64,000 nt of DNA from a virus. Lineage: Duplodnaviria; Caudoviricetes. Below are positions 1-64,000 of the stretch, piece after piece. Numbering within the stretch: the stretch's first letter is position 1; each line of letters opens with the position of its first letter. The stretch lies in IMG/VR virus record IMGVR_UViG_3300023047_000002. One strand, written 5' to 3'. A model generated the notes under the pieces. The model ran no database searches, was not told where the DNA came from, and was given only the letters and a program-made list of their open reading frames with translations. Position numbers and translations under genes: made by a program.

Positions 1-78
1 CGTTATACGCGATTTTTTATTATAGACGTGTACTTACTAGGGTAAGGTCGTAACTTTTCAGTACGACGTAAATTTGAG
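1..78. repeat. Dispersed 78-bp structured element, copy 1 (inverted copy at 25047-25124); may be truncated by the window edge
   Basis: 65/78 nt identical by hand alignment to the reverse complement of 25047-25124. Confidence 0.85.
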
Positions 79-189
79 GCCCATATAAAGAAAAATCCCC
101 GTGACGGAGAACACAGGGATTTTTCTTTAAACACGCAAGAGGACTGCATACTAAATTAGATATGCATCTCACGTCTTGTTCTGTTCCGA

Positions 190-3100
190 TTAACGCTTTT
201 CCCAAGGTAATCTTAAACTGTTTTGAAGATATCCAGGGAATCCATCTATGGCATCAATCACATTGAGCCACAAATCACGCAAATCTTTGAACAGACCTTC
301 AAGATCAGAATCAAGATGTAAAGAGTCCGCAAGGAGATCTATCTGCTCAAGGTCTAAATCAAACATGGCCTCAACAGTACCATCTATACGCTCAACTTCC
401 TCATACATCTCTTCAAAGTCCTGCATCGACACTTTTCCACGACCTTTGAGAAGATCCAAATACGTTGGAAGTGACGAATCATCGTTAATCTCGAAAGAAG
501 CATCACCATAACCTAACCGTGAAGCATCGCAGGAATATTGTTTTTCATTAAAAGAATCCTCAATCTGGTCAAGACAATCAAGAATATCTGACGCATAGAA
601 CGCCAGTTCTTCATTATCTTTCTTGTTATCCTGAACCCAATCACGGCAATTGCGAATACTCGACTCAATGTAGTAAGGCATCTCACTTCCCTTTCCACCA
701 CGATTCGAATTGTCACGGATAAAGATAGCAACAGGGTCATCCACGATAGAATCATCAAATCGCTTAAAAGCATCGAACAAGTCTTCCATATCATCACGCA
801 GTTCTTTCTTCTCAGACGGAGTAAGGAACTGACGGCGAGATGTGGTGTGCTTTTTAATATATCGCATGTCGCGAAGAAGCTGCTGAATGTAATTGTCATT
901 CAACTTTACCCACCCATCTGCACAACGCTCTCTGAAAGCATTTACATCAGAAGCAGTTATCTCTTCCTCAATGGTAGGGAGACCATTCATGTTTACCCAT
1001 TCAAGCAACTCCTGAATAGGATAATCTTCATATTTGCTGTATATCATTGCTTCATTACGTCCTTTACTGTTCCTGTTACGTAAATATTTACGTGTACGGC
1101 TCTCGAACACGTTCACATTAACCATATTACGAATACTTGCTGAATCGTCAATATCTATTCCATCAACAAGGTCAATGCACTCACCGAATGCAGCACAAGC
1201 ACAACGTATAAGGAATTTTAACCCTTCCACTTGTTTGTCTGCATCGACTTCACGGCACATCGCAGTCGCATTATACACGTTATCAACGAGAGAACATCCA
1301 TAAGCACGACCACGGGTTTTTACCAAGCCTGAGAACACACGGTCAATATGCTCTCCGAGTTTCTTGCGACCCACACTCTGAACACCATTAACCTGTCCAA
1401 GACTTACGGATACACAGAACGGAATGAGGTCATGTTTTGCCTGTGGGTCATCAAGACTGCCAATATACGGCGCGGCGATTTTAATGCTTAATGAACAACT
1501 CCAATCAGGTGCGTTCGCTCCACGTCCGCTGACATTGTAACTTACTTTTCCGCCACGCAATGGTTTTCCGCTCTTTCCGATTTCAGGTTCACGTCGTGCA
1601 AATCCACCGAACGACACAGATATACCACCATAAACAGCGTGTTCAGTGTCGAATCCGTAATCCTCACGTGAGGGATCACCCATCCAAGCATCCGCAAAAT
1701 TTCTTCCTGTTGCTTTAGAACCTTTACCTTGGAAATCAGACTGAATGGCAATAATCATATCAGTCGCATCCTGTTTATTCAGGGCTTCCTCACGGCCAAC
1801 AACCTTAGTCGATCCTTGACCACCGGTCACCTCAGTAAGAGTTGAGATGTACGCATTTGCTTCTTGCTCAGCTATTGCACGGTAAGAAGACTGTTCCCAT
1901 TCAAGCCGCTTTCCAGGTCCGCCTGTTCTTGCACGTTTTCCAGTTTCAGGGTCTTTTGGAGAATCGCCCGTAATACGTGCTGCGGCATCGTGTTTGGAAG
2001 GATCGTCCAAAAGGTCATCAAAGTCCATTCCGTGAGCGTGCGATCCTACGCCATGCTCAAGTTCTTTTGTATCGATGTCACCAAACACAACAGGAAGAAT
2101 ATCTGCCAGTTCAGGATTATCACGAAGAATAGACAGACGAACCGAATCGGCAGTATCGTTATCATTCAGAGGGTGTAAAATCTCAAGAAGCTCTTCCTGA
2201 GAAATAACATCGTTCTTAACAGCTGCAATCATCAGCTTCTTGAGATTACCCATTGCTACACGCTTGTTCGAGAAGTCAGTAACGATGAGTGAATCAGAAT
2301 CCTTTGGCTGTGCAACATCCGTACTGCTTACATGCGATTTCCAATCATCACCATACTGAGCTTTCAATGTGGCGAGACGTTGTTTCGATGTAGATGACGG
2401 TTTAAGATTGCTTTTACGAGGAACTTGTCCTGTCTTCAGGAATCGAACATAGATCTTAATTTCTTCAATGAGAGGGATGTTTCCTTTCTGGTCAGGCATG
2501 ATACTGATACCGTAAACACGACGGTCAACAAGTACCTGATTACCGTTATCATCAACGTCATAGATTTCTTCAACGTCTCCGTCATTAAATCCCTCTAACG
2601 TCTTACGCAGATGACGCACTCTTGTTTTGCGTTCATGTACGCCGAGCTGATCAGCGATTTTTACAAAAACGGATGGGCGTATGTGTTTTGCAACCACTTT
2701 TTCGCCTTTGTCTGTTATGCAGAACAGACCGCTTTTGTCGATACCGATCTGGACGTAATGATCAATACCAAAGTTAGATCTGCCCATCACATCAATATAG
2801 CATTGTCCGTAGCTGCGAACAAATTTGCAAAGACCCATAAGCGTTGCATCACCGGCACTTTCGCATTTACGAATAGTTCCGGTCTTAACGGCACACTCAC
2901 GTCTTCCACGTCCTCCGTCAATTTGGTTCAATGCTTTAGTAATGAAATTCTTTGTCGAATCACTGACTTTCCAGTCTGACATTCGTGGACTCTGCATCTC
3001 AAAGAAACCTAAGTTTCCTCCACGACCATTAAAAGTGTCCGCAATAGCAACACGCATCGTTACAGACCACATACCCGTATTGAGTGCATCACGAACTGTC

Positions 3101-3297
3101 TTTTCCAAGGATTTCAAAAACGACTTGTATGCCTTGTCCTGAGCATTAAAGTCTCTTTGAGACAAAGACAGTTTTTTAATAACACGACTGGATTCCCCCT
3201 CACATACGATGAACTGATACTCACAGTCCATGAAGTAATCCATCTTTCGTGCGTTTAACTCACGGTAAATAAAGTCAAGAAACTCTTTAAATTTCAT
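190..3297 (-). CDS. Large hypothetical protein (1035 aa), candidate head-internal/ejection protein
   Basis: Long ORF next to the neck gene; N-terminus MKFKEFLD resembles the T4 capsid-targeting sequence; internal basic linker FESRTRKYLRNRNSKGRNEAM. Confidence 0.6.
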   Translation of the reverse strand: MKFKEFLDFIYRELNARKMDYFMDCEYQFIVCEGESSRVIKKLSLSQRDFNAQDKAYKSFLKSLEKTVRDALNTGMWSVTMRVAIADTFNGRGGNLGFFEMQSPRMSDWKVSDSTKNFITKALNQIDGGRGRRECAVKTGTIRKCESAGDATLMGLCKFVRSYGQCYIDVMGRSNFGIDHYVQIGIDKSGLFCITDKGEKVVAKHIRPSVFVKIADQLGVHERKTRVRHLRKTLEGFNDGDVEEIYDVDDNGNQVLVDRRVYGISIMPDQKGNIPLIEEIKIYVRFLKTGQVPRKSNLKPSSTSKQRLATLKAQYGDDWKSHVSSTDVAQPKDSDSLIVTDFSNKRVAMGNLKKLMIAAVKNDVISQEELLEILHPLNDNDTADSVRLSILRDNPELADILPVVFGDIDTKELEHGVGSHAHGMDFDDLLDDPSKHDAAARITGDSPKDPETGKRARTGGPGKRLEWEQSSYRAIAEQEANAYISTLTEVTGGQGSTKVVGREEALNKQDATDMIIAIQSDFQGKGSKATGRNFADAWMGDPSREDYGFDTEHAVYGGISVSFGGFARREPEIGKSGKPLRGGKVSYNVSGRGANAPDWSCSLSIKIAAPYIGSLDDPQAKHDLIPFCVSVSLGQVNGVQSVGRKKLGEHIDRVFSGLVKTRGRAYGCSLVDNVYNATAMCREVDADKQVEGLKFLIRCACAAFGECIDLVDGIDIDDSASIRNMVNVNVFESRTRKYLRNRNSKGRNEAMIYSKYEDYPIQELLEWVNMNGLPTIEEEITASDVNAFRERCADGWVKLNDNYIQQLLRDMRYIKKHTTSRRQFLTPSEKKELRDDMEDLFDAFKRFDDSIVDDPVAIFIRDNSNRGGKGSEMPYYIESSIRNCRDWVQDNKKDNEELAFYASDILDCLDQIEDSFNEKQYSCDASRLGYGDASFEINDDSSLPTYLDLLKGRGKVSMQDFEEMYEEVERIDGTVEAMFDLDLEQIDLLADSLHLDSDLEGLFKDLRDLWLNVIDAIDGFPGYLQNSLRLPWEKR

Positions 3298-3302
3298 AAT
3301 CC

Positions 3303-3989
3303 TTACCTCATGCAGTAGAACAAGCTGTGTGACACTGTGCCGAGCTTCTGTTCCAACTCGTTTATTGCACTGTTACCCTCAGACAGAAGGTCCGACGAAG
3401 ACAATGTGACCGGCGAACCCTGGATAGTCACTTTTGAATAGATACGACCGAGTATCAATTTGGTCAATGCAAGAGAATACTCAAAACACCAATTGACATA
3501 GTTTTCTGGCATATTCTCTACGCTTTTTTCTGTGATTGCCTCTACAGTATAAGGCGGTTTTTGACCATCAATGTATAACGTATCACCTGCCAAACGAAAC
3601 CCGATATCGTCAACGGTTTCTTCAAGAGTGTTATATAACGTCTGTGCAAGTAACGACTGTTGAAGACCATTTGAGAACGCCGTACTGTTACCAAGGCTGC
3701 CATAGTACATATTCATCTGAATAATGTCCGTAGTAGCCTGATAATTTGATTGTGCATACGTACCTGACGGAGAATGCACACGCAAAACAGCATAGACAAG
3801 TTTATCGGTAAATTTAACAGTGGAAGACACTACCGTGAATACATCAACTGAATTGAGATAAGGTGCTACTTTTCGTATAGCGATGTCACATTGTTGACTT
3901 ATTACGTCATCGCCTATCTCGATGTTCACGACAGGCCAGCCTAGACGTGTCTTAATCTCGTTCACCCATCTTGCACGGTCTAAAAGCAT
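3303..3989 (-). CDS. gp13: Neck/head-tail adaptor protein, T4 gp13-like
   Basis: N-terminal IKTRLGWPVVNIEI...IAI and C-terminal W...YSLALTKLILGRIYSK match the T4 gp13 family pattern; head-module context. Confidence 0.75.
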   Translation of the reverse strand: MLLDRARWVNEIKTRLGWPVVNIEIGDDVISQQCDIAIRKVAPYLNSVDVFTVVSSTVKFTDKLVYAVLRVHSPSGTYAQSNYQATTDIIQMNMYYGSLGNSTAFSNGLQQSLLAQTLYNTLEETVDDIGFRLAGDTLYIDGQKPPYTVEAITEKSVENMPENYVNWCFEYSLALTKLILGRIYSKVTIQGSPVTLSSSDLLSEGNSAINELEQKLGTVSHSLFYCMR

Positions 3990-4041
3990 TTGTACTCTCC
4001 TGGAAAGGAACTAACATAAGTATCCTTGTTTTTTGATACAA

Positions 4042-4074
4042 CAAAGCCACCATGAATGAAGCACGGTGGCTTTG
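4042..4074. terminator. Stem-loop, probable intrinsic terminator
   Basis: caaagccacc / ggtggctttg 10-bp inverted repeat in an intergenic gap. Confidence 0.5.
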
Positions 4075-4109
4075 ACATAACAGGAATAACTTAAAACAGC
4101 GTACCTCAC

Positions 4110-4532
4110 TTATTTCAAAAGTTTGTGAACCTCGCGTTCATTGCAGACCAACTCAAACATGGTTGTCGTCACATAATCGCAACGATCTTCAAGCTCTGTG
4201 ATGATGGTTACATTATCACATGTACCATAATCTGAAACGAAATCTTCAAAAGATTCATCGTCCTCAAACAGATACGCAGTTACTCCATACACCTCATCAT
4301 CACCCTCACCGGACAGGATGCATAACCTTAAATGTTCATCAGCATCTGCTACACTCAAAGCACGAACAGTATCGGAAACGGCATCATTGAAACAATCGCA
4401 TAACCATTCGTCAAACATGGATGGCGAAAGGCATACATCGTTACGACATGCAAGAACATACGGCTGATCACCTGCATCAACATCCAGCATATCCAGTATC
4501 TTACGTACAACAGAATCTTCATTGCGTGACAT
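4110..4532 (-). CDS. Hypothetical acidic protein
   Basis: 140-aa ORF with GGAG RBS, co-oriented in the operon. Confidence 0.7.
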   Translation of the reverse strand: MSRNEDSVVRKILDMLDVDAGDQPYVLACRNDVCLSPSMFDEWLCDCFNDAVSDTVRALSVADADEHLRLCILSGEGDDEVYGVTAYLFEDDESFEDFVSDYGTCDNVTIITELEDRCDYVTTTMFELVCNEREVHKLLK

Positions 4533-4549
4533 AACGGGACTCCAAACGA

Positions 4550-5047
4550 TTAAAGATTCTTTGCGGCTTTGAGCATGTCTTTTCGGCTCATACCATCAGT
4601 GTCGATACCCTTTGACGCGAGATACGCAGCGAGTTCGTCCTTTTTCATCATGAAAATCTCTTTCTTAGGGGATTCTTCGTGTGCTTTATTAACTTCAGCG
4701 TTCTTTGAATCCATATCAGAGGTTTCTTCCGATGAAACCTGTTCTACTGTATCCGTAACTTCTTCAACACTCTGATGTTCTTCAGACGAAACAGTTTCAG
4801 CAACAGTATCAATCGGTGTTTCGTTAGGTACCATGTCGTTCTCTACTGGTTTATGTAAGGCATTTCCGTTATCAGAAATTGCGGAAATAACCTTTACAGA
4901 GAACGCATTGTTGCGTTGAAGCTCACGAAGCATATCATCCGTAAGGTTCATTCTGACCTGAATCCCTGCGGGGAAAATATACCGTTTTCCACCAACCCAC
5001 ACGCCTGTCTTAACACGACGTAAATTCTTAACCTCTGCTTTTACCAT
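4550..5047 (-). CDS. Hypothetical protein with C-terminal small helical (Rho-N/HeH-like) domain
   Basis: Acidic linker, then MKKDELAAYLASKGIDTDGMSRKDML. Confidence 0.6.
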   Translation of the reverse strand: MVKAEVKNLRRVKTGVWVGGKRYIFPAGIQVRMNLTDDMLRELQRNNAFSVKVISAISDNGNALHKPVENDMVPNETPIDTVAETVSSEEHQSVEEVTDTVEQVSSEETSDMDSKNAEVNKAHEESPKKEIFMMKKDELAAYLASKGIDTDGMSRKDMLKAAKNL

Positions 5048-5200
5048 AGCAATGATTCCTTTACATAATACAACATTTGAAACAGATTACGGACTGCTTT
5101 TCAAGCCGTCTTCAAACTTCTTCAAATATAGATATAACGCAAACACAGATACGATGACACGCGAATAGCAAACACCTGTCCCATACGCCTACTTGGTAGT

Positions 5201-6946
5201 TCACTTAATTCGTTGCAGCATCACGCAAGCACCTGTATAACCATTTGGCACGTAGTCCTCATAAGAACTGTTGTAGGAACTCACACAGCTTAGTAATTTG
5301 TATTTACCTGACGATAGATACGCGTAATTAGGTGCACCGCCTCCATTGCCTTGGGTTGCAGTACTCAGCGGTACATAAGTACTTGTACCATTAGAATCAG
5401 AACCTGGTTTAAATGTGGCATAATACCATGCGCCTCTTTCAGGATCATTTTCGTAGTCATTTGTATGTGCAAATGGCTGTTCGGTCTCCCAATTACTTGG
5501 CGTAACCACGTCAATAATCTTACCTGCGGGTTGTGGGTTACCGAAAATACTTCTTAAAGTTGCCCAACACGGAATTGCCATTATTATTGACCCAATTTCT
5601 ACCTTGAATAAAGGCGGCTCAGTATATTCATTCTCGCCAGGAAATGTTGGATGATCCGCTGTCGGTACATATTCAGGCGAAACGAGTTCGCCATGTAATT
5701 TACCACACGTAATAGGCGGTTTTTTGTCAGTGCCAGTTGTAGGCTCTAGTCTAATTCCAAAACCGGCATCAAAACCACCAATCTTAAGACCACCAGAAAT
5801 GGCATCCATAACGATTTGGCGTGTGTCGTTATCGGCCATCAATGTTATACCTGATGTACATTGAAGGTTATCAGTATAAATCTTACGCCATTTGTATGAG
5901 CTGCTGCCTAAGTCGTACAAAGCATTAACTGTTGGTATTAAACTACCTTGCATTGACAGAAGTCCTGAACCTCCTGTGGATAGATAGCCAGTGCCAAAGT
6001 CAATGCTATCTGTATAAACGCTTATGAACCTTCTGTCGTAATCACCTAATCGAATATTACTACCATCAGGTAAAATGGATCTGGTTATTGTTATACCAGA
6101 TCTTCCAGCGGCTAGACTTTCACATGTGAGTTCACCGCATGTGATTTGAGGGAAATCCGCACTGAATGTGACGTGAAGTGTTTTGATGTATGCGACTTCC
6201 CACGGATCTTCTTCAGTTCCAAGACCCGAGACATTAGCGTGAGGATCCGGTTTGAGTGTGGTTGCACATACAGTAATGGCACCGATATGATCAACGCCGT
6301 TCTCCACCCACGTGTTTCGGATACCTTGTGTAGAGACGTTTCCCCACGGATGCTCCTGATCACCAAGCCATGATGAGGTCGTTTCGGGGATAATATTGGC
6401 ATCGACGGTCATATCACCGCCCACAAAACCTGTCCCTAACTCATACTGATCGATGTAAGCATCATTAAGAACCACATAATCTTGGAATATCTTTTCTCCC
6501 TTAATCTCTTGAGTATCGCCATCAGACGGATTCCAATCATTCAGCAAGGAAGACAATACATTTCTGTCAAGGGACACATCTCCAAATGTGATCTTATTAC
6601 AGGTAATGTTGCCGATATCTGCATAACCCAAGGTCGCAGTTGTTCCATAAAGGTCAGTCAAATAAACATCGGACACTCCAAGCCGTCCCTTTTCGTCACC
6701 TTTATCAAGAATTTCTACTTTATGTGCTTTCAGCGTATTCAGATTTAGATCTTCTTTAGTCTCTTTCATACTGCGTATAAATGCGGCTGTCAGAAACTCA
6801 TCACCAACCCAAAGATTTTCCCCGACGTGAAGATCTCCGGTACACGAAATCTCATAGCTTGAAATGTTGGTGGCAGTTAAAGTACCAAGACTCATTTCAT
6901 AAACTTCATCTTGCGGATTCCATGTAATCAATTTCACTGTACGCAT
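5201..6946 (-). CDS. Fibre-like virion protein (probable start MRTVKL at 6946)
   Basis: GGAGG RBS before 6946; four P-x(n)-LG-x(4-5)-W/F repeats typical of phage fibres; C-terminal GKYKLL...MLQRI tip-like motif. Confidence 0.6.
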   Translation of the reverse strand: MRTVKLITWNPQDEVYEMSLGTLTATNISSYEISCTGDLHVGENLWVGDEFLTAAFIRSMKETKEDLNLNTLKAHKVEILDKGDEKGRLGVSDVYLTDLYGTTATLGYADIGNITCNKITFGDVSLDRNVLSSLLNDWNPSDGDTQEIKGEKIFQDYVVLNDAYIDQYELGTGFVGGDMTVDANIIPETTSSWLGDQEHPWGNVSTQGIRNTWVENGVDHIGAITVCATTLKPDPHANVSGLGTEEDPWEVAYIKTLHVTFSADFPQITCGELTCESLAAGRSGITITRSILPDGSNIRLGDYDRRFISVYTDSIDFGTGYLSTGGSGLLSMQGSLIPTVNALYDLGSSSYKWRKIYTDNLQCTSGITLMADNDTRQIVMDAISGGLKIGGFDAGFGIRLEPTTGTDKKPPITCGKLHGELVSPEYVPTADHPTFPGENEYTEPPLFKVEIGSIIMAIPCWATLRSIFGNPQPAGKIIDVVTPSNWETEQPFAHTNDYENDPERGAWYYATFKPGSDSNGTSTYVPLSTATQGNGGGAPNYAYLSSGKYKLLSCVSSYNSSYEDYVPNGYTGACVMLQRIK

Positions 6947-6986
6947 AAAACCTCCATAAGTACATAAGACTGTGATTTGATACACA

Positions 6987-8177
6987 TCATACACACTCAT
7001 ACGTAAAAGAAGCACAAGGAATTTCCTCAGATAAAACAAAACCCAACCTGCCCATCATACGAAGGCACACCTCACATGCAGGAGAAGTCTTGACGTAAGA
7101 TTCATGCATCTCAGGGTACATAAGGGCGAGCAATGAACGAAGGGAAAATCCCACCTGTGAAAACACACGTTCACGAACAATACAATCACGTCCAACCCAC
7201 ACAGGATATTTGCGGATAGCGGCTTTACGCTTCGAAGGCTGCATACATGTAACATCAGAAAACCATATCTCAGGCATCGTCAATTCTACAGCAAACCTAA
7301 ATGACTCTTCAGACGGATTTCTACGAACGGATGACGAACAAAACCAGGTCATGAACTCATTTAAGAATCTGTCCGTAAATCGAAAGTGGGATACCTTTGG
7401 GAACACACGCATGGTAAGTATCGGATACTTACAACAAACTTTACGGGAAGACAAAAGACGTGCATCGAACCGCAAGCACAGGTATGCACACCCACATTCA
7501 ACGTACATAAACGACTCCCTTTTATAATCACACGGCATAAGGTGTTCTACGAAAGGACTGTAGTCTATTCTTGAAAGAAACTCATCATTAGTATTTACAT
7601 CATTCATCACTTTGAAGTCATACTGACAATCCGACGTACCGGACGAATCACGCGCATACAGCAGAGAGTAAAATGTCGGAGAGAAACATTTAATAATGGA
7701 TTTCATCGTTACGTCTTCATCAGATAAAACCGTACCGTATGACGGATAATCGGCAACAGGAAACTTAACTCTGTTTACAGATGAAGACAGTAGAGAATGC
7801 AAACGCATACCTGCTGTTTCATTGAACTTAACACCAAAAGATGACAGCGTTATGGATGTACGTTGTTTGTGTGCAATGCATAAAGCAGGAACTTCTTCGT
7901 GCCTTACAGGGAACTTCCTTATTCTGTAAGAATGAAGGAGTTCTACGAAATGCTTACGTGCAGAAAGCATACGTTCACATTCACAGGAACAGTAACCTCT
8001 CTTGAAAAGTCTTTTAGGATACCAACCTTCCCTCTTGCACAGGACACAAACACACCGGTACATGCGTTTGGAATCATCACCTATACCATCGGTACGGATG
8101 TCACCGGTGAACCTTAACGTATGCGACATCCTTCCCTTTGGCACATCTGAGTTTCTTTTCATGCTGTCACATGTCAT
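6987..8177 (-). CDS. Cys-rich hypothetical protein sharing a zinc-ribbon module with the upstream endonuclease
   Basis: SHTLRFTG...CxCxxC...WYxKRLF...CxCER...HF module also present in 8174-9946; ATGA-coupled to it. Confidence 0.65.
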   Translation of the reverse strand: MTCDSMKRNSDVPKGRMSHTLRFTGDIRTDGIGDDSKRMYRCVCVLCKREGWYPKRLFKRGYCSCECERMLSARKHFVELLHSYRIRKFPVRHEEVPALCIAHKQRTSITLSSFGVKFNETAGMRLHSLLSSSVNRVKFPVADYPSYGTVLSDEDVTMKSIIKCFSPTFYSLLYARDSSGTSDCQYDFKVMNDVNTNDEFLSRIDYSPFVEHLMPCDYKRESFMYVECGCAYLCLRFDARLLSSRKVCCKYPILTMRVFPKVSHFRFTDRFLNEFMTWFCSSSVRRNPSEESFRFAVELTMPEIWFSDVTCMQPSKRKAAIRKYPVWVGRDCIVRERVFSQVGFSLRSLLALMYPEMHESYVKTSPACEVCLRMMGRLGFVLSEEIPCASFTYECV

Positions 8178-9946
8178 ACTGTACTCATATCATCGTCATA
8201 GTATTTAATCCACCTAATGTTGCCTGAACGAGTCACACGGAAGTAACCGAGCTTCTCCATGATGTAGATTTCCTTGCTAGATGCCCCGCATGATACAGCC
8301 TCCTCATAAAGTTCAGGATACCTTGCTTTCAATTTCTTTACCTGAACCTGCTCGCGCCTTACGACCGTAGACACTCCCCTTGCCCAATAGTATGGAAAAC
8401 TCACGTCTATACGTTCAAACCCCAAGCTCGCGTACATGCCTCCTGTGAACAAATCGCAGTCGGAGTAAGAAACAACGGAAGAAGGTCTGTATTCGCGCTC
8501 GAACGCACGAAGCAGCCTTGAGGCACCACCGACAACGGAATACCCATGACGAACTGAAAACCGAAGAAGCTCATACTGACCGCCGGTAAAGCGACCGTCC
8601 TTAAATTTCGGAAGACTGAAAGACATCATGCAGAACACCTCAGAGGTACCCTTGTCTGTAAGGGAATAGGTCACAGACACATTCGTCCTCGCATTAAGAC
8701 CCTGCATGTGATTGCATGAGTAGAAAGAAATCGCCTCTTCATGCGTGGCCTTTCTGATATCCAAGCAACGTGCGTACATAACTTTACGTGGAACCAGAAT
8801 ATCGTGCAGAAATGCCTTCCATGCGTCCTTACGTACATTCCAGGATGTCTGGTATATCTGTACAAGACGTATCCCCTTTGACATGCTATCCTTCCATTTC
8901 CTGTAATGGTATCGTCGGTCTGTACGTATCTTTTCTGAATGCCAGTAATCTCCGTTGCATTCTATCGCGAGGTTCATGGAAGGAATAAAGATGTCATACT
9001 CAAGCCCGTTTTCCATAACACTACGTTCATGCCGTCTGACAATTTCGGGTGATACAAGTGACATAACGTAATCAGACACCTCTTCCTCAAACGCACTTGT
9101 ACGACTGCCGCATTCAAGGCATACAGGCACACGATACTCATTGCTTATTATGTCCTTCATCCTCTTTGTGAACGGGTTTCCGCACACAGAACATTTAAGC
9201 GTGACCTCGTCGCTGTACAGATTGATTTCCTTTCTGTCCAGACGAACAAGTTCACTTTCCTTGAACAGAAGAGGACGTACCCATTCAGGGTATTCACGGG
9301 ATGCAACGAACGTCTCCTTATGAAGACATCCGCATGAACGGGTCATCCCGTTAAGCAGGAGTTTCCTTCTTACAGATACAACACTGCCGCAGTCACATAC
9401 GCAGTCATACCATACAGCAGGGTCATCATGTGGAGGATTTTCAGTTCTCTTTATGACTGTTAGCTTCCCGTACTTCGTTCCCTGCAGAAGATCACCACGA
9501 TTATACTTCGGATACTTCATGACACGGTACTTCTTCAGAATCTCTATGAAGTGCCTTCTTCGTTCCATAAGGCGTTCACAGTCACATTTGGCATAACCTA
9601 GTCTGAAAAGACGCTTTGTGTACCATGAGGATTTGCCACATACAGTGCATGTGCAGTAATACTGACGTACCCCTTCCGTCATCGCATTCCCGGTAAAAAC
9701 AAGCGTGTGGCTCGTGCTTCCTTCTGCATCATCAGACATGTCTGGAGACCTGCGTGACCCTTTCTCTCTTTTGCATACCTTGCATTGAGTCACTAACCCG
9801 CGTGTAAGACGGTTGTACTGCACAATATACTCATTTCCGCAGGAACATCGACATACTGCCCTCAATGCGCTCTGCTCACGATTTTCACCAATAACGGTCA
9901 GGTCTCCAAACACCTCACCTACAATGTTTTTAATTACTGTCGGCAT
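8174..9946 (-). CDS. Putative homing-type endonuclease: Zn-ribbon repeats, PD-(D/E)xK/Vsr-like domain and C-terminal GNAT/Mom-like domain
   Basis: FGxLTV..CxCxCG repeats; EYDIFIP..NLAIECNGDYWHS; ELLRF..VVGGASRLL..VVSYSD..GxxYxxLGF; inserted directly after the capsid gene. Confidence 0.7.
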   Translation of the reverse strand: MPTVIKNIVGEVFGDLTVIGENREQSALRAVCRCSCGNEYIVQYNRLTRGLVTQCKVCKREKGSRRSPDMSDDAEGSTSHTLVFTGNAMTEGVRQYYCTCTVCGKSSWYTKRLFRLGYAKCDCERLMERRRHFIEILKKYRVMKYPKYNRGDLLQGTKYGKLTVIKRTENPPHDDPAVWYDCVCDCGSVVSVRRKLLLNGMTRSCGCLHKETFVASREYPEWVRPLLFKESELVRLDRKEINLYSDEVTLKCSVCGNPFTKRMKDIISNEYRVPVCLECGSRTSAFEEEVSDYVMSLVSPEIVRRHERSVMENGLEYDIFIPSMNLAIECNGDYWHSEKIRTDRRYHYRKWKDSMSKGIRLVQIYQTSWNVRKDAWKAFLHDILVPRKVMYARCLDIRKATHEEAISFYSCNHMQGLNARTNVSVTYSLTDKGTSEVFCMMSFSLPKFKDGRFTGGQYELLRFSVRHGYSVVGGASRLLRAFEREYRPSSVVSYSDCDLFTGGMYASLGFERIDVSFPYYWARGVSTVVRREQVQVKKLKARYPELYEEAVSCGASSKEIYIMEKLGYFRVTRSGNIRWIKYYDDDMSTV

Positions 9947-10091
9947 CTAGTCTCTCCACAAAATAAGCAAAAACACTTGCTACAAAAGGACTTTATATGC
10001 CGGCGCACTGACTGTCAATGGATTATTCATACAGATTTAAACGTGTATAGTACTGAATAATATGTCAGGAACTACTGTAAACCATTGATAT

Positions 10092-10132
10092 TAAAAAGAA
10101 AAGGCACTCAAACCGAGTGCCTTTTCTTTTTA
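10092..10132. terminator. Intrinsic terminator after the major capsid gene
   Basis: aaaaagaaaaggcactc-aaacc-gagtgccttttcttttt. Confidence 0.85.
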
Positions 10133-10164
10133 TCAAATCCCAGTACTAAACAAAAAGTACTGAA

Positions 10165-11622
10165 CTAATAACCCTTGATTTCACCACGAACGAGGAGTTC
10201 AGGACGGAGCATCTTATAAGCCCACATACTGATGAAGCCTGATTCGACAGTGAACGTATTTCTAGTCAACCAGTCTGTATGCATGATCGGTAAGTAGTCT
10301 GCGAGCAGTGCACAACTGTTCTCTAATATACTCTTATGACCAACTAAGTACTCGTTTTCACGAATATAAGGTGAACAAATAATCTTGAGTGAGTTATCAA
10401 GAACACCTGCAACGTAAGGACCGTTAGGATTCTCAACATAGTTCGGTTCGAAACGAGGACGACCAATGTTCATAAGAACGTTGAGACCTTCAATACCGAC
10501 AACCGCCCAGTTACCACGGAATTTGTAGCTCTTCTGGTAAATCTTGTTGGCACATTTCTGAAGCTCACCGCAGAAGCTCTCATCGTGTTCACGCTGTGAA
10601 ATGTAATTCGTGTTGGTGCGATCCCACATTGTGCGGTTACCGGCCTGACGCAGAAGGTTGTCAATAACCTCATTGTCACGTTCCTGTTTCATTTCCATTG
10701 TGCAGTTGTCAATAAGGGTCTTCTGAAGGTCAATACCGAAGCTGTTCTGATACATGTAACCTGCATCGAACGAATACTCAACACGGAGTTTGTGAGGAAG
10801 AGCATGAATCGGTTCGTTTCTCATACGGAACACAGGGCGACCAGCCAAAGAAGGAGCAGAACCCAAATCCTGAGTGTAATCAACGAACACACTTGAGAGT
10901 TTGGAAAAAGCATCATTCTCGGATGCAAACATCACAAGACCGCTGTCCGGATTAACTTCGAGGGTACCGGCCTTGAGAAGGTCACTACCGATAGGATAAC
11001 CCTGAGCGTCCAAAGCACGAAGTTCCCATGTGCTCGTGCCTGTTTTGCGAAGTGCATAACGTTTGCTCGAATCACCTGCATCAGTGAAGATAATCTGATT
11101 GTCAGCATCAATGAGCATAGGCATATGTGCAACATGCAATTCGACTTTTCCGCCCACGATCGTAGCGGGTTCACCACAGATACGACCAGAAGCAAAACGG
11201 TTGCGACTTGTGTGATTGACGGAAACGCCAAGGTCGTTAATCATCACGTTGCCCTGGAGATTGTCACCACGGCTGTCACCATAGGTCATTTCCCAGAAAG
11301 TAATCTGACCCTGAGGACTGTCGATAGGCTGCACCCAAATAAGGTCTTCAATAATCGAGGAAGCACTCATCTTGGCAATCATGTTAATCATGTGTTCGGG
11401 GAACCAAGAAATTCCGGACGGCTGAGAAATACCGCTGCGGATGATTCCTTCGTTCACACGTTTCTGACCCTCTTCAAGAACGCGGGCGGCGTTGTTGAAT
11501 GTCAAAAGAAGGGTGTCTTCCTGTGCCGAGGTAAGTTTACCACGAACATCAGTGACTTTCTTAACGTAGGATTCATAATTGCGTTTGAGAATGTTACGAT
11601 CTTCTTTAGTCAAAACTGCCAT
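10165..11622 (-). CDS. gp23: Major capsid protein, T4 gp23-like
   Basis: VQPIDSPQGQITF, HKLRVEYS, GIDL...E...E.D.EVI, GNWAVV and late YLP motifs; strong RBS; follows the prohead protease. Confidence 0.92.
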   Translation of the reverse strand: MAVLTKEDRNILKRNYESYVKKVTDVRGKLTSAQEDTLLLTFNNAARVLEEGQKRVNEGIIRSGISQPSGISWFPEHMINMIAKMSASSIIEDLIWVQPIDSPQGQITFWEMTYGDSRGDNLQGNVMINDLGVSVNHTSRNRFASGRICGEPATIVGGKVELHVAHMPMLIDADNQIIFTDAGDSSKRYALRKTGTSTWELRALDAQGYPIGSDLLKAGTLEVNPDSGLVMFASENDAFSKLSSVFVDYTQDLGSAPSLAGRPVFRMRNEPIHALPHKLRVEYSFDAGYMYQNSFGIDLQKTLIDNCTMEMKQERDNEVIDNLLRQAGNRTMWDRTNTNYISQREHDESFCGELQKCANKIYQKSYKFRGNWAVVGIEGLNVLMNIGRPRFEPNYVENPNGPYVAGVLDNSLKIICSPYIRENEYLVGHKSILENSCALLADYLPIMHTDWLTRNTFTVESGFISMWAYKMLRPELLVRGEIKGY

Positions 11623-11635
11623 AAAAACTCTCCTT

Positions 11636-13165
11636 TCATTTCCCTTTACCGGTAAGGAACACCCCTCGGGCAGGGGCTATTTCGTGAACATCACGCTCAA
11701 AGTTAGATATACTGCGAACACGTCTTTCGTAAGACTTGCCGTTTCCTTTAGTTACTGCATTGTTATCAGCAAGCTCCGTAAGTCGGTCAGCGTCTATTCT
11801 GTATCGTTTCGATAGACGCTGTGTTGTTTCTTGAATGCAATCTTTACCTTCATCAGACATAAGGTCGCTTACGGGCACACGATGACTTTGTTTTTTATTG
11901 TTTACAGCTTCCGTCTTCATCTGTTTATGGTCAAAACGGGTACGTCGAATCTTGCCCGTCGATACCGATTCTACAGCTTCGTCAGTCTTCTTAACTGAAA
12001 CTTTCTGTAAAGAAGACTCACTTACACGTTTTACGATACACTGTGAACGCTTGTAAAGAGAATCAAGTTTACGTGCAAGAGACTCTGCTTTACATGCAAG
12101 CTCTGAATACCGTTCAAGGTAATGTGCCTGATAAATGTCTCTCTCAATACCGGAACGCAAACTTTCGTTACTACGCTTCAAGAACGCTTCATTTGCCTGT
12201 AAAGTTTCAACCTTTTCAGTGAGCGTCTCAATGGTTTCACGATAAGCATCAATATCCTGCTCCATACGGGCAATACGCATACCGTCCGTTTCCTTCTCAG
12301 ACGCGTGAGAGACAGACTCAAAGGCTTTACATGAACCAGAAGCATCCGTAGCTTTATCAGACGAAGACATAATAGCATCAATGCTGAGCTTTTTCGTGTT
12401 ATGGTTTGTTTCATCCTTGCGGTTCAGCGTAAGTGCGTTCACACCATTACTCTTACGGATAACAGAGTTTACTGCATCATCTGTACGTTTTTCAAGTTCC
12501 TGTGCCATATCACGCATACGGCTTTCAAAAGCAGGAATCTTTAATGCGGACAATGCCGCAACATTGCTTCTAAGCTCGCTTGTCGTCATAGACTCAAGCG
12601 ATTTGCTTTCCTGTACCTTTTCAAGGTGTGCGCACTTAAACCCAGGGTCTGGAACTGCATCGAACGTGATTAAGTCGTACTCAGTTTCCGACATCACTTC
12701 CGTATTGCCTTCCATTTTACTTTCTGCAAGAGCACGTGCTGAAATACCGATTTTGCTGCCGTAATCAATAAGCGTTTTAAGAATACGCCCTACCGGCGTG
12801 TCAAGAATAGCGAATCTTCCAAAAACGAGATGGTCGCTGTTCTCTGGGATCCAGATACGTTCCACAGACAAAGCAACCTCAGGGTATGCGATGTCAACAC
12901 GTGTCTCCGGATGTCCACCCTCGCCAAGCATACACTTATTCTTAATGGCCTCTTTGACCGGCGGATAATTGATTATCCTGTCCTCGATCAGCTTTCGGGA
13001 GTAGATGCGGTTGTTTTGGTTGACTTTTCCGAATTCCATGCAAGGCCCTTCCACGATGCATAAAGCATTGGAAGATTTGCCGGAACCCTTCTCGTCAACA
13101 CGCCGCATTTCACTCACGAGCGATTCCGTGACAAGACGTTTTGCTTGTGTTGTCTGTACTGGCAT
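11636..13165 (-). CDS. gp21: Prohead core protease (T4 gp21-like) with long C-terminal scaffold-like coiled-coil extension
   Basis: NQNNRIY, LGEGGHP (His), ILDTPVGRIL, IGISAR (Ser), FDAVPDPG (Asp); roughly 320 extra residues with many xES sites. Confidence 0.9.
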   Translation of the reverse strand: MPVQTTQAKRLVTESLVSEMRRVDEKGSGKSSNALCIVEGPCMEFGKVNQNNRIYSRKLIEDRIINYPPVKEAIKNKCMLGEGGHPETRVDIAYPEVALSVERIWIPENSDHLVFGRFAILDTPVGRILKTLIDYGSKIGISARALAESKMEGNTEVMSETEYDLITFDAVPDPGFKCAHLEKVQESKSLESMTTSELRSNVAALSALKIPAFESRMRDMAQELEKRTDDAVNSVIRKSNGVNALTLNRKDETNHNTKKLSIDAIMSSSDKATDASGSCKAFESVSHASEKETDGMRIARMEQDIDAYRETIETLTEKVETLQANEAFLKRSNESLRSGIERDIYQAHYLERYSELACKAESLARKLDSLYKRSQCIVKRVSESSLQKVSVKKTDEAVESVSTGKIRRTRFDHKQMKTEAVNNKKQSHRVPVSDLMSDEGKDCIQETTQRLSKRYRIDADRLTELADNNAVTKGNGKSYERRVRSISNFERDVHEIAPARGVFLTGKGK

Positions 13166-13269
13166 GGTTCGTCTCCATCTTACATGAACTACCGAAAAGC
13201 ATACAAAGGATTTCGGCTACTTTCTATTCGATAGTATACGCCATAAGGCATCATGTGGTTTGATACTGT

Positions 13270-14619
13270 TCATTTCACCACGGCATCTAACATTTTATTC
13301 AGAAGAGAGGCAACCACTTCTATATAATCCCTCTGCAAGAAGGTGAATGCATAATAGAACGACTTATTATTAACATCGTGGGTGAGATCCAAGAAATTCA
13401 CAGTACTCTGGAAATGAACCTTTCGTACCGACATCGTGACTTTACCTGTCTGATTGAAATCCTTTATTGGAGTGTAATGCGCATAGGACAAAACATTTGA
13501 CCAGCTGAATTCCAAATCAATCGGGTAGGCATAAGACAAGTCTCTGAAATAATGACTGACAGACACCTTGATGTTGCAGGACTTTGCATTAGTAGGATAA
13601 TTATTCTGCTTCAACTGTTCCTCAATCGCATCAGCAAGAGCGTTAGTGGCTCTTTCATGTTCTCTGGACAGGTAATGTTTCTTTGAGGCGTCACGAATCA
13701 GTTTGTCCAGTCTGTCATTAGACCCCTTGATGAACCATGTCTTGAAAGCATCCACGGACATTTTCTCCAATTTGGATACATTGTCGGCTTCTGCATTAAT
13801 CTCCATATAGGTCTTCAGGTATGACCAGAATTCGTCCTGATCATAGGCATCCAATGTTCGTATGACGTTTGGAAGTTTAGTAGAAAAGTCATCAGTTACG
13901 GCCTGTTTACGGAAGTTGGGTACGATATCGTACACCAGGTCATTTACCGCTCCCACCTGCCATGCATTGAACTCCGTATCTACCCATAGGCAGTACAGAA
14001 GGTACAAGGCTTTTGAGAACATCTCCTTGTCCTTGGTATCCTCCAACGGACGCATGTTCTTGGCCTGACCTCTACTCATGTCGTCCTGACGCATCGGCGA
14101 ATCCCCTTCCCAGTGAAGTTCATCAAAGGCATGAACCATCTCATGTTGGAGAGTCTTTAGGGCTTCTCTGTCCACATCATTACCACGGGTGCTGAAGTAG
14201 GCATCGAAATTCGATGTTCGGATTTTCACCACAACATTCTGTGCTGCACAGAACCCTCCTGAGGATATAAGGGTTTCCCATATCAAGAAGTGATTTCTGT
14301 GTTGAAGTGCTGACAGAACATTATCCCAATATTCCTTAATTTCAGCATCGCTGGCCTTTGTATTTTTGCTAGTGATATCGTAATCCGAGAGAAGTACGAA
14401 ACACACGGACACTCTGTTGTAGTTGTTTTTCTTCACACTGTCTGGAACATCATCCACGGATTCTAGGTAGTAAACCGAATCGGCAACCCAACATCCGTCA
14501 GAAGGGTGTTTGTCTTCACGATATAAATTTTCCAAGGCGGCTTTAGCAGAATAGTACAAGGCCTTCAACCCAGACAAGTCATACTGAATACCGAACTTTT
14601 CCGATACGAATCTCAACAT
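13270..14619 (-). CDS. Zincin-like metallopeptidase domain protein
   Basis: LQHEMVHAFD (HExxH) with downstream TEFNAW glutamate. Confidence 0.6.
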   Translation of the reverse strand: MLRFVSEKFGIQYDLSGLKALYYSAKAALENLYREDKHPSDGCWVADSVYYLESVDDVPDSVKKNNYNRVSVCFVLLSDYDITSKNTKASDAEIKEYWDNVLSALQHRNHFLIWETLISSGGFCAAQNVVVKIRTSNFDAYFSTRGNDVDREALKTLQHEMVHAFDELHWEGDSPMRQDDMSRGQAKNMRPLEDTKDKEMFSKALYLLYCLWVDTEFNAWQVGAVNDLVYDIVPNFRKQAVTDDFSTKLPNVIRTLDAYDQDEFWSYLKTYMEINAEADNVSKLEKMSVDAFKTWFIKGSNDRLDKLIRDASKKHYLSREHERATNALADAIEEQLKQNNYPTNAKSCNIKVSVSHYFRDLSYAYPIDLEFSWSNVLSYAHYTPIKDFNQTGKVTMSVRKVHFQSTVNFLDLTHDVNNKSFYYAFTFLQRDYIEVVASLLNKMLDAVVK

Positions 14620-14710
14620 AGAACATCTCTCCTACGACATTCCATACAAAACAAATACAACGGAATTAGATAATTTGAAAATTTCTGACGTGCATACAGA
14701 CCTAAAAACG

Positions 14711-14751
14711 TGGTGCTGATACGAGGAACAGATGCACACTCATGTTACAGT
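14711..14751 (+). promoter_or_regulatory. Promoter-like motif TGGTGCTG-N24-TGTTACAGT
   Basis: One of six copies with conserved spacing, upstream of 14785. Confidence 0.7.
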
Positions 14752-14784
14752 AGAGTCGCTTTCTTAACATACATGGAGGTGAGC

Positions 14785-15051
14785 ATGATAGACATAAAAG
14801 ACAAAATTGAATTTAACTTTCCATTCGCAACAAAAGTAAAAGGCAAAATGCACGATTACGAACCGATGACCGACAAGCAAGAAAGATACATCCGGGACAT
14901 CTGCAACTATATGGACATGGAGTTTCCTGAAGTAACCACAAAGGAAGAAGCATGTAAATGGCTTGAAGAAAATGTGCCAAGGTTCCACGCGGAGATTGCG
15001 TCAGATGAAGCACACATGCTGCACTTATACGAGAACTATGGCGACAGATAG
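14785..15051 (+). CDS. Small hypothetical protein, paralog of 17884-18153
   Basis: GGAGG RBS before 14785; 37/78 identities to the paralog (NFPF, MTxKQERYI, DEAHM, GDR). Confidence 0.8.
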   Translation: MIDIKDKIEFNFPFATKVKGKMHDYEPMTDKQERYIRDICNYMDMEFPEVTTKEEACKWLEENVPRFHAEIASDEAHMLHLYENYGDR

Positions 15052-15187
15052 TTGAACTAACCAACCTCCTAAAGTCGTGTTGGCTTCAAACTTCAACGAA
15101 CAAGATAATGAACACACGTATGCCTAGTTTCTGTTACATAAAGCATACGAAAAGCAAAACAGTACTAATATTTGAGAGAGTTGAATC

Positions 15188-17698
15188 ATGTCAGAACACA
15201 CAAAGAAGAACAGTCAAACACATACAGTGAAAGAATTTGCAGACACATTAAAGTCTTTCAAACCATTTTATCGCATGAAGACATGCACAATCGAACGAGA
15301 GGTAGAAGACATATACAACGAGGGAATATCCTTTTATTTCAAGGATGCAGACATTAAGCACCCTTACGAATGTGATGGAGTTATCTCAACCACATTCGGA
15401 CACGGAAATTTGCTAAAGATGATAATGGAATACAAGTATAACGAAGACATGAAGCAGAAGTCTGCTATTGCAAAAGTTCTTGTCCAAGTAGTGTTCTACC
15501 TCAAACGATTTGAGGATGCAGGAATGGAACTACCTAACGTAGTTATGGTAGGCGACATCAACGAATGCTTTGTCATGCACTCAAACGAACTTCTTAAATA
15601 CCTTGACTGGAATGTGAACTGGAAGACTGCACCGTCTGAAGCATATAAGAAATGCCCTGAAATGGTGCTTGATATCGTTGAAGACGAATCCATAAATCCC
15701 TACGTCTTCTGGATTGATGAGTCATTCGACTTTAAAGACGTTATCGCGAAAATTCACAACCTTTGTGAGAATGTGAAGCGTTATGTGCGTATCACAGAGC
15801 ATAATATTGCATCCATCTTTGAGTATTTCCGTGATCGTGTTCTGCTTAAAAAAGACGCTTTAAGTGCTAATGAACTGGTGACTGTATTTATCGGTCTGAT
15901 AACAAATGATGAAGCGTACTACCTCCATCCGAAAAAGAAAAACACCCTTATTACGCCTAACGGAAACATACCTGTCAACAGTGCTTCCTTTGTCTCATTC
16001 TTTGACCAGTATGCAAGGGAATACACGCCGCAAGAAAGAATGAACTTCACGGCGATTGCTGACCGTCTGATTGAGGATACAACTAGAAGAAGACAGGGTG
16101 CTTTCTTCACGCCAGTTCGGTTTACAGACTTTGCTCACCGCATGATTGAAAAAGAGTTGGGCGAGAATTGGCGTAATGAATACGTTGTTTACGATTGCTG
16201 TTGGGGAACAGGTGGACTGACAAGGGATTACCGCTTCAAAGAACTCTATTGCTCTACACTGGATAAAGGAGAGCTTGAATTGGGTTCGCGGTATAATCCA
16301 GAGGCAACCAAATGGCAAATGGACTTCTTGAATGACGGAGATGAGTGTTTTGACAAAGGTCTGATAAATGCTTTTGAACAAAACAAGCCTATTGTGTTCT
16401 TCATCAATCCGCCTTATGGAACTGCCTGTACTTATGATAATAAATCTAAAGGTGGAACGAATGATACATCGATTCGTGATAATATGACGGAAACTAAGTT
16501 TGGAGGTAGTGAAAATCTTCAACATCAGTTTATGTATCGCATAACAAAGCTAGTTCAGAAGTATAATCTTACGAATGCGTACTTTGCATTATTCTCTAAT
16601 CCAATCTGGCTATCAGGCGCAAAACAGGGTACGTTCTTGAAAAACTTTACATCACGTTGGGAATGTCTTGATGCTTATTTGTTTCAGGCGAGCCATTTTG
16701 CAGATGTTTCTGATGTTTGGGGTATTAGTCTTACTTTATGGAAATCAAATAGACAGGCAACACCAATTAAGGAATACAAACTAAAATTGATTGATATTCT
16801 TGACGATGGTTCTATTGATGTCATAGGAAGTCATGTTCTCTATAACTCAAGTTACTTTAATAAAGCTAATGATTGGGTTCGTGAACCTGTAAAAAGATTA
16901 AAAAGAACGGATTGTTTTCCACCTGTAACATCAGGATTGACCATTAAAGAGTGCAATATAAGGGCTAGTGGAATTGAAGGTCAGTTAGGGTATTGTTTGA
17001 ATAATGCAAATTCAATTCAAGACAATCAGCAGAAAGTGGCTATGTTTTCAACAACATACGGTAACGGTAACGGTCACGGTATATGTAAAGAGAACTTCAC
17101 CCGATGCACAGCACTGTTCACGGCTAGAAAACTCATTGAAAACACATGGATAAATCACGCAGACGAATATCTTGCACCGAACGAGAGTCATCCTGATTAC
17201 AAACGGTTTGAAGCAGACTCAATCGTGTATTCCCTGTTTGAGAATAAATCAAACCAAACGTCGATGCGTCAAATCACGTACAAAGGAAAGCTCTATGATA
17301 TTCCTAATGAGTTCTTCTGGATGTCTAAAGATACCATGATGGGTTTGGCTAATGAAAATCATGATGACTTCATGTTTAACGATGCACGGACAAGCAAAGA
17401 ACGGTATGTGTTTACGCTCTTGCAGAAGCCGGAGATAGCACAGCACTTATCCGAAACAGCAAAACGTCTTCTCGAACTAGCAACAGAGATGACGGTCAAA
17501 TCAATGAAGTATCGCACCCTGTTTGAATCAGACCATCCAGATTACCATATTCACACATGGGATGCAGGGTATTATCAGTTGAAGAACCTTTGGAAAGAAT
17601 ACCTGCCAGAAGACTTCAAGCGATTCCGCGATCTGTTCAAACAGTTCGGAAACGAATTGCGTCCATTGGTTTATGATTTAGGATTCTTACGTAAATAG
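15188..17698 (+). CDS. Type IIG-like fused restriction endonuclease / N6-adenine methyltransferase
   Basis: N-terminal CDG...MEYK...Q..FY nuclease pattern; GAFFTP (motif X), YDCCWGTG (motif I), FINPPY (motif IV); C-terminal TRD-like region. Confidence 0.8.
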   Translation: MSEHTKKNSQTHTVKEFADTLKSFKPFYRMKTCTIEREVEDIYNEGISFYFKDADIKHPYECDGVISTTFGHGNLLKMIMEYKYNEDMKQKSAIAKVLVQVVFYLKRFEDAGMELPNVVMVGDINECFVMHSNELLKYLDWNVNWKTAPSEAYKKCPEMVLDIVEDESINPYVFWIDESFDFKDVIAKIHNLCENVKRYVRITEHNIASIFEYFRDRVLLKKDALSANELVTVFIGLITNDEAYYLHPKKKNTLITPNGNIPVNSASFVSFFDQYAREYTPQERMNFTAIADRLIEDTTRRRQGAFFTPVRFTDFAHRMIEKELGENWRNEYVVYDCCWGTGGLTRDYRFKELYCSTLDKGELELGSRYNPEATKWQMDFLNDGDECFDKGLINAFEQNKPIVFFINPPYGTACTYDNKSKGGTNDTSIRDNMTETKFGGSENLQHQFMYRITKLVQKYNLTNAYFALFSNPIWLSGAKQGTFLKNFTSRWECLDAYLFQASHFADVSDVWGISLTLWKSNRQATPIKEYKLKLIDILDDGSIDVIGSHVLYNSSYFNKANDWVREPVKRLKRTDCFPPVTSGLTIKECNIRASGIEGQLGYCLNNANSIQDNQQKVAMFSTTYGNGNGHGICKENFTRCTALFTARKLIENTWINHADEYLAPNESHPDYKRFEADSIVYSLFENKSNQTSMRQITYKGKLYDIPNEFFWMSKDTMMGLANENHDDFMFNDARTSKERYVFTLLQKPEIAQHLSETAKRLLELATEMTVKSMKYRTLFESDHPDYHIHTWDAGYYQLKNLWKEYLPEDFKRFRDLFKQFGNELRPLVYDLGFLRK

Positions 17699-17799
17699 GA
17701 ACGAAAACAAACGAATCTGCATGAAACAGAAACCTCTGTGTGACCTACGGGATGTGCGAACCAGAACACCAAAGACTATGTGATTGAAGGCATTTATCG

Positions 17800-17840
17800 T
17801 GGTGCTGTTTTAGAACACTGATAAACGCTTGTGGTATGAA
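17800..17840 (+). promoter_or_regulatory. Promoter-like motif TGGTGCTG-N24-TGGTATGAA
   Basis: Same motif and spacing as 14711, upstream of the paralogous small ORF. Confidence 0.7.
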
Positions 17841-17883
17841 CGTATGAGGGATTAAACGCTTATTAAAGAAAGGATCTTGGGGT

Positions 17884-18153
17884 ATGAATGACGACAACAC
17901 AAAACATATTGCAGACAATTTCCCTTTCGTTACTGTATTTCGTAAACGAGTACCATGCTATGAAGCAATGACCATAAAGCAGGAACGCTACATCACGAAA
18001 ATATGCCATTACCTCGATATCGACATACCAAACATCGCAACAAAAGAGGATGCATGTGAATGGCTTAAAAAGTACATCCCAATTTACCAAAGACAGCTAA
18101 TCATAGACGAAGCACACATGATTTCATTTCACGAAGACGCGGGCGACCGGTAA
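17884..18153 (+). CDS. Small hypothetical protein, paralog of 14785-15051
   Basis: About 47% identity over 78 aligned residues. Confidence 0.8.
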   Translation: MNDDNTKHIADNFPFVTVFRKRVPCYEAMTIKQERYITKICHYLDIDIPNIATKEDACEWLKKYIPIYQRQLIIDEAHMISFHEDAGDR

Positions 18154-18185
18154 AAGGAAACGTATATAGACAGAAGGAACAAACA

Positions 18186-19289
18186 ATGAGTAACCAAATT
18201 CCATTCCGAATTAGAGGTATACGAGGGGTACAGTTAAACGACACTACGTACATTCTTGCGATGGACATAGCGGAACACTTTACACATCCTACAACGAAAT
18301 ACCCGGACGAATGGCAAAGCCTCAAATTGTCTAACGAGGTATGTCGTGAGTTCGGAATCGACTTTGACGATAAAACAGTACACGTCTATACGAAAGACAA
18401 GCTAAAACCATTTATTGACCGTCTATTTAACGAGTCTTACGCACGGTACAACGACAGCGAAAAACCACGTACTCCACAGGCCATAATGGAACTATTTGAC
18501 GTATATGCACTTTATGACGAACTGTTCCACCGTATCCCTGCTAAAAATTTGGAGTTCATCAAAGAAAACGCCGCTTCGGAATGGCTTGTTCGTTTGCTTC
18601 TGCTGTGTATTTCAGCACATCGAAATGACGCTGAGACGACAAGAAAAATCCTGAAATACGTCCATTCGCTTAACTGTGTTTCACCGCAAGAAGATGCGGA
18701 TATTCTTCGTGCAACGGAAGAGAACAAACAGCAACCGTTATGGGCTGCCATCACGAAAATGTTCTGTCAAACATGTGACTTGGTTTCACGAGAGCGTAAC
18801 GAGGTGTACAAAGTTCTTTCAGATTTCGATGCAACATATAGATCAACCATCGAGAAACACTTACCACAATGCGAAATCGGAGCAGGATGTGGACGTGCTT
18901 TGGTTGGGAATCTCGATATAATGGGAGATTACACGTATGAACTCTATGTGTGCATGTCGCAGGACAAGAAAGAAATTCCGCCACACGTCCACATCACACG
19001 ATACAACAAGCATACACGAAACGCAGATTATTGTTGGGACATTCGTGTATCGTTAATTGACGGCGGAATCTTTCCAAATGAAGAAAAGGGAAACAACGAA
19101 GTTGACTGTGCGGCTCTGCACAACTTCATGCATTCACTACGACCTTACGGATATCCAAACGACTTCACATACAAAACAGGGTATGCGCACTGTCTTGATT
19201 TACTTCGTGATGGGGCCGTAGCAAACGAACTTGGAAAGAAACCAATACCTAACTTCTTCCCGCAACATGTCGCAAATATCAACACGTAA
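18186..19289 (+). CDS. Hypothetical protein with C-terminal DUF4160-like (PPHVHI) domain
   Basis: AAGGA RBS; EIPPHVHI...IRVSL motif. Confidence 0.55.
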   Translation: MSNQIPFRIRGIRGVQLNDTTYILAMDIAEHFTHPTTKYPDEWQSLKLSNEVCREFGIDFDDKTVHVYTKDKLKPFIDRLFNESYARYNDSEKPRTPQAIMELFDVYALYDELFHRIPAKNLEFIKENAASEWLVRLLLLCISAHRNDAETTRKILKYVHSLNCVSPQEDADILRATEENKQQPLWAAITKMFCQTCDLVSRERNEVYKVLSDFDATYRSTIEKHLPQCEIGAGCGRALVGNLDIMGDYTYELYVCMSQDKKEIPPHVHITRYNKHTRNADYCWDIRVSLIDGGIFPNEEKGNNEVDCAALHNFMHSLRPYGYPNDFTYKTGYAHCLDLLRDGAVANELGKKPIPNFFPQHVANINT

Positions 19290-19330
19290 AAAGAAAGGCC
19301 GCATGATATTTCATGCGGCCTTTTCTCTTT
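19288..19330. terminator. Bidirectional intrinsic terminator between convergent genes
   Basis: aaaggccgcatga-tatt-tcatgcggccttt flanked by A and T runs. Confidence 0.85.
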
Positions 19331-19370
19331 GGTGGTATGCCTAGTTGATTACGTAATCAACTATTTTTGG

Positions 19371-20543
19371 CTAAAAACCGAGTGCCCCATTAATGTCGTG
19401 GAAATTCCATTTTCCGTTCCACATGTCGAATGTCCAGTCACGACTCGAAAGGGCACATCCTGTGTAGCTCTTGATTGGTTGTGCATGAGCACCTTTTTCC
19501 GAACCAGGCTTAGAAGGATCAGGAACAAACAGAGGCTCGCTTACACCTGGAACGAGTTTTCCGGATGAGCTTTTACCGATAGATGAAAGAACAACACGTC
19601 CTCCACGGAAACCCGTCACTTTAAAGTATGCTTTTCTTCCCCAACAATTACCGACAAACAAGTCACCGACTTTAAGACGCGACACGAACTGATCTTTCGA
19701 ACAATGCTCAGGATCAACCTCCGCATAACGCTGAGCGGCTTCATCGTCAGCAACATCAGCCATGCTTGCTTCGTTACGACGTACACGACGCATTCTACGT
19801 GACTCTTTTTTGCCTTTACCGAGCTGTGCATCAACAAGACCGATAATACCCTCACCCAGTTTGTCGAACTCAGGCTTATCAACGTCTACACTGACGATTT
19901 TCTTGTTTCCACTGTCGTCTTTAAGGGCTGCCTTGTCGTTTGAATAATCCAACTGAACGGTAACGCTTTCGTCTTCACCGTTTTTCGGGAACACTGTAAC
20001 GACAGCGGTTCCGTTATCTGTAACTGTGATTTCGACCTGACCGCCATCATAGTACTTTGTCAGCATTGCATCTACGGCTTTCATAGTGTCCGTGAAACCA
20101 CCTTCATAATCGGTACGTACAGACTCACGGCGTGTGCGACGTTTTACACTTCTTCCTTCATCGACATACTGAGGTTCGAGCCACTGAAGTCCTGGAACAA
20201 CCCGATCTGCGTCAGGCATTTCACCCATGTCGAACTTTTCACCGGGAAGGAAGCTGCCATCCTCCTGCTCAACCATAAGCTGCTGCGACATGAAACCGCC
20301 ATCCTTGTAAGTTTTGGCGTAAATAACGCAGGTCGTGCCTTCATCGACTTCTGTAACTTCCATATAGCCCATATCGTTAAGCCAGATATAGACATAGACA
20401 CCTTGTTCTGCCATTCCTTTTTCGAGTTCTTCTGCAAACGAATACCACAAGTTGTGTGTATCATCTGCAATGGATTCGTTTTTAAGAACACGTTTATTAC
20501 GTTCATTAATTCGTTTGAATCGGTCACGATTAAAAAGAGTCAT
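19371..20543 (-). CDS. Multi-domain hypothetical protein with three basic E-S/A linkers; candidate processed head protein
   Basis: RNKRVLKNES, KRRTRRES and KKESRRMRRVRRNEA separate mostly acidic domains. Confidence 0.7.
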   Translation of the reverse strand: MTLFNRDRFKRINERNKRVLKNESIADDTHNLWYSFAEELEKGMAEQGVYVYIWLNDMGYMEVTEVDEGTTCVIYAKTYKDGGFMSQQLMVEQEDGSFLPGEKFDMGEMPDADRVVPGLQWLEPQYVDEGRSVKRRTRRESVRTDYEGGFTDTMKAVDAMLTKYYDGGQVEITVTDNGTAVVTVFPKNGEDESVTVQLDYSNDKAALKDDSGNKKIVSVDVDKPEFDKLGEGIIGLVDAQLGKGKKESRRMRRVRRNEASMADVADDEAAQRYAEVDPEHCSKDQFVSRLKVGDLFVGNCWGRKAYFKVTGFRGGRVVLSSIGKSSSGKLVPGVSEPLFVPDPSKPGSEKGAHAQPIKSYTGCALSSRDWTFDMWNGKWNFHDINGALGF

Positions 20544-20558
20544 AGGAAACCTCCTTAA

Positions 20559-22277
20559 TTACATGGTACGGAAAATGTCACTGATGATACTGTCAGCAAG
20601 TTCGGAAACACTGTTAAATTCAGCCACGTCATAAACTCCCATCATCTGATGAGTATCAGCATACCGAACCTCAACACGGTCCCAAATATCAATCTCGAAT
20701 TTCAAGTAATTACGTATCGTCAAGATACCACGATGTGCTGTCAACATCTTGTAGGAGCATGTGTACATGGAATTTATACCATGCTGTCGTTTATTTCGTT
20801 TAAACGCATCAACGAGAGCCGGCATGAGTTCCTCGTATTCAATACAGTTAGCTTCGTATTTTCTTCTGTAAGAACGAACGCTTCTTGACTCTTTTTTGCC
20901 CTTCTCAAGCAATGACTTTTTACTGTTCAAGTACGCTTTCACATCAGCTGCAGGAGACTGAGTATCTTCAACAATCTGAACGTCATCATAGACATCGAAC
21001 AAAGACACATGATTGCCGTGAACGCTTACACGGATGCACAGGATTTCTTCATCGCTGTGCCCGTTTGTGTAAGCATACGAACCAAACAGGATATAGTTAT
21101 GTGACTTGGTTTCGATATCAACCTTTGCGCACATGTTAAACGGAACTTTGAACCCAAAGAAGTCCTCCATAATGACGCTTGAGTTCAAGAAATCGAGCAT
21201 CACCTGTTTAATGTCGCTTATGGTTGAATTGGTATCCATGATACGTTCATTCGCACTGGTTTTCAGAGACGGACGAAGTTTGCGAAGTTCGTTCTTTCCA
21301 AACACAAGTGAATATTTTTCAAGTCTACGCTTGGATGTTCTACGTTTTGACTCGCCAGTAACGGTATCATACAACGAATCGTAGTCAATCTCATCTTCAG
21401 ACATACCATAATCGTCACGTGTCATTGGATTGAAGTCAAGGTTTTCATCAGGACGCTCGCACATGTAATCGACAGCAACAGATTCCCACAGGCGAGACCA
21501 CATGTCTTCAGCATGATTGCGTGGATGACACCATTCACGTAACTGCAATGTGATTACAGAAATCATATCCTTCAATGACATTTCACGAGACACTGTAACA
21601 ATGCCGTCAGAAGTAAGACCAAACTTTGGCAATTTCTTTGTCAAAGCATTGACCTTTGGGTCTTGCCAGTTAAAAGGAACAAGACCCGGTGATGTAATTT
21701 TCAGTTTTGAAAAAACAGTGTAATATTCTGCATTGTCATTTGCTCCAAGGGATTCAAGCATGGCAGAAATGGACAATTCTCTAACAGTTCCGTTATCTGC
21801 AATGGTGAACTCACGAACATCGACAGTCTCATCATTGCGACCAGTTCCCGGAGTGACATCCACACGAATTTCATCAAAGATGTCAGACATGCGGGCGTCA
21901 TCGTCATCTTTAAAGAAATTCGAGCAAACGATTTCAATGTCTTCTGCTGTTACATCAATGTGAGAAGCCAAAAGCTCCATGGCATCTTCACGGGTAGAGT
22001 TCGGATTGTCAGACAGAACAATCAGAGTTGGGTATAAAGGAATATTCCCATCCTGCTGCAAACGCATAAAGACAAACGTGAAATGACTTCCCAACACGTT
22101 TGAAATGTCTTCCTGCGTGCCTTTCGATACCTGTTCCAACGTCTGACGTGAAGGATAAAACACATCCCATCCATCACGAAGAAGAACGGTAGCGATTGCT
22201 TTTGCTGTCATCCAGTAGGTGCCAATATGGCTTTCGTACCGTTTGTTTACACGATTATATTTGTTTAATCTTATCAT
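20559..22277 (-). CDS. Multi-domain hypothetical protein with basic E-S/A linkers (probable start MIRLNK)
   Basis: GGAG RBS; NRVNKRYES, GESKRRTSKRRLE, KKESRSVRSYRRKYEA. Confidence 0.7.
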   Translation of the reverse strand: MIRLNKYNRVNKRYESHIGTYWMTAKAIATVLLRDGWDVFYPSRQTLEQVSKGTQEDISNVLGSHFTFVFMRLQQDGNIPLYPTLIVLSDNPNSTREDAMELLASHIDVTAEDIEIVCSNFFKDDDDARMSDIFDEIRVDVTPGTGRNDETVDVREFTIADNGTVRELSISAMLESLGANDNAEYYTVFSKLKITSPGLVPFNWQDPKVNALTKKLPKFGLTSDGIVTVSREMSLKDMISVITLQLREWCHPRNHAEDMWSRLWESVAVDYMCERPDENLDFNPMTRDDYGMSEDEIDYDSLYDTVTGESKRRTSKRRLEKYSLVFGKNELRKLRPSLKTSANERIMDTNSTISDIKQVMLDFLNSSVIMEDFFGFKVPFNMCAKVDIETKSHNYILFGSYAYTNGHSDEEILCIRVSVHGNHVSLFDVYDDVQIVEDTQSPAADVKAYLNSKKSLLEKGKKESRSVRSYRRKYEANCIEYEELMPALVDAFKRNKRQHGINSMYTCSYKMLTAHRGILTIRNYLKFEIDIWDRVEVRYADTHQMMGVYDVAEFNSVSELADSIISDIFRTM

Positions 22278-22338
22278 AACACGACAACTCCAAAAAGGTA
22301 AGAGACACAAGCCTGAGAAGTTCGATATACAATAGCTT

Positions 22339-23469
22339 TTAATCTTCAGAACGGACAGGTAGTAAAGGACCACCCTGAGTGTACCCGATAAGCAGTCCGC
22401 CACCTACATGAACCATACTGTTATTGTTGTACCATGTTCCGATAGGTCTGTGATTCGGCGTAGTCATAACAAATCGCTTGGTATCCAGGTAACCCTTTAA
22501 CGTATCGCCCCACATAATTCTGTATGTGTAAGGGTCAGATTCCTCTTCAGAATACCCTGCGAACACAGCGATACGGGCAAATCTGTCTTTACCTAAGACA
22601 GCAGGGATATACGTCTTTAAACTCAGATAATGAGAATCGATATGAAGATGACAAGGAACCCACACGCTCATGTTATTGTTTGCGTTCATGCACGCTGCAT
22701 ATGCAACACCGGGTTTTGTATGCAATGGAAAAGCAAAGTCCTCATCAGAACCTATGCCACAGTCATCAATAGGAGGATAATTCTCATCAGCATCAAGACT
22801 CAGACGGACCGCCAGATACCTTGAACAGTATGATGTATCTCGGTCAGGGTAAAGAAGTTCTCCCATAAGCGAACCACATGCGAACCCCCTAAGATGATCT
22901 TCATCGGACATCTTATGTGAAAAACCATATACCGTGTAACCATCCGAAACAACAATGTAGGAGTAATATTCGTCAGTTCGATTGATGTCTAAAAAAGACT
23001 TAACCATTCTATTACGTGCACCAACAGTTCCGACAAAAGGAGTACTTTGAAAAGGCTTTTTGAGTCCCGTCACATTACCATCATCGTCACGTAGGAACTC
23101 AAATTTTTCTGAACTCGTCGGAGGCACAACAGAACACATAAGACCGCCAGCATATTGACCTGGATGTGTCTGCCCGCACTCATCCTTACCGACCGATGCA
23201 GGGAGACAAAAAGTCATGAACGACTCAGGGACAGCAGAGACATTCATGGCAAAGCACGCTTTCAAACCAGAATCATGCACAAGCAGAATATAGACAATCT
23301 CAGGAAGAACCGCCAATGATTCATCCCAAGTACCTACAAGATTCCACCCATGGTCAATAAGAGATAAAGCAACTCCTGTTAGTACACCACGTGCACCATC
23401 CATATCCGATGTAAAAGTTCCGCCACGGAAAGAATATTCTGAACGCTGAAAAATGCCTACATCTGCCAT
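22339..23469 (-). CDS. Hypothetical protein, possibly structural
   Basis: 376-aa ORF, no recognised motif. Confidence 0.6.
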   Translation of the reverse strand: MADVGIFQRSEYSFRGGTFTSDMDGARGVLTGVALSLIDHGWNLVGTWDESLAVLPEIVYILLVHDSGLKACFAMNVSAVPESFMTFCLPASVGKDECGQTHPGQYAGGLMCSVVPPTSSEKFEFLRDDDGNVTGLKKPFQSTPFVGTVGARNRMVKSFLDINRTDEYYSYIVVSDGYTVYGFSHKMSDEDHLRGFACGSLMGELLYPDRDTSYCSRYLAVRLSLDADENYPPIDDCGIGSDEDFAFPLHTKPGVAYAACMNANNNMSVWVPCHLHIDSHYLSLKTYIPAVLGKDRFARIAVFAGYSEEESDPYTYRIMWGDTLKGYLDTKRFVMTTPNHRPIGTWYNNNSMVHVGGGLLIGYTQGGPLLPVRSED

Positions 23470-23519
23470 AACACTACTCTTTTCTGATTACGTCTTACAC
23501 TGTTATAACAAAGTCTGAA

Positions 23520-24545
23520 TCAGTCTTCATCACGAAGCTGCTCAAGCGTCCACTCTTCAAGTATCTGGACAGGCTCGACAACCTTTCCATCAAGAAGGTA
23601 TGACATATCCTCATTCATGCACAAGTCCAAAAGACGTTTTACACCTTTTGATGCCCCATACTGACCGCTTGTGAATGGATCCGCAGTAGAAACGAATTTA
23701 CCTGCTACAGATTTATTTTTTAACGTATCCATAAAGTCTTCATAACCTGAGCCAACGGCGGCTGAGATAAAAGCGTCAGATGCTTTAACCAAAAGAAGGC
23801 GTGATTGGACTTTTGCTTTTGGGTCGTCATGCAGGAAATCCCAGGCATCCTGAAATCCAACCTGCGGTTTGTTAGTCCTAAAGAACCTAAGGTTCGTCAT
23901 GCTTTCATCAGCATCAATGTAGTAATAGCAAAACTCAGCCGACATGCGTGCAGTTTTAAACACAGGGAACATAGCTTTTTCGTGTTCTGCAAAACGTGTA
24001 ATACTCAAGTCATCAATTCCAACGCTTTTACGGTTTACGATATCGGCATTATCACGCCATCGTTTACCATGACCACCCTCACGATTGCTTTCAAGCACTT
24101 CACGTAAATCAGAGTACTGCATGAATGTCAGTGCATGACACATTTCATGTGCCAGCGTGTCACGTAAATCATGCAGTGAATTGAACACCGTATCTTTGCT
24201 AATTGTTATTCCAGTCGAAACAAATCCGATACGTTGATTTACCCATCCATTTTCACGAAGATGGGTCATCGCTGAAAACACAGGAAGATAGCTGAAACAT
24301 CCAAGCGTACCAATACCTATACTGTCATACTTTACCCATTCATCCTTCCAACCGTTAAGTCGGAAATACCCATCGAAATAAAGGTCATCTATATCGTGAA
24401 ACAGATCAACAAGAAACACATCAGTCTTCCAATTTTCCCGGTCGATACGGTTTTTTATACGTCCACGTTTAGGTGGATTTGACTGCTGTGTATCGTCAGA
24501 TTCGTTTCGTTTATTCCGTATTGAATTTCGTTTTCTGATAAGCAT
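23520..24545 (-). CDS. SprT-like zinc metalloprotease with basic leader (probable start MLIRKR)
   Basis: DTLAHEMCHA and GHGKRW SprT signature; leader MLIRKRNSIRNKRNES. Confidence 0.8.
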   Translation of the reverse strand: MLIRKRNSIRNKRNESDDTQQSNPPKRGRIKNRIDRENWKTDVFLVDLFHDIDDLYFDGYFRLNGWKDEWVKYDSIGIGTLGCFSYLPVFSAMTHLRENGWVNQRIGFVSTGITISKDTVFNSLHDLRDTLAHEMCHALTFMQYSDLREVLESNREGGHGKRWRDNADIVNRKSVGIDDLSITRFAEHEKAMFPVFKTARMSAEFCYYYIDADESMTNLRFFRTNKPQVGFQDAWDFLHDDPKAKVQSRLLLVKASDAFISAAVGSGYEDFMDTLKNKSVAGKFVSTADPFTSGQYGASKGVKRLLDLCMNEDMSYLLDGKVVEPVQILEEWTLEQLRDED

Positions 24546-24705
24546 TGAGACTCCCAGCTCGTCGTCTGATAAAACAAACAGATTAAGACAGTATGTTTGA
24601 TTTATAATGATACGCAAACCACACGTTGATTTAGATGGTTTTGTAGTTCACGACAGGATGCATCTTCTTTGTCAAAGCCTATTTAACGCTTTTACGATTT
24701 ACCAT

Positions 24706-24954
24706 AAGCGAGCCGAAAGCCAACGGTCTTTAGACCGTGGGTAAGGCGAACAATATTACCCATAACAAATTATCCTTGAAACAAAAACAGAATTATGTTA
24801 TCTACTTCTAAATTCCTACGGAACATAGGAATACAATGCAAGCGGAGAATAAGTCCTCTGGCAAGCACTCAAAGTCTAAAAAGAGTTTGAAGAAAACTAA
24901 GTCTTGTTCGTTGAAACTTGAAGCCCATTCGCCTTTAGGCGGTGGGTAGTTCAC
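24706..24954 (+). mobile_element. Non-autonomous IS200/IS605-family mini-element: left end, omegaRNA-like scaffold and right end, no ORF
   Basis: Follows CCAT; LE-like hairpin aagccaacggtc-ttta-gaccgtggg; 3' gaagcccattcgcctttaggcggtgggtagttcac typical of tnpB right ends; removal rejoins flanks into tttacga..tcgtaaa inverted repeat. Confidence 0.75.
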
Positions 24955-25046
24955 TCGTAAACAGACAGAAAAAGTTCAGATTTTAATCAACATGGCGTCA
25001 CATAGAACGTAGTATTTAAAACCAAACAATTTTGATGCGTAGAGTG

Positions 25047-25124
25047 CTCAAATTTGCCCTGTACTAAAAAGTTACGACATTACCCTGGTAAGTACTAGGG
25101 TAAAATAAAAAATCGCGTAGAACG
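25047..25124. repeat. Dispersed 78-bp structured element, copy 2
   Basis: Reverse complement 65/78 identical to 1-78. Confidence 0.85.
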
Positions 25125-25157
25125 CAATTTAGAAGCATTCTACGCTATTTTTATTTT

Positions 25158-25255
25158 CACCGGGCTAAATCAGGGTGTGCTATGTCTATCTGATTTAGCC
25201 CGTGGGCTTGCGGACTCTTTGGTCAACTACCCACCCGCTAAATCCTATGGGAGGA
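25158..25255 (-). mobile_element. IS200/IS605-like end remnants (RE-like gggtagttgac abutting LE-like ccgcaagcccacgggctaaatc)
   Basis: 13-bp IR at 25161-25173/25190-25202; near identity to the LE at 35041-35082. Confidence 0.55.
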
Positions 25256-25271
25256 ATGCGATCCACCAGAT

Positions 25272-25305
25272 GAAAACGAGAGCGTTTTCATGCACTCTCG
25301 TTTTC
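25272..25305. terminator. Stem-loop downstream of the 1790-aa gene
   Basis: gaaaacgagag / ctctcgttttc inverted repeat. Confidence 0.55.
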
Positions 25306-25331
25306 TAGTTTACCAACAATTAAGTGGAATT

Positions 25332-28300
25332 CTACACCTCGACAATCCTGACGATCTCTTCAGAGCCGTGTTCGTCATCCACGGGAACAGCTACTCCACA
25401 ATCGAAGAACTCTGCGTCTTCCTCTGTTGTAGTGAACTTCCAAAGAACGGTAAGAATGTCACCCACAGATTCTCCCTCATCCTCCTGAGAATCAACGACG
25501 ACTGCGTCCTGTCCTGTCAAAGGAACAACTATTCTGTTCATAATCCAATATTCCTCAAGTTCTTTAACGTTTATGCAAGCATAATATTCAACAGGTGAAG
25601 ACTCAGAGGCTATTCTGTACATGACCACACTGTCGTTTTCATCAACATACGCTGCATCGACATGAGCGACATTCTGACGGGAATCAAGATATTCAAGAAG
25701 TGCAGCTTCCTCATCGCTACTTAAAGAATCTCCACTCCCATCAGCCTTTGACAGTGGGATAGACATACGCTGTGTACCGAGATAGACATTAAAGTCCGCA
25801 ACGTCTAAGAACGTATTGCTAGAACCCTGTTTGTTTCTGGTAACATCGGCAGAAGGTATGAACACACGAAGTGCTTCCGTACTCTCATTGACATCAGGTG
25901 TCGTCGGATCATCGACGGAAATATGAGAATCAGCATTGTTCATTTCACTACGTGCCATTTCAACGCAGATATAACGGAATCCGTCTTCGTCGCTCACAAC
26001 ACTAAAATCCTCAAATGTCGTATCCTCTTCAAACACATGCAATACAGGTGCATCAGACATATCCCACAGGTAAGCCTTTGCATTTGCGTGAACAGTAACG
26101 GTTTCGTCATTGATGGAGACTGCCTCGGACGGAACCTGTACGATGATACAATTGTCGTCCTTAATCCATGCAGCATGTGTCTGAGTTGCAGATAGAACTA
26201 CCGTAACCTCATAGTATGTATGAATGTCAGAAGGATCTGAGTCATCTACGAGCTTACGTGAAGGAACCATGTACAGGCTATGTGCGATAACAGGGTTTCC
26301 GATATCGTAAAGCAACGGAGAAACAAACGGAGTGTTTGCTTTATGGAACAGCTGTACGTTATGTACTATAGGCTCAGCGATTCGTACAAAACCTTTACGA
26401 AGGTAAAGACCAGAGTAAATACCAGAGTTCTGAGCTATACGGTAGAACACGATTTCTCCGTCCTGCTTGACTGCTTTATCCACATGGAACTCTGTGAACG
26501 CACTGTCAAGGTCTGAAACGGATATGTTGAGCGTTTCATACGATGCAGATGTAGAATAATCACTGTACAGCTGAACCTGCTGATAGCGTGGGAAGACCTG
26601 TAAATCACAGTCTTCAAAAGTTACAGAATGAACAGGTTCAAGGCATTCTTCCAACGCCCATATGATAACGTTCCCAAGTACGTCACCTTGTGACGAGATT
26701 CCAACCTCAAATCCGTAATAACGAGACCCTGAATGAGAAACCATATATTTTGGCGTAAGCCGTGTGTTCGGAATAACGAAGGAATAAGCAAGAACATTAA
26801 CGCCGCCTGTTCCATCGAGAACCATAGGCTGCTTCAAAGAAACACGTGTACTTCTGTACGCATCAGTCACAACACCAGGTGCGATATAGACACAGTTCGG
26901 ATTGTCCAAATTCTTTAACATAACCGTGTCAGGACTTACGGACGAAAGTTCACTCTCCTCAAGGGTCTCACCATTAAACATGTACGTCATCGGAGCAAGA
27001 GCGGCTGCTTTATCCTTAAGGTAAAACTGAGGGAGTGAACTACCTTGGTAAATCTCATTGATGACAGAGAACTGACTTGCGATACGTGAAACATTGACAG
27101 AATGAATAACACCTGTGTCTTCATTAACAGAAAGATGAATGACACCACCTGCACATACACAGGATTTTGTAAACGTCACGAGATCTCCTGGGTGGAACAC
27201 AGGAGTGTAGTAATCGAATGCATCGCTTTCAGCAATGTCTCCGTCAGTCGAGTCGATTCCTGCTACAGTTGATGTATCATCAGGGTTGCCGATGAACACA
27301 GCCCTCAAGTTCTCATTAGCTACCTCAACCACATAAATGTTGTCGGTGGATGGTTGAAGATTCACATCTTCAACGATACTGATGTAAACTTCATTACCTT
27401 CAATTTCTGCAAGCAAAATAGTGTCCTCTCCTTGGAGGTTGTTACTGCTGCTACCAAGAAGTTTGAGGAAGAATCCGTGAGGATCTCGTTCTTCTTGCTG
27501 TGCGCTGGACAGACCTTCAAGAGACGAAGACTGCCATATCTTTATCGGAGAGGGCGTGCCACTTGTAAGAGATGGATTTTCATGCTCACTTACAACTGTA
27601 GGATCTTTCGTGACCCACACATCCTTGGGCTCGCTGAAACGAATGAATGAGAGTTCCTCTGTAGCTTCAAGGATTTCTTCCGGATAAGCGTAACCATCAT
27701 CAGAGATGTAATAAACAGACTCACTTGCGAAACTTGGAGAATGGATTGAAATTCTAAGTTTCTTGACGAAATTAGGAACTGTGCCTACAGTCACTTCTTT
27801 AGTTCCGTATGTATCAATGGGCAATACTCCATCACTTCCGCAAGCAGTAACGGTCTTGACAAAGTAACTGCACACTGTATGTGTGTCAGAACCGCCTTGA
27901 CCTTCGATCACCTTTAATGCATTACTTCCAAGCTCTTCCTCTACAAAACGATACTCGTCATTTCCAGTTTCATCAGCAAATCGATACATTCGAACCATGA
28001 CGCCGTGATCAGGCCCATAATTACCTTCGTAAGAAATTACATTCATGTAATCATTTGTACGTCTCACAAGATAACGACCGCCATCAGGAGAGACATGCTC
28101 AAATAACGTTTCCGAAGGCTGATAAACATTGGTATGAATATTTTGAACACCTTGAATAACACGGTTCCATACGTTCAGAGCTGTAAAAACACTGTTGACG
28201 GGAACATTGATCTCGCTTTCATTCCAATGAAGATGTGCAGGTACAGTACCTTCCATGACAATGTACGCGTAATTACCTCCACCTGCATTAAAATAAATCT

Positions 28301-30704
28301 CATTCTGAACAGGAATCCTGGCTGATTTACGTTCATCATTAGAACCCCAATTAGAACCCCAGAAGCACAGAGCTCCATCGTCATCTATTATCCATCGCTT
28401 TGACTCAACAGTCTCACAATAAAGCGTACCCTCTTCACCGGAAAGAAGACCTTCCTGAGTTATCTGCACTGTAACGGAGTCTGTCGAAGTCCATGTGGTT
28501 GATACGTCACCGTCAAGATATGGAACACACTGTTTGTACGTAATAGAACTACCGAGTATCTTACAGTCTATACCGACCTGACGTGTCACTTTCTCATACA
28601 GAGTTTCATTCGTAAACTTACCTGAATCGATACCGATACCCCAACGGCTTTCAAACAAGACGCCAAAAGAATTAGTAAGGTCAACAGTGGATCCGGCAGG
28701 AATTACTTCTGCTTCGGAAGCACCTGGGAACGGAGTGCGTTTTAACGAAATGTCATTAGGCGTAAAGTTCTTGACTTTATCACCTTCTGCCAATGCATAC
28801 ATTATAGGTATAATGACATCAACATACCGTGCAATGTACGTAACGCCTTCTTCCTCGTCGCCTTCGAGCAGCTTGACATAACGATAAGATCCATGGACAC
28901 ACTGACCAAGAATCTTAAACACGTGATCCCCTGTAATGGCATGATCATTATCAAGGATAGCATCATCTGTGCTTGAAACATAATCATCTACAACAAAAGC
29001 AACCACAGGAATAAGGCTTTCACCTCGTAAGGAACACAGATATGAACCATTAAACTGAAGCATGTTATCGCTGTCAGCGACGAAAGTTCCAAAGTCAGGT
29101 ATGAATTCCAAGCGTATACTGACGCCTAACATACCGATTGGGCATTTGCATAAGGTACCGTTGTGCGTAAACTGAAAAGTGTCTACATTCTTTCTCACAA
29201 GCTGAACATTGTCACCGTAGTGAAGAACGTATGGCTCCTCGTCTTCCACGGTTAAAGCAGACACCTGAAGCATAGCGTATGCATTTCCTGTAAGCTCTTC
29301 CTCAACCAGTCCGAGATCCTGCTTAACCGTGATGTAAACGCATTCTTTAACACGCACATTATGACCATCAACAACAGTAGGCTCGATTTCGGAGAAGATG
29401 TAGTTTCCATCAGATGCACGGCCATTTACCCAACCACGACGCGTAGATACACCAGCAGATTCCTCCAAAGAAATCGGTGTATCTGACGTAATATGGAACC
29501 ATGCCCTTCCGCTCTTGTCATACACTACCATATCTGCAGGATACACGGAACCGACAGAAAGTTTACCGAAAGTACGTCCCTCGTTATTTTCAAGGCTGAA
29601 CGATGGACGTAGCATAACAGCTTGAGTAACGGTAACCGTCGTATTCTGTAATGCAATACATGGATTATCATTTACAAAAATAAACGCATCATAGTTCGTG
29701 ATCGTTTCTTTCACGTCAGGAGTAAAAATGTTGATCTCTGGAACGATGCCGTTTACGTCCATAGACTCAACTTTCCAACGAGATCCGATGCTTGAGAGTG
29801 CACCCTCAATTTCTACACGCTGCGTAAGCTCAATATACTGTAAAGGCTTTGAAGGGTACACATTGTAATCAACATGACACCCGTCAATGGTCACAATTAC
29901 CGTACCGCCGTCATTAGACAATGAAAGTTCGAGATAGTTCTTCCACTGACGTGAGACTTCATGCGTCGTATGAGCCTCAAGTATCGTAACATTCTCATTG
30001 CCATTGACGAGACAATGCTTTTGAGTGTCCCCAACGGTAAGCTGTGCATTGACAGGAACCGCGTTAGCATAGAATTCATCAGGGACTTCACTTACGTAAC
30101 CCACGATAACGTCATTGCTGACGAGGACGTATTTCTGAGCGTCCGGAGAATCCTCAAGCGTAATAATACTATGCCCGTTATAAGATCCAACTACCCATGC
30201 AACGATATTACCTCCGGTAGTTGTAGAAACATCACCTGCCTTGTAAACATTAATATCTCCGTCTGTCTTAAACAGTTCCTGGATATGTTGTGCTGATGGA
30301 CGGAGCTGAACTTTCTCTGAGTGATCATTGATAGTGAACTCTGGCTCACATTCTTCTATCTTCAAAAGCAAGCTGATATCGCCATAACGCTTGTACTGTG
30401 AAACTCCGCTTCGGAGGAAACGTATCTTCTCATCGCCTGTATTAATATTTTTGCATTTGGTGAGTGATGTGTCAACTGTAGCACGTGGAACTACTGAGCT
30501 ATCTGTGATCTCACGTGCATGTTCCTTCATGCTGTCTAAATAAGTTGCACTGAGGAATACATAACGCTTCTGCCAAATCTGCTCAACGATATCCTTATCA
30601 GGATTAAAAGAGTCCATGATTGAACCAAGAGTTCCTGATGTAACGCTGTACAGTGTCTGGTTGCCAGTGGCAGGATTCTGACCAATAAAGAAAATCGTAC
30701 TCAT
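25332..30704 (-). CDS. Very large acidic tail/baseplate-associated protein with SH3b-like segments
   Basis: 1790 aa, beta-rich, in the tail block; segments such as MLRPSFS..GKLSVG..WFHI and LKRTPFPGASEAEVIPAGS. Confidence 0.55.
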   Translation of the reverse strand: MSTIFFIGQNPATGNQTLYSVTSGTLGSIMDSFNPDKDIVEQIWQKRYVFLSATYLDSMKEHAREITDSSVVPRATVDTSLTKCKNINTGDEKIRFLRSGVSQYKRYGDISLLLKIEECEPEFTINDHSEKVQLRPSAQHIQELFKTDGDINVYKAGDVSTTTGGNIVAWVVGSYNGHSIITLEDSPDAQKYVLVSNDVIVGYVSEVPDEFYANAVPVNAQLTVGDTQKHCLVNGNENVTILEAHTTHEVSRQWKNYLELSLSNDGGTVIVTIDGCHVDYNVYPSKPLQYIELTQRVEIEGALSSIGSRWKVESMDVNGIVPEINIFTPDVKETITNYDAFIFVNDNPCIALQNTTVTVTQAVMLRPSFSLENNEGRTFGKLSVGSVYPADMVVYDKSGRAWFHITSDTPISLEESAGVSTRRGWVNGRASDGNYIFSEIEPTVVDGHNVRVKECVYITVKQDLGLVEEELTGNAYAMLQVSALTVEDEEPYVLHYGDNVQLVRKNVDTFQFTHNGTLCKCPIGMLGVSIRLEFIPDFGTFVADSDNMLQFNGSYLCSLRGESLIPVVAFVVDDYVSSTDDAILDNDHAITGDHVFKILGQCVHGSYRYVKLLEGDEEEGVTYIARYVDVIIPIMYALAEGDKVKNFTPNDISLKRTPFPGASEAEVIPAGSTVDLTNSFGVLFESRWGIGIDSGKFTNETLYEKVTRQVGIDCKILGSSITYKQCVPYLDGDVSTTWTSTDSVTVQITQEGLLSGEEGTLYCETVESKRWIIDDDGALCFWGSNWGSNDERKSARIPVQNEIYFNAGGGNYAYIVMEGTVPAHLHWNESEINVPVNSVFTALNVWNRVIQGVQNIHTNVYQPSETLFEHVSPDGGRYLVRRTNDYMNVISYEGNYGPDHGVMVRMYRFADETGNDEYRFVEEELGSNALKVIEGQGGSDTHTVCSYFVKTVTACGSDGVLPIDTYGTKEVTVGTVPNFVKKLRISIHSPSFASESVYYISDDGYAYPEEILEATEELSFIRFSEPKDVWVTKDPTVVSEHENPSLTSGTPSPIKIWQSSSLEGLSSAQQEERDPHGFFLKLLGSSSNNLQGEDTILLAEIEGNEVYISIVEDVNLQPSTDNIYVVEVANENLRAVFIGNPDDTSTVAGIDSTDGDIAESDAFDYYTPVFHPGDLVTFTKSCVCAGGVIHLSVNEDTGVIHSVNVSRIASQFSVINEIYQGSSLPQFYLKDKAAALAPMTYMFNGETLEESELSSVSPDTVMLKNLDNPNCVYIAPGVVTDAYRSTRVSLKQPMVLDGTGGVNVLAYSFVIPNTRLTPKYMVSHSGSRYYGFEVGISSQGDVLGNVIIWALEECLEPVHSVTFEDCDLQVFPRYQQVQLYSDYSTSASYETLNISVSDLDSAFTEFHVDKAVKQDGEIVFYRIAQNSGIYSGLYLRKGFVRIAEPIVHNVQLFHKANTPFVSPLLYDIGNPVIAHSLYMVPSRKLVDDSDPSDIHTYYEVTVVLSATQTHAAWIKDDNCIIVQVPSEAVSINDETVTVHANAKAYLWDMSDAPVLHVFEEDTTFEDFSVVSDEDGFRYICVEMARSEMNNADSHISVDDPTTPDVNESTEALRVFIPSADVTRNKQGSSNTFLDVADFNVYLGTQRMSIPLSKADGSGDSLSSDEEAALLEYLDSRQNVAHVDAAYVDENDSVVMYRIASESSPVEYYACINVKELEEYWIMNRIVVPLTGQDAVVVDSQEDEGESVGDILTVLWKFTTTEEDAEFFDCGVAVPVDDEHGSEEIVRIVEV

Positions 30705-30740
30705 ATCTTTAAACTCCTTTTCAAAACAAGGATTAACGGA

Positions 30741-33700
30741 TTAGTCACCTTCGCCACTGACAGGGGCGGAGTTTGATTCATATTTTGTCTGACCAATAAG
30801 AGTGATCTGAACACAACGGTCAAGAACATCTATGGACAAATCAGAAGCACTCATTGTTTGGATTGCTTGAGGCAGCTTTATATTGCCATCAATGAGATTC
30901 ATGCTGAAACCTTCCTGTGCATCAATAATGTCCTGACTAAGGATATTACGTACTTCATCTGAGATCTTTATCGCAACAGCCGTACTCGGAAGATAACACT
31001 TGATCTCGTCAGCCGTGTCTGATGCCTTATACTGTGCAGACAAAACGGACTTGCCCTTTACAATTTTACAAACAAAAGTTCCAATGGTTACTGTCACAGG
31101 GAAGACAAGAGAACTGTCAGGCATGACACCGTTATAATAAGTAACTGGATTTTCAGCTGATGCAATAATAGTGTAAACCTCATCTTCTTCAGGTGGGTCA
31201 ACAAGCGACAACGTAATATCTGACAGTCTGATATAATACTCCGGAACAGTGTCTATACGAGCAAATCCATTTGCACTTGTTCCACTGACAGGAAGATAAG
31301 GAACTCTGGACAAATCAATAGTTCCAATTGGAGCTTCTGTGCTTGAAGGATGTTCGTACTTGTTCACAACATCTGTTCCTGTAGCATAGAGCTTAATACT
31401 TGTAAGTGTAGAATCTTCATACGGATCAAGAACGGAAGGCGTGATGGTCATCAATGCCTTTGAACACCAAAAGATGCTTCCGTCATACGAAGCCATAGAA
31501 GGAAATGCGTCTCTTACGGAATCTTTAAGCGTAAATCCAATTCCCAACTTATCACGCGTCTCGTAATACTTGTCGATATACTCCGGATGCTCCATCAAAA
31601 TACGCGATGTTTTGTCGAAAGAATCAGAGCTTGGGTGACGATAAACAAGCTCATCGATCACAGAGAAAGGCTTAACGCGAATGTACGATGAATGATCTGA
31701 ATCATCAATGAGAGACACAACGTTCTTCTGAACGACACAGTATGGATTCAAAGAGTCATAAAGCTCAGCAGAGAGAGTAGGATCTGGATAGAAATAAAAT
31801 GCAGTCATCCCGTCATCGAAAGCATCTTTCAACAGACCTGGGAACCCGTAATCAACATTTGGAGACCCTACAAACTGAAATGCAAGAGCATTACCAAACA
31901 AAGCATAATGAATGTCATTCCAGTTTTCAGGCTCAAATGAAGCATGGACAGGAACATTGTTGAACCGAACGTCATGTGTTTTGGAATTGAATGTTTCCAT
32001 CAAGCTGTCAAGTATAAGACCAGGCTCGCTATCTTTAACGAAGATATACCCACTGTCCTGAGCAATGTCCGCAATTCCGTACCACCCGTTTCGAGTATGG
32101 ATATCTACAATCACATCGGTTGAAGACGAAAGAGGTGAACCGTGTTTAAACTCATCATTCTCATCATTCCAGACATACAGCTGTGCACCTGCTGGAATAC
32201 GTGCGTATCTCTTAAATTCATCATACGCACCAATCTCCTTAACGTACTCACGAATATTTGTTGACCATGTATAAGCAGGTACTGGTGTATCTGTAGGATT
32301 ACCATCAAGATCCACGAGGTTGCCATGTTCATCCACTGCAATAACACGATACCACCAATAACCGCTAAATGATTCTGAACTACGACCGTAAACAGCGATA
32401 CGTACACCTTCAGGTAATACAGTTGGCAGTGCGTGCTCAGCAGTTCCGTCAGTGTAAACCGCACCATACATGACAGTTTCACGAACCGTAATGCCATCAA
32501 GATTAAAGGGCAAAAACACCATAGGTGTTTTGTCATCTGTCGAGATTTCAGGAACCTCCATTGGCATAACATCGCATATATAAGCCTTTACCGTAATGAT
32601 ATCCGGCTGCAACGGTGTTTCCTGTGCATCTGTCTGTACCCAACTGTTCAAAGGCAGGGTAAGGTCTATATCGCATCCATAGCTTCCCGTATGTGGATTA
32701 TGTTTCTTTCCTGTGTCGAAAGGAACAATGCATCCCAATGTTTTATGCTGTGAAACTGGTGCATGGTTAATTCCTGTGTAACCATCAATTTCAACAACGA
32801 CAGAAGAGAACGGTCGTAGTTTGAGGTTGTCTGCACATGACACAAGCAAATGTGCGTCCATATTCGAGCTTGACGGATTCGTGATGTTGTTTTTCAATTG
32901 GCCACAAAGTTCTGCCTTGAATCCATCAGAGCACTGAATGGAATTGAGTAACCAATTCTTCGTTCCATGTGTATAATGTGCAGCCGAAAGAATGCGAACA
33001 GTGAATAACGGAGCACCACCGATCATTCCACTGTCGCCTATAAAGGCAAACGGAACTATGGCATTCTTCTGTTCACCATTATCGTTCCAAAACACTTTAC
33101 GCGAGAGTGCGATCTTTTGTTTCGCATCCTCGGCGTTAGATTCTTTTTCAAGACCGATGTTATAGAACTGACTCTCATTGGCAAGCGTAAGACCTTCATT
33201 TGAAACGAAAGTCATGCGTCGTGCGCTGTCAACATAGAAAGAACTGTCCCAGGCTTCATCAGCTTTAAAGTACGCAGTACGAGCTACAGATATTTGCTGT
33301 TCATAAATACCTTTAAGGACACGTAAAAGTTTTGTACGTGAAGCATTCTGTAACTGGATGCCGTCAACTTCTTTATCGCCAAGAGCATTGTATTTTAGTT
33401 TTAACGCAGCACACTCACTATTCGTGTAAACCGCTTTAAAATCCGAAGGATCAATGGCAATTTTAGGAAACAACGCATTGATTTCGTCGATGCTTATTGT
33501 GTTCGGGAAAATTGCGTACTGTCTTGTGAGTTCAAATGGAATGTTCGGGTCAGTAGAGATAATACGACTGTATCCCTGCCACAGAATTGCGGCGAGCTCA
33601 TCCGTAAGTCCTTCAACAACACGTACCTTATCCTGACCGATGTTTTCAACCGTATCAGGGTCTCGGTCATCACAGATTACAAAGTAATCTGAAATCTTTG

Positions 33701-34676
33701 GTTTTCTGGCAACAGTGCCTGATGCTATTTTCCTGCACTCATCGAACGTCTTGTCCAACTGAGTAAGGACAATCTTTCCATCCTGCGTTGTAATCTCAAA
33801 TGCTTTGACATTTGCTTTGTACTGCTCCATTGCTGCTTCATCAATAGAGGCAAGCTCTTCTATGACAGAATCAAGACCAGACACAAAAACATAATGTGTT
33901 GTTCCATTGCTTTCATTTAAGACATAGACAGTTCGACAAGGGCGTTGCACTGCAGACGGGTCCACCCAAATCTTCTCGCCAAACACATACTGAGGATTGT
34001 GAACCGTGACTGCGTCGTCGTTTCCACAAGAAGATCCAAGATTTGCTTGATCAATAAGGTTTCCGTCAGCATCAAACAGCTGCAAGTCTTTCGTATTTTC
34101 GTCAAACTTAATCGTCAGCTTCTGAATGTTTGCACCTGCCTGAAGATTCTCCAAATCCTGCAAGGTGGCAACGCCATTTTCAATGCCGATAATCGATGAG
34201 AACCCATTGGTAAGAACGACTGAGAACGTAACATACAACGAGTTCTTACCATCACCTTGCAAAACGGATGTGTTATTGTTACTTGCAACAGCAAACAGAA
34301 CATTCTCTAATGGTGTTCCGTCTTCAATAACGATATCACCATGTGCATCGACAACAGAAGCAAACAGATAAGCTGTACGAACAATCAGTTCAGATTCAAC
34401 GTCTGTGTTGAACTTGCCGACAGCACGGACAGACAGGTTACCATTATTACCGATGTAAGATTTTATCGGCGTCACAGACCACATTACACCATGACGGAAT
34501 CTGTCCGGCTCACTAACGGCCTGTTCATAGGTCAAACCACCACCGTTAGGCATCTGACTGGGTGCAACGGTACCCTGTTCAACGAACATGGACGTGAATG
34601 AGAGGGAGCATCCGTCCTTCACTTTCTTCAGGAGATAAAATCCCTGATTCGTTATGTTTTGACGATCAAATGCCAT
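30741..34676 (-). CDS. Tail fibre/baseplate protein, paralog of 49205-51859, with extra C-terminal SH3-like repeats
   Basis: N-terminal ITNQG tail-collar-like motif; shares DLQLFD..LIDQANL, QKIALSR, FAFIGDSG..GGAPLFTV and LNSWVQT..PDII with the paralog. Confidence 0.65.
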   Translation of the reverse strand: MAFDRQNITNQGFYLLKKVKDGCSLSFTSMFVEQGTVAPSQMPNGGGLTYEQAVSEPDRFRHGVMWSVTPIKSYIGNNGNLSVRAVGKFNTDVESELIVRTAYLFASVVDAHGDIVIEDGTPLENVLFAVASNNNTSVLQGDGKNSLYVTFSVVLTNGFSSIIGIENGVATLQDLENLQAGANIQKLTIKFDENTKDLQLFDADGNLIDQANLGSSCGNDDAVTVHNPQYVFGEKIWVDPSAVQRPCRTVYVLNESNGTTHYVFVSGLDSVIEELASIDEAAMEQYKANVKAFEITTQDGKIVLTQLDKTFDECRKIASGTVARKPKISDYFVICDDRDPDTVENIGQDKVRVVEGLTDELAAILWQGYSRIISTDPNIPFELTRQYAIFPNTISIDEINALFPKIAIDPSDFKAVYTNSECAALKLKYNALGDKEVDGIQLQNASRTKLLRVLKGIYEQQISVARTAYFKADEAWDSSFYVDSARRMTFVSNEGLTLANESQFYNIGLEKESNAEDAKQKIALSRKVFWNDNGEQKNAIVPFAFIGDSGMIGGAPLFTVRILSAAHYTHGTKNWLLNSIQCSDGFKAELCGQLKNNITNPSSSNMDAHLLVSCADNLKLRPFSSVVVEIDGYTGINHAPVSQHKTLGCIVPFDTGKKHNPHTGSYGCDIDLTLPLNSWVQTDAQETPLQPDIITVKAYICDVMPMEVPEISTDDKTPMVFLPFNLDGITVRETVMYGAVYTDGTAEHALPTVLPEGVRIAVYGRSSESFSGYWWYRVIAVDEHGNLVDLDGNPTDTPVPAYTWSTNIREYVKEIGAYDEFKRYARIPAGAQLYVWNDENDEFKHGSPLSSSTDVIVDIHTRNGWYGIADIAQDSGYIFVKDSEPGLILDSLMETFNSKTHDVRFNNVPVHASFEPENWNDIHYALFGNALAFQFVGSPNVDYGFPGLLKDAFDDGMTAFYFYPDPTLSAELYDSLNPYCVVQKNVVSLIDDSDHSSYIRVKPFSVIDELVYRHPSSDSFDKTSRILMEHPEYIDKYYETRDKLGIGFTLKDSVRDAFPSMASYDGSIFWCSKALMTITPSVLDPYEDSTLTSIKLYATGTDVVNKYEHPSSTEAPIGTIDLSRVPYLPVSGTSANGFARIDTVPEYYIRLSDITLSLVDPPEEDEVYTIIASAENPVTYYNGVMPDSSLVFPVTVTIGTFVCKIVKGKSVLSAQYKASDTADEIKCYLPSTAVAIKISDEVRNILSQDIIDAQEGFSMNLIDGNIKLPQAIQTMSASDLSIDVLDRCVQITLIGQTKYESNSAPVSGEGD

Positions 34677-34762
34677 AACATCCTCCATTTGAAATTACGT
34701 ACAGCACAATTGTGATGTAGCACAAACACTTTATATTTTGATAGGCTTGAGCGAACGGCTGC

Positions 34763-35082
34763 GTGAACTACCCACCGCATTTAAGATGTTGGACTCTGAT
34801 GCAAGCACATCTCAACTAACATAAAAACTATGAGTGTGATGTGCAGTAAGTCAGCTATCCAACACGTTCCGTATGTTCCACACTTTATTCAATTATAAGG
34901 TTATAGACAAGTCTAGCACAACAAATATCCGGTGGACTTTATTTGCCTGTCGAAAACTTGGACACATACGATACTTATATGCATTTAACATTGAGGTATT
35001 TCCGATCCATTTTTATTCGTCATTGTTACAAATGGCTCGCATTACCCACGGGATTTAGCACGTGGGCTTGCGGATCGCTTTT
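34763..35082 (-). mobile_element. Second non-autonomous IS200/IS605-family mini-element, omegaRNA-like
   Basis: Minus strand: CCAT, then LE aagcgatccgcaagcccacg..ccgtgggtaatgcga (matches 24706 LE), ending gcggtgggtagttcac; no tnpA/tnpB ORF. Confidence 0.7.
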
Positions 35083-35148
35083 ATGGCCAATCGTATTGAT
35101 AACACAACCTGAAACTTATTTAAACAATCCATTTCACACTTGAATATG

Positions 35149-36876
35149 TTAAATGTTATTCAGTCTCAATGTAAGCATAAGCTCTCTCATCAAACGGGTA
35201 TCTACGGAGACAACCTGATCATCACCAACCGACACAACAGCAAACGGAATGACAGAGTTATTATCCATACGTGAGGCATACAGGACTAGCGATGCAATGT
35301 TGAACACGCCTGTCTGATCCGTCATGTCAAACGAAACACGAACAACCAAGTTAGGTCTGTCTGAATCATACTCATTAGTCACATCAATGATATTGCCGAC
35401 AACTGAAGACTTGTGAAGCAAGTTAATCTGGTCTTCAGTAAGAAGTTCAATCTGCTCATTGGTAAAGGAAGCATCTGGAATGGCATGGACGTAAAGAATG
35501 TCCTTTATACCTGATGCAGACAGTCCATACATAGCATCCTGACCTGAACTCGTGATTCCCATCTCTTTGAATGTCAAGCCACTCCGATAACTCATAGACA
35601 TGGCTGCAGTGGATGAACTATCGTGTTCAATCAATTCCTCGCTATTCAAATCCATTAACTGTTCTGCAACGACATACGCACCCTTCTCAACACCTTGGTC
35701 AACCTGCTGTGAGACATGTTCAAGATCATACGTTCCACAATCGGCATTCAGGTAGACATCAGGCAAAGTGTACTGCGTAGAAAACTCAGCACCAATGCGA
35801 ACGGGAACTTTAACACGGTTTCTGATGCTTATGTCTTCGACTGTAAGCGGAAGCCGCTTAATATCCAGGTTTGCGCGAATATTAAAGTCGCCAATGTGAA
35901 AAGCATTATTTGAGGCCTCGACCTTTGTTGAAATAAAAACGTTCGGTATCATAGTTCCTGTCACCATCCAAAAGGTCATTTGCACTTCAACACCCAAACC
36001 GGCGTAAATGTCCGCATACCTGTACATGTCAGGCAATGAGGATAAATCGATTTCTCCAAACAAATCGCCAGTCAGTGTTGAACTCTGGTCGTCAATAGGT
36101 TCCGATAAATCACCGGAACTTTGTGAAAGAGCACCAACAGTATCCGTCAAGTCGTAAGGGGTTGTATTCTCCGCATTGTAGAAAAGGTTTTTACCTTGAA
36201 GGTCTTCACGACCTCTGTACACAGGATTATGAAACACATCCATGGCTGATTGCGTAATCCCAGAGTCTGTCCCTTTATACCATCCAATGTCCTCACGAGC
36301 GAACGGAGCACTTCCATAACCCATTTCCATGAGTCCATAGAGGTACCCTTCAGAAAGCTGATAACGTAAAGGGTATGAAACACGTAGTCTTGACGCATTC
36401 CACGAAGTATAAGCCTGGTCATAACGCTCAGAATAATCAATATCGCTTTCTCCATCAATACGTTGCGGAGGAATAAACTGCAACGCTTCCTGTATGGAGA
36501 TCGGAGTGTGATCAGAGGAAGACATAAACTCAGGAATCTTACCGTTGATGCCTGAGACAAACCCAAGTTCTTCAAGCAGATACCGAAATGACCAAATGTC
36601 AAAGTAAAGACCATCATCCGTTAGGTCGATACGCCACTTGTCATCAAGGTATTCGTGAGCCTTATTGAAAAAGGACAAATCCGTGATTCGCTCCTCACCA
36701 TCCTTGTCAATGATGCTGTTAGGAATCCAAATATGATCTGATACATGACTATGACCTGTCGCGGCTGAATAACCGATAAGGAAAAGCATGTTCAAATCAA
36801 CGGAATTGTACCGTCCAAGTAGATAGTCATAATACTGAATATCATAGTTATTTCTTGTCCAATAAGCTAAAGGCAT
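35149..36876 (-). CDS. Putative baseplate/tail protein
   Basis: First gene of the tail block; C-terminal VSFD..GVFNIASLVLYA resembles baseplate/tail-collar domains. Confidence 0.5.
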   Translation of the reverse strand: MPLAYWTRNNYDIQYYDYLLGRYNSVDLNMLFLIGYSAATGHSHVSDHIWIPNSIIDKDGEERITDLSFFNKAHEYLDDKWRIDLTDDGLYFDIWSFRYLLEELGFVSGINGKIPEFMSSSDHTPISIQEALQFIPPQRIDGESDIDYSERYDQAYTSWNASRLRVSYPLRYQLSEGYLYGLMEMGYGSAPFAREDIGWYKGTDSGITQSAMDVFHNPVYRGREDLQGKNLFYNAENTTPYDLTDTVGALSQSSGDLSEPIDDQSSTLTGDLFGEIDLSSLPDMYRYADIYAGLGVEVQMTFWMVTGTMIPNVFISTKVEASNNAFHIGDFNIRANLDIKRLPLTVEDISIRNRVKVPVRIGAEFSTQYTLPDVYLNADCGTYDLEHVSQQVDQGVEKGAYVVAEQLMDLNSEELIEHDSSSTAAMSMSYRSGLTFKEMGITSSGQDAMYGLSASGIKDILYVHAIPDASFTNEQIELLTEDQINLLHKSSVVGNIIDVTNEYDSDRPNLVVRVSFDMTDQTGVFNIASLVLYASRMDNNSVIPFAVVSVGDDQVVSVDTRLMRELMLTLRLNNI

Positions 36877-36935
36877 TACGTCACCACATACAAAAAGCGT
36901 AAAGTGAAACGGACAACACAAGGCGATGCTTTCCG

Positions 36936-36987
36936 TTTTGATAAGGATAAGAACCGCAAACCCATGTGGCTCTCATCCTTATCAAAA
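36936..36987. promoter_or_regulatory. Long imperfect hairpin between divergent genes
   Basis: 13-bp perfect IR ttttgataaggat/atccttatcaaaa, extendable to about 23 bp with mismatches/wobbles. Confidence 0.5.
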
Positions 36988-37021
36988 TAAACGTGAATTA
37001 AGAACATTTCGGAGATTCAAG

Positions 37022-37537
37022 ATGAAACAACTTCCAATGATTATGTCATGCGGACTCTATTATGAAACAAAAGGACTTAGAGAGCTATGTCATGCAGTCA
37101 AACAACGAAACGACGATGCAATGACAACGGCGGCAGAATGCTTGTCCGATATCGTAACACTCTACAATCTGGACGGATTCCATATCATTCCGATACCTAA
37201 CCACAGCGGAAAAGCAGAGTACACCTTGGAAATACTCAAACGGTTACAGAAATTGAATGACATCACAATCGACGACATACTGGTAGGTTCTCATCATGAA
37301 ACGATGTACAACGCAAAAAAATCCGGCAATCCGTTGAGCAAAGACAAATTCGGTTTCCGCATAACAAGAAACATTACATCCAAAAACACCATACTGTTTG
37401 ACAACGTAATCGGAAGCGGTACTACGTACTTCGCTGCGCTGGACGCTATCGGAATCGGACTGCCATTACTCGTGCTAGGACAGACACAAGAGACAAACTA
37501 CTATGAACGAGAATGGCGAAAGTGGCGTAGAAATTAA
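37022..37537 (+). CDS. ComF-like phosphoribosyltransferase-fold protein
   Basis: IIPIP and ILFDNVIGSGTT (variant PRPP-binding loop); GGAG RBS. Confidence 0.7.
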   Translation: MKQLPMIMSCGLYYETKGLRELCHAVKQRNDDAMTTAAECLSDIVTLYNLDGFHIIPIPNHSGKAEYTLEILKRLQKLNDITIDDILVGSHHETMYNAKKSGNPLSKDKFGFRITRNITSKNTILFDNVIGSGTTYFAALDAIGIGLPLLVLGQTQETNYYEREWRKWRRN

Positions 37538-37552
37538 ATACAGGGTACGAAA

Positions 37553-37627
37553 TTTGCGTTCTGAGATCGATTTTAACGGTAAAGGTGTAAACACACACAA
37601 GAGGACTAAAGTCGCACAGAACGCAAA
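37553..37627. repeat. Palindromic element related to the ends of the 78-bp repeat
   Basis: tttgcgttctg...cagaacgcaaa IR; resembles aatcgcgtagaacgcaattt at 25111-25130. Confidence 0.5.
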
Positions 37628-37670
37628 ATAGATGGCTTTACGTCGATGGATGTTTTTTAAGCTCTAATAC

Positions 37671-37892
37671 TTAGTCTTCGCAAGCAGACATAAAGGTGTC
37701 CTTTTCAACTTTGCGATAGGTTTCCATGCTTTCCATTATGGAGTGTATGCTTAACTTTAATGCTTTATAAGGTTCTTCAAGCATTTCCGGCAAATGGTCT
37801 TCAGTGATTTCGTCAAGCAGCTCATCCATGCAATAACACATGGAAAACAGAGCACTTACAGATTCCAAATGCATAAGGTCTTTTTGTTTCAT
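37671..37892 (-). CDS. Small hypothetical helical protein
   Basis: Probable start MKQKDL. Confidence 0.55.
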   Translation of the reverse strand: MKQKDLMHLESVSALFSMCYCMDELLDEITEDHLPEMLEEPYKALKLSIHSIMESMETYRKVEKDTFMSACED

Positions 37893-38004
37893 TACTTCAG
37901 CCCCTTCAATTACCAGTAGAAAACATACGTTAGAGATCTTACAGAACGCGTTTCTATGAGTACGCGATTTTTTGATTACGACGTGTGATTTATCGTATGA
38001 TACG

Positions 38005-38044
38005 AAAGTCGTTCTCAAATTTTGGAGTATTTGAGAACGACTTT
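38005..38044. terminator. Perfect 16-bp stem-loop
   Basis: aaagtcgttctcaaat-tttggagt-atttgagaacgacttt downstream of 38065. Confidence 0.65.
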
Positions 38045-38064
38045 AGTTTGCGATTGCTTACAAT

Positions 38065-38577
38065 CTAGCAGAACTGCTCAAGGTCTTCCGTCAAAGCGTC
38101 AATCATCTCACGGGTGAGTTCTTTTCTTCCACTTCCAAGGGAATCCATTGAAGGACACTCGTCGAGCACTTCACGGACATAATGCTCAAGCAAAAGAACA
38201 CAGAAAGCATCCGGATCAGAAAGAGGATTCGGGTTGCAGGAACCAGTTTCAGAAACCCATTCATTCAGAACGTCACCGGCATCGTAACGGTTCTGCGAAA
38301 TGAAATCCCATGATTTCTGTGTGGACATGAAAACCGTTCCGTCCATGGTTTCCCTACCGGTCAATTCCGTTGCAAGATCGTCCATATAGACTTCAACGCC
38401 TTCCATCTCATCCAGACGATCAATGCAATGTTCCGCAGCCCATTTCTTTAATTCATTGTCATTCATGTTGTATGATGACTCAAAATGTCTCCGGCCACGG
38501 ATACGCATTGAGCGATCTGACGGAACTCGTTTCTCGGAACGTGTACGACGAATGTTTCTTATGTTGTGTTTAATCAT
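38065..38577 (-). CDS. Acidic hypothetical protein with Arg-rich leader
   Basis: GGAGG RBS; MIKHNIRNIRRTRSEKR...RGRRHFES, then an acidic helical body. Confidence 0.75.
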   Translation of the reverse strand: MIKHNIRNIRRTRSEKRVPSDRSMRIRGRRHFESSYNMNDNELKKWAAEHCIDRLDEMEGVEVYMDDLATELTGRETMDGTVFMSTQKSWDFISQNRYDAGDVLNEWVSETGSCNPNPLSDPDAFCVLLLEHYVREVLDECPSMDSLGSGRKELTREMIDALTEDLEQFC

Positions 38578-38590
38578 GGTAAAACCTCCA

Positions 38591-40107
38591 TTAACGTGAA
38601 TTAGCGTTATCATATTCTGACGCAAAACGACTTGCAATATCGGAAATTAAGTCCTCAACGGTTTCTCCGACATAATCACCGTTATCATCATGTATCCCAT
38701 CGCCATCAAAGGAATACATGACTTCTGCTAAAGAACCGAATCGTGAACTTCTTCTGTGAGCACTTCTGTCATCACAAAGAACCACATTGATTGTCGGAAC
38801 GCCGTCATCCGATTCAAGACCATCCTCAATGTCGATGCTTGCGTTTACACGACGGAAATGAAATTCATTCTTGCATACTGCCTCAAAGCTAACCTGCACT
38901 TTGTCAATGAAGTCACTTAAATCATTCGCTATCTCGCTGTAAGCATCTAAGCCATTACTTTCATACTACGAGAACGACGAGGACGTTTGCTTTCAAAATT
39001 GCGACGCATTCTATCCCAATCATCCGAAAGGTTTTGAACTTCATCAACAATCCAATCACTGATCTTGTTCTTCACTTGCTCAAGAGAAAGCATACGAAGT
39101 TTGCCAGTCGGCGCAACGCACAGATACAAAGGAATGTCCAAAGTATTGATCCAGACTTCAATACCAGACTCATTCACCAGATTGAGGTAGATACGAATAC
39201 CCGTTGGAAAATGTCCCGTAGCTCCTCCACGTGCTTCATTGACATCAAACATACCGCCTTGAAGCCTACCGAAATGCCGTTTTAATGTATTTACGAGCTT
39301 GTCAAATGCAGCCTGTGTATCTGAATCAACGGACACGTTATTTCGTGGTTTACCCTGAGAAATACACCTACGAAAATCATCGTAGGTTTCACCGAGGTCG
39401 ATACCATCCAAATCCATGAGCTGTTCCATGTAACTCAAGAACGCGCTTGCAATAGACTCAAGCACTGACTGGGATTTCAATCCCATCAAATGAAGTCCAA
39501 GAACCTCATTACAGTACGTCAACAGCTGCATGTCCAACATTTCTGAAAGCGAGTAGTCGTTTGCTTCCAGAGCTTTCTTGTTCTCGTACTTGTGTTGTAC
39601 GCGTAAATTTCGTTTACGTATCATACCCTTTCCCTCTGCTCGAAATTTATCGAAATCCTGATTAAAACTGTCGATTGCCTTTAATATGTGCTTACAAGCA
39701 TACCCGTGCCTGTCAGGATTTGTTTCATTTGGTGGACGACGTTCAATGTCAACACTACCACCCTTTACAGAAGCACGGAACTTGTACCCCTGATAGGTGA
39801 AAGCAGGACATGTACAGTCTATTTCGATATTACCCTTTACGGCGTGCTGTATTTCATCATCCAAGTGTGCCATGTCAGGATTCCATTCCTTAAAACGGAA
39901 CGTGACCGTGTACGACTTCCCTGCTTTCGCTTGTGACGTGACGCTGTAATGAACATCTCCTGTATCTTTGTTGAAGTCTACGAAACGTGCAACGATATTC
40001 GATGAACGTGAACGTGCATAACTTCTTCGGTCAGACAAATTTTGGATGTCTCGTGAGGTTACTTCATCGTGTCGTAAACAATTTGCATGTCCATGCTGCT
40101 TCGTCAT
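38591..40107 (-). CDS. SWIM zinc-finger polyprotein-like gene, split by an apparent 1-nt frameshift near 38966 (ORFs 38947-40116 and 38591-38899)
   Basis: CTCPAF...CKH SWIM motif; CGT-AG-TAT-GAA-AGT, where one added base gives R-x-YES (RKYES if A) continuing in frame into the downstream ORF. Confidence 0.7.
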
Positions 40108-40124
40108 AACAAGCACCCCGAAAC

Positions 40125-40838
40125 CTAGCGTCCAGTGTATTCCCAGATTTGTCCGTTAAGTTCACAGAATGAACCCTCGATACGAATATCCCTACCATAT
40201 GATTCGTAATCGAAGTAATAATCTTTGTTAGCAATGCCGTCCATACCAAGAGAGTCTACAACAGCCTCGCCGATTTCTTCATCTGATGCATCCTCGTCAC
40301 CACACCAGTATTCACCTGCGGTCTCAGGGTCTCCTTCCTCAGAAGCATAATACTCTATTCGGACGTCACGTCCAAATGATTCATAATCGAAGTATCGCTC
40401 AATGGTTTCATCGTCAAAAGAACCTATCTCAGAAGCATAATACTCACCGATAACACGGTCTTCATCATAACCATCTCCGATACATACCATATCGTCAACA
40501 TTCTCGAAGGCTTCATCAACGCTTCCAAAAATCTCTAAAGCGGCAGCGAAAGCATCCACGTCATCAACGTTTTCAACCTTCTCACCTATCTCATTGGCTT
40601 CGTCAAGACTCAAATGCTCACCAAGCGTGTCACACACCTCTGGGATATCACAATCCCAATCAGTCCAGAAGTACTCTTCATAATAGACACCATCCTTGTC
40701 AGGCTCATCGCTGATTCCGATACGTTTACATACGTCCTCGAAGTCATCCTCATCAATAGGAAGTGTAACCCACGTTCCAACCAAATCACCTTCGTTGTAT
40801 TTGCCCAAATTGGTAAGATAACCACGTAAAGTAGCCAT
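40125..40838 (-). CDS. ardA: Antirestriction protein ArdA (DNA mimic)
   Basis: YLTNLGKYNEGDLVGTWVTLP, EEYFWTDWD and YFDYE(S)xGRD (twice); very acidic. Confidence 0.92.
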   Translation of the reverse strand: MATLRGYLTNLGKYNEGDLVGTWVTLPIDEDDFEDVCKRIGISDEPDKDGVYYEEYFWTDWDCDIPEVCDTLGEHLSLDEANEIGEKVENVDDVDAFAAALEIFGSVDEAFENVDDMVCIGDGYDEDRVIGEYYASEIGSFDDETIERYFDYESFGRDVRIEYYASEEGDPETAGEYWCGDEDASDEEIGEAVVDSLGMDGIANKDYYFDYESYGRDIRIEGSFCELNGQIWEYTGR

Positions 40839-40897
40839 AATAAACCTCCAGAAAAAAGAGTAGACTGTTATCTACTACCATGAGACAGAAATAAAAA

Positions 40898-41464
40898 TTA
40901 ACACTTTACGTAACGACCACGTACTTTTGTTTGAACATCGTTACGAAGGACCCGGCGATTCTCAAGACCCATTGCAGGAGCTTCACGGAACTCCCATCCA
41001 TAAACAGGCTCGAAATTACCACTGTCATAAACTCCAACGGCCAATGTGTCATCTTGACCAAAGTATTTAAGACCAATGCATGGAATGTACTCCAGGTCGT
41101 CACCATACAGGTCAAGAAGTTTATCCACTTCATCATTCACATGATTCTCTACTTCATCCCAAGCCTGTTTTGCATCACGTGCATTGAACGGTTTACCGTC
41201 AGAGCAAATTAAATCTAGCTTACGGGAGGTGTCCTGCACATCATTAAAGAAATCATAAGCCATATCAGCATTGTCGATGTCGATGCATTCAGCCATCAAA
41301 GCGTCCCAACCACGCGTGAAATTTTCAGACTTCACGTGCTTACGCGATTCTGAACGAACAAATCTACTACGTGCAATCTTACGTAACGAGTTCTTTTTCT
41401 CACTACGTTCACGAAACGTCAACTTTCGTGTGTTAATATTCAATTTTGTTGTCTTGCGAATCAT
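40898..41464 (-). CDS. Hypothetical protein with long basic leader and acidic body
   Basis: MIRKTTK...RSRFVRSESRKHVKSEN. Confidence 0.7.
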   Translation of the reverse strand: MIRKTTKLNINTRKLTFRERSEKKNSLRKIARSRFVRSESRKHVKSENFTRGWDALMAECIDIDNADMAYDFFNDVQDTSRKLDLICSDGKPFNARDAKQAWDEVENHVNDEVDKLLDLYGDDLEYIPCIGLKYFGQDDTLAVGVYDSGNFEPVYGWEFREAPAMGLENRRVLRNDVQTKVRGRYVKC

Positions 41465-41561
41465 AAGTAACCTACTAACAAAATGAGTAAACCACAGCTA
41501 CAAGGCCACATCTATTTAGATTGTAGTGAACAAAAACAACAATCTAAATCATACAAGAAGA

Positions 41562-41601
41562 ACTCTATCACACATACAGCAGAGAAGGTGGAACAGCACC
41601 A
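41562..41601 (-). promoter_or_regulatory. Promoter-like motif TGGTGCTG-N23-TGATAGAGT
   Basis: Conserved motif upstream of the 41464/ardA cluster. Confidence 0.7.
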
Positions 41602-41621
41602 TAATCGATAGGCAACAAATC

Positions 41622-42455
41622 ATGGACACACAATACTTTAAATGCTTATGTGAAACACAGGCGAAAACATTCAACTGGCAGCATCCGGTTCTACCTTTAG
41701 TCGGTGCAAAAGCAAAACAATGGTGGCGCGAAATACAGGCCGTAGCCTCTATCTTACCTCCAGGTTGTAAAGTGTTCGATGCGTTTACCGGGACATTCTC
41801 AGTATCCAAGATAATGCTTTACAAGAATGAAACCCTGGACATCACAGCAAACGATCTGAATGGTTCTTACAGACGAAGACTTAACGCAATCGAGCAGACA
41901 ATAGCATTATGGCATGAGGCGAAAGAAAAAATAGGAACACGAACAGACCATACCACACGCACACGGTTCACAGACGAACAGTATGAATGCTTTACAGACA
42001 TACTGTCACGTGCAGAAGATAAAGTGACTGTGACATCTTGGGGTAATCACGCACGATCTCCGAGAAATACGCTGCCGACAGTTCCACCGGACCTCAACAT
42101 GGCGAAACGATGGTTGGATGGAATAAACGTATGTGACATAGCACTTAAAAATGACGTGCAATGCGTACAGATTTCGGAGGACTTTGACTTTATCATACTC
42201 GACCCACCATACAAAGGCCATGCATATAAGGAACAGTATTCAGCAGAATACCGTCAGGAAGCTCGTGAGTGGTCAAGAGAAATCATAGGAAAGTGCAAAG
42301 GTTTCATGATTTGGGACAGGGCAGATTCAGACCTGATAAACTTGGCGATGGAAAATCAAGGAACCCTTATGCGTACATGCTCTATGGGAAGCAAAGAAGG
42401 AAACAGGGGAGAGTCGTTAGTGATTAACATAAAACAGTTCACAGAGACAAGTTGA
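41622..42455 (+). CDS. Orphan DNA adenine methyltransferase (Dam/D12-like motif order)
   Basis: VFDAFTGTFSVS (motif I), ANDLN, ILDPPY (motif IV). Confidence 0.75.
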   Translation: MDTQYFKCLCETQAKTFNWQHPVLPLVGAKAKQWWREIQAVASILPPGCKVFDAFTGTFSVSKIMLYKNETLDITANDLNGSYRRRLNAIEQTIALWHEAKEKIGTRTDHTTRTRFTDEQYECFTDILSRAEDKVTVTSWGNHARSPRNTLPTVPPDLNMAKRWLDGINVCDIALKNDVQCVQISEDFDFIILDPPYKGHAYKEQYSAEYRQEAREWSREIIGKCKGFMIWDRADSDLINLAMENQGTLMRTCSMGSKEGNRGESLVINIKQFTETS

Positions 42456-43197
42456 ACTCTGTAACCGGATAGGCAACTTCGTAATCCTCATCCAAATACG
42501 ACACATTGCACACTCGTGTTTTGGCTTCATTATTCAGCGAAGTCAGCTTATGATTACCTGTATGGATGTGTCCACACATAAGCAATTTCGCATTAGAACC
42601 ATACACGGCATCCCTCAATTCATCGGAACCCAAACGCTTACTTGGAGTACTCTGTTTCCAGTATGTATTCCCAAGACCGTTACATGATGGTGGTTGGTGC
42701 GTCAACACAACATCTGCATTGGAAGGAATATCGTAACTCGGGTGATTCGTTTCAAAAGCCCATCGCTTTACAGAACGGTTTATCTGCTTCGTTACTGGAC
42801 TACCCCAGAACGTCACACCATCAAGAGTTACGGAATCTCTATTGAGATAATGAACCTTGCACTCTTGTACGGGAATACCGACAGAGTTGAATACGGTTCT
42901 TGTTAATCCAAGTCGATACTGCGTATTACGAAAGATGTCCTTACCAAGCAAAGACTCCATGATCAGATCGTGATTCCCCGCAATGATGATGACATACTTA
43001 CACGGCAAATGACACAAATCAATAATGAAAGCATCCAACCAACTCTGCATACGAACAAAGTCACCCTGGAAGTCAAGCGGAGACCAATCGCCACAATGAC
43101 AGAAAAAGTCACAAGGAGGTACATCAAACCGGCAACCGTGCGTATCTGATGTTGCACAGAACCTCAAGGTGTCAGTATTGAGAAGGTCTTTTCGCAT
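42439..43197 (-). CDS. Calcineurin-like metallophosphoesterase
   Basis: SDTHG, HCGD, AGNHD, THQPP and GHIH motifs. Confidence 0.92.
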   Translation of the reverse strand: MRKDLLNTDTLRFCATSDTHGCRFDVPPCDFFCHCGDWSPLDFQGDFVRMQSWLDAFIIDLCHLPCKYVIIIAGNHDLIMESLLGKDIFRNTQYRLGLTRTVFNSVGIPVQECKVHYLNRDSVTLDGVTFWGSPVTKQINRSVKRWAFETNHPSYDIPSNADVVLTHQPPSCNGLGNTYWKQSTPSKRLGSDELRDAVYGSNAKLLMCGHIHTGNHKLTSLNNEAKTRVCNVSYLDEDYEVAYPVTEFNLSL

Positions 43198-43209
43198 CGG
43201 TTAAAGTCC

Positions 43210-43605
43210 TTAATCATTTATGGTAGAATAGTCAGGCATTTCCTGTCTGGACATTGCATACTGAGGATTGTTCTTGTTCCACTCACTACAACAGTCCACA
43301 TATTTAGACCATCCAGGATTAAACCCATGTGCGGCAGCTGACGAACTCAAAAATCTGATAACATCTTTAAGTTGATGTGCATTTAGAGTGGCAGTGTACT
43401 GACCATGATTGAAATACGCTGCTTGCTCAAGCTGTAAGCACCCCTGATGATTCTCATCGATGATAAAATGTAGATGTGGTATTGGACCTTCACCAGAATA
43501 CACTTTTATCGTGATTCCGCCACGAGTGGTTCCCATGTTTGCCATCTCGTTTACGGAATGTTTATACAAAGAATCTTCAAGATAGCGTCGCTTGCGTATA
43601 AGCAT
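43210..43605 (-). CDS. DUF4160-like protein with basic leader
   Basis: MLIRKRRYLE..VNEMA leader; EGPIPHLHF. Confidence 0.6.
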   Translation of the reverse strand: MLIRKRRYLEDSLYKHSVNEMANMGTTRGGITIKVYSGEGPIPHLHFIIDENHQGCLQLEQAAYFNHGQYTATLNAHQLKDVIRFLSSSAAAHGFNPGWSKYVDCCSEWNKNNPQYAMSRQEMPDYSTIND

Positions 43606-43679
43606 AGTTTATCTCCTTAAAAAGGACACTCCGTTTCAGACCTGTTAGAGGTCTTACGACTTTGCGTACACCATGCTAA

Positions 43680-44096
43680 TCAGATGTCGAATGCAACGTA
43701 GTTTTCTTTCGTGTATGGAATGTCGTTCTTAAACATGTCATAGTCGAAATACCAACGGTTGTCATTATCCCATTTCTCGTAACGGATATAGGGACAGCAA
43801 TCTTTAAAGGCTTTGCGACGAACACCCGCAAGTATCTGATTAAAACTACGCTTGTTCGCATAAGCATATTTGACATCAGAGGATTCCCAGTCATCAGAGT
43901 ACTTATCTTGGTTAATGAAGCACAGACAGCATTTTCCAGACGGAAACGGTCTGCATGAATATGCGTCCATTTTCCCATGATATTCCGACGCACAGTTAAA
44001 GGTTGCCAATGATGCAAGTGCCTTTATCTGCTTATCCGTGTACCCGTCATTTTTAAGTGTCTCGTATGTGCTTTTCTTCATAATCAGATTCGACAT
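43680..44096 (-). CDS. Hypothetical protein
   Basis: GGAGGAG RBS; downstream of the promoter motif. Confidence 0.7.
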   Translation of the reverse strand: MSNLIMKKSTYETLKNDGYTDKQIKALASLATFNCASEYHGKMDAYSCRPFPSGKCCLCFINQDKYSDDWESSDVKYAYANKRSFNQILAGVRRKAFKDCCPYIRYEKWDNDNRWYFDYDMFKNDIPYTKENYVAFDI

Positions 44097-44164
44097 TGTT
44101 CAACTCCTCCAAACAAGACCGTTAGCTTAGAGGGACCTAACCATTACCCCTCTTAACAAGAATA

Positions 44165-44204
44165 CGTATAGCACAGGTTTTGTAGAAGTGTCGAAGCAGC
44201 ACCA
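44165..44204 (-). promoter_or_regulatory. Promoter-like motif TGGTGCTG-N23-TGCTATACG
   Basis: Conserved motif and spacing. Confidence 0.7.
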
Positions 44205-44208
44205 TGAC

Positions 44209-44258
44209 ACTAAAATCAACTACCCACCAGCTAAAGCGAGTGGGTAGTTGATTTTAGT
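44209..44258. repeat. Perfect 19-bp palindrome built from IS200/IS605 right-end-like sequence
   Basis: actaaaatcaactacccac-N12-gtgggtagttgattttagt. Confidence 0.75.
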
Positions 44259-44449
44259 AAAAACAAGAAGGCGTCCGTATTATGGACACTTTATCATTTA
44301 AATCGAAACGGTTGTTCGCTTTAGACGTTTTCCAAGGAAATAACCTTTGAATCTCGGTACTTAGCCCCACAAACTGGTTTTGTCTATCTTCCTTTCGTAC
44401 CTCTTGCAATACGAACTTCTCGGTTGATTTCTTTTCATAACACACACCT

Positions 44450-46834
44450 CTAGGAAAAATGATAACGTGTAACGGCGAGTGGGAATTCTTCAATCTCGCT
44501 TACCCAAAGCACTGATTCTTTTGACAAAGTGGCCTCTGTCCAACACAAAGGAAATCCACCAATTCCGTCAAACAAACTTGCCATTGTTGTAGTATCTCCG
44601 TCTTTCTTTAAATGGTTTACAATATTATTGCACAACCATTTCCAGAAAGGCAAAGCAATTGAGTTGCCTAACGCTTTGTACTTAGGTGCGTCTGCTTCCT
44701 TGTGCTTCTTACCTTTCGTATCAACCCAATCACCAATATCGATCCATCCATTCGGATAACCCTGCAATCGTGTACACTCAAGGGGCGTTAAACGTCGAAC
44801 ACGATACTGGACAGGCTGTGCTACTGCATGAGGACCACGAGCAACCATTGACGGGATGGTTTCAGTCTCTTCAATCTTAATGTCGAACTGTGCATTCTTA
44901 CCTTGATTAAAAGCTGCACGATCTACAACAACAGGATGACGTTCAGTAGATGACTCTGTTTCGCCATACGAAACACAACACCCTGAATTACTGACCGGTT
45001 CCATAATAGCAGTACCCCCCTGGTTATTCGGTACACATCCATTCGTGGTTATCGTCCCAGACTGTTCCGTTTCGTAACACCCGCTGTTAGGATTGGAACT
45101 TTTCATACTGTTACTATTCACACCGACCAACTGATAAGCACAAGGCTCTAGAATAGTCATTGGGTCGTGCATACAATTTAACGTCTGTGAAACCTCTTCA
45201 GTGTAATGATTTGTACTCTCCGCCTGACCATTTCCAATGCAGATACACGGATAAGACGGGTCTGGGTTTCTTTCTTCTGTCGGAAGAGACAGTGCAACGT
45301 CATCGGAACTCTGTTTCACGAATACATACTCTTTTGTTGTGGTCTTCAAAGCATGAGACATTTCACTCATAACTGATACGCCGGATTCATGTGCATCACC
45401 ATTAATTGAATAAGTCTCTTCTGTAACCATCGGAACATAACCGCCACCTAAACCCATGGATTCCGGTAAAGTAGAGCACACGCCATTATTAGTAACAGTA
45501 GCATGATTCTGATTGCTTTCTAAAAGATAAGGCTCTACATTACATATATTCGGAACCTGACCTGTAGTAAGCGTTGGTGAGATTCCGTCATGACGAACAC
45601 CACAACCTGTACCTTTTATAGAAGCAATGCCGTGTGAAACAGCACTAGAGTCTAATGTGTAAGGTTCTGAAGACACAACGACATTCGTATAATCCATTAT
45701 TCTGTTGTCATGGTCTCCTGTAAGGGTTGCACTAAGTCGTCCATTTCCGTTTCCACGAGCGTCCCAGATTCTATCTGATTCTTCAGGGCTTCCAGTAGAG
45801 GTTTCGGCAGCTCCTTCCCCATGCGAGTTGCACGTGTCAAAATCCCGTTGCACGCTCTGCTGCTCAAATAATACTTCTGGGGCGGACATTCCTCCAAAAT
45901 CGCAGACAAGCGCGATTCGACGACGGCGTTGGGCGACTCCCCAATATTGTGCGTCATGTACTCTCCAAGCAATGCTCCATCTTCCCATGTCATCATAGAG
46001 GATTCCGGACTTTGGCCACTTTCCGTCTTTAGGCATAGGCACATCAGGGATTTCCGTTTCTCTTCCATCGCTGTCTTCTTCTTCAATGTTCTTTTCGCCA
46101 TCTTTCATTCCTTTGTTGAGGTTTATCTTACCCAAGAGAGCTGTATGCACACACTCATTTAAAACACACTGAAAGTCCTTTCCTTTGTTGCAGTTGAGCA
46201 ACCCAGTTACGTTCTCAAGAACCATATATCGTGGTTTCATAAAGTCCGTAGCCTGACGCATTTCTTTTATGACACGCATCTGTTCAAGGAAGAGACGTGA
46301 CTCGCTCCCTTCAAGACCCTTTCGGTTTCCGGCCACAGACAGGTTCTGACAATTGTGAACAACGATGTTTTCAGCAACATAGCTGTTATCCTCATCAACC
46401 TCAAGGTTATACACGGTACATGTTGTGTGAATATCTTTAACAGACTTCACTTCAATCCACACGAACTCATTATGACGTGAACCGTCCACGTATGCCCAAC
46501 GCATACCAAACATGTCCATTGCAGGTGTCCACAAGGTATCATTGCCATCAAGGTATTTCGAGTAAAACGGATGTCCCGCAGTGCAAATGATGTCATGCAT
46601 TCCGTCCGTAAGTTTTACAAGGGATGCTTTACGTGTTCCGGTAGATAGTACCCTTCTGTACCGTTGTCTGTGTGTATAAACAAAATCACCGACAAGGACA
46701 TCCTCGATAGGTTTTTGTCCGACGTCGGTCATTATCATCGTGCCGCCAGGGAAACATGGACTTCCTCCAATAACACAGTCCACAGCCTCAACATTCCCAC
46801 CGTTGATAAGACAAATGTCTCCGTAATTTTTCAT
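44450..46834 (-). CDS. Circularly permuted DNA (cytosine-5) methyltransferase with mini-intein
   Basis: Starts at motif III (GDI), then GGSP[intein]CQ, ENV, QRRRR, RRLTPLEC, GNS, and ends with motif I SLFDGIGG and motif II SEIE. Confidence 0.9.
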   Translation of the reverse strand: MKNYGDICLINGGNVEAVDCVIGGSPCFPGGTMIMTDVGQKPIEDVLVGDFVYTHRQRYRRVLSTGTRKASLVKLTDGMHDIICTAGHPFYSKYLDGNDTLWTPAMDMFGMRWAYVDGSRHNEFVWIEVKSVKDIHTTCTVYNLEVDEDNSYVAENIVVHNCQNLSVAGNRKGLEGSESRLFLEQMRVIKEMRQATDFMKPRYMVLENVTGLLNCNKGKDFQCVLNECVHTALLGKINLNKGMKDGEKNIEEEDSDGRETEIPDVPMPKDGKWPKSGILYDDMGRWSIAWRVHDAQYWGVAQRRRRIALVCDFGGMSAPEVLFEQQSVQRDFDTCNSHGEGAAETSTGSPEESDRIWDARGNGNGRLSATLTGDHDNRIMDYTNVVVSSEPYTLDSSAVSHGIASIKGTGCGVRHDGISPTLTTGQVPNICNVEPYLLESNQNHATVTNNGVCSTLPESMGLGGGYVPMVTEETYSINGDAHESGVSVMSEMSHALKTTTKEYVFVKQSSDDVALSLPTEERNPDPSYPCICIGNGQAESTNHYTEEVSQTLNCMHDPMTILEPCAYQLVGVNSNSMKSSNPNSGCYETEQSGTITTNGCVPNNQGGTAIMEPVSNSGCCVSYGETESSTERHPVVVDRAAFNQGKNAQFDIKIEETETIPSMVARGPHAVAQPVQYRVRRLTPLECTRLQGYPNGWIDIGDWVDTKGKKHKEADAPKYKALGNSIALPFWKWLCNNIVNHLKKDGDTTTMASLFDGIGGFPLCWTEATLSKESVLWVSEIEEFPLAVTRYHFS
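46352..46756 (-). mobile_element. 135-aa mini-intein without endonuclease
   Basis: Begins CFPGGT, block B TAGHPF, ends VYNLEV...VVHN; +1 residue is the MTase catalytic Cys. Confidence 0.92.
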
Positions 46835-46889
46835 TTTTGCCCCAAATTATTACAAGTTACGACCAAGAAGAAATATCGTAGGTTTGACG

Positions 46890-46929
46890 GGTATACCACA
46901 AGAAGTAAAATGAAACTGGTACAGCACCA
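46890..46929 (-). promoter_or_regulatory. Promoter-like motif TGGTGCTG-N23-TGGTATACC
   Basis: Directly upstream of the C5-MTase. Confidence 0.7.
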
Positions 46930-47757
46930 TCAATGTCTCCATGTCACATTGATATCCTGGTCCATACCCACGGACACTTCTGCGTACTCCCACGTGTTCG
47001 TGTACTTAACAGATTCAGGAATCACGTACCCGACAATAACATCCATAAATCCGCTTCTCAAACGGTTTATAATTGCGTAGTCCTGCTTTTTTAAAAAGGC
47101 AGTCTCTTTAAGAGCCGCTTTCACACCTGCCTGACTCATTGCAAAGACTTCAAAGTCATGGACATTATTTTCAACAGCAGGGTATTCCATACACTGTGCC
47201 AACGTGCGCTCACCATAGAGAAGCGAGTAAAAACGATAAGCCATACCTGTCGTTTTGGTAGAAGCACCGTCATCACCGTCAGCTTCATAACGTTTTCCGC
47301 GTGACAATCTACGCTGAATAATATGCTCATATCTGGTTCGTCGCCTGGAAGCACAACAAACGGACTCCGAGTACACAGGACCACTCATACGAGTCCTTAC
47401 AAACTCCAACAAGTCTTCATACGACTTGTTACCAGATGCTATAAGATAAAATATGTCCGCAAGCTCAGATGTAGAGCAATTAAGAGAGATTCCATTTAGT
47501 TGCAAAACTGATAACAAGACTAAACAACCTACACGTTTATTTCCATCAATAAACCCACGATTCTTGACGAGACCGTATCCTAGTCTTGAAGCCTTTTCTT
47601 CAGCATTTACGTAAAATTCGACCTCTCCGAAACCCTGAAATGCAGCGTTGTATGCACTTTCAACCAAACCACGGTCACGAATACCGTCATCACCGCCAGT
47701 ACTAGCAATGATGGAATCGTGGTAACGATAAACATCTTCAAGTCGGATGATCTTCAT
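46930..47757 (-). CDS. doc: Doc/Fic-family protein with His-to-Arg active-site change, fused to a C-terminal extension
   Basis: GIRDRGLVESA, EEKASRL, KNRGFIDGNKR (canonical HxFxDGNKR). Confidence 0.85.
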   Translation of the reverse strand: MKIIRLEDVYRYHDSIIASTGGDDGIRDRGLVESAYNAAFQGFGEVEFYVNAEEKASRLGYGLVKNRGFIDGNKRVGCLVLLSVLQLNGISLNCSTSELADIFYLIASGNKSYEDLLEFVRTRMSGPVYSESVCCASRRRTRYEHIIQRRLSRGKRYEADGDDGASTKTTGMAYRFYSLLYGERTLAQCMEYPAVENNVHDFEVFAMSQAGVKAALKETAFLKKQDYAIINRLRSGFMDVIVGYVIPESVKYTNTWEYAEVSVGMDQDINVTWRH

Positions 47758-47942
47758 TCAGCAAGTCTCCTAAAGGTATCAGAATATTTTTTAAGAAGAA
47801 ATGAAATTGATTCGTCGATCTCAGACTGACTCGCATAAGTTAAAATAGACTCTTTAACACGTTCGCGAGAAGCGCATTTTTCATTGCTTCGTTGTCTCAC
47901 ATACCGGCTGTAGCGGTTAGCTTTACGCTTTAGGAATGCCAT
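47754..47942 (-). CDS. Putative antitoxin peptide for Doc, with basic leader
   Basis: ATGA overlap with doc; C-terminal KKYSDTFRRLAE resembles Doc-neutralising helices. Confidence 0.6.
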   Translation of the reverse strand: MAFLKRKANRYSRYVRQRSNEKCASRERVKESILTYASQSEIDESISFLLKKYSDTFRRLAE

Positions 47943-48074
47943 ATACAAACTCCGATCCATTTTTATTCACCATTGGTAACAATGGCTACTATTAAATCAC
48001 ACCAAACAAGGTGTGGAGGGATCTCTCAGCGCAAGAAACATCTGCTTTAACAAAATGTTTCTTGCTCCTTCAAC

Positions 48075-48113
48075 ACTGTAACACAAAAACACATCGTTCC
48101 GTAAACAGCACCA
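48075..48113 (-). promoter_or_regulatory. Promoter-like motif TGGTGCTG-N22-TGTTACAGT
   Basis: Upstream of the antitoxin/doc pair; same -10-like box as 14743. Confidence 0.7.
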
Positions 48114-48127
48114 CGATTCACCGCAAG

Positions 48128-48754
48128 TCACTTCAACTCCTCGGCTAACGTCTTCTGCTGTTTAGCCAAAAGATGCTTGACCCGAGTTGCCATCTTTTTA
48201 TCTGTTTTATCAGGAACAACAGGAACATCCAAAGTGTGTTCTGCCAACTGTCCAAGACAAATAACCGTTCTGACGGGTACATAAGAGGGGCACTGGGTGA
48301 CACCTGCACTGCACATGTCCTCACACACATACAATGGAATATCGCAAAGAATCTCCTGCATATAAGATTCAGCAATCCCAGACAAGCTCTCAAGAAACAT
48401 CTCAACAGAATTTACATCTGAAATATTGTCACATGACGCAATAAAAGCATCCTCATAACACGGAACATCATCACACGAATAAAGAATGTCTGCATCAAAG
48501 ACATGAACCGTGTTCTCAAAACGGAAAACAACAGACAGTGAGAATAAAGTAAATCCAGTGTCAACCATGACAAGATCAATAACGTAAGTTAAAGGATCTT
48601 CTGAATAAAGGTAAAGATTGAGGTCAACGCTAAACGGAATCAAAGAAGGAATGCCGAGTACCGTATCACAAATGATCTGAAGCATCGGATGTTCACCAAA
48701 GTCTTGGTAATTATCTGACGCCTCACATAGTACTTTGCGTTTATGTCTTGTCAT
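48128..48754 (-). CDS. Acidic hypothetical protein with short basic leader
   Basis: MTRHKRKVLCEAS. Confidence 0.6.
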   Translation of the reverse strand: MTRHKRKVLCEASDNYQDFGEHPMLQIICDTVLGIPSLIPFSVDLNLYLYSEDPLTYVIDLVMVDTGFTLFSLSVVFRFENTVHVFDADILYSCDDVPCYEDAFIASCDNISDVNSVEMFLESLSGIAESYMQEILCDIPLYVCEDMCSAGVTQCPSYVPVRTVICLGQLAEHTLDVPVVPDKTDKKMATRVKHLLAKQQKTLAEELK

Positions 48755-48795
48755 GGATGTCACCACTGTGTAAAATTTGAGTGATAAGAAAAGAC

Positions 48796-49098
48796 TTAGT
48801 TCTGCTCACCGCTTTCTTTGTCATCGGCTTCTTCGGAAGCGTCAGGAGTAGCGGATTCGTTATCCTCAGCCTTTGGTTCGCCCTCAGACGTAGCTTCCTG
48901 CTTGTCGTCAGTCTCACCAGAATCTTCAGAAGGTTTCGCCTCTTCACTTTTACCAGGCTGTGACTTTGAAGCAATAAGTTTTTTAACCATAGCACGCAAA
49001 ACACCAAACAAGCAAAGAGCAAGAAGAGTACCAATAAGACTTGCAAAAACAGTAACAACAAAAGGATTGTTACCGGTAATGATAGTTAGATCGTTCAT
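48796..49098 (-). CDS. Small membrane protein with one TM helix and an acidic tail
   Basis: AGGAGG RBS; hydrophobic residues 13-35. Confidence 0.65.
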   Translation of the reverse strand: MNDLTIITGNNPFVVTVFASLIGTLLALCLFGVLRAMVKKLIASKSQPGKSEEAKPSEDSGETDDKQEATSEGEPKAEDNESATPDASEEADDKESGEQN

Positions 49099-49112
49099 AA
49101 TAACCTCCTAGG

Positions 49113-49150
49113 AAAAAGAAAAACCCCTTGCAAAGGGATGCAAGGGGTTT
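49113..49150 (-). terminator. Intrinsic terminator after the tail block
   Basis: aaaccccttgca/tgcaaggggttt stem with U-tract on the minus strand. Confidence 0.75.
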
Positions 49151-49204
49151 GATAAGCCAACCGTAGGTTATAATGAACGATTTACAGACACAGCACAACA
49201 CTGG

Positions 49205-51859
49205 TTACTTATGTGTCTGAATGAACAAACCGTATCCGCGAATAATGATAATGTCAGGCTTGTACATGTCCTCAGTCTGTACCCAAGAATTAAGAATCTC
49301 AGTCATATTTACAGAACAACCACGAGAATCATGACTATCCATGTACAACGGAACAATGCAGCTCAAATGCTTGAACTGCTCGCATGGTATCTGGTTTACA
49401 CCTGTAACACCTTGTATATCCATAGACACATGATTGAAAGTAAGATTTGAAAGGTTATCAGCAAGACGAACAACCAGTGTTTCAACATTCCTTACGCCAA
49501 ACACCGCTTCATCGCCCCATTGAGACACACCTTCACCGTGTTCCAAACCATCTGTATCGCCAAACAACTCAGGAATGAATCCGTCAGACGAACTTAAACT
49601 GTCTAGTCTCCATGTAGAAACACCTTCAGACATCTCTGCATGTGCCGCAACAATAACGGTAAATAATGGTGCACCACCGAGAACTCCAGAGTCTCCGATG
49701 AACGCAAACGTACTTGCATTATCTCCATCCATTCTAGACAATGCAATCTTTTGATGTCCACCGTTCGTCTCTGGTCTAAGGTGAATCCTATATCCACCTT
49801 CATTGCTTCTAAATGTTATACCGTCAGACGACACCGCTACACTGTGCATCAATCCACGAACGCCGTAAATTGATTTCCATGCATTGTCAGCTGCAATGTA
49901 AGCCTTACGTGCATTTTCAATCTGAGCTTCATAGATACCGAGAAGAACACCTTCCAACGTGTCAACATTGGCATTTAAAAGACCATTCTCTTCTGTTACC
50001 AACGCAGAATACTTATCTTTCAACACATCGACATCATTTAAAGAGTACGATTTGCGTATATCACCAGGTAATACAGCGACACGAGGAATTCCAATAACGT
50101 CTTCAACAGCATCGTCAGCACTGAACCCAATCGCATTCGGAAAACTTGTCGCAAATTCACGTGCAAGTTTAAGTCGTTTAGTACGTACTGTAACGTCATT
50201 ATCAGAAGCAGATTCCATAAGAAGGTTAAGTTCTAGCTTTGCACTTTCAAGACTCGTCGTACTGCTATTGATGACACCTAAATTATAAAGATACGATACC
50301 AACCACTCTTGTGAAGAACCATCATCGACTTCATCTGAAGTCAACTCAGATGGGTCATACTCACAGATTAAAGAAACAAACATGGATGCAAGGGCATCCT
50401 GAACATCATTCCGTGATAATGCAAGCTGAGAGTAACCCTGCCATAAACGAAGAGCCTGAAGACGTGAGACAGACTCAATGTCAAACACTGCAACAGAATC
50501 GTCACCAACATCTTCCAAAGTACTCTCATCACGATCTTCACTGATATTGAAAAAGTCTAGAACAGACGGCTGTGAAAGTTTCGTGAGAGACGAATGTGAC
50601 TCAGAGAACAATGCGAATGAAATTCCATCATTTTCTGACAGAACCACTTTGAAAAGACCTACCTCACCGGTCTCCATAAGATATGACACGAAGTGATCTG
50701 CATGACCTTTGGATGCTTTATCAACCAATGGTAATCCGGCGAGAATACCGTACTCAACACCATGTTCTTCATTTTTAAATTCAAACAGTGTGTTTGAATT
50801 TTCAATAACATCATCAGGCGAAATCCAAATCTTTTCGTCATAGACATTCTGCCTGTTTCTTACGGTGACGAACTCTCCGTTATTATAAAAACCGGCAGGA
50901 AGGTTTGCCTGATCAATCAAATGACCTTCACGGTCAAATAACTGCAAATCACTTGTTGCAGCATTGAACATTATTGTTGCAACACCGCCCTTGTCATCTT
51001 TGGAAATGTCCTCAATATCATGAAGAAGAGCTTGTGCATGTTCGTCAGCTTTAATACGTGCATACCCATTAGTAATAAGAAGTTGGAACGTAAGAAACAT
51101 CTGACCCTTGCCGTTATTCTTAATCGTAACTTCTGTGTCAGTAGTTGCTACTGCAAACACAATGGGTTCATCTACAGGAACCTCTGACTCTTCACCATCA
51201 GAACCACCAGAAAGAGGACTTCTAAAATTAATCCCTGATGAATTGAACAGATTACCGAAAGTACCTACGAACTCAATATGCTCACTCAAAGGAACTGTTG
51301 TCGGATCAGCACCATTGGATGAACCTAAAACAAACGAAGACGCATTAACATTATCAACAGACATATTGCTCGTAATGCGTAACGAACCCAATTCGTCAGA
51401 ACCACGTCTTAATGAAACGATAATATCTCCTTGTTCAGACCCTGTATCAGACACAAACTGAACAAAGTAATCGTTTCCTGCGACACCTGCCTGTTTTGCA
51501 CGTACATACAATTCAGGTGTGATTGACACGTGTGCAAAGGAAGGATTCGTAATCTTCGTTCGCATAAGTCGTGCAAGCAATGCAACAGACTTTAATGAAC
51601 GACCATCACCGTTATTATCGTTAAAGGACACAGCGATACGCGTATCATTTAAGTTTGCGTACTTTGTTGGGTATACCTTAAACAGAGTACCCTGTGTCCA
51701 GGAAGACAACTGATGATATTCAAGACGAAAGAGATTCTCGTTGGAAACACGTTCGTCAGAACAAAAAACACCAACAAACGACAAACGAAAATCCATTTGT
51801 GTCTTCATCTGATTAAGAAGAAACAAACCTCGACTTGTAATGACCTGTTGCTCGAACAT
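49205..51859 (-). CDS. Tail fibre/baseplate protein, paralog of 30741-34676
   Basis: N-terminal VITSRG; many conserved blocks shared with the paralog. Confidence 0.65.
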   Translation of the reverse strand: MFEQQVITSRGLFLLNQMKTQMDFRLSFVGVFCSDERVSNENLFRLEYHQLSSWTQGTLFKVYPTKYANLNDTRIAVSFNDNNGDGRSLKSVALLARLMRTKITNPSFAHVSITPELYVRAKQAGVAGNDYFVQFVSDTGSEQGDIIVSLRRGSDELGSLRITSNMSVDNVNASSFVLGSSNGADPTTVPLSEHIEFVGTFGNLFNSSGINFRSPLSGGSDGEESEVPVDEPIVFAVATTDTEVTIKNNGKGQMFLTFQLLITNGYARIKADEHAQALLHDIEDISKDDKGGVATIMFNAATSDLQLFDREGHLIDQANLPAGFYNNGEFVTVRNRQNVYDEKIWISPDDVIENSNTLFEFKNEEHGVEYGILAGLPLVDKASKGHADHFVSYLMETGEVGLFKVVLSENDGISFALFSESHSSLTKLSQPSVLDFFNISEDRDESTLEDVGDDSVAVFDIESVSRLQALRLWQGYSQLALSRNDVQDALASMFVSLICEYDPSELTSDEVDDGSSQEWLVSYLYNLGVINSSTTSLESAKLELNLLMESASDNDVTVRTKRLKLAREFATSFPNAIGFSADDAVEDVIGIPRVAVLPGDIRKSYSLNDVDVLKDKYSALVTEENGLLNANVDTLEGVLLGIYEAQIENARKAYIAADNAWKSIYGVRGLMHSVAVSSDGITFRSNEGGYRIHLRPETNGGHQKIALSRMDGDNASTFAFIGDSGVLGGAPLFTVIVAAHAEMSEGVSTWRLDSLSSSDGFIPELFGDTDGLEHGEGVSQWGDEAVFGVRNVETLVVRLADNLSNLTFNHVSMDIQGVTGVNQIPCEQFKHLSCIVPLYMDSHDSRGCSVNMTEILNSWVQTEDMYKPDIIIIRGYGLFIQTHK

Positions 51860-52073
51860 AGCATACCTCATACAAAATAAAGTACACGTACCCAACACAT
51901 ATAAGTACCAACCATAACAAACAGACAAGGACAAATATGGCTGATTTATAACTGCTCACATACAAAAATTAATCCTTTTGCTAAAATAACAAAAGAATTA
52001 CGCGAATACCCAAACATGAATCTAGGTAAACACCTAAAGAACGGTAGTAAGATACCTTATTTGATACGGAGCC

Positions 52074-52112
52074 TGCAGGAAGCTCACCGCCTTTAGACGA
52101 TTAGCAGTTCAC
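52074..52112 (+). mobile_element. Degenerate IS200/IS605 (tnpB-type) right end
   Basis: gcaggaagctcaccgcctttagacgattagcagttcac. Confidence 0.55.
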
Positions 52113-52134
52113 AACAGACTCCGTAAAAATGTTA

Positions 52135-52578
52135 TCACTTGAGATATGAAGGTTTATCAGGCCACACGATGTTCTCAGGGAAACCTTCCTGCTGTGTTAT
52201 ATCACGCAATGCCTGACGATACGACCTTAGAGCTTCACGGTCACTTTCAGATATTGGGTAGTCAGGTTGCATGAGATAATCCGTATCCGAAAGAAGTTTA
52301 TTACGTTTCGATCGTACCTCTGATGAAACATCCTGAATACGATTCTTGTTTATAGCATCAATGTCAGGCTCTGCGATCCGTATCCTGTTTGACTTAAACA
52401 GACTTAACAGCTCATTGTGGATAAGCGAATCATCCTTCACATAAGGACGAAACGTGTACGGGACCATTAATCTTGGATTTGAAAAAAGACGCAGTGTCAC
52501 ATCAAGAACTGTCTTGCCTTCATCAATCCAATGTGCATCCGAAAGGGAAAGAATTTCATTCATGTGTAAATTCTCCAT
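52135..52578 (-). CDS. Tail fibre assembly chaperone
   Basis: VRSKRNKLLSDTDY...YRQALRDITQQEGFP..I.WP family signature, downstream of a fibre gene. Confidence 0.88.
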   Translation of the reverse strand: MENLHMNEILSLSDAHWIDEGKTVLDVTLRLFSNPRLMVPYTFRPYVKDDSLIHNELLSLFKSNRIRIAEPDIDAINKNRIQDVSSEVRSKRNKLLSDTDYLMQPDYPISESDREALRSYRQALRDITQQEGFPENIVWPDKPSYLK

Positions 52579-52593
52579 AAAACAAGACTTATG

Positions 52594-55500
52594 TTAATAA
52601 ACACGTACAGCCAGTACAAGGTAATACCCACTACTGCTTCCCTCTCCACCAGATGAGTAACGGTTCAAAATCGCCCACGTACCCGAATAGACACCTGATG
52701 ATGAAGAATTGCTATAAAACGAAGAATCATACTGAGAATACTTGTAAAAATCACAAGGGTACAACGAGGAACCCGACACGAGGTCTCCTGCGTAATATGT
52801 GTTTCCAGAACTACCATAACTGGCATCACCCATGGATCCTTCCATATAAATGAAAAACAGACCTATGCTTCCAACTGACCCATAGGAAGTATACTTTGTC
52901 AATGCCTGATACGTGGACGAACATCCAGAAGCTCCGATACCACGTAATGCATTAGCTACGATCCCTGAAAGTCCTACTGCGTTGATCACTGCTCCATCAG
53001 CATCCTTAATGCATAACGAAGCCTCACTTTGAGTTCCTGTTGTAGCATTTCCAGTGTAAGACCGGATATCCAAGGACGGATTACCAGACCCTGATGCGTT
53101 CAATTGACCGTTAATAGTGACGCCTTCATCGGTGACAACAAGTGCATTTGGGTTTCCAGCTGTTCCGACAACCACACGACCGTGAACGGTCTGTTCTGTT
53201 GTTACGAACTCATTACTCACATTCTGGACGTTAGCTATAATAACTTCTGCGTCATCAGCACGAAGGACAACATCTTTAAGAGAAAGTGGAGCAGTTGAAA
53301 CTTCCCACTCTGTGTTCACTGGTGTTCCAATGTAAAATCCATTTGAGTAAACGTATCTCAAGTTATCCGTTGCAGAAGTAGATTTTGCGTCGGGTGCGGC
53401 ACTCACATACCGTTCAAATGACCAAATTCCTCCGGAAACACTTGGTGGGTTTGAAGTTATAAACGATGTAAGAATAGAAGGCTTGAATTGTTCAAGAAAC
53501 ACATCAGGTTGGTAAACGCTGTTGGTTTGTGAGTACGATGAAGAAGAACTCTTGTAACCTACGCCATCAACGTAATGCATATAAACGGACTGATACTCGT
53601 ATGTAGAACGTACATTACTGACAGCACTTAATGACGTAAGAGATGCATAACGTGAAGAAATAGTACCATATCCGACATCAAACGTTATTGATTCCCACAT
53701 ACGGTAGAATTCTTCTGGCTCAAGAGGAACAAAAATAACACCCAGTTCAGTGGTTTCCGTCATTCCTGCATCTCCCATCATGGATCCTTCTGGATTCTCT
53801 GGGTCATAATCACCTACAGATGCAGTGACCGACACTTTTCTAAGTATGCAGAAAAACATGTTAGAGTTTCCACCCCATGGAAGCCCTGTGCTATTGTTCC
53901 ACGTTGAAGTGAAAAACACGAACCCCTGATACTCAGGATCCCAATACGACGAATTATAAGAGGTCTTTGTGTAAGACCCAAGGCGATACGATGTGCCGTT
54001 AATCGTTATAGAAAGTTCAGAGCTATCATCATACAGATAATTTGAAGTTGAGTAATTAAAGTACACAAGATGGTAGAATGTGCCTTCATATTCCATCCCA
54101 GAATCTTCGTCACCATAGTCATCACTTGATGTTGACTCTCTCGCAGTCGTAAATGAACCTCCGAATGAAACGGAACCTGTGTAAAGCATAGAGTCGTCAA
54201 CAGGAATCTTTGACAGTGGAGCGTCACTTACGTCGTAATTTCTAAACGTAGAGGTTCCTGAATAGTTGGCAATGTCAAACAGAGACCTTCGACTGTCTGT
54301 GTTAAAACCAACAATCATGTACCACCAAGCCACATAATTTGAATGCTGTCTTGTTCTGTATGCGAGATTGAACACACCTTGACTATATGTTGCAGACGCA
54401 TTTGTCATGTCGCTTCCTTCGACGGAATTACTTCCTGCACGCATCAACACCGGCAATGTGATTCCGCTTACGGTATTGCTTCCGTAATTCGTCATGATCT
54501 CTTCAATAGTATATGTGCTGATCTCTCCGTTAAAACGGAAGTACATCTCATCAGATCCATCCAAGGTTCCGATAGAATACGTATTACTCGACTGATCCGT
54601 ATAAGTCTCGCCAGTGTCATTCCACTGACTGGTGTATGTCCATCCGGCAGAGACGAGATCTGCATTGTCATCAGAAGCATTAAGATTGTGAATGTAATGC
54701 GGAACTCCTGTGACGGAACTGGACAGTGGGAACAGAGCGCCGATTTCCGTCTGTGAACGAGAAACCGAAACATCCTGCAAGGGATAATAATCAGACGAAG
54801 ACGATGAGCCTCCTCCGCTTCCTGATATCGAGCTCTCAAGTGCGTCAATTCTTGCTTCATTGATTAGTGACGCGTAGGTCACTTCCTGAATCTTTCCGTC
54901 CTTGTACCGTAATATTGGATGCTCATAATCAAGAAAGAAACCAGTGGGGTGGCTATTTCCATGTATACGACCTAAATAGATATACAACTTCCCATTGACA
55001 CTCGAAGGAATAGACATAGACCACCACTGTTCCGTGTCAAGGTAGAACTTTCCGTCTGTCTGATTAAAGGTACACACAAGGTATATAGGATTATTTGGAA
55101 TCCATGTGACACCCAGAGCAAAATGATCGTTTAGAGCGACACCCGTTGTTCGAAAAAGGTTGACCCGGTCAACACTATACCCAGAAGGTGCAGAAGTATT
55201 ACTTACAACAAACAGAAACGGATAGAATCCTTCTGTAATACAATACCTCTGAGTCACATGGTTAATTTGCGTGTTAAATGGTACCAAAGAGCAGTAATGT
55301 GCACCATCGATATCAATCGGAACACAGATCTGCCCCGGGAATATTCCAGTAGAAAATGCCAAAATATTGTACCCAACTGCGTTTACGTCATACTGAACAG
55401 GATCGACGTAGTATGAGTTTGCGAACCAACCGCTTACAGAACTTCCATTAATAACCTTGTTCTCACAGTACGTCAGCTGAACAACAGCACCTGCGTTAAA

Positions 55501-57324
55501 CATCTGACTCTTAGCCTCATTAGTTCCATTGAACTTAACAGGAATCTCACCTGTCAGCCCGCCTGAACCGTTACTCATACTCAAGTTGAGCGTGACAGCC
55601 TGTGCACTACTATATCTGTACGGAAGGTAATAGTTGATACACATTCCATCATACAGAGCTTCCTGCTTTGAAATGCCTGTCCACAGGTGAGTTGCAGATG
55701 AATGACTGCCAATAATGAACTCTTGACCGTGTTCAAACGAATACTGCTGCAATGTCACCTCTGCTGTGTCGATGTGCTTACGTAACGTACAATGGCATGT
55801 GTATCCAAGATATGAAGAAGAGGTGCCTCCAAGTTCGAGCAACTCAAGGAAATCATAATCAGATGGAAAAGAAGGGTCACTCGCACTGACGGAACCACCA
55901 TCAACTTTAAACAGATTGCCGGTAAAGAACGTATCATTTACAGCAGATCCAAACAGAACAAACAGACCAACATCAGGACTGGAAATGTAGATGCCAAGAT
56001 TCTCAATGTCAGAGGAGGTAAGTGCCTGTTCAGATTCATGCAGAGAACCTGTGTTGTATTTATGGAAAATACCGACATATACGTTATTTTTCAGATAATC
56101 CTGAAACAGAAAGTCAGGATCTTCATTTCCAATGATAGAGTTTAAGAATTCACCAAGAGTTGTCGTGTTGCCACCTGTATAAGCACTTTGTGTTTCAGGG
56201 TTAAACAACTCAACCGAAAGCATGTCGCTCGTAAGTCGGAGCTCCATATTTGTCTTATATGTACCAGAGACAGGTAAGATGTAAAAATTTCCTGAATCGT
56301 ATATAAGTTCTAAACGACAGTGTTCGTTGACTACCTGATAAGTGCCATCGTCAGAGATGTACACCTTTTTTTCGGATGGTATGTGCAGATCAATACTTCG
56401 GTCAAACCTTGCATTGTCAATACTGCTTGTATCTAAATGCAACAACGTCTTGACATCACCTCCTGAACTTGTACTGTCTCTATGTTTAAACTGAATACCC
56501 CACTTGTCAACCTCGATACTTGCATACTCACCCGAATTGTTCCGATCCCTCGCAAGCAGCCTGAGTGTATTTCGTGCCCCACCAGTTGCTGCAAGGTCGT
56601 TCATAAGATAAGCATCCGTATTTCCAAGTGAAAGGTAGCCTTCTGGATGTAACGCAGACACACGGTTCTCGCCATACATTGTTCCGCTTCTAACGCTTAC
56701 TCCATTTGCTGATATGCTCGATGTTGAGTCCGAACCACTCAAGGTAAATGTCTTTAGAGAAGAGATTGTCTGATTCGTACCTACAGTCACATATCCAGAC
56801 AAGTCAGGACTGTCTATGTCACCGACAAGCATATCAACCTCATCTTTCGTGTAATAATTATCGTGCAACAACCCCTGAACAACGGAACCGTCGAAATCAG
56901 CACGTACAGTGAAAACGTCCTTCGTCTCCTCAATGTTGATCGTAAACTTAAGCCTCTCATCAGCGATGATTACCTCATCAGAAACACACCCGCACAAACA
57001 AACATCATGCGATGAACTGTTCACCGTAAGCGACACACAAACTAAGACAGTATACCCTTGATGCGGTGTGCCTGAAGTAACCTCTTCACCATGTACAGCC
57101 ATGTTTACTTCCTGGCTTACAGAATGAAGACAAGAAAGCTCTTTTACTGATTCACTAGGCAATGACGAAAGAAAACTTGACGCAACAGTCTCACGGATCT
57201 GAACCGCTGTGAGTTTCTGAGACAGAAGAAAACAACGAACCTCACTCATTTCGAAGGTCCGTGACTTAAGAGATGGGAGATAAGTCAAGCACTCGTTCGT
57301 AAGAACACATACGTCAAAAGCCAT
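52594..57324 (-). CDS. Long tail fibre / receptor-binding protein
   Basis: Shared N-terminal FD..VL...IEET..V...ADFDG domain; YYTKDEVD; Ser/Gly-rich; followed by chaperone. Confidence 0.75.
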   Translation of the reverse strand: MAFDVCVLTNECLTYLPSLKSRTFEMSEVRCFLLSQKLTAVQIRETVASSFLSSLPSESVKELSCLHSVSQEVNMAVHGEEVTSGTPHQGYTVLVCVSLTVNSSSHDVCLCGCVSDEVIIADERLKFTINIEETKDVFTVRADFDGSVVQGLLHDNYYTKDEVDMLVGDIDSPDLSGYVTVGTNQTISSLKTFTLSGSDSTSSISANGVSVRSGTMYGENRVSALHPEGYLSLGNTDAYLMNDLAATGGARNTLRLLARDRNNSGEYASIEVDKWGIQFKHRDSTSSGGDVKTLLHLDTSSIDNARFDRSIDLHIPSEKKVYISDDGTYQVVNEHCRLELIYDSGNFYILPVSGTYKTNMELRLTSDMLSVELFNPETQSAYTGGNTTTLGEFLNSIIGNEDPDFLFQDYLKNNVYVGIFHKYNTGSLHESEQALTSSDIENLGIYISSPDVGLFVLFGSAVNDTFFTGNLFKVDGGSVSASDPSFPSDYDFLELLELGGTSSSYLGYTCHCTLRKHIDTAEVTLQQYSFEHGQEFIIGSHSSATHLWTGISKQEALYDGMCINYYLPYRYSSAQAVTLNLSMSNGSGGLTGEIPVKFNGTNEAKSQMFNAGAVVQLTYCENKVINGSSVSGWFANSYYVDPVQYDVNAVGYNILAFSTGIFPGQICVPIDIDGAHYCSLVPFNTQINHVTQRYCITEGFYPFLFVVSNTSAPSGYSVDRVNLFRTTGVALNDHFALGVTWIPNNPIYLVCTFNQTDGKFYLDTEQWWSMSIPSSVNGKLYIYLGRIHGNSHPTGFFLDYEHPILRYKDGKIQEVTYASLINEARIDALESSISGSGGGSSSSSDYYPLQDVSVSRSQTEIGALFPLSSSVTGVPHYIHNLNASDDNADLVSAGWTYTSQWNDTGETYTDQSSNTYSIGTLDGSDEMYFRFNGEISTYTIEEIMTNYGSNTVSGITLPVLMRAGSNSVEGSDMTNASATYSQGVFNLAYRTRQHSNYVAWWYMIVGFNTDSRRSLFDIANYSGTSTFRNYDVSDAPLSKIPVDDSMLYTGSVSFGGSFTTARESTSSDDYGDEDSGMEYEGTFYHLVYFNYSTSNYLYDDSSELSITINGTSYRLGSYTKTSYNSSYWDPEYQGFVFFTSTWNNSTGLPWGGNSNMFFCILRKVSVTASVGDYDPENPEGSMMGDAGMTETTELGVIFVPLEPEEFYRMWESITFDVGYGTISSRYASLTSLSAVSNVRSTYEYQSVYMHYVDGVGYKSSSSSYSQTNSVYQPDVFLEQFKPSILTSFITSNPPSVSGGIWSFERYVSAAPDAKSTSATDNLRYVYSNGFYIGTPVNTEWEVSTAPLSLKDVVLRADDAEVIIANVQNVSNEFVTTEQTVHGRVVVGTAGNPNALVVTDEGVTINGQLNASGSGNPSLDIRSYTGNATTGTQSEASLCIKDADGAVINAVGLSGIVANALRGIGASGCSSTYQALTKYTSYGSVGSIGLFFIYMEGSMGDASYGSSGNTYYAGDLVSGSSLYPCDFYKYSQYDSSFYSNSSSSGVYSGTWAILNRYSSGGEGSSSGYYLVLAVRVY

Positions 57325-57530
57325 AACAACCACCTATATGCTTTGAAAGCATATCGAAGAAACACACGGTTCATGAACCTGCAAGTGTATCACGGTATGC
57401 ATTGTAACTGTTTGGGAACACAAAGTAATTGATAGAAAATAAGGTATGAAGTAGCTTAAAATTTGTAAAAGCACCTACACACAAACCAAACTCATGCATA
57501 GGTGCTTGTGTAATCATTTACGTGTAATGA

Positions 57531-59030
57531 TTACGGCTCGGGCTCAGCCTGTGAAGACTGTTCAGGAGCATCAGTGCACAAACACAGAGCGAAACCGTAA
57601 GAAGGATCAGCCATACCGGAAACATCCATTGCGTTCAAAGTGCGGAACGAATGACCGGCAGCGATCTTACGTCCGGTTGCATAGAAGTCACCTGCGTTAT
57701 CGTTGAGCTTGGCAATGTAAGACACAGCCTGTTTATTCTGCGTAGCATCACCCCACGTAGGAGGAACCTGATCATCAACAGTACTGAAATCAGAAATGCC
57801 TACCTCACCAACGAAGTTAATGGCGAGCCATACCATGGCACCCTTACCGACGTAGACATCACCAGACTGAGGATTCGCATCATCAGGGGAGATAGACTTT
57901 GAACTGCTAACAGCATTGTCAGCGATCTGAATCGCCTGTGAAAGGGAGACAAGATTGTTTTCCTGACTGTCATTTCCAGAGATGGCAGTGATGTCAGTAC
58001 ACTTGTTCTCGTCAGCAGCGGTACCAAGACCTAGTCCAATCGTAACATCGGAGGAAGCATTAGCGGAGAATGACTTCGTTGATGTATCATTAGAGGCACT
58101 CTTTGAAATCCTCAAAAGAGCCTTGCCGACGAACTCATCAACTGCCTGTGACGTAGGAACATTATCATCACTGGAACCAGAAGAAGGAATCTCAGTGACT
58201 ACGCCCTTAGCAGCAACGGAACCGAGAACGATGTTCTCAGCAGACGCCTGATTCGTTGAGAAGTCACCAAGCAGATTGTCATTAGAGACAGAACCTGCAT
58301 AGATGGAGATCGTGGTGTCCTTCACATAACTTGCAACGGCTGCATTCGTAGGCAACATGCCCTGATGTGCTTCGTCGCTAATATCAACAGACGAAGACGT
58401 ATTGGCATCGGCTGCGGAACCGAGACCGAGAGAGAACGTCTTGTTGTCATCTGTTGGAGAGAAGACAACAGCATCAGAGGAAGCATTTTTCTGTAAGGTC
58501 AAAACGGCCTTGCCCAAACGCTGCTCCAAGATGCCCTGTGTAATGTTTCCGTCGAAATCGGCAACGGCCTTGAGAACGCCGTTTGTCTCCTCAACATCGA
58601 ACGTCATGTAGAGAGAATCGCCGTTCGATACACGTTCGTCGGAAACCGCACACAGGATAGGCTTGTTCGTTATTGCAACGACAAACAAATGACCAGAAGC
58701 CTCGACATTGTTGCCACGGGCAACGACATGAAGCTCTGAAAGGAAAGAAGCAATGGAATCCATTTTAATAGCTTTGTAGGACTCTCCGTCTGAATTCCAC
58801 ACCATTGCCTCGCCAGACCCAGAAGGCTGAGCGGAAATAGTAACGCTATCTCCGATCTTCTCAAGGGACATGGAAGCAAAGTTCACGGAAGGCTTAGCGT
58901 CGCCAGAACCGATATCTGGAGTAGCGAGCATGTAAACTTCAAGAGCACCTTGTGAAAGCTGAAGGGAACGACTCCTAATCTGAGCCAATAACTGTGATCC
59001 CTCTGAACACAATACTGTTCTGTCAAACAT
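57531..59030 (-). CDS. Short tail fibre, paralog of 59121-62381
   Basis: Same N- and C-terminal domains; 2 clear [LV]PTxxAV repeats. Confidence 0.7.
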   Translation of the reverse strand: MFDRTVLCSEGSQLLAQIRSRSLQLSQGALEVYMLATPDIGSGDAKPSVNFASMSLEKIGDSVTISAQPSGSGEAMVWNSDGESYKAIKMDSIASFLSELHVVARGNNVEASGHLFVVAITNKPILCAVSDERVSNGDSLYMTFDVEETNGVLKAVADFDGNITQGILEQRLGKAVLTLQKNASSDAVVFSPTDDNKTFSLGLGSAADANTSSSVDISDEAHQGMLPTNAAVASYVKDTTISIYAGSVSNDNLLGDFSTNQASAENIVLGSVAAKGVVTEIPSSGSSDDNVPTSQAVDEFVGKALLRISKSASNDTSTKSFSANASSDVTIGLGLGTAADENKCTDITAISGNDSQENNLVSLSQAIQIADNAVSSSKSISPDDANPQSGDVYVGKGAMVWLAINFVGEVGISDFSTVDDQVPPTWGDATQNKQAVSYIAKLNDNAGDFYATGRKIAAGHSFRTLNAMDVSGMADPSYGFALCLCTDAPEQSSQAEPEP

Positions 59031-59120
59031 AAACACCTCTCATAAAAGTAAGTGCCCATTGAATGTGTTTGAAATGTAAGGTTCAATGGGCATATAAGTG
59101 AATCATCCTAAACGACTACG

Positions 59121-62100
59121 TTACGTTCCTGAACCTGCGTTATCGTCAGGAAGCCTTACACACAAGGCAAAACCGTAAGCCGGAACGGCCATACCAGAAG
59201 AATCCATGCAGTTCATAGTGCGGAATTTCTGACCTGCTTTAAGTTTCTGGTTTTCAAGTGCATAGAAATCACCAGCATTGTCACGGATCTGTGCCATATA
59301 CGCAATAACTTCTGCATTCGAACCGTTACCGGAGAGAATAGGAGTCCCGCCCACGCCATTACTAAACACCGTAGTGAAGTCCATAATTCCAACGTTACCG
59401 CTGAAATTAAGTGCTAACCACACCATGGCACCAACTGGAATCTCGATCCCATCACCTGTCTGTGTACCGATCGTCATCGGGGCATCAGACGGAGCGACTG
59501 TTTTTACTTCAGCTGCATTTGAAGCTAACGTCTTGGCCTGTCCCAATGTGATGAGACATGTATCCTGGTCAGTGACAGTGTCGATGGTGTCTGAACCGGA
59601 CAGGTAGACAACCTCACGGCTTGCGGCTTCACCGAACTTGATGATGTGGGAAATACCGTTTAACGTAAAGACACTTGGATTATTAGAACCTCCAAAATAA
59701 GAAGTTTGGTTTGGTCCCTTGGAAGGATCCGTATAGCACAGGGCAATCTGCTCGTTGCTAACGGACGTTACGTATCCCTTTCCCTCGACAAACGCACGGA
59801 CAGCTTCGGACGTTGGAAGATTGTCACCTGCAGTTGCCTGTGCAGTTCCGGCATTGGAAACTGTGATTGAAGAATCAACAGACTTGTCAGCAGCCGATCC
59901 TAAAGCAAGATCAACCGTCTGGTCTGAACTTGCATTTGCTGTAAATCCGGTGCTTATTGCCGATGTATCTGAAGTGTGCTTTTTAATCTTGAGCTCACCG
60001 TTTCCGATAGAACTAGACGCGGCATAACCCAAACCACTAATGTACGTAGCAACGGCCTTAGATGTAGGAACGGCTGCATCAGATGAAGACGTAAGGGTTG
60101 TTTCAGCATCTTTAGCGGCAGCTGTTCCCATGCCTAATGTAACATCAACGTCAGAACCCGACTGGTTTGCACTGAACGTAAAGTCGGCAGAACCTGAAGC
60201 AGACGCACCTTTATAGATCTTCAAGTTAGCCGTACCGACGGACGAAGACGTAATATAATTCTTCCCACTGACGTAACTCTTAACCGCATCCGATGTAGGA
60301 ACATCGCTTTGCGTGGATCCATCCGTAATGGAAGTGTTGACTGCCTTGAACGCAGCATCACCCAAACCTAAATTAAGCTCATCACCTGACGCCTGATTAA
60401 GTGTGAAACTGAAAGGACTTGACGTATCAGCACTGTTCTTCTTGATCGTGATCGTGCTGTTATTGACCGTAGGAAGCTGTCCTGTGGTTGCATAACCAAG
60501 ACCTGTGACGTAACTCTTGACTGCATCGGACGTAGGAAGGTTATCCGATGACGATGTTCCGATAGAAGAGTCAACGCCTTTCTGTGACGCGCCACCGAGA
60601 TTCAACGCCGTGATTGCATTGCTTATCGCAGTATCGGTCTGTGAAGACGTATAATAATTATTTGGATTGAAGATGTCCGACAAAGGAATTGAAATATCTT
60701 CCTTATCTGCATCTGTATTAAACGAAATGACGAGATTGCTGTTGCTTATCTCGACATTCGACACCATTCCATCCTTGATGAAAGCTGTGGCATCCAAAGA
60801 GAACAAAGCGTTTAAATCGGTGTCAGAGGAAGAATGTTTGAAATAAATCGTCTTGCTTGTCGAATTGTACGATGCATACTTAGGGACATCGTCGTCATCA
60901 GCAAGACCAGAGATGTCGCTTGATGTAATAAATCCAGAATCGTTAGTAAGATCCGATGTGCTATCAGGAACATTCGATGCAAGAGCAAACCCTTGTCCAG
61001 AAATATAAGACTTGACTGCATCTGACGTAGGAAGGTTGCTCGAAGAAGAATCTCCAATGGATGTATCGACTCCCTTTTCTGCGGCTGCTCCTAGACCAAG
61101 ATCAACCGTAGCGTCAGACGCCTGATTCAAAGTGAAAGTTGGAGGATTTATGTGCGAGCTGTTACGTCGGACTGTAACCGTGCTGTCCTTAACAGAAGAA
61201 GCTGTAGCGAAACCCTTACCACTAATGTAGCTCTTGACTGCATCAGACGATGGAACATCACCTTGAGTGGATCCGTCAGTAATAGCGGAATCGACTGATT
61301 TAAACGCAGCCGCACCTAGACCGAGATTAAGTTCAGAATCAGATGACTGATTCAGAGTAAAGCTGAAAGGATTCGACGTGTCAGCACTGTTTTTCTTAAT
61401 AGTGATCTGATTATTGTTTACAGTTGGGATATCGTTTGTGCCTTTGACCGCAAAGTTCTGGCTACTAATATATCCCTTAACTGCATCAGTCGTAGGAAGG
61501 TTACTTGAAGAAGAATCTCCAATGGATGTATCGACTCCTTTGTCAGCGGCATCACCATACCCAAGTACTATTGTCTTATTACTTGACTGATTCGTTGTGA
61601 AGAAATCAAACGCATTTTCATCTCCGCTGTGCTTCTTGAGAGAAATTGTCTTGTCCTGAACATACGCCTTAACTGCATTCGTCGTAGGTAGATTTGAAGA
61701 CTCGGCAACACCGATTGATGAGTCAACTGCTTTTGCTGCGGCAGCACCCAAATTGATGAAGCTGTTTGATGCCTGGTTCACCGTAAATGAACCCATCTCT
61801 GTTCCACCGGTTGCGATGTTGTTTGAAATACTTGCACCTGCATACACGGTCACTGTGCTGTCATTTGCAGCATCAGGAATGCTTGGCTTATTGCTCAAAT
61901 CATTGTAAGAACCAGTCTTTGCAACAGTGGCAAGGATCTCATCAAGAATACCTTGAGTAATATTCCCATCAAAGTCAGCCTTTGCATTCAAGACACCATT
62001 CGTCTCTTCAAAGTCGAACGTTATATGGAGCTTGTCATCAGGGACAAGATTTTCACTTGCGTAAGCACAAGCAAGACATTTGCCTCCGACAATAACTACA

Positions 62101-62381
62101 ACATGATGACCTTGAAAGTTTGTCGGATATTCATCAACTCCCCAGGCGATAACGTGAAGCTCAGAAAGCATCGAATGCTTGGAATTCAACGTTACTACCT
62201 CTTCTGAAGGCATGTGCTGAACATTACTCACATAAGTCAGGTCAGCGAGATTCTCTGGAAGAGTTGCAGTGTAGCGATAGATTTTTACAACGACTGACGA
62301 TTCTTGAAGTTGAAAGGTATGGTTTCTTAGACCTGTATAGATCTCAGAACCTTCCGAGCACAGAACAACACGATCAAACAT
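59121..62381 (-). CDS. Repeat-rich tail fibre
   Basis: 8 [LV]P[TS]xxAV repeats; TVAKTGSYNDLSNKP fibre motif; exact 32-bp DNA repeat at 61042-61073 and 61507-61538. Confidence 0.78.
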   Translation of the reverse strand: MFDRVVLCSEGSEIYTGLRNHTFQLQESSVVVKIYRYTATLPENLADLTYVSNVQHMPSEEVVTLNSKHSMLSELHVIAWGVDEYPTNFQGHHVVVIVGGKCLACAYASENLVPDDKLHITFDFEETNGVLNAKADFDGNITQGILDEILATVAKTGSYNDLSNKPSIPDAANDSTVTVYAGASISNNIATGGTEMGSFTVNQASNSFINLGAAAAKAVDSSIGVAESSNLPTTNAVKAYVQDKTISLKKHSGDENAFDFFTTNQSSNKTIVLGYGDAADKGVDTSIGDSSSSNLPTTDAVKGYISSQNFAVKGTNDIPTVNNNQITIKKNSADTSNPFSFTLNQSSDSELNLGLGAAAFKSVDSAITDGSTQGDVPSSDAVKSYISGKGFATASSVKDSTVTVRRNSSHINPPTFTLNQASDATVDLGLGAAAEKGVDTSIGDSSSSNLPTSDAVKSYISGQGFALASNVPDSTSDLTNDSGFITSSDISGLADDDDVPKYASYNSTSKTIYFKHSSSDTDLNALFSLDATAFIKDGMVSNVEISNSNLVISFNTDADKEDISIPLSDIFNPNNYYTSSQTDTAISNAITALNLGGASQKGVDSSIGTSSSDNLPTSDAVKSYVTGLGYATTGQLPTVNNSTITIKKNSADTSSPFSFTLNQASGDELNLGLGDAAFKAVNTSITDGSTQSDVPTSDAVKSYVSGKNYITSSSVGTANLKIYKGASASGSADFTFSANQSGSDVDVTLGMGTAAAKDAETTLTSSSDAAVPTSKAVATYISGLGYAASSSIGNGELKIKKHTSDTSAISTGFTANASSDQTVDLALGSAADKSVDSSITVSNAGTAQATAGDNLPTSEAVRAFVEGKGYVTSVSNEQIALCYTDPSKGPNQTSYFGGSNNPSVFTLNGISHIIKFGEAASREVVYLSGSDTIDTVTDQDTCLITLGQAKTLASNAAEVKTVAPSDAPMTIGTQTGDGIEIPVGAMVWLALNFSGNVGIMDFTTVFSNGVGGTPILSGNGSNAEVIAYMAQIRDNAGDFYALENQKLKAGQKFRTMNCMDSSGMAVPAYGFALCVRLPDDNAGSGT

Positions 62382-62550
62382 AAGCACACCTCCAAAAGGA
62401 AAGCCGTTATGTCATACATGTGTTTAGTGCTTATACGTCTGAAGACGGCACTATAAATCTCAGAGCGGTGTAACAGTGAGCGAGGTTTGTAATGTCGAGT
62501 TTTACACAGTATAAGTACGAACACCATGCAAACACAACAAAGGGAGAAAA

Positions 62551-62835
62551 TTACAAATATCGTTTCCGCTCCCAAGTGGGGTCTATCATTTCGAGATCCT
62601 CCATACGAGCGGATATTTCATGTATTTCGTCAATGTACTGCTGTAATGCAGCTGAAGCAGCTTCACTCTCACCAGACTCTTCGGCACGGACAAGCTGTCT
62701 CTTTGTTGAAATAGTCTTGTTTATCACAGAATCCAATAAGGATGTCGCAAGTAAAATTTCATGTCCGTGATCAATAAATGTATCCAACAAACCCTCACGT
62801 TTTAAGGATTTTTTAGACTTTCGTTTTTTTAGCAT
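62551..62835 (-). CDS. Small helical protein with basic leader
   Basis: GGAG RBS; MLKKRKSKKSLKREG. Confidence 0.6.
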   Translation of the reverse strand: MLKKRKSKKSLKREGLLDTFIDHGHEILLATSLLDSVINKTISTKRQLVRAEESGESEAASAALQQYIDEIHEISARMEDLEMIDPTWERKRYL

Positions 62836-62857
62836 GAAAACTCTCCATGATACAACA

Positions 62858-63499
62858 TTAGTTACCACGAACGAAAAAAGTTCCACCAGATACAATGTTA
62901 TACAAGTTACACCCGATGAAATTTCCGACCACCGTAAGAAGATAGACAACAAACAATTTGATACTGAACGTCAAACACGCAGAATAGTAAAAAGCATCTG
63001 CAATGCTGTGCCAATATCCGGACAATATAAATAATGGAATGCCGAGAAGCAAAACCATTAAGTTGCCATCATACTTTTGATTATTCTGATAAGAAGTTGT
63101 TCGCAGTGCAAAACGGACAACTGTAGTCATAACAAAGCCACAAAGAACTGAAGCAAGTACGGCACGTGGAACTCCGGATGACAAACGAGAAGACACAATC
63201 TTCTCAGCAGCCGTTGATACCTCTGGAAAGCAAAAATGAACACAAACCGCAAGAATGAACGCACCAACAATATTGCCTAACAGAACAACACAAAGTCTCT
63301 TAAGGTCATCAATAGTAGAACAGAACCCTGACTTTCCTGTGTACAACGGAACCCCGTACAGAACAACAGACAACAACCCAAACGAAAACAAGAATGCTCC
63401 GAGAACACCGCCAACCCTCAAATTGACAATACACCCAAGCGATATGAACAATCCTGCTAACACAGACTTACGAAACAAAGTAAAGATCGAATCAGTCAT
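62858..63499 (-). CDS. Formate/nitrite transporter (FNT, FocA/NirC family)
   Basis: LAGLFISLG, LYTG, GNIVG, FILSGYWHSIAD and GNFIG; about six hydrophobic segments. Confidence 0.85.
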   Translation of the reverse strand: MTDSIFTLFRKSVLAGLFISLGCIVNLRVGGVLGAFLFSFGLLSVVLYGVPLYTGKSGFCSTIDDLKRLCVVLLGNIVGAFILAVCVHFCFPEVSTAAEKIVSSRLSSGVPRAVLASVLCGFVMTTVVRFALRTTSYQNNQKYDGNLMVLLLGIPLFILSGYWHSIADAFYYSACLTFSIKLFVVYLLTVVGNFIGCNLYNIVSGGTFFVRGN

Positions 63500-63800
63500 G
63501 AAATACCCTCTTTGTCTGTCGGCATACACCATAAGGAACGAAACAGATTGACATACCCTTGTCAGAAGCACAAGAAATCTCAGTACAGACAAACGAACCA
63601 TCATCAACAACACCATACTCTGACGAAATCTGAATATGGTAAATCTTCATCATGTCTGCTGTGTTAAAAAACGACAACGTAAGTGCATTTAACTCAAACA
63701 CACAGAAGATTTTCTTAGAGCCATCCGTAAAATGAAACACTTCGAGACGACTGCAACTGTCGGAAAGAAACTCAAAACTCTCAATAATAATCTTAAGCAT
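63492..63800 (-). CDS. Hypothetical protein
   Basis: Overlap-coupled between neighbouring ORFs. Confidence 0.45.
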   Translation of the reverse strand: MLKIIIESFEFLSDSCSRLEVFHFTDGSKKIFCVFELNALTLSFFNTADMMKIYHIQISSEYGVVDDGSFVCTEISCASDKGMSICFVPYGVCRQTKRVFHD

Positions 63801-63981
63801 TACAAATTCTCTTGGCTGAACGAGGTATCTTGTTACGACGTGAATTTACCGCCTTCTTGTTCGACACACACTTCCGAAACTCTTCGTAGGTGTCGATATC
63901 AAGGCCGAAAGTTTTAAACAAAGTGTCGTACTGCACATACTTGTGAAGTGCCCATTCACTGACATTCTTCAAAGTTTCCAT
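63793..63981 (-). CDS. Small hypothetical protein
   Basis: 62-aa ORF coupled to the next gene. Confidence 0.45.
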   Translation of the reverse strand: METLKNVSEWALHKYVQYDTLFKTFGLDIDTYEEFRKCVSNKKAVNSRRNKIPRSAKRICNA

Positions 63982-64000
63982 ATCATGGAAAACGTACCAA

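Follow-up and report, generated by a model that had tools for sequence, protein, structure and literature searches.

Arg/Lys-rich peptides ending in glutamate as probable processing tags of the head protease in an uncultured giant phage

In a stretch of 64,000 nucleotides from an uncultured giant phage (IMG/VR record IMGVR_UViG_3300023047_000002; hereafter the window), about fifteen unrelated proteins were found to carry short Arg-rich peptides ending in Glu, whether at the start, at internal joints, or at the end. The peptides take three forms: N-terminal leaders of 10 to 47 amino acids, internal spacers flanked by a Glu site on each side, and C-terminal tails that follow Glu|Ser (the bar marks the proposed cut). 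Their shared motif is roughly [KR][KR]-x-[N/Y/F]-Glu followed by Ser, Ala, or Gly, and its refined version ends at Glu58 of the phage capsid protein, the probable trimming site of that protein; hence, the peptides are probably cut-off tags of proteins inside the head. On balance, it seems likely that they are processing tags for the prohead protease on head-associated cargo and polyproteins, and that they probably resemble the capsid targeting sequence (CTS) of T4 in being address tags. All features of the window given below are on the minus strand.

Arg/Lys-rich peptides ending in Glu and followed by Ser, Ala, or Gly are much more frequent than expected by chance. With a loose pattern, [KR][KR]x(0-2)E[SAG], there are 25 matches in the window versus 8.2 ± 3.0 in shuffled sequences (shuffle maximum 18, n = 2000), the mirrored and Asp versions giving 11 and 10, respectively, and the enrichment by this criterion is modest over the whole genome of the related phage G001 (54 versus 36). 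The refined pattern, [KR][KR]x(0-1)[FYN]E[SAG], has 12 matches in the window versus 0.62 expected and 16 in G001 versus 3.0 ± 2.1 (shuffle maximum 10, n = 150), an enrichment of 5- to 19-fold with the hold-out genome included; the motif definitions were refined after the window had been seen, and the sole hold-out is the G001 count, from a 69%-related phage. In G001 the Asp version of the refined pattern matches 3 times, the Gln version once, and the mirrored version 8 times, and since the latter is somewhat raised (8 versus 3.0), local charge clustering accounts for some of the signal. Glu with at least three Lys/Arg upstream has Ser, Ala, or Gly at P1' in 19 of 43 cases (44%), versus about 20% otherwise, and basic spacers with a cut at both ends occur 7 times in the window (0.5 expected) and 13 times in G001 (2.1 expected). 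Several of the listed sites have an atypical P1' (Asn, Asp, Met, His, or Lys). N-termini show a modest enrichment, which is weak in some gene sets: 12-14% of N-terminal 50-amino-acid stretches have a match, versus about 4% of internal stretches (p 0.0015-0.13). The excess over shuffled sequence bears out the preliminary description of this DNA, whose listed examples are all present at the genes named. Its remark that tail fibers lack such tags is literally correct (0 matches) but uninformative, because only 1.2 matches are expected and the contrast has no statistical weight.

Arg makes up 25% and Lys 14% of the tag segments, which contain 26 Glu versus 4 Asp. Leaders and spacers have a net charge of +3 to +7, exceeded in two leaders described below, and a pI of 10-12, while the bodies behind them are mostly acidic (most with a pI of 4.1-5.5, up to 7.7), and a BLASTP comparison among 18 mature modules found no mutual similarity at E ≤ 0.01. 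Leaders start with ATG, preceded in all but one by a GGAG-type ribosome site 7-10 nucleotides upstream, the exception (40898-41464) having a weak match only. A start of the form M-[LI]-I-[RK] recurs 10-30 residues from the cut and is conserved in the peptide, not in the DNA.

The enzyme that we propose is a 509-amino-acid prohead protease with a C-terminal scaffold-like domain (11636-13165), whose gene adjoins that of the capsid protein. It matches Pfam Peptidase_S77 (5.4e-13), more weakly Peptidase_S80 (3.4e-7), and the PHROG head maturation protease (4e-37), and its His85 and Ser142 fall on catalytic positions of T4 gp21 in an alignment with PDB 5JBL. As had been pointed out before, this protein is itself rich in candidate sites, Ser following 10 of its 49 Glu (p 0.018). 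The major capsid protein (10165-11622) belongs to the gp23 family (Pfam Gp23, 1.4e-24 from residue 76; PHROG major head protein), and the alignment of homologues delimits a predicted propeptide of residues 1-58 (11449-11622) that ends in Glu58, followed by Gly, about 18 residues ahead of the Pfam Gp23 core. Glu58 is the only invariant residue of the N-terminal arm among 17 homologues, down to 35% identity; across them P2 is mostly Asn, Lys or Arg occupies P3-P5, and P1' is Ser, Gly, or Asn. A second capsid site proposed earlier, at residue 17, did not survive this comparison, being unconserved even at 75% identity. Cleavage after Glu is the rule in all gp21-family proteases of T4, phiKZ, and SPN3US (PMC5694885, PMC9026906, PMC10052503), and T4 gp23 is shortened by 65 residues (PMC9026906). 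Most likely, the T4-type head protease trims the capsid protein at the Glu58 motif site. Besides the S77 protease, no other known family with Glu|small specificity was recognized in the window. The most plausible reading of the Glu-[S/A/G] ends, as the preliminary description proposed, is that the phage cleaves them with its own gp21-type protease; the Glu58 motif, the His and Ser of the S77 protease, the breakpoints among relatives (see below), and the use of Glu and not Asp or Gln support this reading in silico.

Several tagged proteins appear to be polyproteins. In that of 390 amino acids at 19371-20543, the module orders of homologues and an AF2 model outline a leader-M1-spacer-M2-spacer-M3 arrangement, the low-confidence AF2 segments (residues 1-30, 126-148, and 244-285) coinciding with the leader and both spacers. 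The leader (20475-20543; 23 amino acids, +5) ends in Glu|Ser, and its Glu is kept in all homologues while its sequence is nearly all replaced in P0030. Spacer 1 (20124-20156), Arg-rich and also ending in Glu|Ser, is the boundary both of an M2 deletion in P0031 and P0032 and of a gene split in G001, and spacer 2 (19770-19823) has a double cut (Glu|Ser, 10 basic residues, Glu|Ala), its homologue linking M2 to different modules in G001 and P0033. Six different module orders occur among homologues of this family, all joined at basic peptides. The neighboring polyprotein (20559-22277; 572 amino acids from an ATG supported by a Shine-Dalgarno [SD] sequence) consists of a leader, a large module A, a double-cut spacer (20853-20906), and a module D. 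Its leader (22233-22277; 15 amino acids, +4) ends in Glu|Ser-His, a junction kept in G001 despite a differing leader, and in that phage module A is a separate gene and D is fused behind M2. The system extends beyond the range first described (19371-62835), for example, to a three-module protein of 1035 amino acids at 190-3297 with spacers at 2593-2649 and 1051-1104, whose last two modules are separate genes in G001, each opening with its own basic leader. The peptide listed earlier for this protein lies at residues 745-750 and is an internal spacer, and so is the supposed leader of 38947-40116, at residue 165 of a 389-amino-acid frame.

The latter protein joins a SWIM-domain module (Pfam SWIM) through this internal tag (39565-39624) to a second module with a basic C-terminal tail after Glu|Ser (38950-39021); its halves map to different G001 genes, both alignments overlapping the tag. 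A Doc-like domain (46930-47757; Pfam Fic/DOC 1e-9, PHROG Doc-like toxin) lacking the catalytic His is followed by a basic spacer (47284-47367) and an acidic module of 116 amino acids, which in G001 stands behind a different N-terminal domain with its own basic spacer. Most of the remaining tagged proteins have leaders. One has a SprT-like metalloprotease domain (23520-24545; Pfam SprT-like 1.9e-9) and a leader of 15 amino acids (24501-24545); the leaders of four homologues vary in length and sequence, and the M-[LI]-I start, the basic character, and [NY]-Glu are present in all of them. Acidic bodies follow leaders of 33 amino acids (38479-38577 in 38065-38577, +9; a body of 137 residues), 47 amino acids with three Glu sites (41324-41464 in 40898-41464, about +14; the G001 alignment begins only at residue 53), 11 amino acids (48722-48754 in 48128-48754; a very acidic body of 197 residues, pI 4.1), and 14 amino acids (62794-62835 in 62551-62835; 80 residues). 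The last of these leaders is Lys-rich and ends in Glu|Gly, and the junction Glu|Gly-Leu-Leu-Asp-Thr is kept in G001 (29980-30285) behind a different, longer leader. The 131-amino-acid protein at 43210-43605 has a leader of the M-L-I-R-K-R type (43546-43605), with Asp or Met at P1' and hence a weaker site. A weak member is the small basic protein upstream of the Doc-like gene (47754-47960), previously called an antitoxin, in which a basic stretch ends in Glu|Ser at residue 37 and for which we found neither a family match nor a G001 homologue. Many tagged genes are far from the head gene block, amid tail-fiber and accessory genes, and an ArdA gene among them has no tag.

The basic peptides are the points at which relatives have fused, split, deleted, or exchanged modules. 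In-frame spacers and gene boundaries (basic tail, stop, basic leader) replace one another, the SWIM and Doc fusion partners in G001 differ from those in the window, and one module internal to a G001 protein is encoded in G002 by a gene of its own with a leader. Leaders vary in length and sequence, but the P1 Glu and the opening residues of the mature body are conserved. The average distance of six architecture breakpoints from a site is 9 amino acids versus 88 for random positions (0 of 20,000 random draws matched), a difference inflated by the tendency of alignments to end in any disordered linker. Basic leaders that end in the capsid-site motif of the phage concerned are also present in relatives with a capsid identity of 35-42% and in a cultured Bacillus phage, HSE3.

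From these patterns, a route of maturation can be proposed. Precursors would enter the assembling prohead, the basic peptide probably tethering the cargo to the scaffold core as the T4 CTS does. The activated protease would then cleave after each Glu, removing the capsid arm, degrading the scaffold, excising the basic peptides, and separating the polyproteins into modules of about 100-450 amino acids retained in the head. Genes would be free to fuse, split, and swap at the tags, because processing yields the same products either way. By analogy with T4, the excisable peptide probably acts as the address tag, and we infer that the modules may be delivered into the host along with the DNA. The portable "package and cleave" tag of the preliminary description is thus partly supported, in its cleavage sites (in silico) and in its portability, considering that unrelated bodies carry a similar peptide at the N-terminus, at the C-terminus, or at the joint between modules. 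"Effectors" is a less secure term for the cargo, since only the SprT-like, Doc-like (without its catalytic His), and SWIM domains are recognizable.

The head protease could also cleave these sites while the basic run is an extended recognition surface or a soluble spacer, with targeting residing in the mature modules or other partners. The capsid's own site has Lys/Arg at P3-P5 as well, so the basic run may be no more than an element of protease specificity, and SPN3US head proteins are mostly uncleaved yet incorporated (PMC10052503). However, one site would suffice to separate domains and the spacers have two, implying that the whole basic peptide is released, and neither the basic C-terminal tails without a downstream site nor the peptide-level conservation of the M-[LI]-I-[RK] start is expected from it, which leaves this explanation rather unlikely. 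It is more doubtful still that the peptides stay uncleaved as permanent disordered arms or linkers binding nucleic acids, with Glu and the small residue as a structural cap. Many nucleic-acid-binding and virion proteins do have disordered tails rich in Arg, and charge clustering lifts the mirrored motif in G001, but the strict choice of Glu over Asp, with Asp and Gln controls at baseline, the identity with the invariant capsid maturation site, and the free exchange of spacer and gene boundary would be left unexplained. Tags for another destination or enzyme (a host protease, the phage SprT-like protease, export, or a phage-made compartment) would suit the scattering of tagged genes amid non-head genes and the fact that the SprT-like protease is encoded and itself tagged; we consider them very improbable, given that the leaders have no hydrophobic export core, that the S77 protease is the one known family with Glu|small specificity recognized in the window, and that the motif is common to the capsid site. 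Finally, an artifact of gene calling or of codon bias at start sites (A-rich codons giving Lys, Asn, and Arg) is conceivable insofar as starts were picked by eye and a simple SD rule, but it is largely refuted by Arg codon usage (Arg exceeds Lys, and CGN accounts for 63 of the 80 Arg codons, a preference shared by the remainder of the genome), by double-cut spacers inside long frames and peptides at C-termini, and by leaders of the same residues written with different synonymous codons.

Taking the peptides as prohead-protease tags, the closest parallel is T4, whose IPI, IPII, IPIII, and Alt carry a CTS and are processed by gp21, as summarized in PMC9026906 and PMC3012670 and in Mullaney and Black 1996 as cited there. 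Both phages have the same protease and capsid protein families, unrelated proteins with short N-terminal leaders (10-19 amino acids) ending in Glu, and a conserved tag ahead of diverse cargo, and the trimming of Alt at both ends recalls the C-terminal tails found here. In contrast, T4 tags lack the basic character and obey an L/I-x-Glu rule, while tags here are a quarter Arg with Lys/Arg or other residues at P3 (Leu/Ile in 0 of 11 refined sites); T4 cargo is basic and the bodies here are acidic; and multimodule cargo polyproteins, double-cut spacers, and fusion or fission at tags are not known from T4. Adenovirus core precursors pVII and pX/mu are likewise cut by a viral protease inside the capsid, a maturation that involves Arg-rich, DNA-associated peptides, but the enzyme, a cysteine protease of a eukaryotic virus, is unrelated and recognizes another motif, and the basic peptide there is a retained functional product, which for this phage is just a possibility. 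In phage P1, the N-terminal 30 amino acids of DarB are enough to take this large anti-restriction protein, or a reporter in its place, into the capsid, a similarly short packaging segment, although no cleavable motif common to many proteins is described there (PMC9024508) and the head protease context differs. Head and ejection proteins are also processed in the giant phages phiKZ (gp175), 201phi2-1, and SPN3US (gp245) (PMC5694885, PMC10052503, PMC9026906), where a post-Glu protease acts on the capsid protein and many internal proteins, P1' Ser is preferred, propeptides are cut several times, and some are of 20-24 amino acids. Their motif is S/A/G-x-Glu (P3 is Ala, Ser, or Gly in only 1 of 11 sites here), their propeptides are mostly long (111-254 amino acids), and the protease of our phage is nearer to S77 than to S80, with removed pieces that are short, Arg-rich, and double as intermodule spacers. 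The P3 preference is unlike that of every characterized gp21-type protease. The kind of mechanism is known from T4 and phiKZ, the basic, spacer-forming tag differs from both, and the cleavable tags of this phage are probably a variant of that mechanism.

The window comes from a large phage that has not been cultured. Two related IMG/VR contigs were compared with it at full length: G002, which is ~89% identical in DNA across window positions 1-36621, and G001 (227.6 kb), whose capsid protein is 69% identical to that of the window. A megablast search of the window against cultured phages gave no match, and the identity of its capsid protein to that of any cultured phage is 26% at most. PHROGs and Pfam searches provided no annotation for most of the putative cargo modules, and nothing informative came from the ESM Atlas on module A, one of the modules of the 20559-22277 product.

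Several otherwise unrelated proteins of this phage have in common a short leader ending in Glu, and related Arg/Lys-rich peptides, usually with Ser, Ala or Gly after the Glu, are also found as internal spacers and C-terminal tails (here called tags). All the basic peptides listed in the preliminary description, which proposed them as a portable signal for packaging and cleavage in the head, were confirmed in the sequence. All leaders begin at an ATG with a GGAG-type site 7-10 nt upstream, except that of 40898-41464, where there is only a weak match. Leaders and spacers have a charge of +3 to +7 and a pI of 10-12, and the bodies that follow are acidic in the main (generally pI 4.1-5.5, with values up to 7.7). 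Comparison of 18 mature modules with one another detected no similarity. The tag segments consist of 25% Arg and 14% Lys, vs ~5% each in the proteome, and contain 26 Glu vs 4 Asp.

Comparative module shuffling is the strongest evidence in this analysis. The 19371-20543 product of the window is organized as leader-M1-spacer-M2-spacer-M3, and its relatives display five further module orders. In the homolog P0029, another module (X) and a spacer precede M1-spacer-M2-spacer-M3; in P0031 and P0032, M2 has been deleted between the two spacers, giving leader-M1-spacer-M3; P0033 is leader-M2-spacer-Y, with Y again a different module; and P0034 to P0037 are X-spacer-M1 followed by a basic tail. G001 has X-spacer-M2-spacer-D plus a separate gene, leader-M1-tail, and module D, which stands there behind M2, is the C-terminal module of the 20559 product of the window. 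The same behavior is found at other loci. The 190-3297 product (1035 aa) is divided by two spacers (residues 217-235 and 732-749), and its last two modules are two genes in G001, each with its own basic leader. In the SWIM-domain frame at 38947-40116, a tag with Met as its first residue connects two modules; in G001 the two halves belong to separate genes, each combined with another partner. Likewise, the module behind the Doc-like domain of the window follows another domain in G001, and one internal module of a G001 protein is a stand-alone, leader-bearing gene in G002. As in viral polyproteins, independent modules thus lie in one frame with the motif between them and are separately encoded elsewhere. 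The mean distance of six architecture breakpoints from a strong site is 9 residues, vs 88 for random points (0 of 20,000 random draws matched), a figure to be read knowing that any linker is a likely place for an alignment to stop. In all the orthologous junctions compared, Glu is retained together with the first body residues, and the leader varies in length and sequence.

An AF2 model of the 19371 product (mean pLDDT 48), used only for where along the chain its confidence rises and falls, has its lowest confidence at the leader and at both spacers. In this model, M1 (31-125) and M2 (149-243) have the same order of elements, one helix and then a beta-meander, and they may be ancient duplicates; BLASTP found no similarity between the two.

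The tags are also enriched statistically. The window has 25 matches to the loose pattern [KR][KR]x(0-2)E[SAG] vs 8.2 +/- 3.0 in residue shuffles; the mirrored control has 11 and the Asp version 10. Counts of hypothesis-driven patterns were used in place of an EM motif search run free of constraints around each Glu, which found only a helix-like composition. The refined pattern [KR][KR]x(0-1)[FYN]E[SAG], derived from the window examples, is found there 12 times vs 0.62 expected; in G001, used as a hold-out, it is found 16 times vs 3.0 +/- 2.1 (maximum of 10 in 150 shuffles), with 3, 1 and 8 matches for the Asp, Gln and mirror controls. The motif is therefore commoner than in shuffled sequences in both. 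When Glu follows at least three Lys or Arg residues, the next residue is Ser, Ala or Gly in 19 of 43 cases vs ~20% otherwise, an enrichment absent after Asp with basic residues upstream. Basic peptides bracketed by two Glu and devoid of Asp number 7 vs 0.5 in the window and 13 vs 2.1 in G001, and the site is 2-3.5 times commoner in N-terminal 50-residue windows than in internal ones, with modest p values. A contrast with the tail fibers, which had been said to lack such leaders, carries no weight, since the fibers are poor in Lys, Arg and Glu and just 1.2 matches would be expected in them. Two trivial origins were discarded: Arg in the tags is mainly encoded by CGN codons, as in the rest of the genome, which rules out a codon-bias artefact of A-rich start-codon regions, and the M-L-I-R-K-R leaders use different synonymous codons for their shared residues, which argues against recent DNA duplication.

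The candidate enzyme is found in the head module. The major capsid protein of the gp23 family (10165-11622; PHROG major head protein, Pfam Gp23 1.4e-24) is adjoined directly upstream by the gene of a 509-aa protein, a prohead protease in its N-terminal half (Pfam Peptidase_S77 5.4e-13; PHROG head maturation protease 4e-37) and scaffold-like in its C-terminal half. Peptidase_S80 also matches this protein (3.4e-7), with a weaker and shorter match than that of S77. Alignment to PDB 5JBL places His85 and Ser142 on the catalytic positions of T4 gp21. About 10 cleavage sites had been proposed in the protease/scaffold, and there are indeed 10 Glu-Ser pairs among its 49 Glu (p 0.018). In the capsid protein, Glu58 is invariant in 17 homologs (down to 35% identity) in an otherwise variable N-terminal arm, with mostly Asn before it (P2), Lys or Arg at P3 to P5, and Ser, Gly or Asn after it, and the Pfam Gp23 core starts 18 residues downstream. 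Considering that a 65-residue propeptide is removed after Glu from T4 gp23 (PMC9026906), the conservation and context of Glu58 make it the likely maturation site, of the same form as the leader ends. A second capsid site, suggested at residue 17, is gone already at 75% identity and had to be abandoned as a conserved site.

Other features of the head region deserve mention. Downstream of the capsid gene, G001 has on its minus strand a fragment (201357-201587, in L016) 30% identical to residues 89-168 of the protease, possibly a relic or a divergent paralog of the protease, as reported for SPN3US-like phages. Directly downstream of the capsid gene of the window, 5201-9946 contains a HNH/homing-endonuclease gene (8174-9946) and two more ORFs; no counterpart of these genes was found in G001, which suggests that the head module has received mobile insertions here. 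No protein of the region is more conserved than that of 13270-14619 (87% identity to G001, with a 31% paralog elsewhere in that contig), which has no Pfam or PHROG match and is located where a portal or vertex protein is expected.

Tags are also found beyond the window. The start signature M-[LI]-I-[RK] plus a basic run occurs 6 times in the window, 13 in G001 and 8 in G002, internal copies included, and relatives with 35-42% capsid identity have basic leaders whose ends follow the capsid motif in its local form. In the cultured Bacillus phage vB_BceM-HSE3, whose capsid is a distant relative of that of the window (26% identity), one acidic protein (gp066, L036 11538-12467) starts with a basic leader ending in Glu-Ser; this phage may be a tractable model for the tag. 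A very acidic protein of G001 (179208-180167, within L014/L015) contains a tandemly repeated basic unit of ~17 aa starting with Met-Ile-Lys, which resembles a duplicated tag.

Among the accessory genes, 46930-47757 contains a Fic/DOC domain whose alignment to PDB 9vzc has Arg in the place of the catalytic His of the Doc motif. The small protein encoded upstream (47754-47960), previously called an antitoxin, has no family match, and with both features against a Doc/Phd pair, the two genes may not be a working toxin-antitoxin system. The ArdA antirestriction gene (40125-40838; Pfam 2.9e-32) lies among the tagged genes and has no basic leader, spacer or tail. A DNA methyltransferase (44450-46834) matches PHROG families of NrdD and helicases in its first ~100 residues and is interrupted in a second stretch; the pattern resembles an intein or other insertion.

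In the mechanism that we propose, the precursors of the tagged proteins would join the prohead core and the S77 protease would cut after the marked Glu residues, setting free the basic peptides, which would have served as a CTS-like address or anchor, while the acidic modules would stay. What the sequence shows directly is the features themselves, their statistics and conservation and the match with architecture breaks, which support the original proposal in part; injection of the modules into the host would be suggested by analogy alone. We consider it probable that the modules are cargo processed by the head protease with the basic peptide as a CTS-like address. The main alternative, that the tags are cleaved and yet are not an address, we judge unlikely: the two bracketing sites, the C-terminal tails and a conserved start far from the cut suggest a role for the basic peptide beyond offering a cut site, most simply as a CTS-like address or anchor, which is the least secure step of the proposal. 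Less weight still is given to uncleaved basic arms, to another destination or enzyme, and to an artefact.

A further elaboration of address and processing, itself improbable as a whole, is that the Arg-rich peptide would be a position-independent electrostatic address, valid at the N terminus, internally or at the C terminus. As the tag would be cut out from both sides, fusion and fission of genes would be selectively neutral and the cargo would evolve as freely shuffled beads; the dozens of excised 10-20-aa peptides might be retained in the capsid and act there as counter-ions of the DNA, in the way of adenovirus mu, with the acidic modules being ejected.

If confirmed, this would be a second natural capsid-loading tag, unlike the T4 CTS in sequence and with its own protease specificity, useful for loading phage heads with foreign proteins. 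For an uncultured clade of jumbo phages, the proteins carried in the head and their mature ends would become readable from sequence alone. The system would also illustrate how processing can loosen gene architecture, with the same modules fused, split and swapped at tags among close relatives, and would add basic P3-P5 with Asn, Tyr or Phe at P2 to the known specificities of gp21-type proteases.

The characterized relatives of the window's protease all cut after Glu; at P3, T4 prefers Leu or Ile, and phiKZ and 201phi2-1 prefer Ser or Ala, while the SPN3US protease recognizes an A-x-E motif with Ser favored at P1' (PMC5694885, PMC10052503, PMC9026906). With T4 CTS/gp21, the window shares an S77 protease with catalytic His and Ser in the head module, a gp23-family capsid with a predicted N-terminal propeptide ending in Glu, and Glu-ended short leaders on several unrelated proteins. 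However, the leaders here are Arg/Lys-rich, and Leu or Ile is at P3 in none of 11 refined sites. The S/A/G-x-Glu motif of phiKZ and SPN3US differs as well, with Ala, Ser or Gly at P3 in only 1 of the 11, but those phages also have multiple sites dividing the removed region, which appear here, as sequence features, in double-site spacers and multi-site leaders. Judging from these comparisons, the structural prerequisites of both systems appear to be present and the window's system would work like T4 CTS/gp21 and phiKZ-type head processing, with tags that fall outside the motif definitions of both (basic P3-P5, Asn, Tyr or Phe at P2). To the cited T4 and phiKZ-type descriptions, which hold no counterpart of either, it would add cargo polyproteins assembled from modules through double-cut, excisable spacers rich in Arg, and the interchange of spacer and gene boundary among relatives.

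What the first reader, a model, noticed from the sequence alone, without database searches (positions are those of the whole stretch)
24706..24954. Protein-less TnpB omegaRNA-like cassette with both IS ends and an internal promoter-like stretch
Seen: a 249-bp element after CCAT, with an LE hairpin, an AT-rich ttgaaa...tatgttatct stretch, a scaffold (cctacggaacatagg...gcaagcggag...ttcgttgaaacttgaagccc) and the RE gggtagttcac. Excising it rejoins tttacga-tttaccat-tcgtaaa, an inverted repeat, which supports the boundaries. Established: TnpB guide RNAs derive from IS200/IS605 right ends and take their guide from the flanking DNA. Inference: an orphan guide-RNA gene (predicted guide tcgtaaacagacagaaaaag) that could program TnpB/TldR in trans, target insertion-free sibling phages, or act as a decoy.
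Basis: partly seen in the sequence, partly recalled or inferred. Interest (0 to 1): 0.72.

Follow-up and report, generated by a model that had tools for sequence, protein, structure and literature searches.

The report
Protein-less TnpB guide-RNA mini-transposon in phage
A 252-bp leftover of an IS200/IS605 jumping element in a large uncultured phage has lost its TnpB nuclease gene but keeps both hairpin ends and the guide-RNA scaffold; elements of this kind are already known, and this copy looks slightly decayed and probably idle.

Summary
Window 24703-24954 (+) is a protein-less IS200/IS605-family element.

**Parent element.** A 2.6-kb metagenome contig (L135) carries a full-length relative.
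- Its left end is 89% identical to the element's left end.
- Its tnpB 3' end, omegaRNA and right end are 86% identical over 146 nt.
- The 1.3 kb between them encodes a TnpB.

So the element is an internal-deletion derivative, PATE-like.

**Guide-RNA scaffold.** Two covariance models built only from TnpB-linked right ends hit it at 37 and 38.5 bits. TnpB-linked copies score 46-51 bits.

**Anatomy.** It follows IS608: TTAC target, AAAG guide and hairpin on the left; GAAG guide, hairpin and TCAC on the right.

**Not supported.**
- The internal promoter.
- The inverted-repeat argument for the boundaries.
- Any activity.

**Signs of decay or idleness.**
- Six of 41 scaffold pairs are broken, with no compensatory change.
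- The 64-kb window has no tnpB, and no tnpA was found in it.
- The only TnpB seen in a related phage belongs to another clade.
- No empty-site allele was found.

PATEs that encode omegaRNAs are described by Meers et al. 2023. This scan had already noted similar cassettes twice more in this genome and in another phage. Verdict: new member of a known kind, modest interest.

The parts
24699..24702 (+). TTAC, the likely target/left cleavage tetranucleotide, which would also be the TAM of a cognate TnpB
   Evidence: Sequence. L135 has the same TTAC|CAT junction. IS608 uses TTAC 19 nt from the hairpin foot (PMC3201880); here the gap is 17 nt.
24703..24753 (+). Left end: AAAG guide tetranucleotide (24716-24719) and subterminal hairpin (24720-24741)
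   Evidence: 89% identical to the L135 left end. ssDNA fold -9 kcal/mol, z -2.4. One compensatory stem change relative to L135 (G-C to T-A), read from the alignment.
24754..24809 (+).
   Evidence: No sigma-70-like site by the scan. No significant similarity to L135 (score 14 against a shuffle mean of 16).
24810..24954 (+). TnpB omegaRNA scaffold: GGAAC-loop hairpin 24812-24832, central stem about 24839-24920, terminal hairpin 24924-24946
   Evidence: 86% identical over 146 nt to the tnpB 3' end, omegaRNA and right end of L135. CM R1 37.1 bits, E 7e-5. CM R2 38.5 bits, E 3e-9. MFE -38.1 kcal/mol, z -2.0. 35 of 41 L135 pairs are kept.
24920..24954 (+). Right end: GAAG guide tetranucleotide (24920-24923), hairpin (24924-24946), TCAC cleavage site (24951-24954)
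   Evidence: The 14-mer GGTGGGTAGTTCAC ends the right end of dozens of TnpB elements in viral contigs. ssDNA fold z -2.8.
24955..24970 (+). Predicted guide template (TCGTAAACAGACAGAA), taken from the flank
   Evidence: It lies directly 3' of the right-end boundary. This is established for TnpB omegaRNAs (PMC8612924, my own knowledge, paper not read here; PMC10055086). No second copy in the window. There are 18 matches in IMG/VR, none with TTAC or homologous flanks, so they read as chance matches.
24961..25030 (+). Remnant of the 3' end of a 461-aa accessory gene that is intact in the related phage
   Evidence: 76% identical to L133 4485-4558, the end of ORF L133 4495-5880 (-).

Best explanation
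The element (24703-24954, + strand) is a non-autonomous, internally deleted IS200/IS605-family element of the tnpB-only type, that is, a PATE-like mini-transposon. Its ancestor was a roughly 1.5-kb element like the one on metagenome contig L135: left end, tnpB, then an omegaRNA overlapping the tnpB 3' end and the right end. A deletion removed tnpB and left about 50 nt of left end, 56 nt of AT-rich filler and the 145-nt scaffold plus right end.

Shown:
- Homology of both ends and of the scaffold to a TnpB-bearing element.
- IS608-like cleavage and guide tetranucleotides and hairpins.
- Absence of any ORF inside the element and of tnpB in the window.

Inferred:
- A Y1 TnpA supplied in trans could still excise it from the top strand and insert it 3' of TTAC.
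- If it is transcribed, its RNA would carry the guide TCGTAAACAGACAGAA. [quoted passage not shown]

I think this copy is now a slowly decaying relic and not a working guide-RNA gene. Identity as a PATE-like omegaRNA-bearing element: about 0.9. Currently functional as a guide-RNA gene: about 0.15.
For: - A metagenome scan found L135. Left end 89%, scaffold plus right end 86%. The ORF between them is a TnpB (Pfam OrfB_IS605 plus Cas12f1-like TNB).
- Nine ORFs tested that end 5-89 nt before the same right-end 14-mer (seven of them within 16 nt) are all TnpB.
- CMs built without the element or L135 hit it at 37.1 bits (R1) and 38.5 bits (R2). The R2 structure has 41 pairs, 19 of them covarying.
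- The IS608-type anatomy can be read off the sequence and matches PMC3201880.
- No tnpB in the window by tblastn with nine TnpBs.
- Signs of decay: 6 of 41 pairs broken with 0 compensatory changes; MFE -38 kcal/mol, z -2.0, against -49.6 and z -5.7 for L135; weaker end hairpins; no promoter.
- Meers et al. state that PATEs often encode omegaRNAs acted on in trans (PMC10055086).
Against: - The scaffold is still recognised at 38.5 bits, against 46-51 bits for TnpB-linked copies.
- Substitutions are rarer in paired positions (7 of 82) than in unpaired ones (10 of 61), so some constraint cannot be excluded.
- An earlier, unchecked note places a TnpB elsewhere in the same roughly 243-kb genome. I could not read it, so a partner in the same genome is not ruled out.
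- The host's promoter type is unknown, so the negative sigma-70 scan is weak evidence.
Confidence: 0.85

Rival explanations
1. It is an active, trans-acting guide-RNA gene. The cassette is transcribed. A TnpB encoded elsewhere in the phage or in the host loads the RNA and cuts element-free sibling genomes at TTAC+TCGTAAACAGACAGAA. The cassette and its neighbourhood are then copied in during co-infection, making a two-part homing drive.
For: - Scaffold architecture is retained: GGAAC hairpin, central stem and terminal hairpin.
- Paired positions changed less often than unpaired ones.
- The literature expects PATE omegaRNAs to work in trans.
- The guide lies in the remnant of an accessory gene that is intact in a relative.
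Against: - No tnpB in 64 kb.
- The relative's TnpB is a different clade: 26 bits to the L135 TnpB and no R1 or R2 match next to it.
- Six broken pairs and none compensated.
- No promoter.
- The relative's allele has neither TTAC nor the target, matching 9 of 16 guide positions (my count on the alignment).
- No joint allele in IMG/VR.
Confidence: 0.12
2. It is kept as a structural or recombination joint and not as a transposon or RNA gene. In this phage lineage, IS605-end hairpins mark the borders of accessory-gene cassettes and may promote gene gain and loss or act as transcript-end hairpins.
For: - The 714-bp gap that holds the element corresponds to 5.5 kb with five extra ORFs in the related phage.
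- One cassette border there coincides with a right-end-like hairpin (L133 4450-4481).
- A right-end/left-end-like piece (25161-25245) sits where the relative has a 762-aa gene.
Against: This element is a complete two-ended copy with a full scaffold, which relic status explains more simply. No terminator-like T-run follows its hairpins on either strand. The association is correlative.
Confidence: 0.08
3. It is an IscB-type (HEARO) omegaRNA on the minus strand, or a chance set of hairpins.
For: A weak Rfam HEARO match at 24792-24954 (-) whose 5' end coincides with the element boundary.
Against: 15 bits against a gathering score of 83, E 1.6. The plus-strand homology to a TnpB element is overwhelming.
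Confidence: 0.01

Closest known systems
PATE-like non-autonomous IS200/IS605 elements that encode omegaRNAs (Geobacillus stearothermophilus; Meers et al. 2023, PMC10055086)
   Same: No protein-coding gene, conserved left and right ends with hairpins, an omegaRNA at the right end, and dependence on TnpA and TnpB supplied in trans.
   Different: It sits in a roughly 243-kb uncultured phage, not in a bacterial chromosome. It is single-copy for its subfamily in the data I could reach. The scaffold is somewhat decayed. No partner TnpA or TnpB was identified.
Full-length tnpB-only element on metagenome contig QXGG01315369.1 (L135)
   Same: Left end 89% identical, scaffold plus right end 86% identical, the same TTAC|CAT left junction and the same ...GGTGGGTAGTTCAC right terminus.
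   Different: L135 carries a TnpB of up to 472 aa (ORF 389-1807) and a perfectly paired scaffold (-49.6 kcal/mol, z -5.7). The window element lacks tnpB and has six broken pairs.
IS608 of Helicobacter pylori (PMC3201880)
   Same: TTAC target 5' of the left end, AAAG guide at the hairpin foot, comparable spacing (17 nt here against 19 nt on the left, 8 against 10 on the right), and a tetranucleotide guide 5' of the right hairpin.
   Different: The right cleavage site is TCAC with guide GAAG, where IS608 has TCAA. There is no tnpA and no tnpB.
ISDra2 TnpB reRNA/omegaRNA (Karvelis et al. 2021, PMC8612924)
   Same: The guide RNA is templated by the right end, with the guide read from the flanking DNA.
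   Different: No sequence-level relation was tested here, and the TAM is different (TTGAT for ISDra2, from my own knowledge).

Membership tests
IS200/IS605 family, non-autonomous PATE-like element | Subterminal hairpins at both ends on the same strand | tested here: met
   Direct repeat of the hairpin module at 24715-24743 and 24920-24948. ssDNA folds z -2.4 and -2.8.
IS200/IS605 family, non-autonomous PATE-like element | Cleavage tetranucleotides (CL, CR) and guide tetranucleotides (GL, GR) at IS608-like positions | tested here: met
   TTAC 24699-24702 and AAAG 24716-24719; GAAG 24920-23 and TCAC 24951-54. Compared with the IS608 facts in PMC3201880. The match is by analogy, not by assay.
IS200/IS605 family, non-autonomous PATE-like element | Both ends homologous to those of a protein-coding element of the family | tested here: met
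   L135: left end 89%, right end and scaffold 86%. The ORF between them is a TnpB.
IS200/IS605 family, non-autonomous PATE-like element | No protein-coding gene inside | tested here: met
   Only a 48-aa minus-strand frame overlaps it. No TnpB similarity in the window.
IS200/IS605 family, non-autonomous PATE-like element | A Y1 TnpA available in trans | tested here: inconclusive
   No Y1_Tnp hit among 10 small window ORFs.
IS200/IS605 family, non-autonomous PATE-like element | Evidence of mobility: an empty site or further copies | tested here: not met
   The relative's allele is diverged and lacks TTAC. No joint allele in IMG/VR. The 24-mer from the interior occurs in one metagenome contig only.
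TnpB omegaRNA (reRNA) | Lies at the right end and stops at the transposon boundary, so that the guide is read from the flank | tested here: met
   The CM and BLAST matches end exactly at 24954.
TnpB omegaRNA (reRNA) | Sequence and structure match scaffolds physically linked to tnpB | tested here: met
   R1 37.1 bits and R2 38.5 bits; TnpB-linked copies score 46-51 bits. 35 of 41 L135 pairs are kept.
TnpB omegaRNA (reRNA) | Match to a curated Rfam family | tested here: not met
   No hit at gathering score. Nothing relevant at E up to 10. Whether Rfam 15 has a model of this subfamily is not known.
TnpB omegaRNA (reRNA) | Transcribed and bound by a cognate TnpB | not testable with these tools
   No promoter by the consensus scan. 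No tnpB in the window. No RNA data.
IscB omegaRNA (HEARO, RF02033) | Reaches the family's gathering score | tested here: not met
   15 bits against 83.

The most novel reading that the evidence does not exclude
The cassette is a working half of a two-part RNA-guided homing system in a jumbo phage. It supplies only the guide RNA. A TnpB encoded tens of kilobases away, or by the host, supplies the nuclease. Sibling phages that lack the cassette are cut at TTAC+TCGTAAACAGACAGAA and converted during co-infection.
Probability: 0.1. Interest if true: 0.7.

Novelty: new member of a known kind. Interest (0 to 1): 0.3.

Why it matters
The element shows to the base how a tnpB-only IS605-family element shrinks to a guide-RNA-only mini-element inside a large phage genome, with the full-length relative in hand.

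If such cassettes were expressed and used in trans, phages would carry split RNA-guided homing systems. As it stands, this copy adds one example to a known class. It also documents that this phage lineage is littered with IS605-family ends, which is useful context for the TnpB and hairpin-cassette findings elsewhere in the same genome.

Tried and rejected
- Rfam at gathering score and at E up to 10 gave no TnpB-type family, only a 15-bit HEARO match on the wrong strand. Rejected.
- The phage collection gave no match to the region or the element with megablast or blastn.
The reported TnpB 33.7 kb upstream of the window could therefore not be read.
- The element's interior 33-mer is absent from IMG/VR. 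A 22-mer of the scaffold is absent from IMG/VR and from GTDB genomes.
- No close relatives of the L135 TnpB turned up in genome contigs or viral contigs.
- The promoter idea failed both the sigma-70 scan and the homology test against L135.
- Empty site: the guide 16-mer in IMG/VR gave only chance matches. The related phage has a diverged, TTAC-less site. The left-flank homology on its own is not significant (z about 1.4).
- MAFFT misaligned the L095/L116 subgroup (A4), so R2 was built from the 12 consistent rows (A5).

Full report
**Observation.**
- A left-end hairpin, ccaACGGTCtttaGACCGTggg.
- An AT-rich 56 nt.
- A hairpin with a GGAAC loop, attcctaCGGAACAtaggaat.
- A right end, GAAGCCCAttCGCCtttaGGCGgTGGGTAGTTCAC, that stops at 24954.

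The two ends are direct repeats of one hairpin module (29 nt, 72%). Both fold as ssDNA hairpins better than shuffles do (z -2.4 and -2.8).

**Context.**
- The window belongs to a large uncultured T4-like phage. It has a Gp23-type capsid protein at 10165-11622, a prohead protease at 11636-13165 and a tail assembly chaperone at 52135-52578.
- Earlier notes of this scan put the genome at about 243 kb.
- No whole genome is held.
- The phage collection has no relative at the DNA level.
- The element lies in the 714-bp gap between a 1790-aa ORF (25332-30704, -) and a SprT-like gene (23520-24617, -; Pfam). It is on the opposite strand to both.

**What the right end is.**
- The terminal 14-mer GGTGGGTAGTTCAC occurs in more than 118 IMG/VR stretches. 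In most of them it is preceded by the same GAAGCCCA...hairpin context.
- ORFs of about 390-450 aa end 5-16 nt before that terminus in many of these loci. Nine ORFs tested, ending 5-89 nt before it, are all TnpB (OrfB_IS605 plus Cas12f1-like TNB).

So this is the right end of a widespread TnpB element group.

**The parent type.** One scan of metagenome contigs with a 24-mer from the interior found a single contig, QXGG01315369.1 (L135, 2568 bp).
- L135 220-274 matches window 24699-24753 at 89%.
- L135 1593-1733 matches window 24810-24954 at 86% (E 3e-41).
- Between them lies an ORF (389-1807) that is a TnpB. It is 44-45% identical to the TnpBs of L116, L127 and L095.
- Both copies are preceded by TTACCAT and end in GGTGGGTAGTTCAC.

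The window element is therefore an internal-deletion derivative of an L135-type, tnpB-only IS200/IS605 element. It keeps about 50 nt of left end and the 145-nt scaffold plus right end. The 56 nt in between show no significant similarity to L135.

**Guide-RNA scaffold.** I built two covariance models from right ends that are physically linked to tnpB. Neither includes the window or L135.
- R1: 22 sequences of the commonest clade (A2). It hits 24832-24954 at 37.1 bits, E 7e-5.
- R2: 12 sequences of the clade nearest to L135 (A5). Its structure has 41 pairs, 19 of them with compensatory changes.

R2 bit scores:

| Sequence | Bits |
|---|---|
| TnpB-linked L125, L116, L127, L095 | 46-51 |
| L135 | 47.1 |
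| Window element | 38.5 (E 3e-9) |

The GGAAC-loop hairpin, whose stem covaries between clades, is intact at 24812-24832. This is visible in the sequences.

The scaffold is less well kept than that of L135.
- MFE is -38.1 kcal/mol (z -2.0), against -49.6 (z -5.7) for L135.
- Of the 41 pairs in L135's fold, 35 survive and 6 are broken. None of the 7 changes at paired positions is compensatory.
- Changes are nevertheless rarer at paired positions (7 of 82) than at unpaired ones (10 of 61).

Rfam holds no family that matches. A 15-bit HEARO match on the minus strand is noise.

**Boundaries.** IS608 cleaves 3' of TTAC, 19 nt from the foot of the left hairpin. Its AAAG guide lies just 5' of the foot. 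Its right cleavage site lies 10 nt 3' of the right hairpin (PMC3201880).

| Feature | Window coordinates |
|---|---|
| TTAC | 24699-24702 |
| AAAG | 24716-24719 |
| Left hairpin foot | 24720 (17 nt after TTAC) |
| GAAG | 24920-24923 |
| Right hairpin | 24924-24946 |
| TCAC | 24951-24954 |

L135 is consistent with this reading.
- A second element in the window (35085..34763, -) starts TGGC|CAT.
I checked the positions here myself.

**Relatives and the empty site.** One IMG/VR contig (IMGVR_UViG_3300028888_000085, L133) is a relative. Its SprT-like protein is 88% identical.
- Where the window has 714 bp, L133 has about 5.5 kb with five more ORFs.
- The element sits in what remains of the 3' end of a 461-aa gene that is intact in L133. 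Window 24961-25030 matches the end of that gene at 76%.
- With the element removed in silico, the alignment runs across the junction. At the insertion point the relative reads ...TTTACGCAGGAATCGAAAGAATCCACAGACAG. It has no TTAC there and matches only 9 of 16 guide positions (my count on the alignment). The left-flank part alone is not significant.
- This is an uninterrupted but diverged allele. It is neither a clean empty site nor a predicted target.
- The guide 16-mer has 18 matches in IMG/VR, all with unrelated flanks. It has no second copy in the window.

**Partners.**
- tblastn with nine TnpBs finds nothing in the window.
- Ten small ORFs have no Y1 transposase domain.
- The relative contig has one TnpB (L134 73-1752). 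It shares only a 26-bit zinc-ribbon match with the L135 TnpB. No R1 or R2 match lies next to it.

**Expression.**
- The sigma-70 scan finds no site inside the element. It finds one unremarkable site just outside, at 24669-24698, within the number expected by chance.
- The host's promoter type is unknown.

**Comparison with known systems.** Meers et al. describe minimal protein-less, PATE-like IS elements. [quoted passage not shown] A 2026 review lists transposon homing into co-infecting phages as a concept (PMC13565253).
- The element meets the structural criteria of a PATE-like IS200/IS605 derivative and of a TnpB omegaRNA.
- Mobility, expression and a partner nuclease are not shown.

**Verdict.** This is a real, well-delimited, protein-less IS605-family mini-element with a recognisable TnpB guide-RNA scaffold, and a new member of a known kind. 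It is most likely a slowly decaying relic. A working trans-acting guide-RNA gene remains possible at roughly one in eight to ten. This scan has already noted the same kind of cassette twice more in this genome (e1-5665173, e1-5665157) and in another phage (e1-5340322).

Noticed in passing
window 34763-35085 (-): A second two-ended element. Its left end is 85% identical to the L135 left end after TGGC|CAT, and it has the same GGTGGGTAGTTCAC terminus and a GGAAC-loop hairpin. Its scaffold is poorly kept (R2 10.6 bits, fold z -0.8). About 30 nt just inside its left end match, by eye about 26 of 30, the sequence right after the TnpB stop in the related phage (L134 about 1765-1800). I cannot explain that match.
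   Followed up: partly
window 25161-25245 (-): A right-end-like piece (GGTGGGTAGTTGAC) abuts a left-end-like piece (CAAAGAGTCCGCAAGCCCACGGGCTAAATC), like a right-end/left-end junction. It sits exactly where the related phage carries a 762-aa gene (L133 621-2909).
   Followed up: partly
window 15052-15191 (-) and 51970-52112 (+): Decayed right-end/scaffold remnants in two other intergenic gaps (R1 17.3 and 11.3 bits; R2 21.5 bits for 52031-52112). The first keeps a covarying CCAAC/GTTGG version of the terminal helix.
   Followed up: partly
window 44215-44252: A near-perfect palindrome whose two arms both contain GTGGGTAGTTGA, the right-end terminal motif in both orientations.
   Followed up: no
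L133 3047-4484 and 4450-4481: Relative to the window, the related phage has three extra small ORFs. The edge of that block coincides with the terminus of a right-end-like hairpin (R2 22 bits), which suggests cassette gain or loss at IS-end hairpins.
   Followed up: partly
loci L001-L132 (IMG/VR): The same right-end terminus, GAAGCCCA...GGTGGGTAGTTCAC, is shared by at least two TnpB clades that are only about 25% identical in protein (with and without the HTH_OrfB domain). Both may rely on one type of TnpA.
   Followed up: partly
L134 73-1752: The related phage's TnpB lies in a 559-aa open frame, and its HTH domain starts only at residue 196. It may be fused in frame to an upstream gene, or the start may be miscalled.
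   Followed up: no
window 25332-30704, 30741-34688, 52594-57333 (-): Very large ORFs (1790, 1315 and 1579 aa) with no PHROGs match. The first two also have no Pfam match; the third was not scanned against Pfam.
   Followed up: no

Follow-up and report, generated by a model that had tools for sequence, protein, structure and literature searches.

The gene pair described here is in origin and architecture a type II toxin-antitoxin module of the Phd-Doc kind, carried by a gut phage of about 240 kb (genome of about 243 kb). It departs from the described modules in that the antitoxin is of a helix-only type, read-through joins the toxin to a neighbouring phage gene and the catalytic histidine of the toxin is missing in this lineage. 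The explanation that we prefer, with a probability of about 0.6, is that a selfish phd'-doc cassette with its own promoter settled in a hot spot, became fused to the neighbouring gene and is kept as a dispensable passenger, the toxin being probably dead in the lineage studied. The features are collected in Table 1; the window is the whole stretch of 64,000 nucleotides that was analysed.

Table 1. Position of the locus features and of two head genes in the window
Feature	Position	Strand	Description or basis
Phd-like minimal antitoxin, 62 aa	47754..47942	-	Basic leader aa 1-31 and predicted Doc-binding helical region aa 32-62
275-aa ORF (Doc fusion)	46930-47757	-	Doc domain, disordered basic linker and 117-aa module
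Doc (Fic-fold kinase) domain, aa 1-125	47383..47757	-	PF02661, PHROG 577, PDB Doc chains
Codon 67, CGT (Arg), at the catalytic-His position of the Doc/Fic motif	47557..47559	-
Linker, aa 126-158	47284..47382	-	Alignment with empty-site contig L016 and free-standing Doc genes; low pLDDT
117-aa C-terminal module, aa 159-275 and stop	46930..47283	-	Confident alpha/beta model; homologues in related large phages
Inserted cassette, bounded against the empty site	47369..48127	-	Comprises an upstream element, the antitoxin gene and a Doc gene lacking its original 3' end; includes the 115-bp insertion
115-bp mini-insertion with hairpin, GGAG duplication on its flanks	47950..48064	-	Absent from the 99.5%-identical contig L003
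N-fragment gene, 208 aa from ATG	48128..48754	-	Homology to the N-terminal part of 341-370-aa module proteins
Prohead protease, T4 gp21 type	11636..13165	-	Peptidase_S77, S80, PHROG 207
Major capsid protein, T4 gp23 type	10165..11622	-	Pfam Gp23, PHROG 138

One intergenic site in three states

In the window and in contigs L003-L006 and L015 the stop codon of the antitoxin gene overlaps the start codon of the Doc gene by ATGA, so the two genes form an adjacent, co-oriented and translationally coupled pair. A megablast search of GenBank phages with a 6-kb region gave zero matches, and a scan of the locus for sigma-70 promoters and terminators gave five promoter-like sites when 5.1 were expected.

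The pair lies at an intergenic site that is found in three states. It is empty in L016, a 138-kb IMG/VR contig, where GGAG-N7-ATG opens a 142-aa gene with a basic leader and the module only 18 bases past the stop codon of the N-fragment gene. In L023, a contig of 238.7 kb, the gap is filled by an IS605 OrfB/TnpB gene with hairpins at its ends, followed by a stand-alone module gene. The antitoxin-Doc cassette occupies the site in the window and in L003, L004 and L015. Homology between the window and L016 restarts at GGAG (window 47365-47368, codons S130-E131), exactly where the likeness to free-standing Doc proteins ends.

The N-fragment is homologous (BLASTP 6e-21) to the N-terminal part of proteins in more distant phages that have the module at their C-terminus, which means that the gene is in two pieces in this clade. 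The idea that the cassette itself had split an intact gene was dropped, as L016 and L023 are split identically without it. The distance from L016 to the cassette-bearing genomes is the same as their mutual distance (8-10% in the flanks), and the informative-site patterns of the four-lineage quartet (12/11/8) give no order of events, so that L016 may represent either an ancestral empty site or a deletion.

An upstream element that looks like an extended -10 box is common to cassettes in unrelated contexts (L005 and L006), and this sharing suggests that the cassette carries its own promoter; the element has no other occurrence in the window. Points in common with the IS200/IS605 elements are the occupation of the same site in L023 and the hairpin mini-insertion within the cassette of the window, but unlike those elements the cassette encodes no transposase or nuclease.

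The junction also accounts for the linker of the fusion protein. Doc homology ends at S130-E131-S132, and the sequence continues through a translated region that corresponds to the former ribosome binding site and start codon, and then through the leader of the downstream gene, which ends at Y157-E158/A159. This composition follows from the fact that homology to L016 resumes where homology to Doc stops. The original prediction described a basic tag ending in E-S or E-A on both partners. Such tags are present, at residues 31/32 of the antitoxin and 158/159 of the fusion, but the latter represents the leader of the downstream gene, not a feature that Doc acquired, as can be seen from the stand-alone module genes in L016, L023 and P0045.

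Residue 67 and the minimal antitoxin

The first 123 residues of the fusion protein match Pfam PF02661 with 39.5 bits (cut-off 24), and the Doc domain matches PHROG 577, 'Doc-like toxin', at 1e-25; the score against NCBIfam TIGR01550 (DOC_P1), 34.9, is under the cut-off of 38.65. The closest annotated relatives are Doc toxins from Streptococcus prophages, with 44-46% identity over residues 1-123. Together with the coupled Phd-like partner these matches bear out the proposal of a captured module of the Phd/Doc type.

The Fic motif reads K-N-R-G-F-I-D-G-N-K-R with CGT as codon 67, as first described, and Arg67 aligns opposite His66 of P1 Doc (3K33/3DD7) and opposite the His of 9vzc. All other motif residues are retained (F69, D71, G72, N73, K74 and R75), the residues D71 to R75 being invariant across the Doc alignment. 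The window protein thus lacks the catalytic His of the pattern H-x-F-x-(D/N)-(A/G)-N-K-R, which the L004 and L015 alleles contain. CAT, the codon of the closest His allele, is a single transition from CGT. P1 Doc is no longer toxic once the motif His is mutated (PMC2686095). The change to Arg probably abolishes kinase activity in the window lineage, and the protein is probably a Doc homologue and not a Doc enzyme.

The Arg allele was found in four or more independent samples (ERZ27246314, ERZ27246275, JGI 3300012973 and SRR11450194) and is confined to one species-level lineage. This lineage includes L012, which is the contig of the window itself (243,109 bp, ENA), L013 and L014 (the latter from the JGI sample), which are identical to the window over 1.2-1.6 kb, and L003, a 60-kb Logan contig whose DNA is about 99.5% identical. 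Because CGT is present in independent assemblies of four samples, an artefact of sequencing or assembly at this codon is refuted and has practically no probability left. The identical antitoxin was found on thirteen contigs.

Outside this lineage the His is retained. L004 and L015 have about 92% amino acid identity to the window and the same gene order and fusion, but codon 67 is CAT; the codons in the sister lineages are CAT or CAC. The His is also found in L005 and L006 and in about 20 further relatives, including Doc proteins of 161 and 202 aa in related large phages and streptococcal Doc, and the Arg in none of them. As L004 and L015 share the fusion yet keep the His, the fusion appears to predate the loss of the His, and this loss appears recent and marks one lineage, not the family. 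Domestication of the pair by the change from His to Arg, as originally suggested, is not upheld by this distribution. When conservation was checked in related phages the fusion was shared by L004 and L015, but the change from His to Arg was absent there; of the objections that the change might be a sequencing error or a private mutation, the first fails and the second holds at the level of the lineage.

The AlphaFold model of the 275-aa protein (24 sequences) consists of a helical Doc domain, a disordered segment (aa 130-168, pLDDT below 50) and an alpha/beta domain (aa about 170-275), and the orientation of the domains to each other is not fixed in it (pTM 0.45). This agrees with the earlier description of a Doc domain joined through a linker to an extra domain. 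Codon 124 is an in-frame ATG with AAGGA five bases upstream, and a start at this codon could give a product without Doc.

The antitoxin starts at the ATG at position 47942, behind the ribosome binding site GGAG. A reading of 68 aa was rejected, since its start falls inside the 115-bp insertion, which is found in this genome only. The 62-aa product belongs to no Pfam, NCBIfam or PHROG family at E-values up to 1. When it is aligned to full-length Phd, the columns of the N-terminal dimerisation and DNA-binding domain of Phd/YefM (PF02604) are empty, and no DNA-binding domain that could serve an autoregulating antitoxin was detected in the product. A coupled upstream ORF of 57-63 aa is found at every Doc gene of the phage group that could be placed on a contig. 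The basic N-termini of these ORFs are variable, whereas the last 27 or so residues are nearly invariant. The original description of a basic leader and an antitoxin-like helix with no obvious DNA-binding domain fits these findings.

The C-terminal segment of the antitoxin aligns end-to-end with the C-terminus of Phd from the Streptococcus prophage Javan181, although the profiles match only weakly (E 0.0086; identity 33% over 33 columns; hhalign probability 4.7%). When the Doc domain and the 62-aa product were modelled as a complex, the ipSAE was 0.91, compared with 0.00 for the best control; among solved complexes 58 of 80 pass the mark used, and among mismatched pairs 2 of 110. Runs of the model share at least 91% of their contacts, with a partner pLDDT of at least 62. 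The predicted interface comprises residues 32-61 on the antitoxin side and residues near the motif on the Doc side. Structures of Phd-Doc have already been solved, and the pass may therefore reflect likeness to them and does not prove binding. Residues 52-73 of Phd alone bind and neutralise Doc (PMC9207808). The best explanation of the 62-aa ORF, based on this modelling and on the alignments, is a minimal Phd in which the DNA-binding domain has been replaced by a basic leader while the predicted Doc-binding helix has been kept.

Selection and possible roles of the locus

Comparison of the window with L004 and L015 by dN/dS and branch counts shows that the parts of the locus evolve very differently. 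The module is under strong purifying selection, with dN/dS of 0.04-0.08 (dS 0.32-0.36), and the values are 0.18 for the N-fragment and 0.18-0.41 for the antitoxin. For the Doc domain dN/dS is 0.56-0.64, the pair with His in both sequences included, but an unusually low dS (0.06-0.09) raises this value. The branch counts are small and give synonymous to non-synonymous ratios of 23:5 for the module and 7:14 for the Doc domain; in a rough binomial estimate of low power the Doc counts show no departure from neutrality (P about 0.2). The Doc domain is thus not distinguishable from neutral evolution. The low dS in Doc could mean that the cassette has spread among diverged lineages by recombination through its flanks.

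According to the passenger explanation, a compact phd'-doc cassette with its own promoter would have entered the interval between the two parts of a split phage gene, a hot spot for mobile DNA. At insertion or soon afterwards Doc would have lost its own C-terminus and stop codon, so that its frame runs through the former ribosome binding site, start codon and basic leader of the neighbour and the module is made as a Doc fusion. The toxin of the sister lineages would still have its catalytic His, and a single transition from A to G would have given Arg in the window lineage. On this view the cassette persists as a dispensable and selfish passenger on an indispensable neighbour, and the Doc frame would stay open since translation of the strongly constrained module has to pass along it. 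The domain identities, the distribution of the alleles, the three states of the site, the junction and the contrast in selection are well supported, while the loss of activity, the dispensability and the sequence of events are inferences.

Some observations speak against the passenger explanation. The Doc frame is intact in every lineage and the antitoxin helix is conserved. Moreover, about 20 clusters from related large phages keep Doc with an intact motif together with a minimal antitoxin, and this favours a function at the level of the family.

The family to which the module belongs is small, and all its members come from large uncultured phages. Stand-alone genes encode it in a length of 138-155 aa, with a short basic leader; elsewhere it forms the C-terminal part of proteins of 183-370 aa or, as here, follows Doc. 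No second copy was found within the 64 kb of the window, out of a genome of about 243 kb. Searches with the module model gave a best E-value above 0.1 with Foldseek on PDB and BFVD, a best Z of 3.8 and nothing clear with VIA-align wide, and only matches under TM 0.5 in the ESM Atlas, both by shape and by features; this lack of a match does not show that the predicted fold is new. The TPR protein P0034 and the Ig-repeat protein P0036, considered as homologues of the module, proved spurious after Pfam analysis.

A rather unlikely alternative to the passenger cassette, modified from the original suggestion, is that the locus encodes virion cargo by hitch-hiking. The module would then be a small internal head protein with its basic leader as a propeptide, which the S77 protease would cut after Y157-E158. 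Doc, in front of this leader, would enter the prohead with it, be released there and be ejected into the next host together with the antitoxin peptide, which would be cut after E31. Delivered in this way, Doc would be an effector where the His is present and, in the Arg lineage, inert ballast or a decoy. A prohead protease of the gp21 type (Pfam Peptidase_S77 5e-13 and S80 3e-7) is indeed encoded in the window, adjoining the gene of a gp23-type capsid protein (Pfam Gp23 1e-24, from residue 76). Relatives of this protease cut after Glu, at AXE in SPN3US, a phage with many ejected proteins in its head (PMC10052503). The N-terminal extension of the capsid protein has a basic-YE/S motif at residues 13-17.

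Similar motifs are more common in the window than expected. Sites were counted in 42 ORFs of the window and in shuffles, a site being a Glu with at least three K/R in the six residues before it. Such sites followed by S, A or G number 14, compared with 4.7 ± 2.0 in the shuffles, while those followed by other residues number 16, compared with 19.4. The motif (K/R)(K/R)x0-1(Y/F)E occurs nine times when 2.3 are expected, a number reached in one of 400 shuffles, and S or A comes next in seven of the eight distinct sites, one of which is that in the capsid extension. A stricter tag (at least four K/R in seven residues) had given only four sites and missed the locus, and the looser definitions were then run against shuffles and controls. 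All three proteins of the locus have a cleavage-like site, which lies at residue 158 in the fusion and at residue 31 in the antitoxin.

The cargo reading also gains from the position of these sites. The ten closest proteins with the module all have E158-A159, in a linker that is otherwise variable. In the antitoxin the putative cut directly precedes the predicted Doc-binding segment, the predicted interface beginning at residue 32. The basic tails of free-standing Doc homologues also have E/A or E/S. On the other hand, the tag of the fusion is inherited from the neighbouring gene and thus says nothing about selection for the packaging of Doc, and L005 and L006 do not conserve the E/S site of the antitoxin. 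For the module no fold or family could be recognised, and it lies next to tail-fibre and methylase genes, not head genes. An injected EF-Tu kinase would also hit the translation of the phage itself, and the close relative L016 does without the cassette.

Judged from these motifs, the module may plausibly be a head protein that undergoes processing, with Doc carried along. A more specific version, in which Doc is the passenger of a propeptide, is doubtful. Here the fusion would be cut at Y157-E158/A159, the antitoxin would be trimmed at E31/S32 to a Doc-binding peptide, and the complex of Doc and peptide would be ejected with the DNA. If this is true, the His lineages would deliver a translation kinase by phage, and the fusion would be a natural counterpart of engineered T4 capsid-targeting fusions.

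It is very unlikely that the locus serves anti-defence, with the minimal Phd peptide neutralising Doc-type abortive-infection toxins of the host and the Doc of the phage being a dead partner or a decoy. The conserved antitoxin helix would suit such a role, and Doc-like domains match the candidate defence-system models PDC-S23 and PDC-M59B. However, the antitoxin is always accompanied by its own Doc, with an intact motif in most lineages, and the three non-synonymous and zero synonymous differences in the antitoxin between two near-identical Arg genomes hint at relaxation and not at constraint. That the Arg variant is still an enzyme, a neo-functionalised Fic/Doc protein with changed chemistry or target, is most improbable: the other motif residues are intact and the allele is common across samples, but the motif His is needed for Doc toxicity and Fic catalysis (PMC2686095), Arg was seen in no other relative found, and the change is a single recent transition accompanied by no other active-site changes.

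Relation to known systems

The locus resembles the Phd-Doc system of P1 (3K33, 3DD7) in its two coupled genes with the antitoxin first and in its Fic-fold Doc with the D-x-N-K-R half of the motif, and the C-terminal helix of the antitoxin is predicted to lie on the active-site face of Doc as in P1. Unlike P1 Phd, the phage antitoxin has no Phd/YefM N-terminal domain, and operator autoregulation of the P1 type is therefore not expected. The toxin further differs in being fused to an unrelated 117-aa module and, in this lineage, in having Arg in place of the catalytic His. P1 is a plasmid prophage, whereas the carrier here is a phage of about 243 kb. The pairs of Streptococcus prophages such as Javan181 are similar in Doc sequence and in the C-terminus of the antitoxin, but they have a full-length Phd (85 aa) and a free-standing Doc (about 123 aa) with His.

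In T4, the internal proteins and Alt have capsid-targeting leaders that are cut by gp21. The window shares with the propeptide systems of T4 and SPN3US (PMC10052503) a protease of the gp21 family, a capsid protein of the gp23 family and, in several unrelated proteins, short candidate leaders, N-terminal or internal, that end in Glu with a small residue after it. These candidate leaders differ in being strongly basic, with (K/R)(K/R)x(Y/F)E and not LxE or AXE. Doc is moreover located N-terminal to the leader and not behind it. If the leader motif is a signal for the prohead protease, the Doc fusion would provide a test case for cargo selection in large phages.

The passenger cassette indicates that a toxin-antitoxin cassette can become locked into a giant phage of the lytic type, as fusion to a constrained neighbour would keep the frame open after the toxin has been inactivated. 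The antitoxins define a family of minimal Phd proteins that have only the predicted Doc-binding helix, a natural match to the studies on peptide sufficiency. Finally, a single site in three natural states (empty, with TnpB or with the toxin-antitoxin cassette) offers a ready comparison for the dispensability of the cassette in these phages.

Possible exchange of the Doc cassette

The Doc domain shows a synonymous divergence (dS) of 0.06-0.09 when the window is compared with the sister lineages L004 and L015, while the flanking module and N-fragment reach 0.29-0.36. The roughly fourfold lower divergence of the Doc domain suggests that the cassette of antitoxin and Doc genes has recently been exchanged between lineages. 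Doc cassettes in differing genomic contexts (L005 and L006) have in common a conserved element on their upstream side, similar to an extended -10 box, and the window copy of this element is degenerate with three mismatches.

The antitoxin of the window differs from that of the Arg-allele relative L003, a genome approximately 99.5% identical, by three non-synonymous and no synonymous substitutions, compared with two non-synonymous and one synonymous in 483 flanking codons. The differences in the antitoxin may reflect relaxation after inactivation of the toxin. L003 lacks the 115-bp insertion of the window, which contains a perfect 11-bp hairpin, has a single 18-bp match elsewhere in the window and provides the small antitoxin ORF with a spurious ATG upstream.

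Coordinates of features at the Doc locus and in the head gene region
Feature	Position	Remarks
115-bp insertion	window 47950-48064	GGAG duplication on its flanks
Hairpin arms	window 48031-48041, 48055-48065	in 115-bp insertion
18-bp match to insertion	window 35001-35018	
Upstream element, extended -10 box-like	L005:5760-5780; L006:1225-1245; window ~48075-48090	conserved
Antitoxin	window 47754-47942; L003:5816-6004	
Doc domain	window 47383-47757	
Codon-124 ATG with AAGGA	window 47386-47400	
117-aa module	window 46930-47283	
C5 DNA methyltransferase	window 44450-46834; L015:5093-8189; L016:4472-6376; L023:3958-5928	neighbour of Doc locus
IS605 OrfB/TnpB gene	L023:2244-3488	414 aa, end hairpins; related 238.7-kb phage contig
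HNH homing endonuclease	window 8174-9946	590 aa; PHROG 559, 1e-76; adjoins head genes
gp23-type major capsid protein adjoining S77/S80 prohead protease	window 10165-13165	protease 509 aa

The C-terminal module and the basic motif

The 117-aa module has a confidently predicted fold (core pLDDT 84-94, model mbb96f85b6afa) and its C-terminus is invariably a W-(R/K)-H or W-H motif; searches of PDB, BFVD and ESM Atlas with the model gave no convincing structural neighbour. Codon 124 of the Doc fusion is an in-frame ATG with AAGGA five bases upstream, a possible internal start from which a Doc-free product of 152 aa would be made.

The motif (K/R)(K/R)x0-1(Y/F)E occurs nine times in the 42 ORFs of the window (2.3 expected), nearly always followed by S or A, and an Asp control showed no excess. 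The proteins with this motif are the capsid protein, the Doc fusion and the products of ORFs 15188-17698, 20559-22403, 38065-38637 and 38947-40116. The C-terminal approximately 280 residues of the prohead protease form a long charged extension in which Glu-Ser and Glu-Ala sites are numerous.

Selfish elements at the locus

The TnpB gene of the relative L023 lies at exactly the intergenic site occupied by the Doc cassette in the window, and in L016 nothing occupies it. The neighbouring C5 DNA methyltransferase contains an intein (Hint) in the window and a larger insert with an HNH domain in L015; there is no insert in L016 (634 aa) or L023 (656 aa). Several selfish elements are polymorphic at the Doc/methyltransferase locus.
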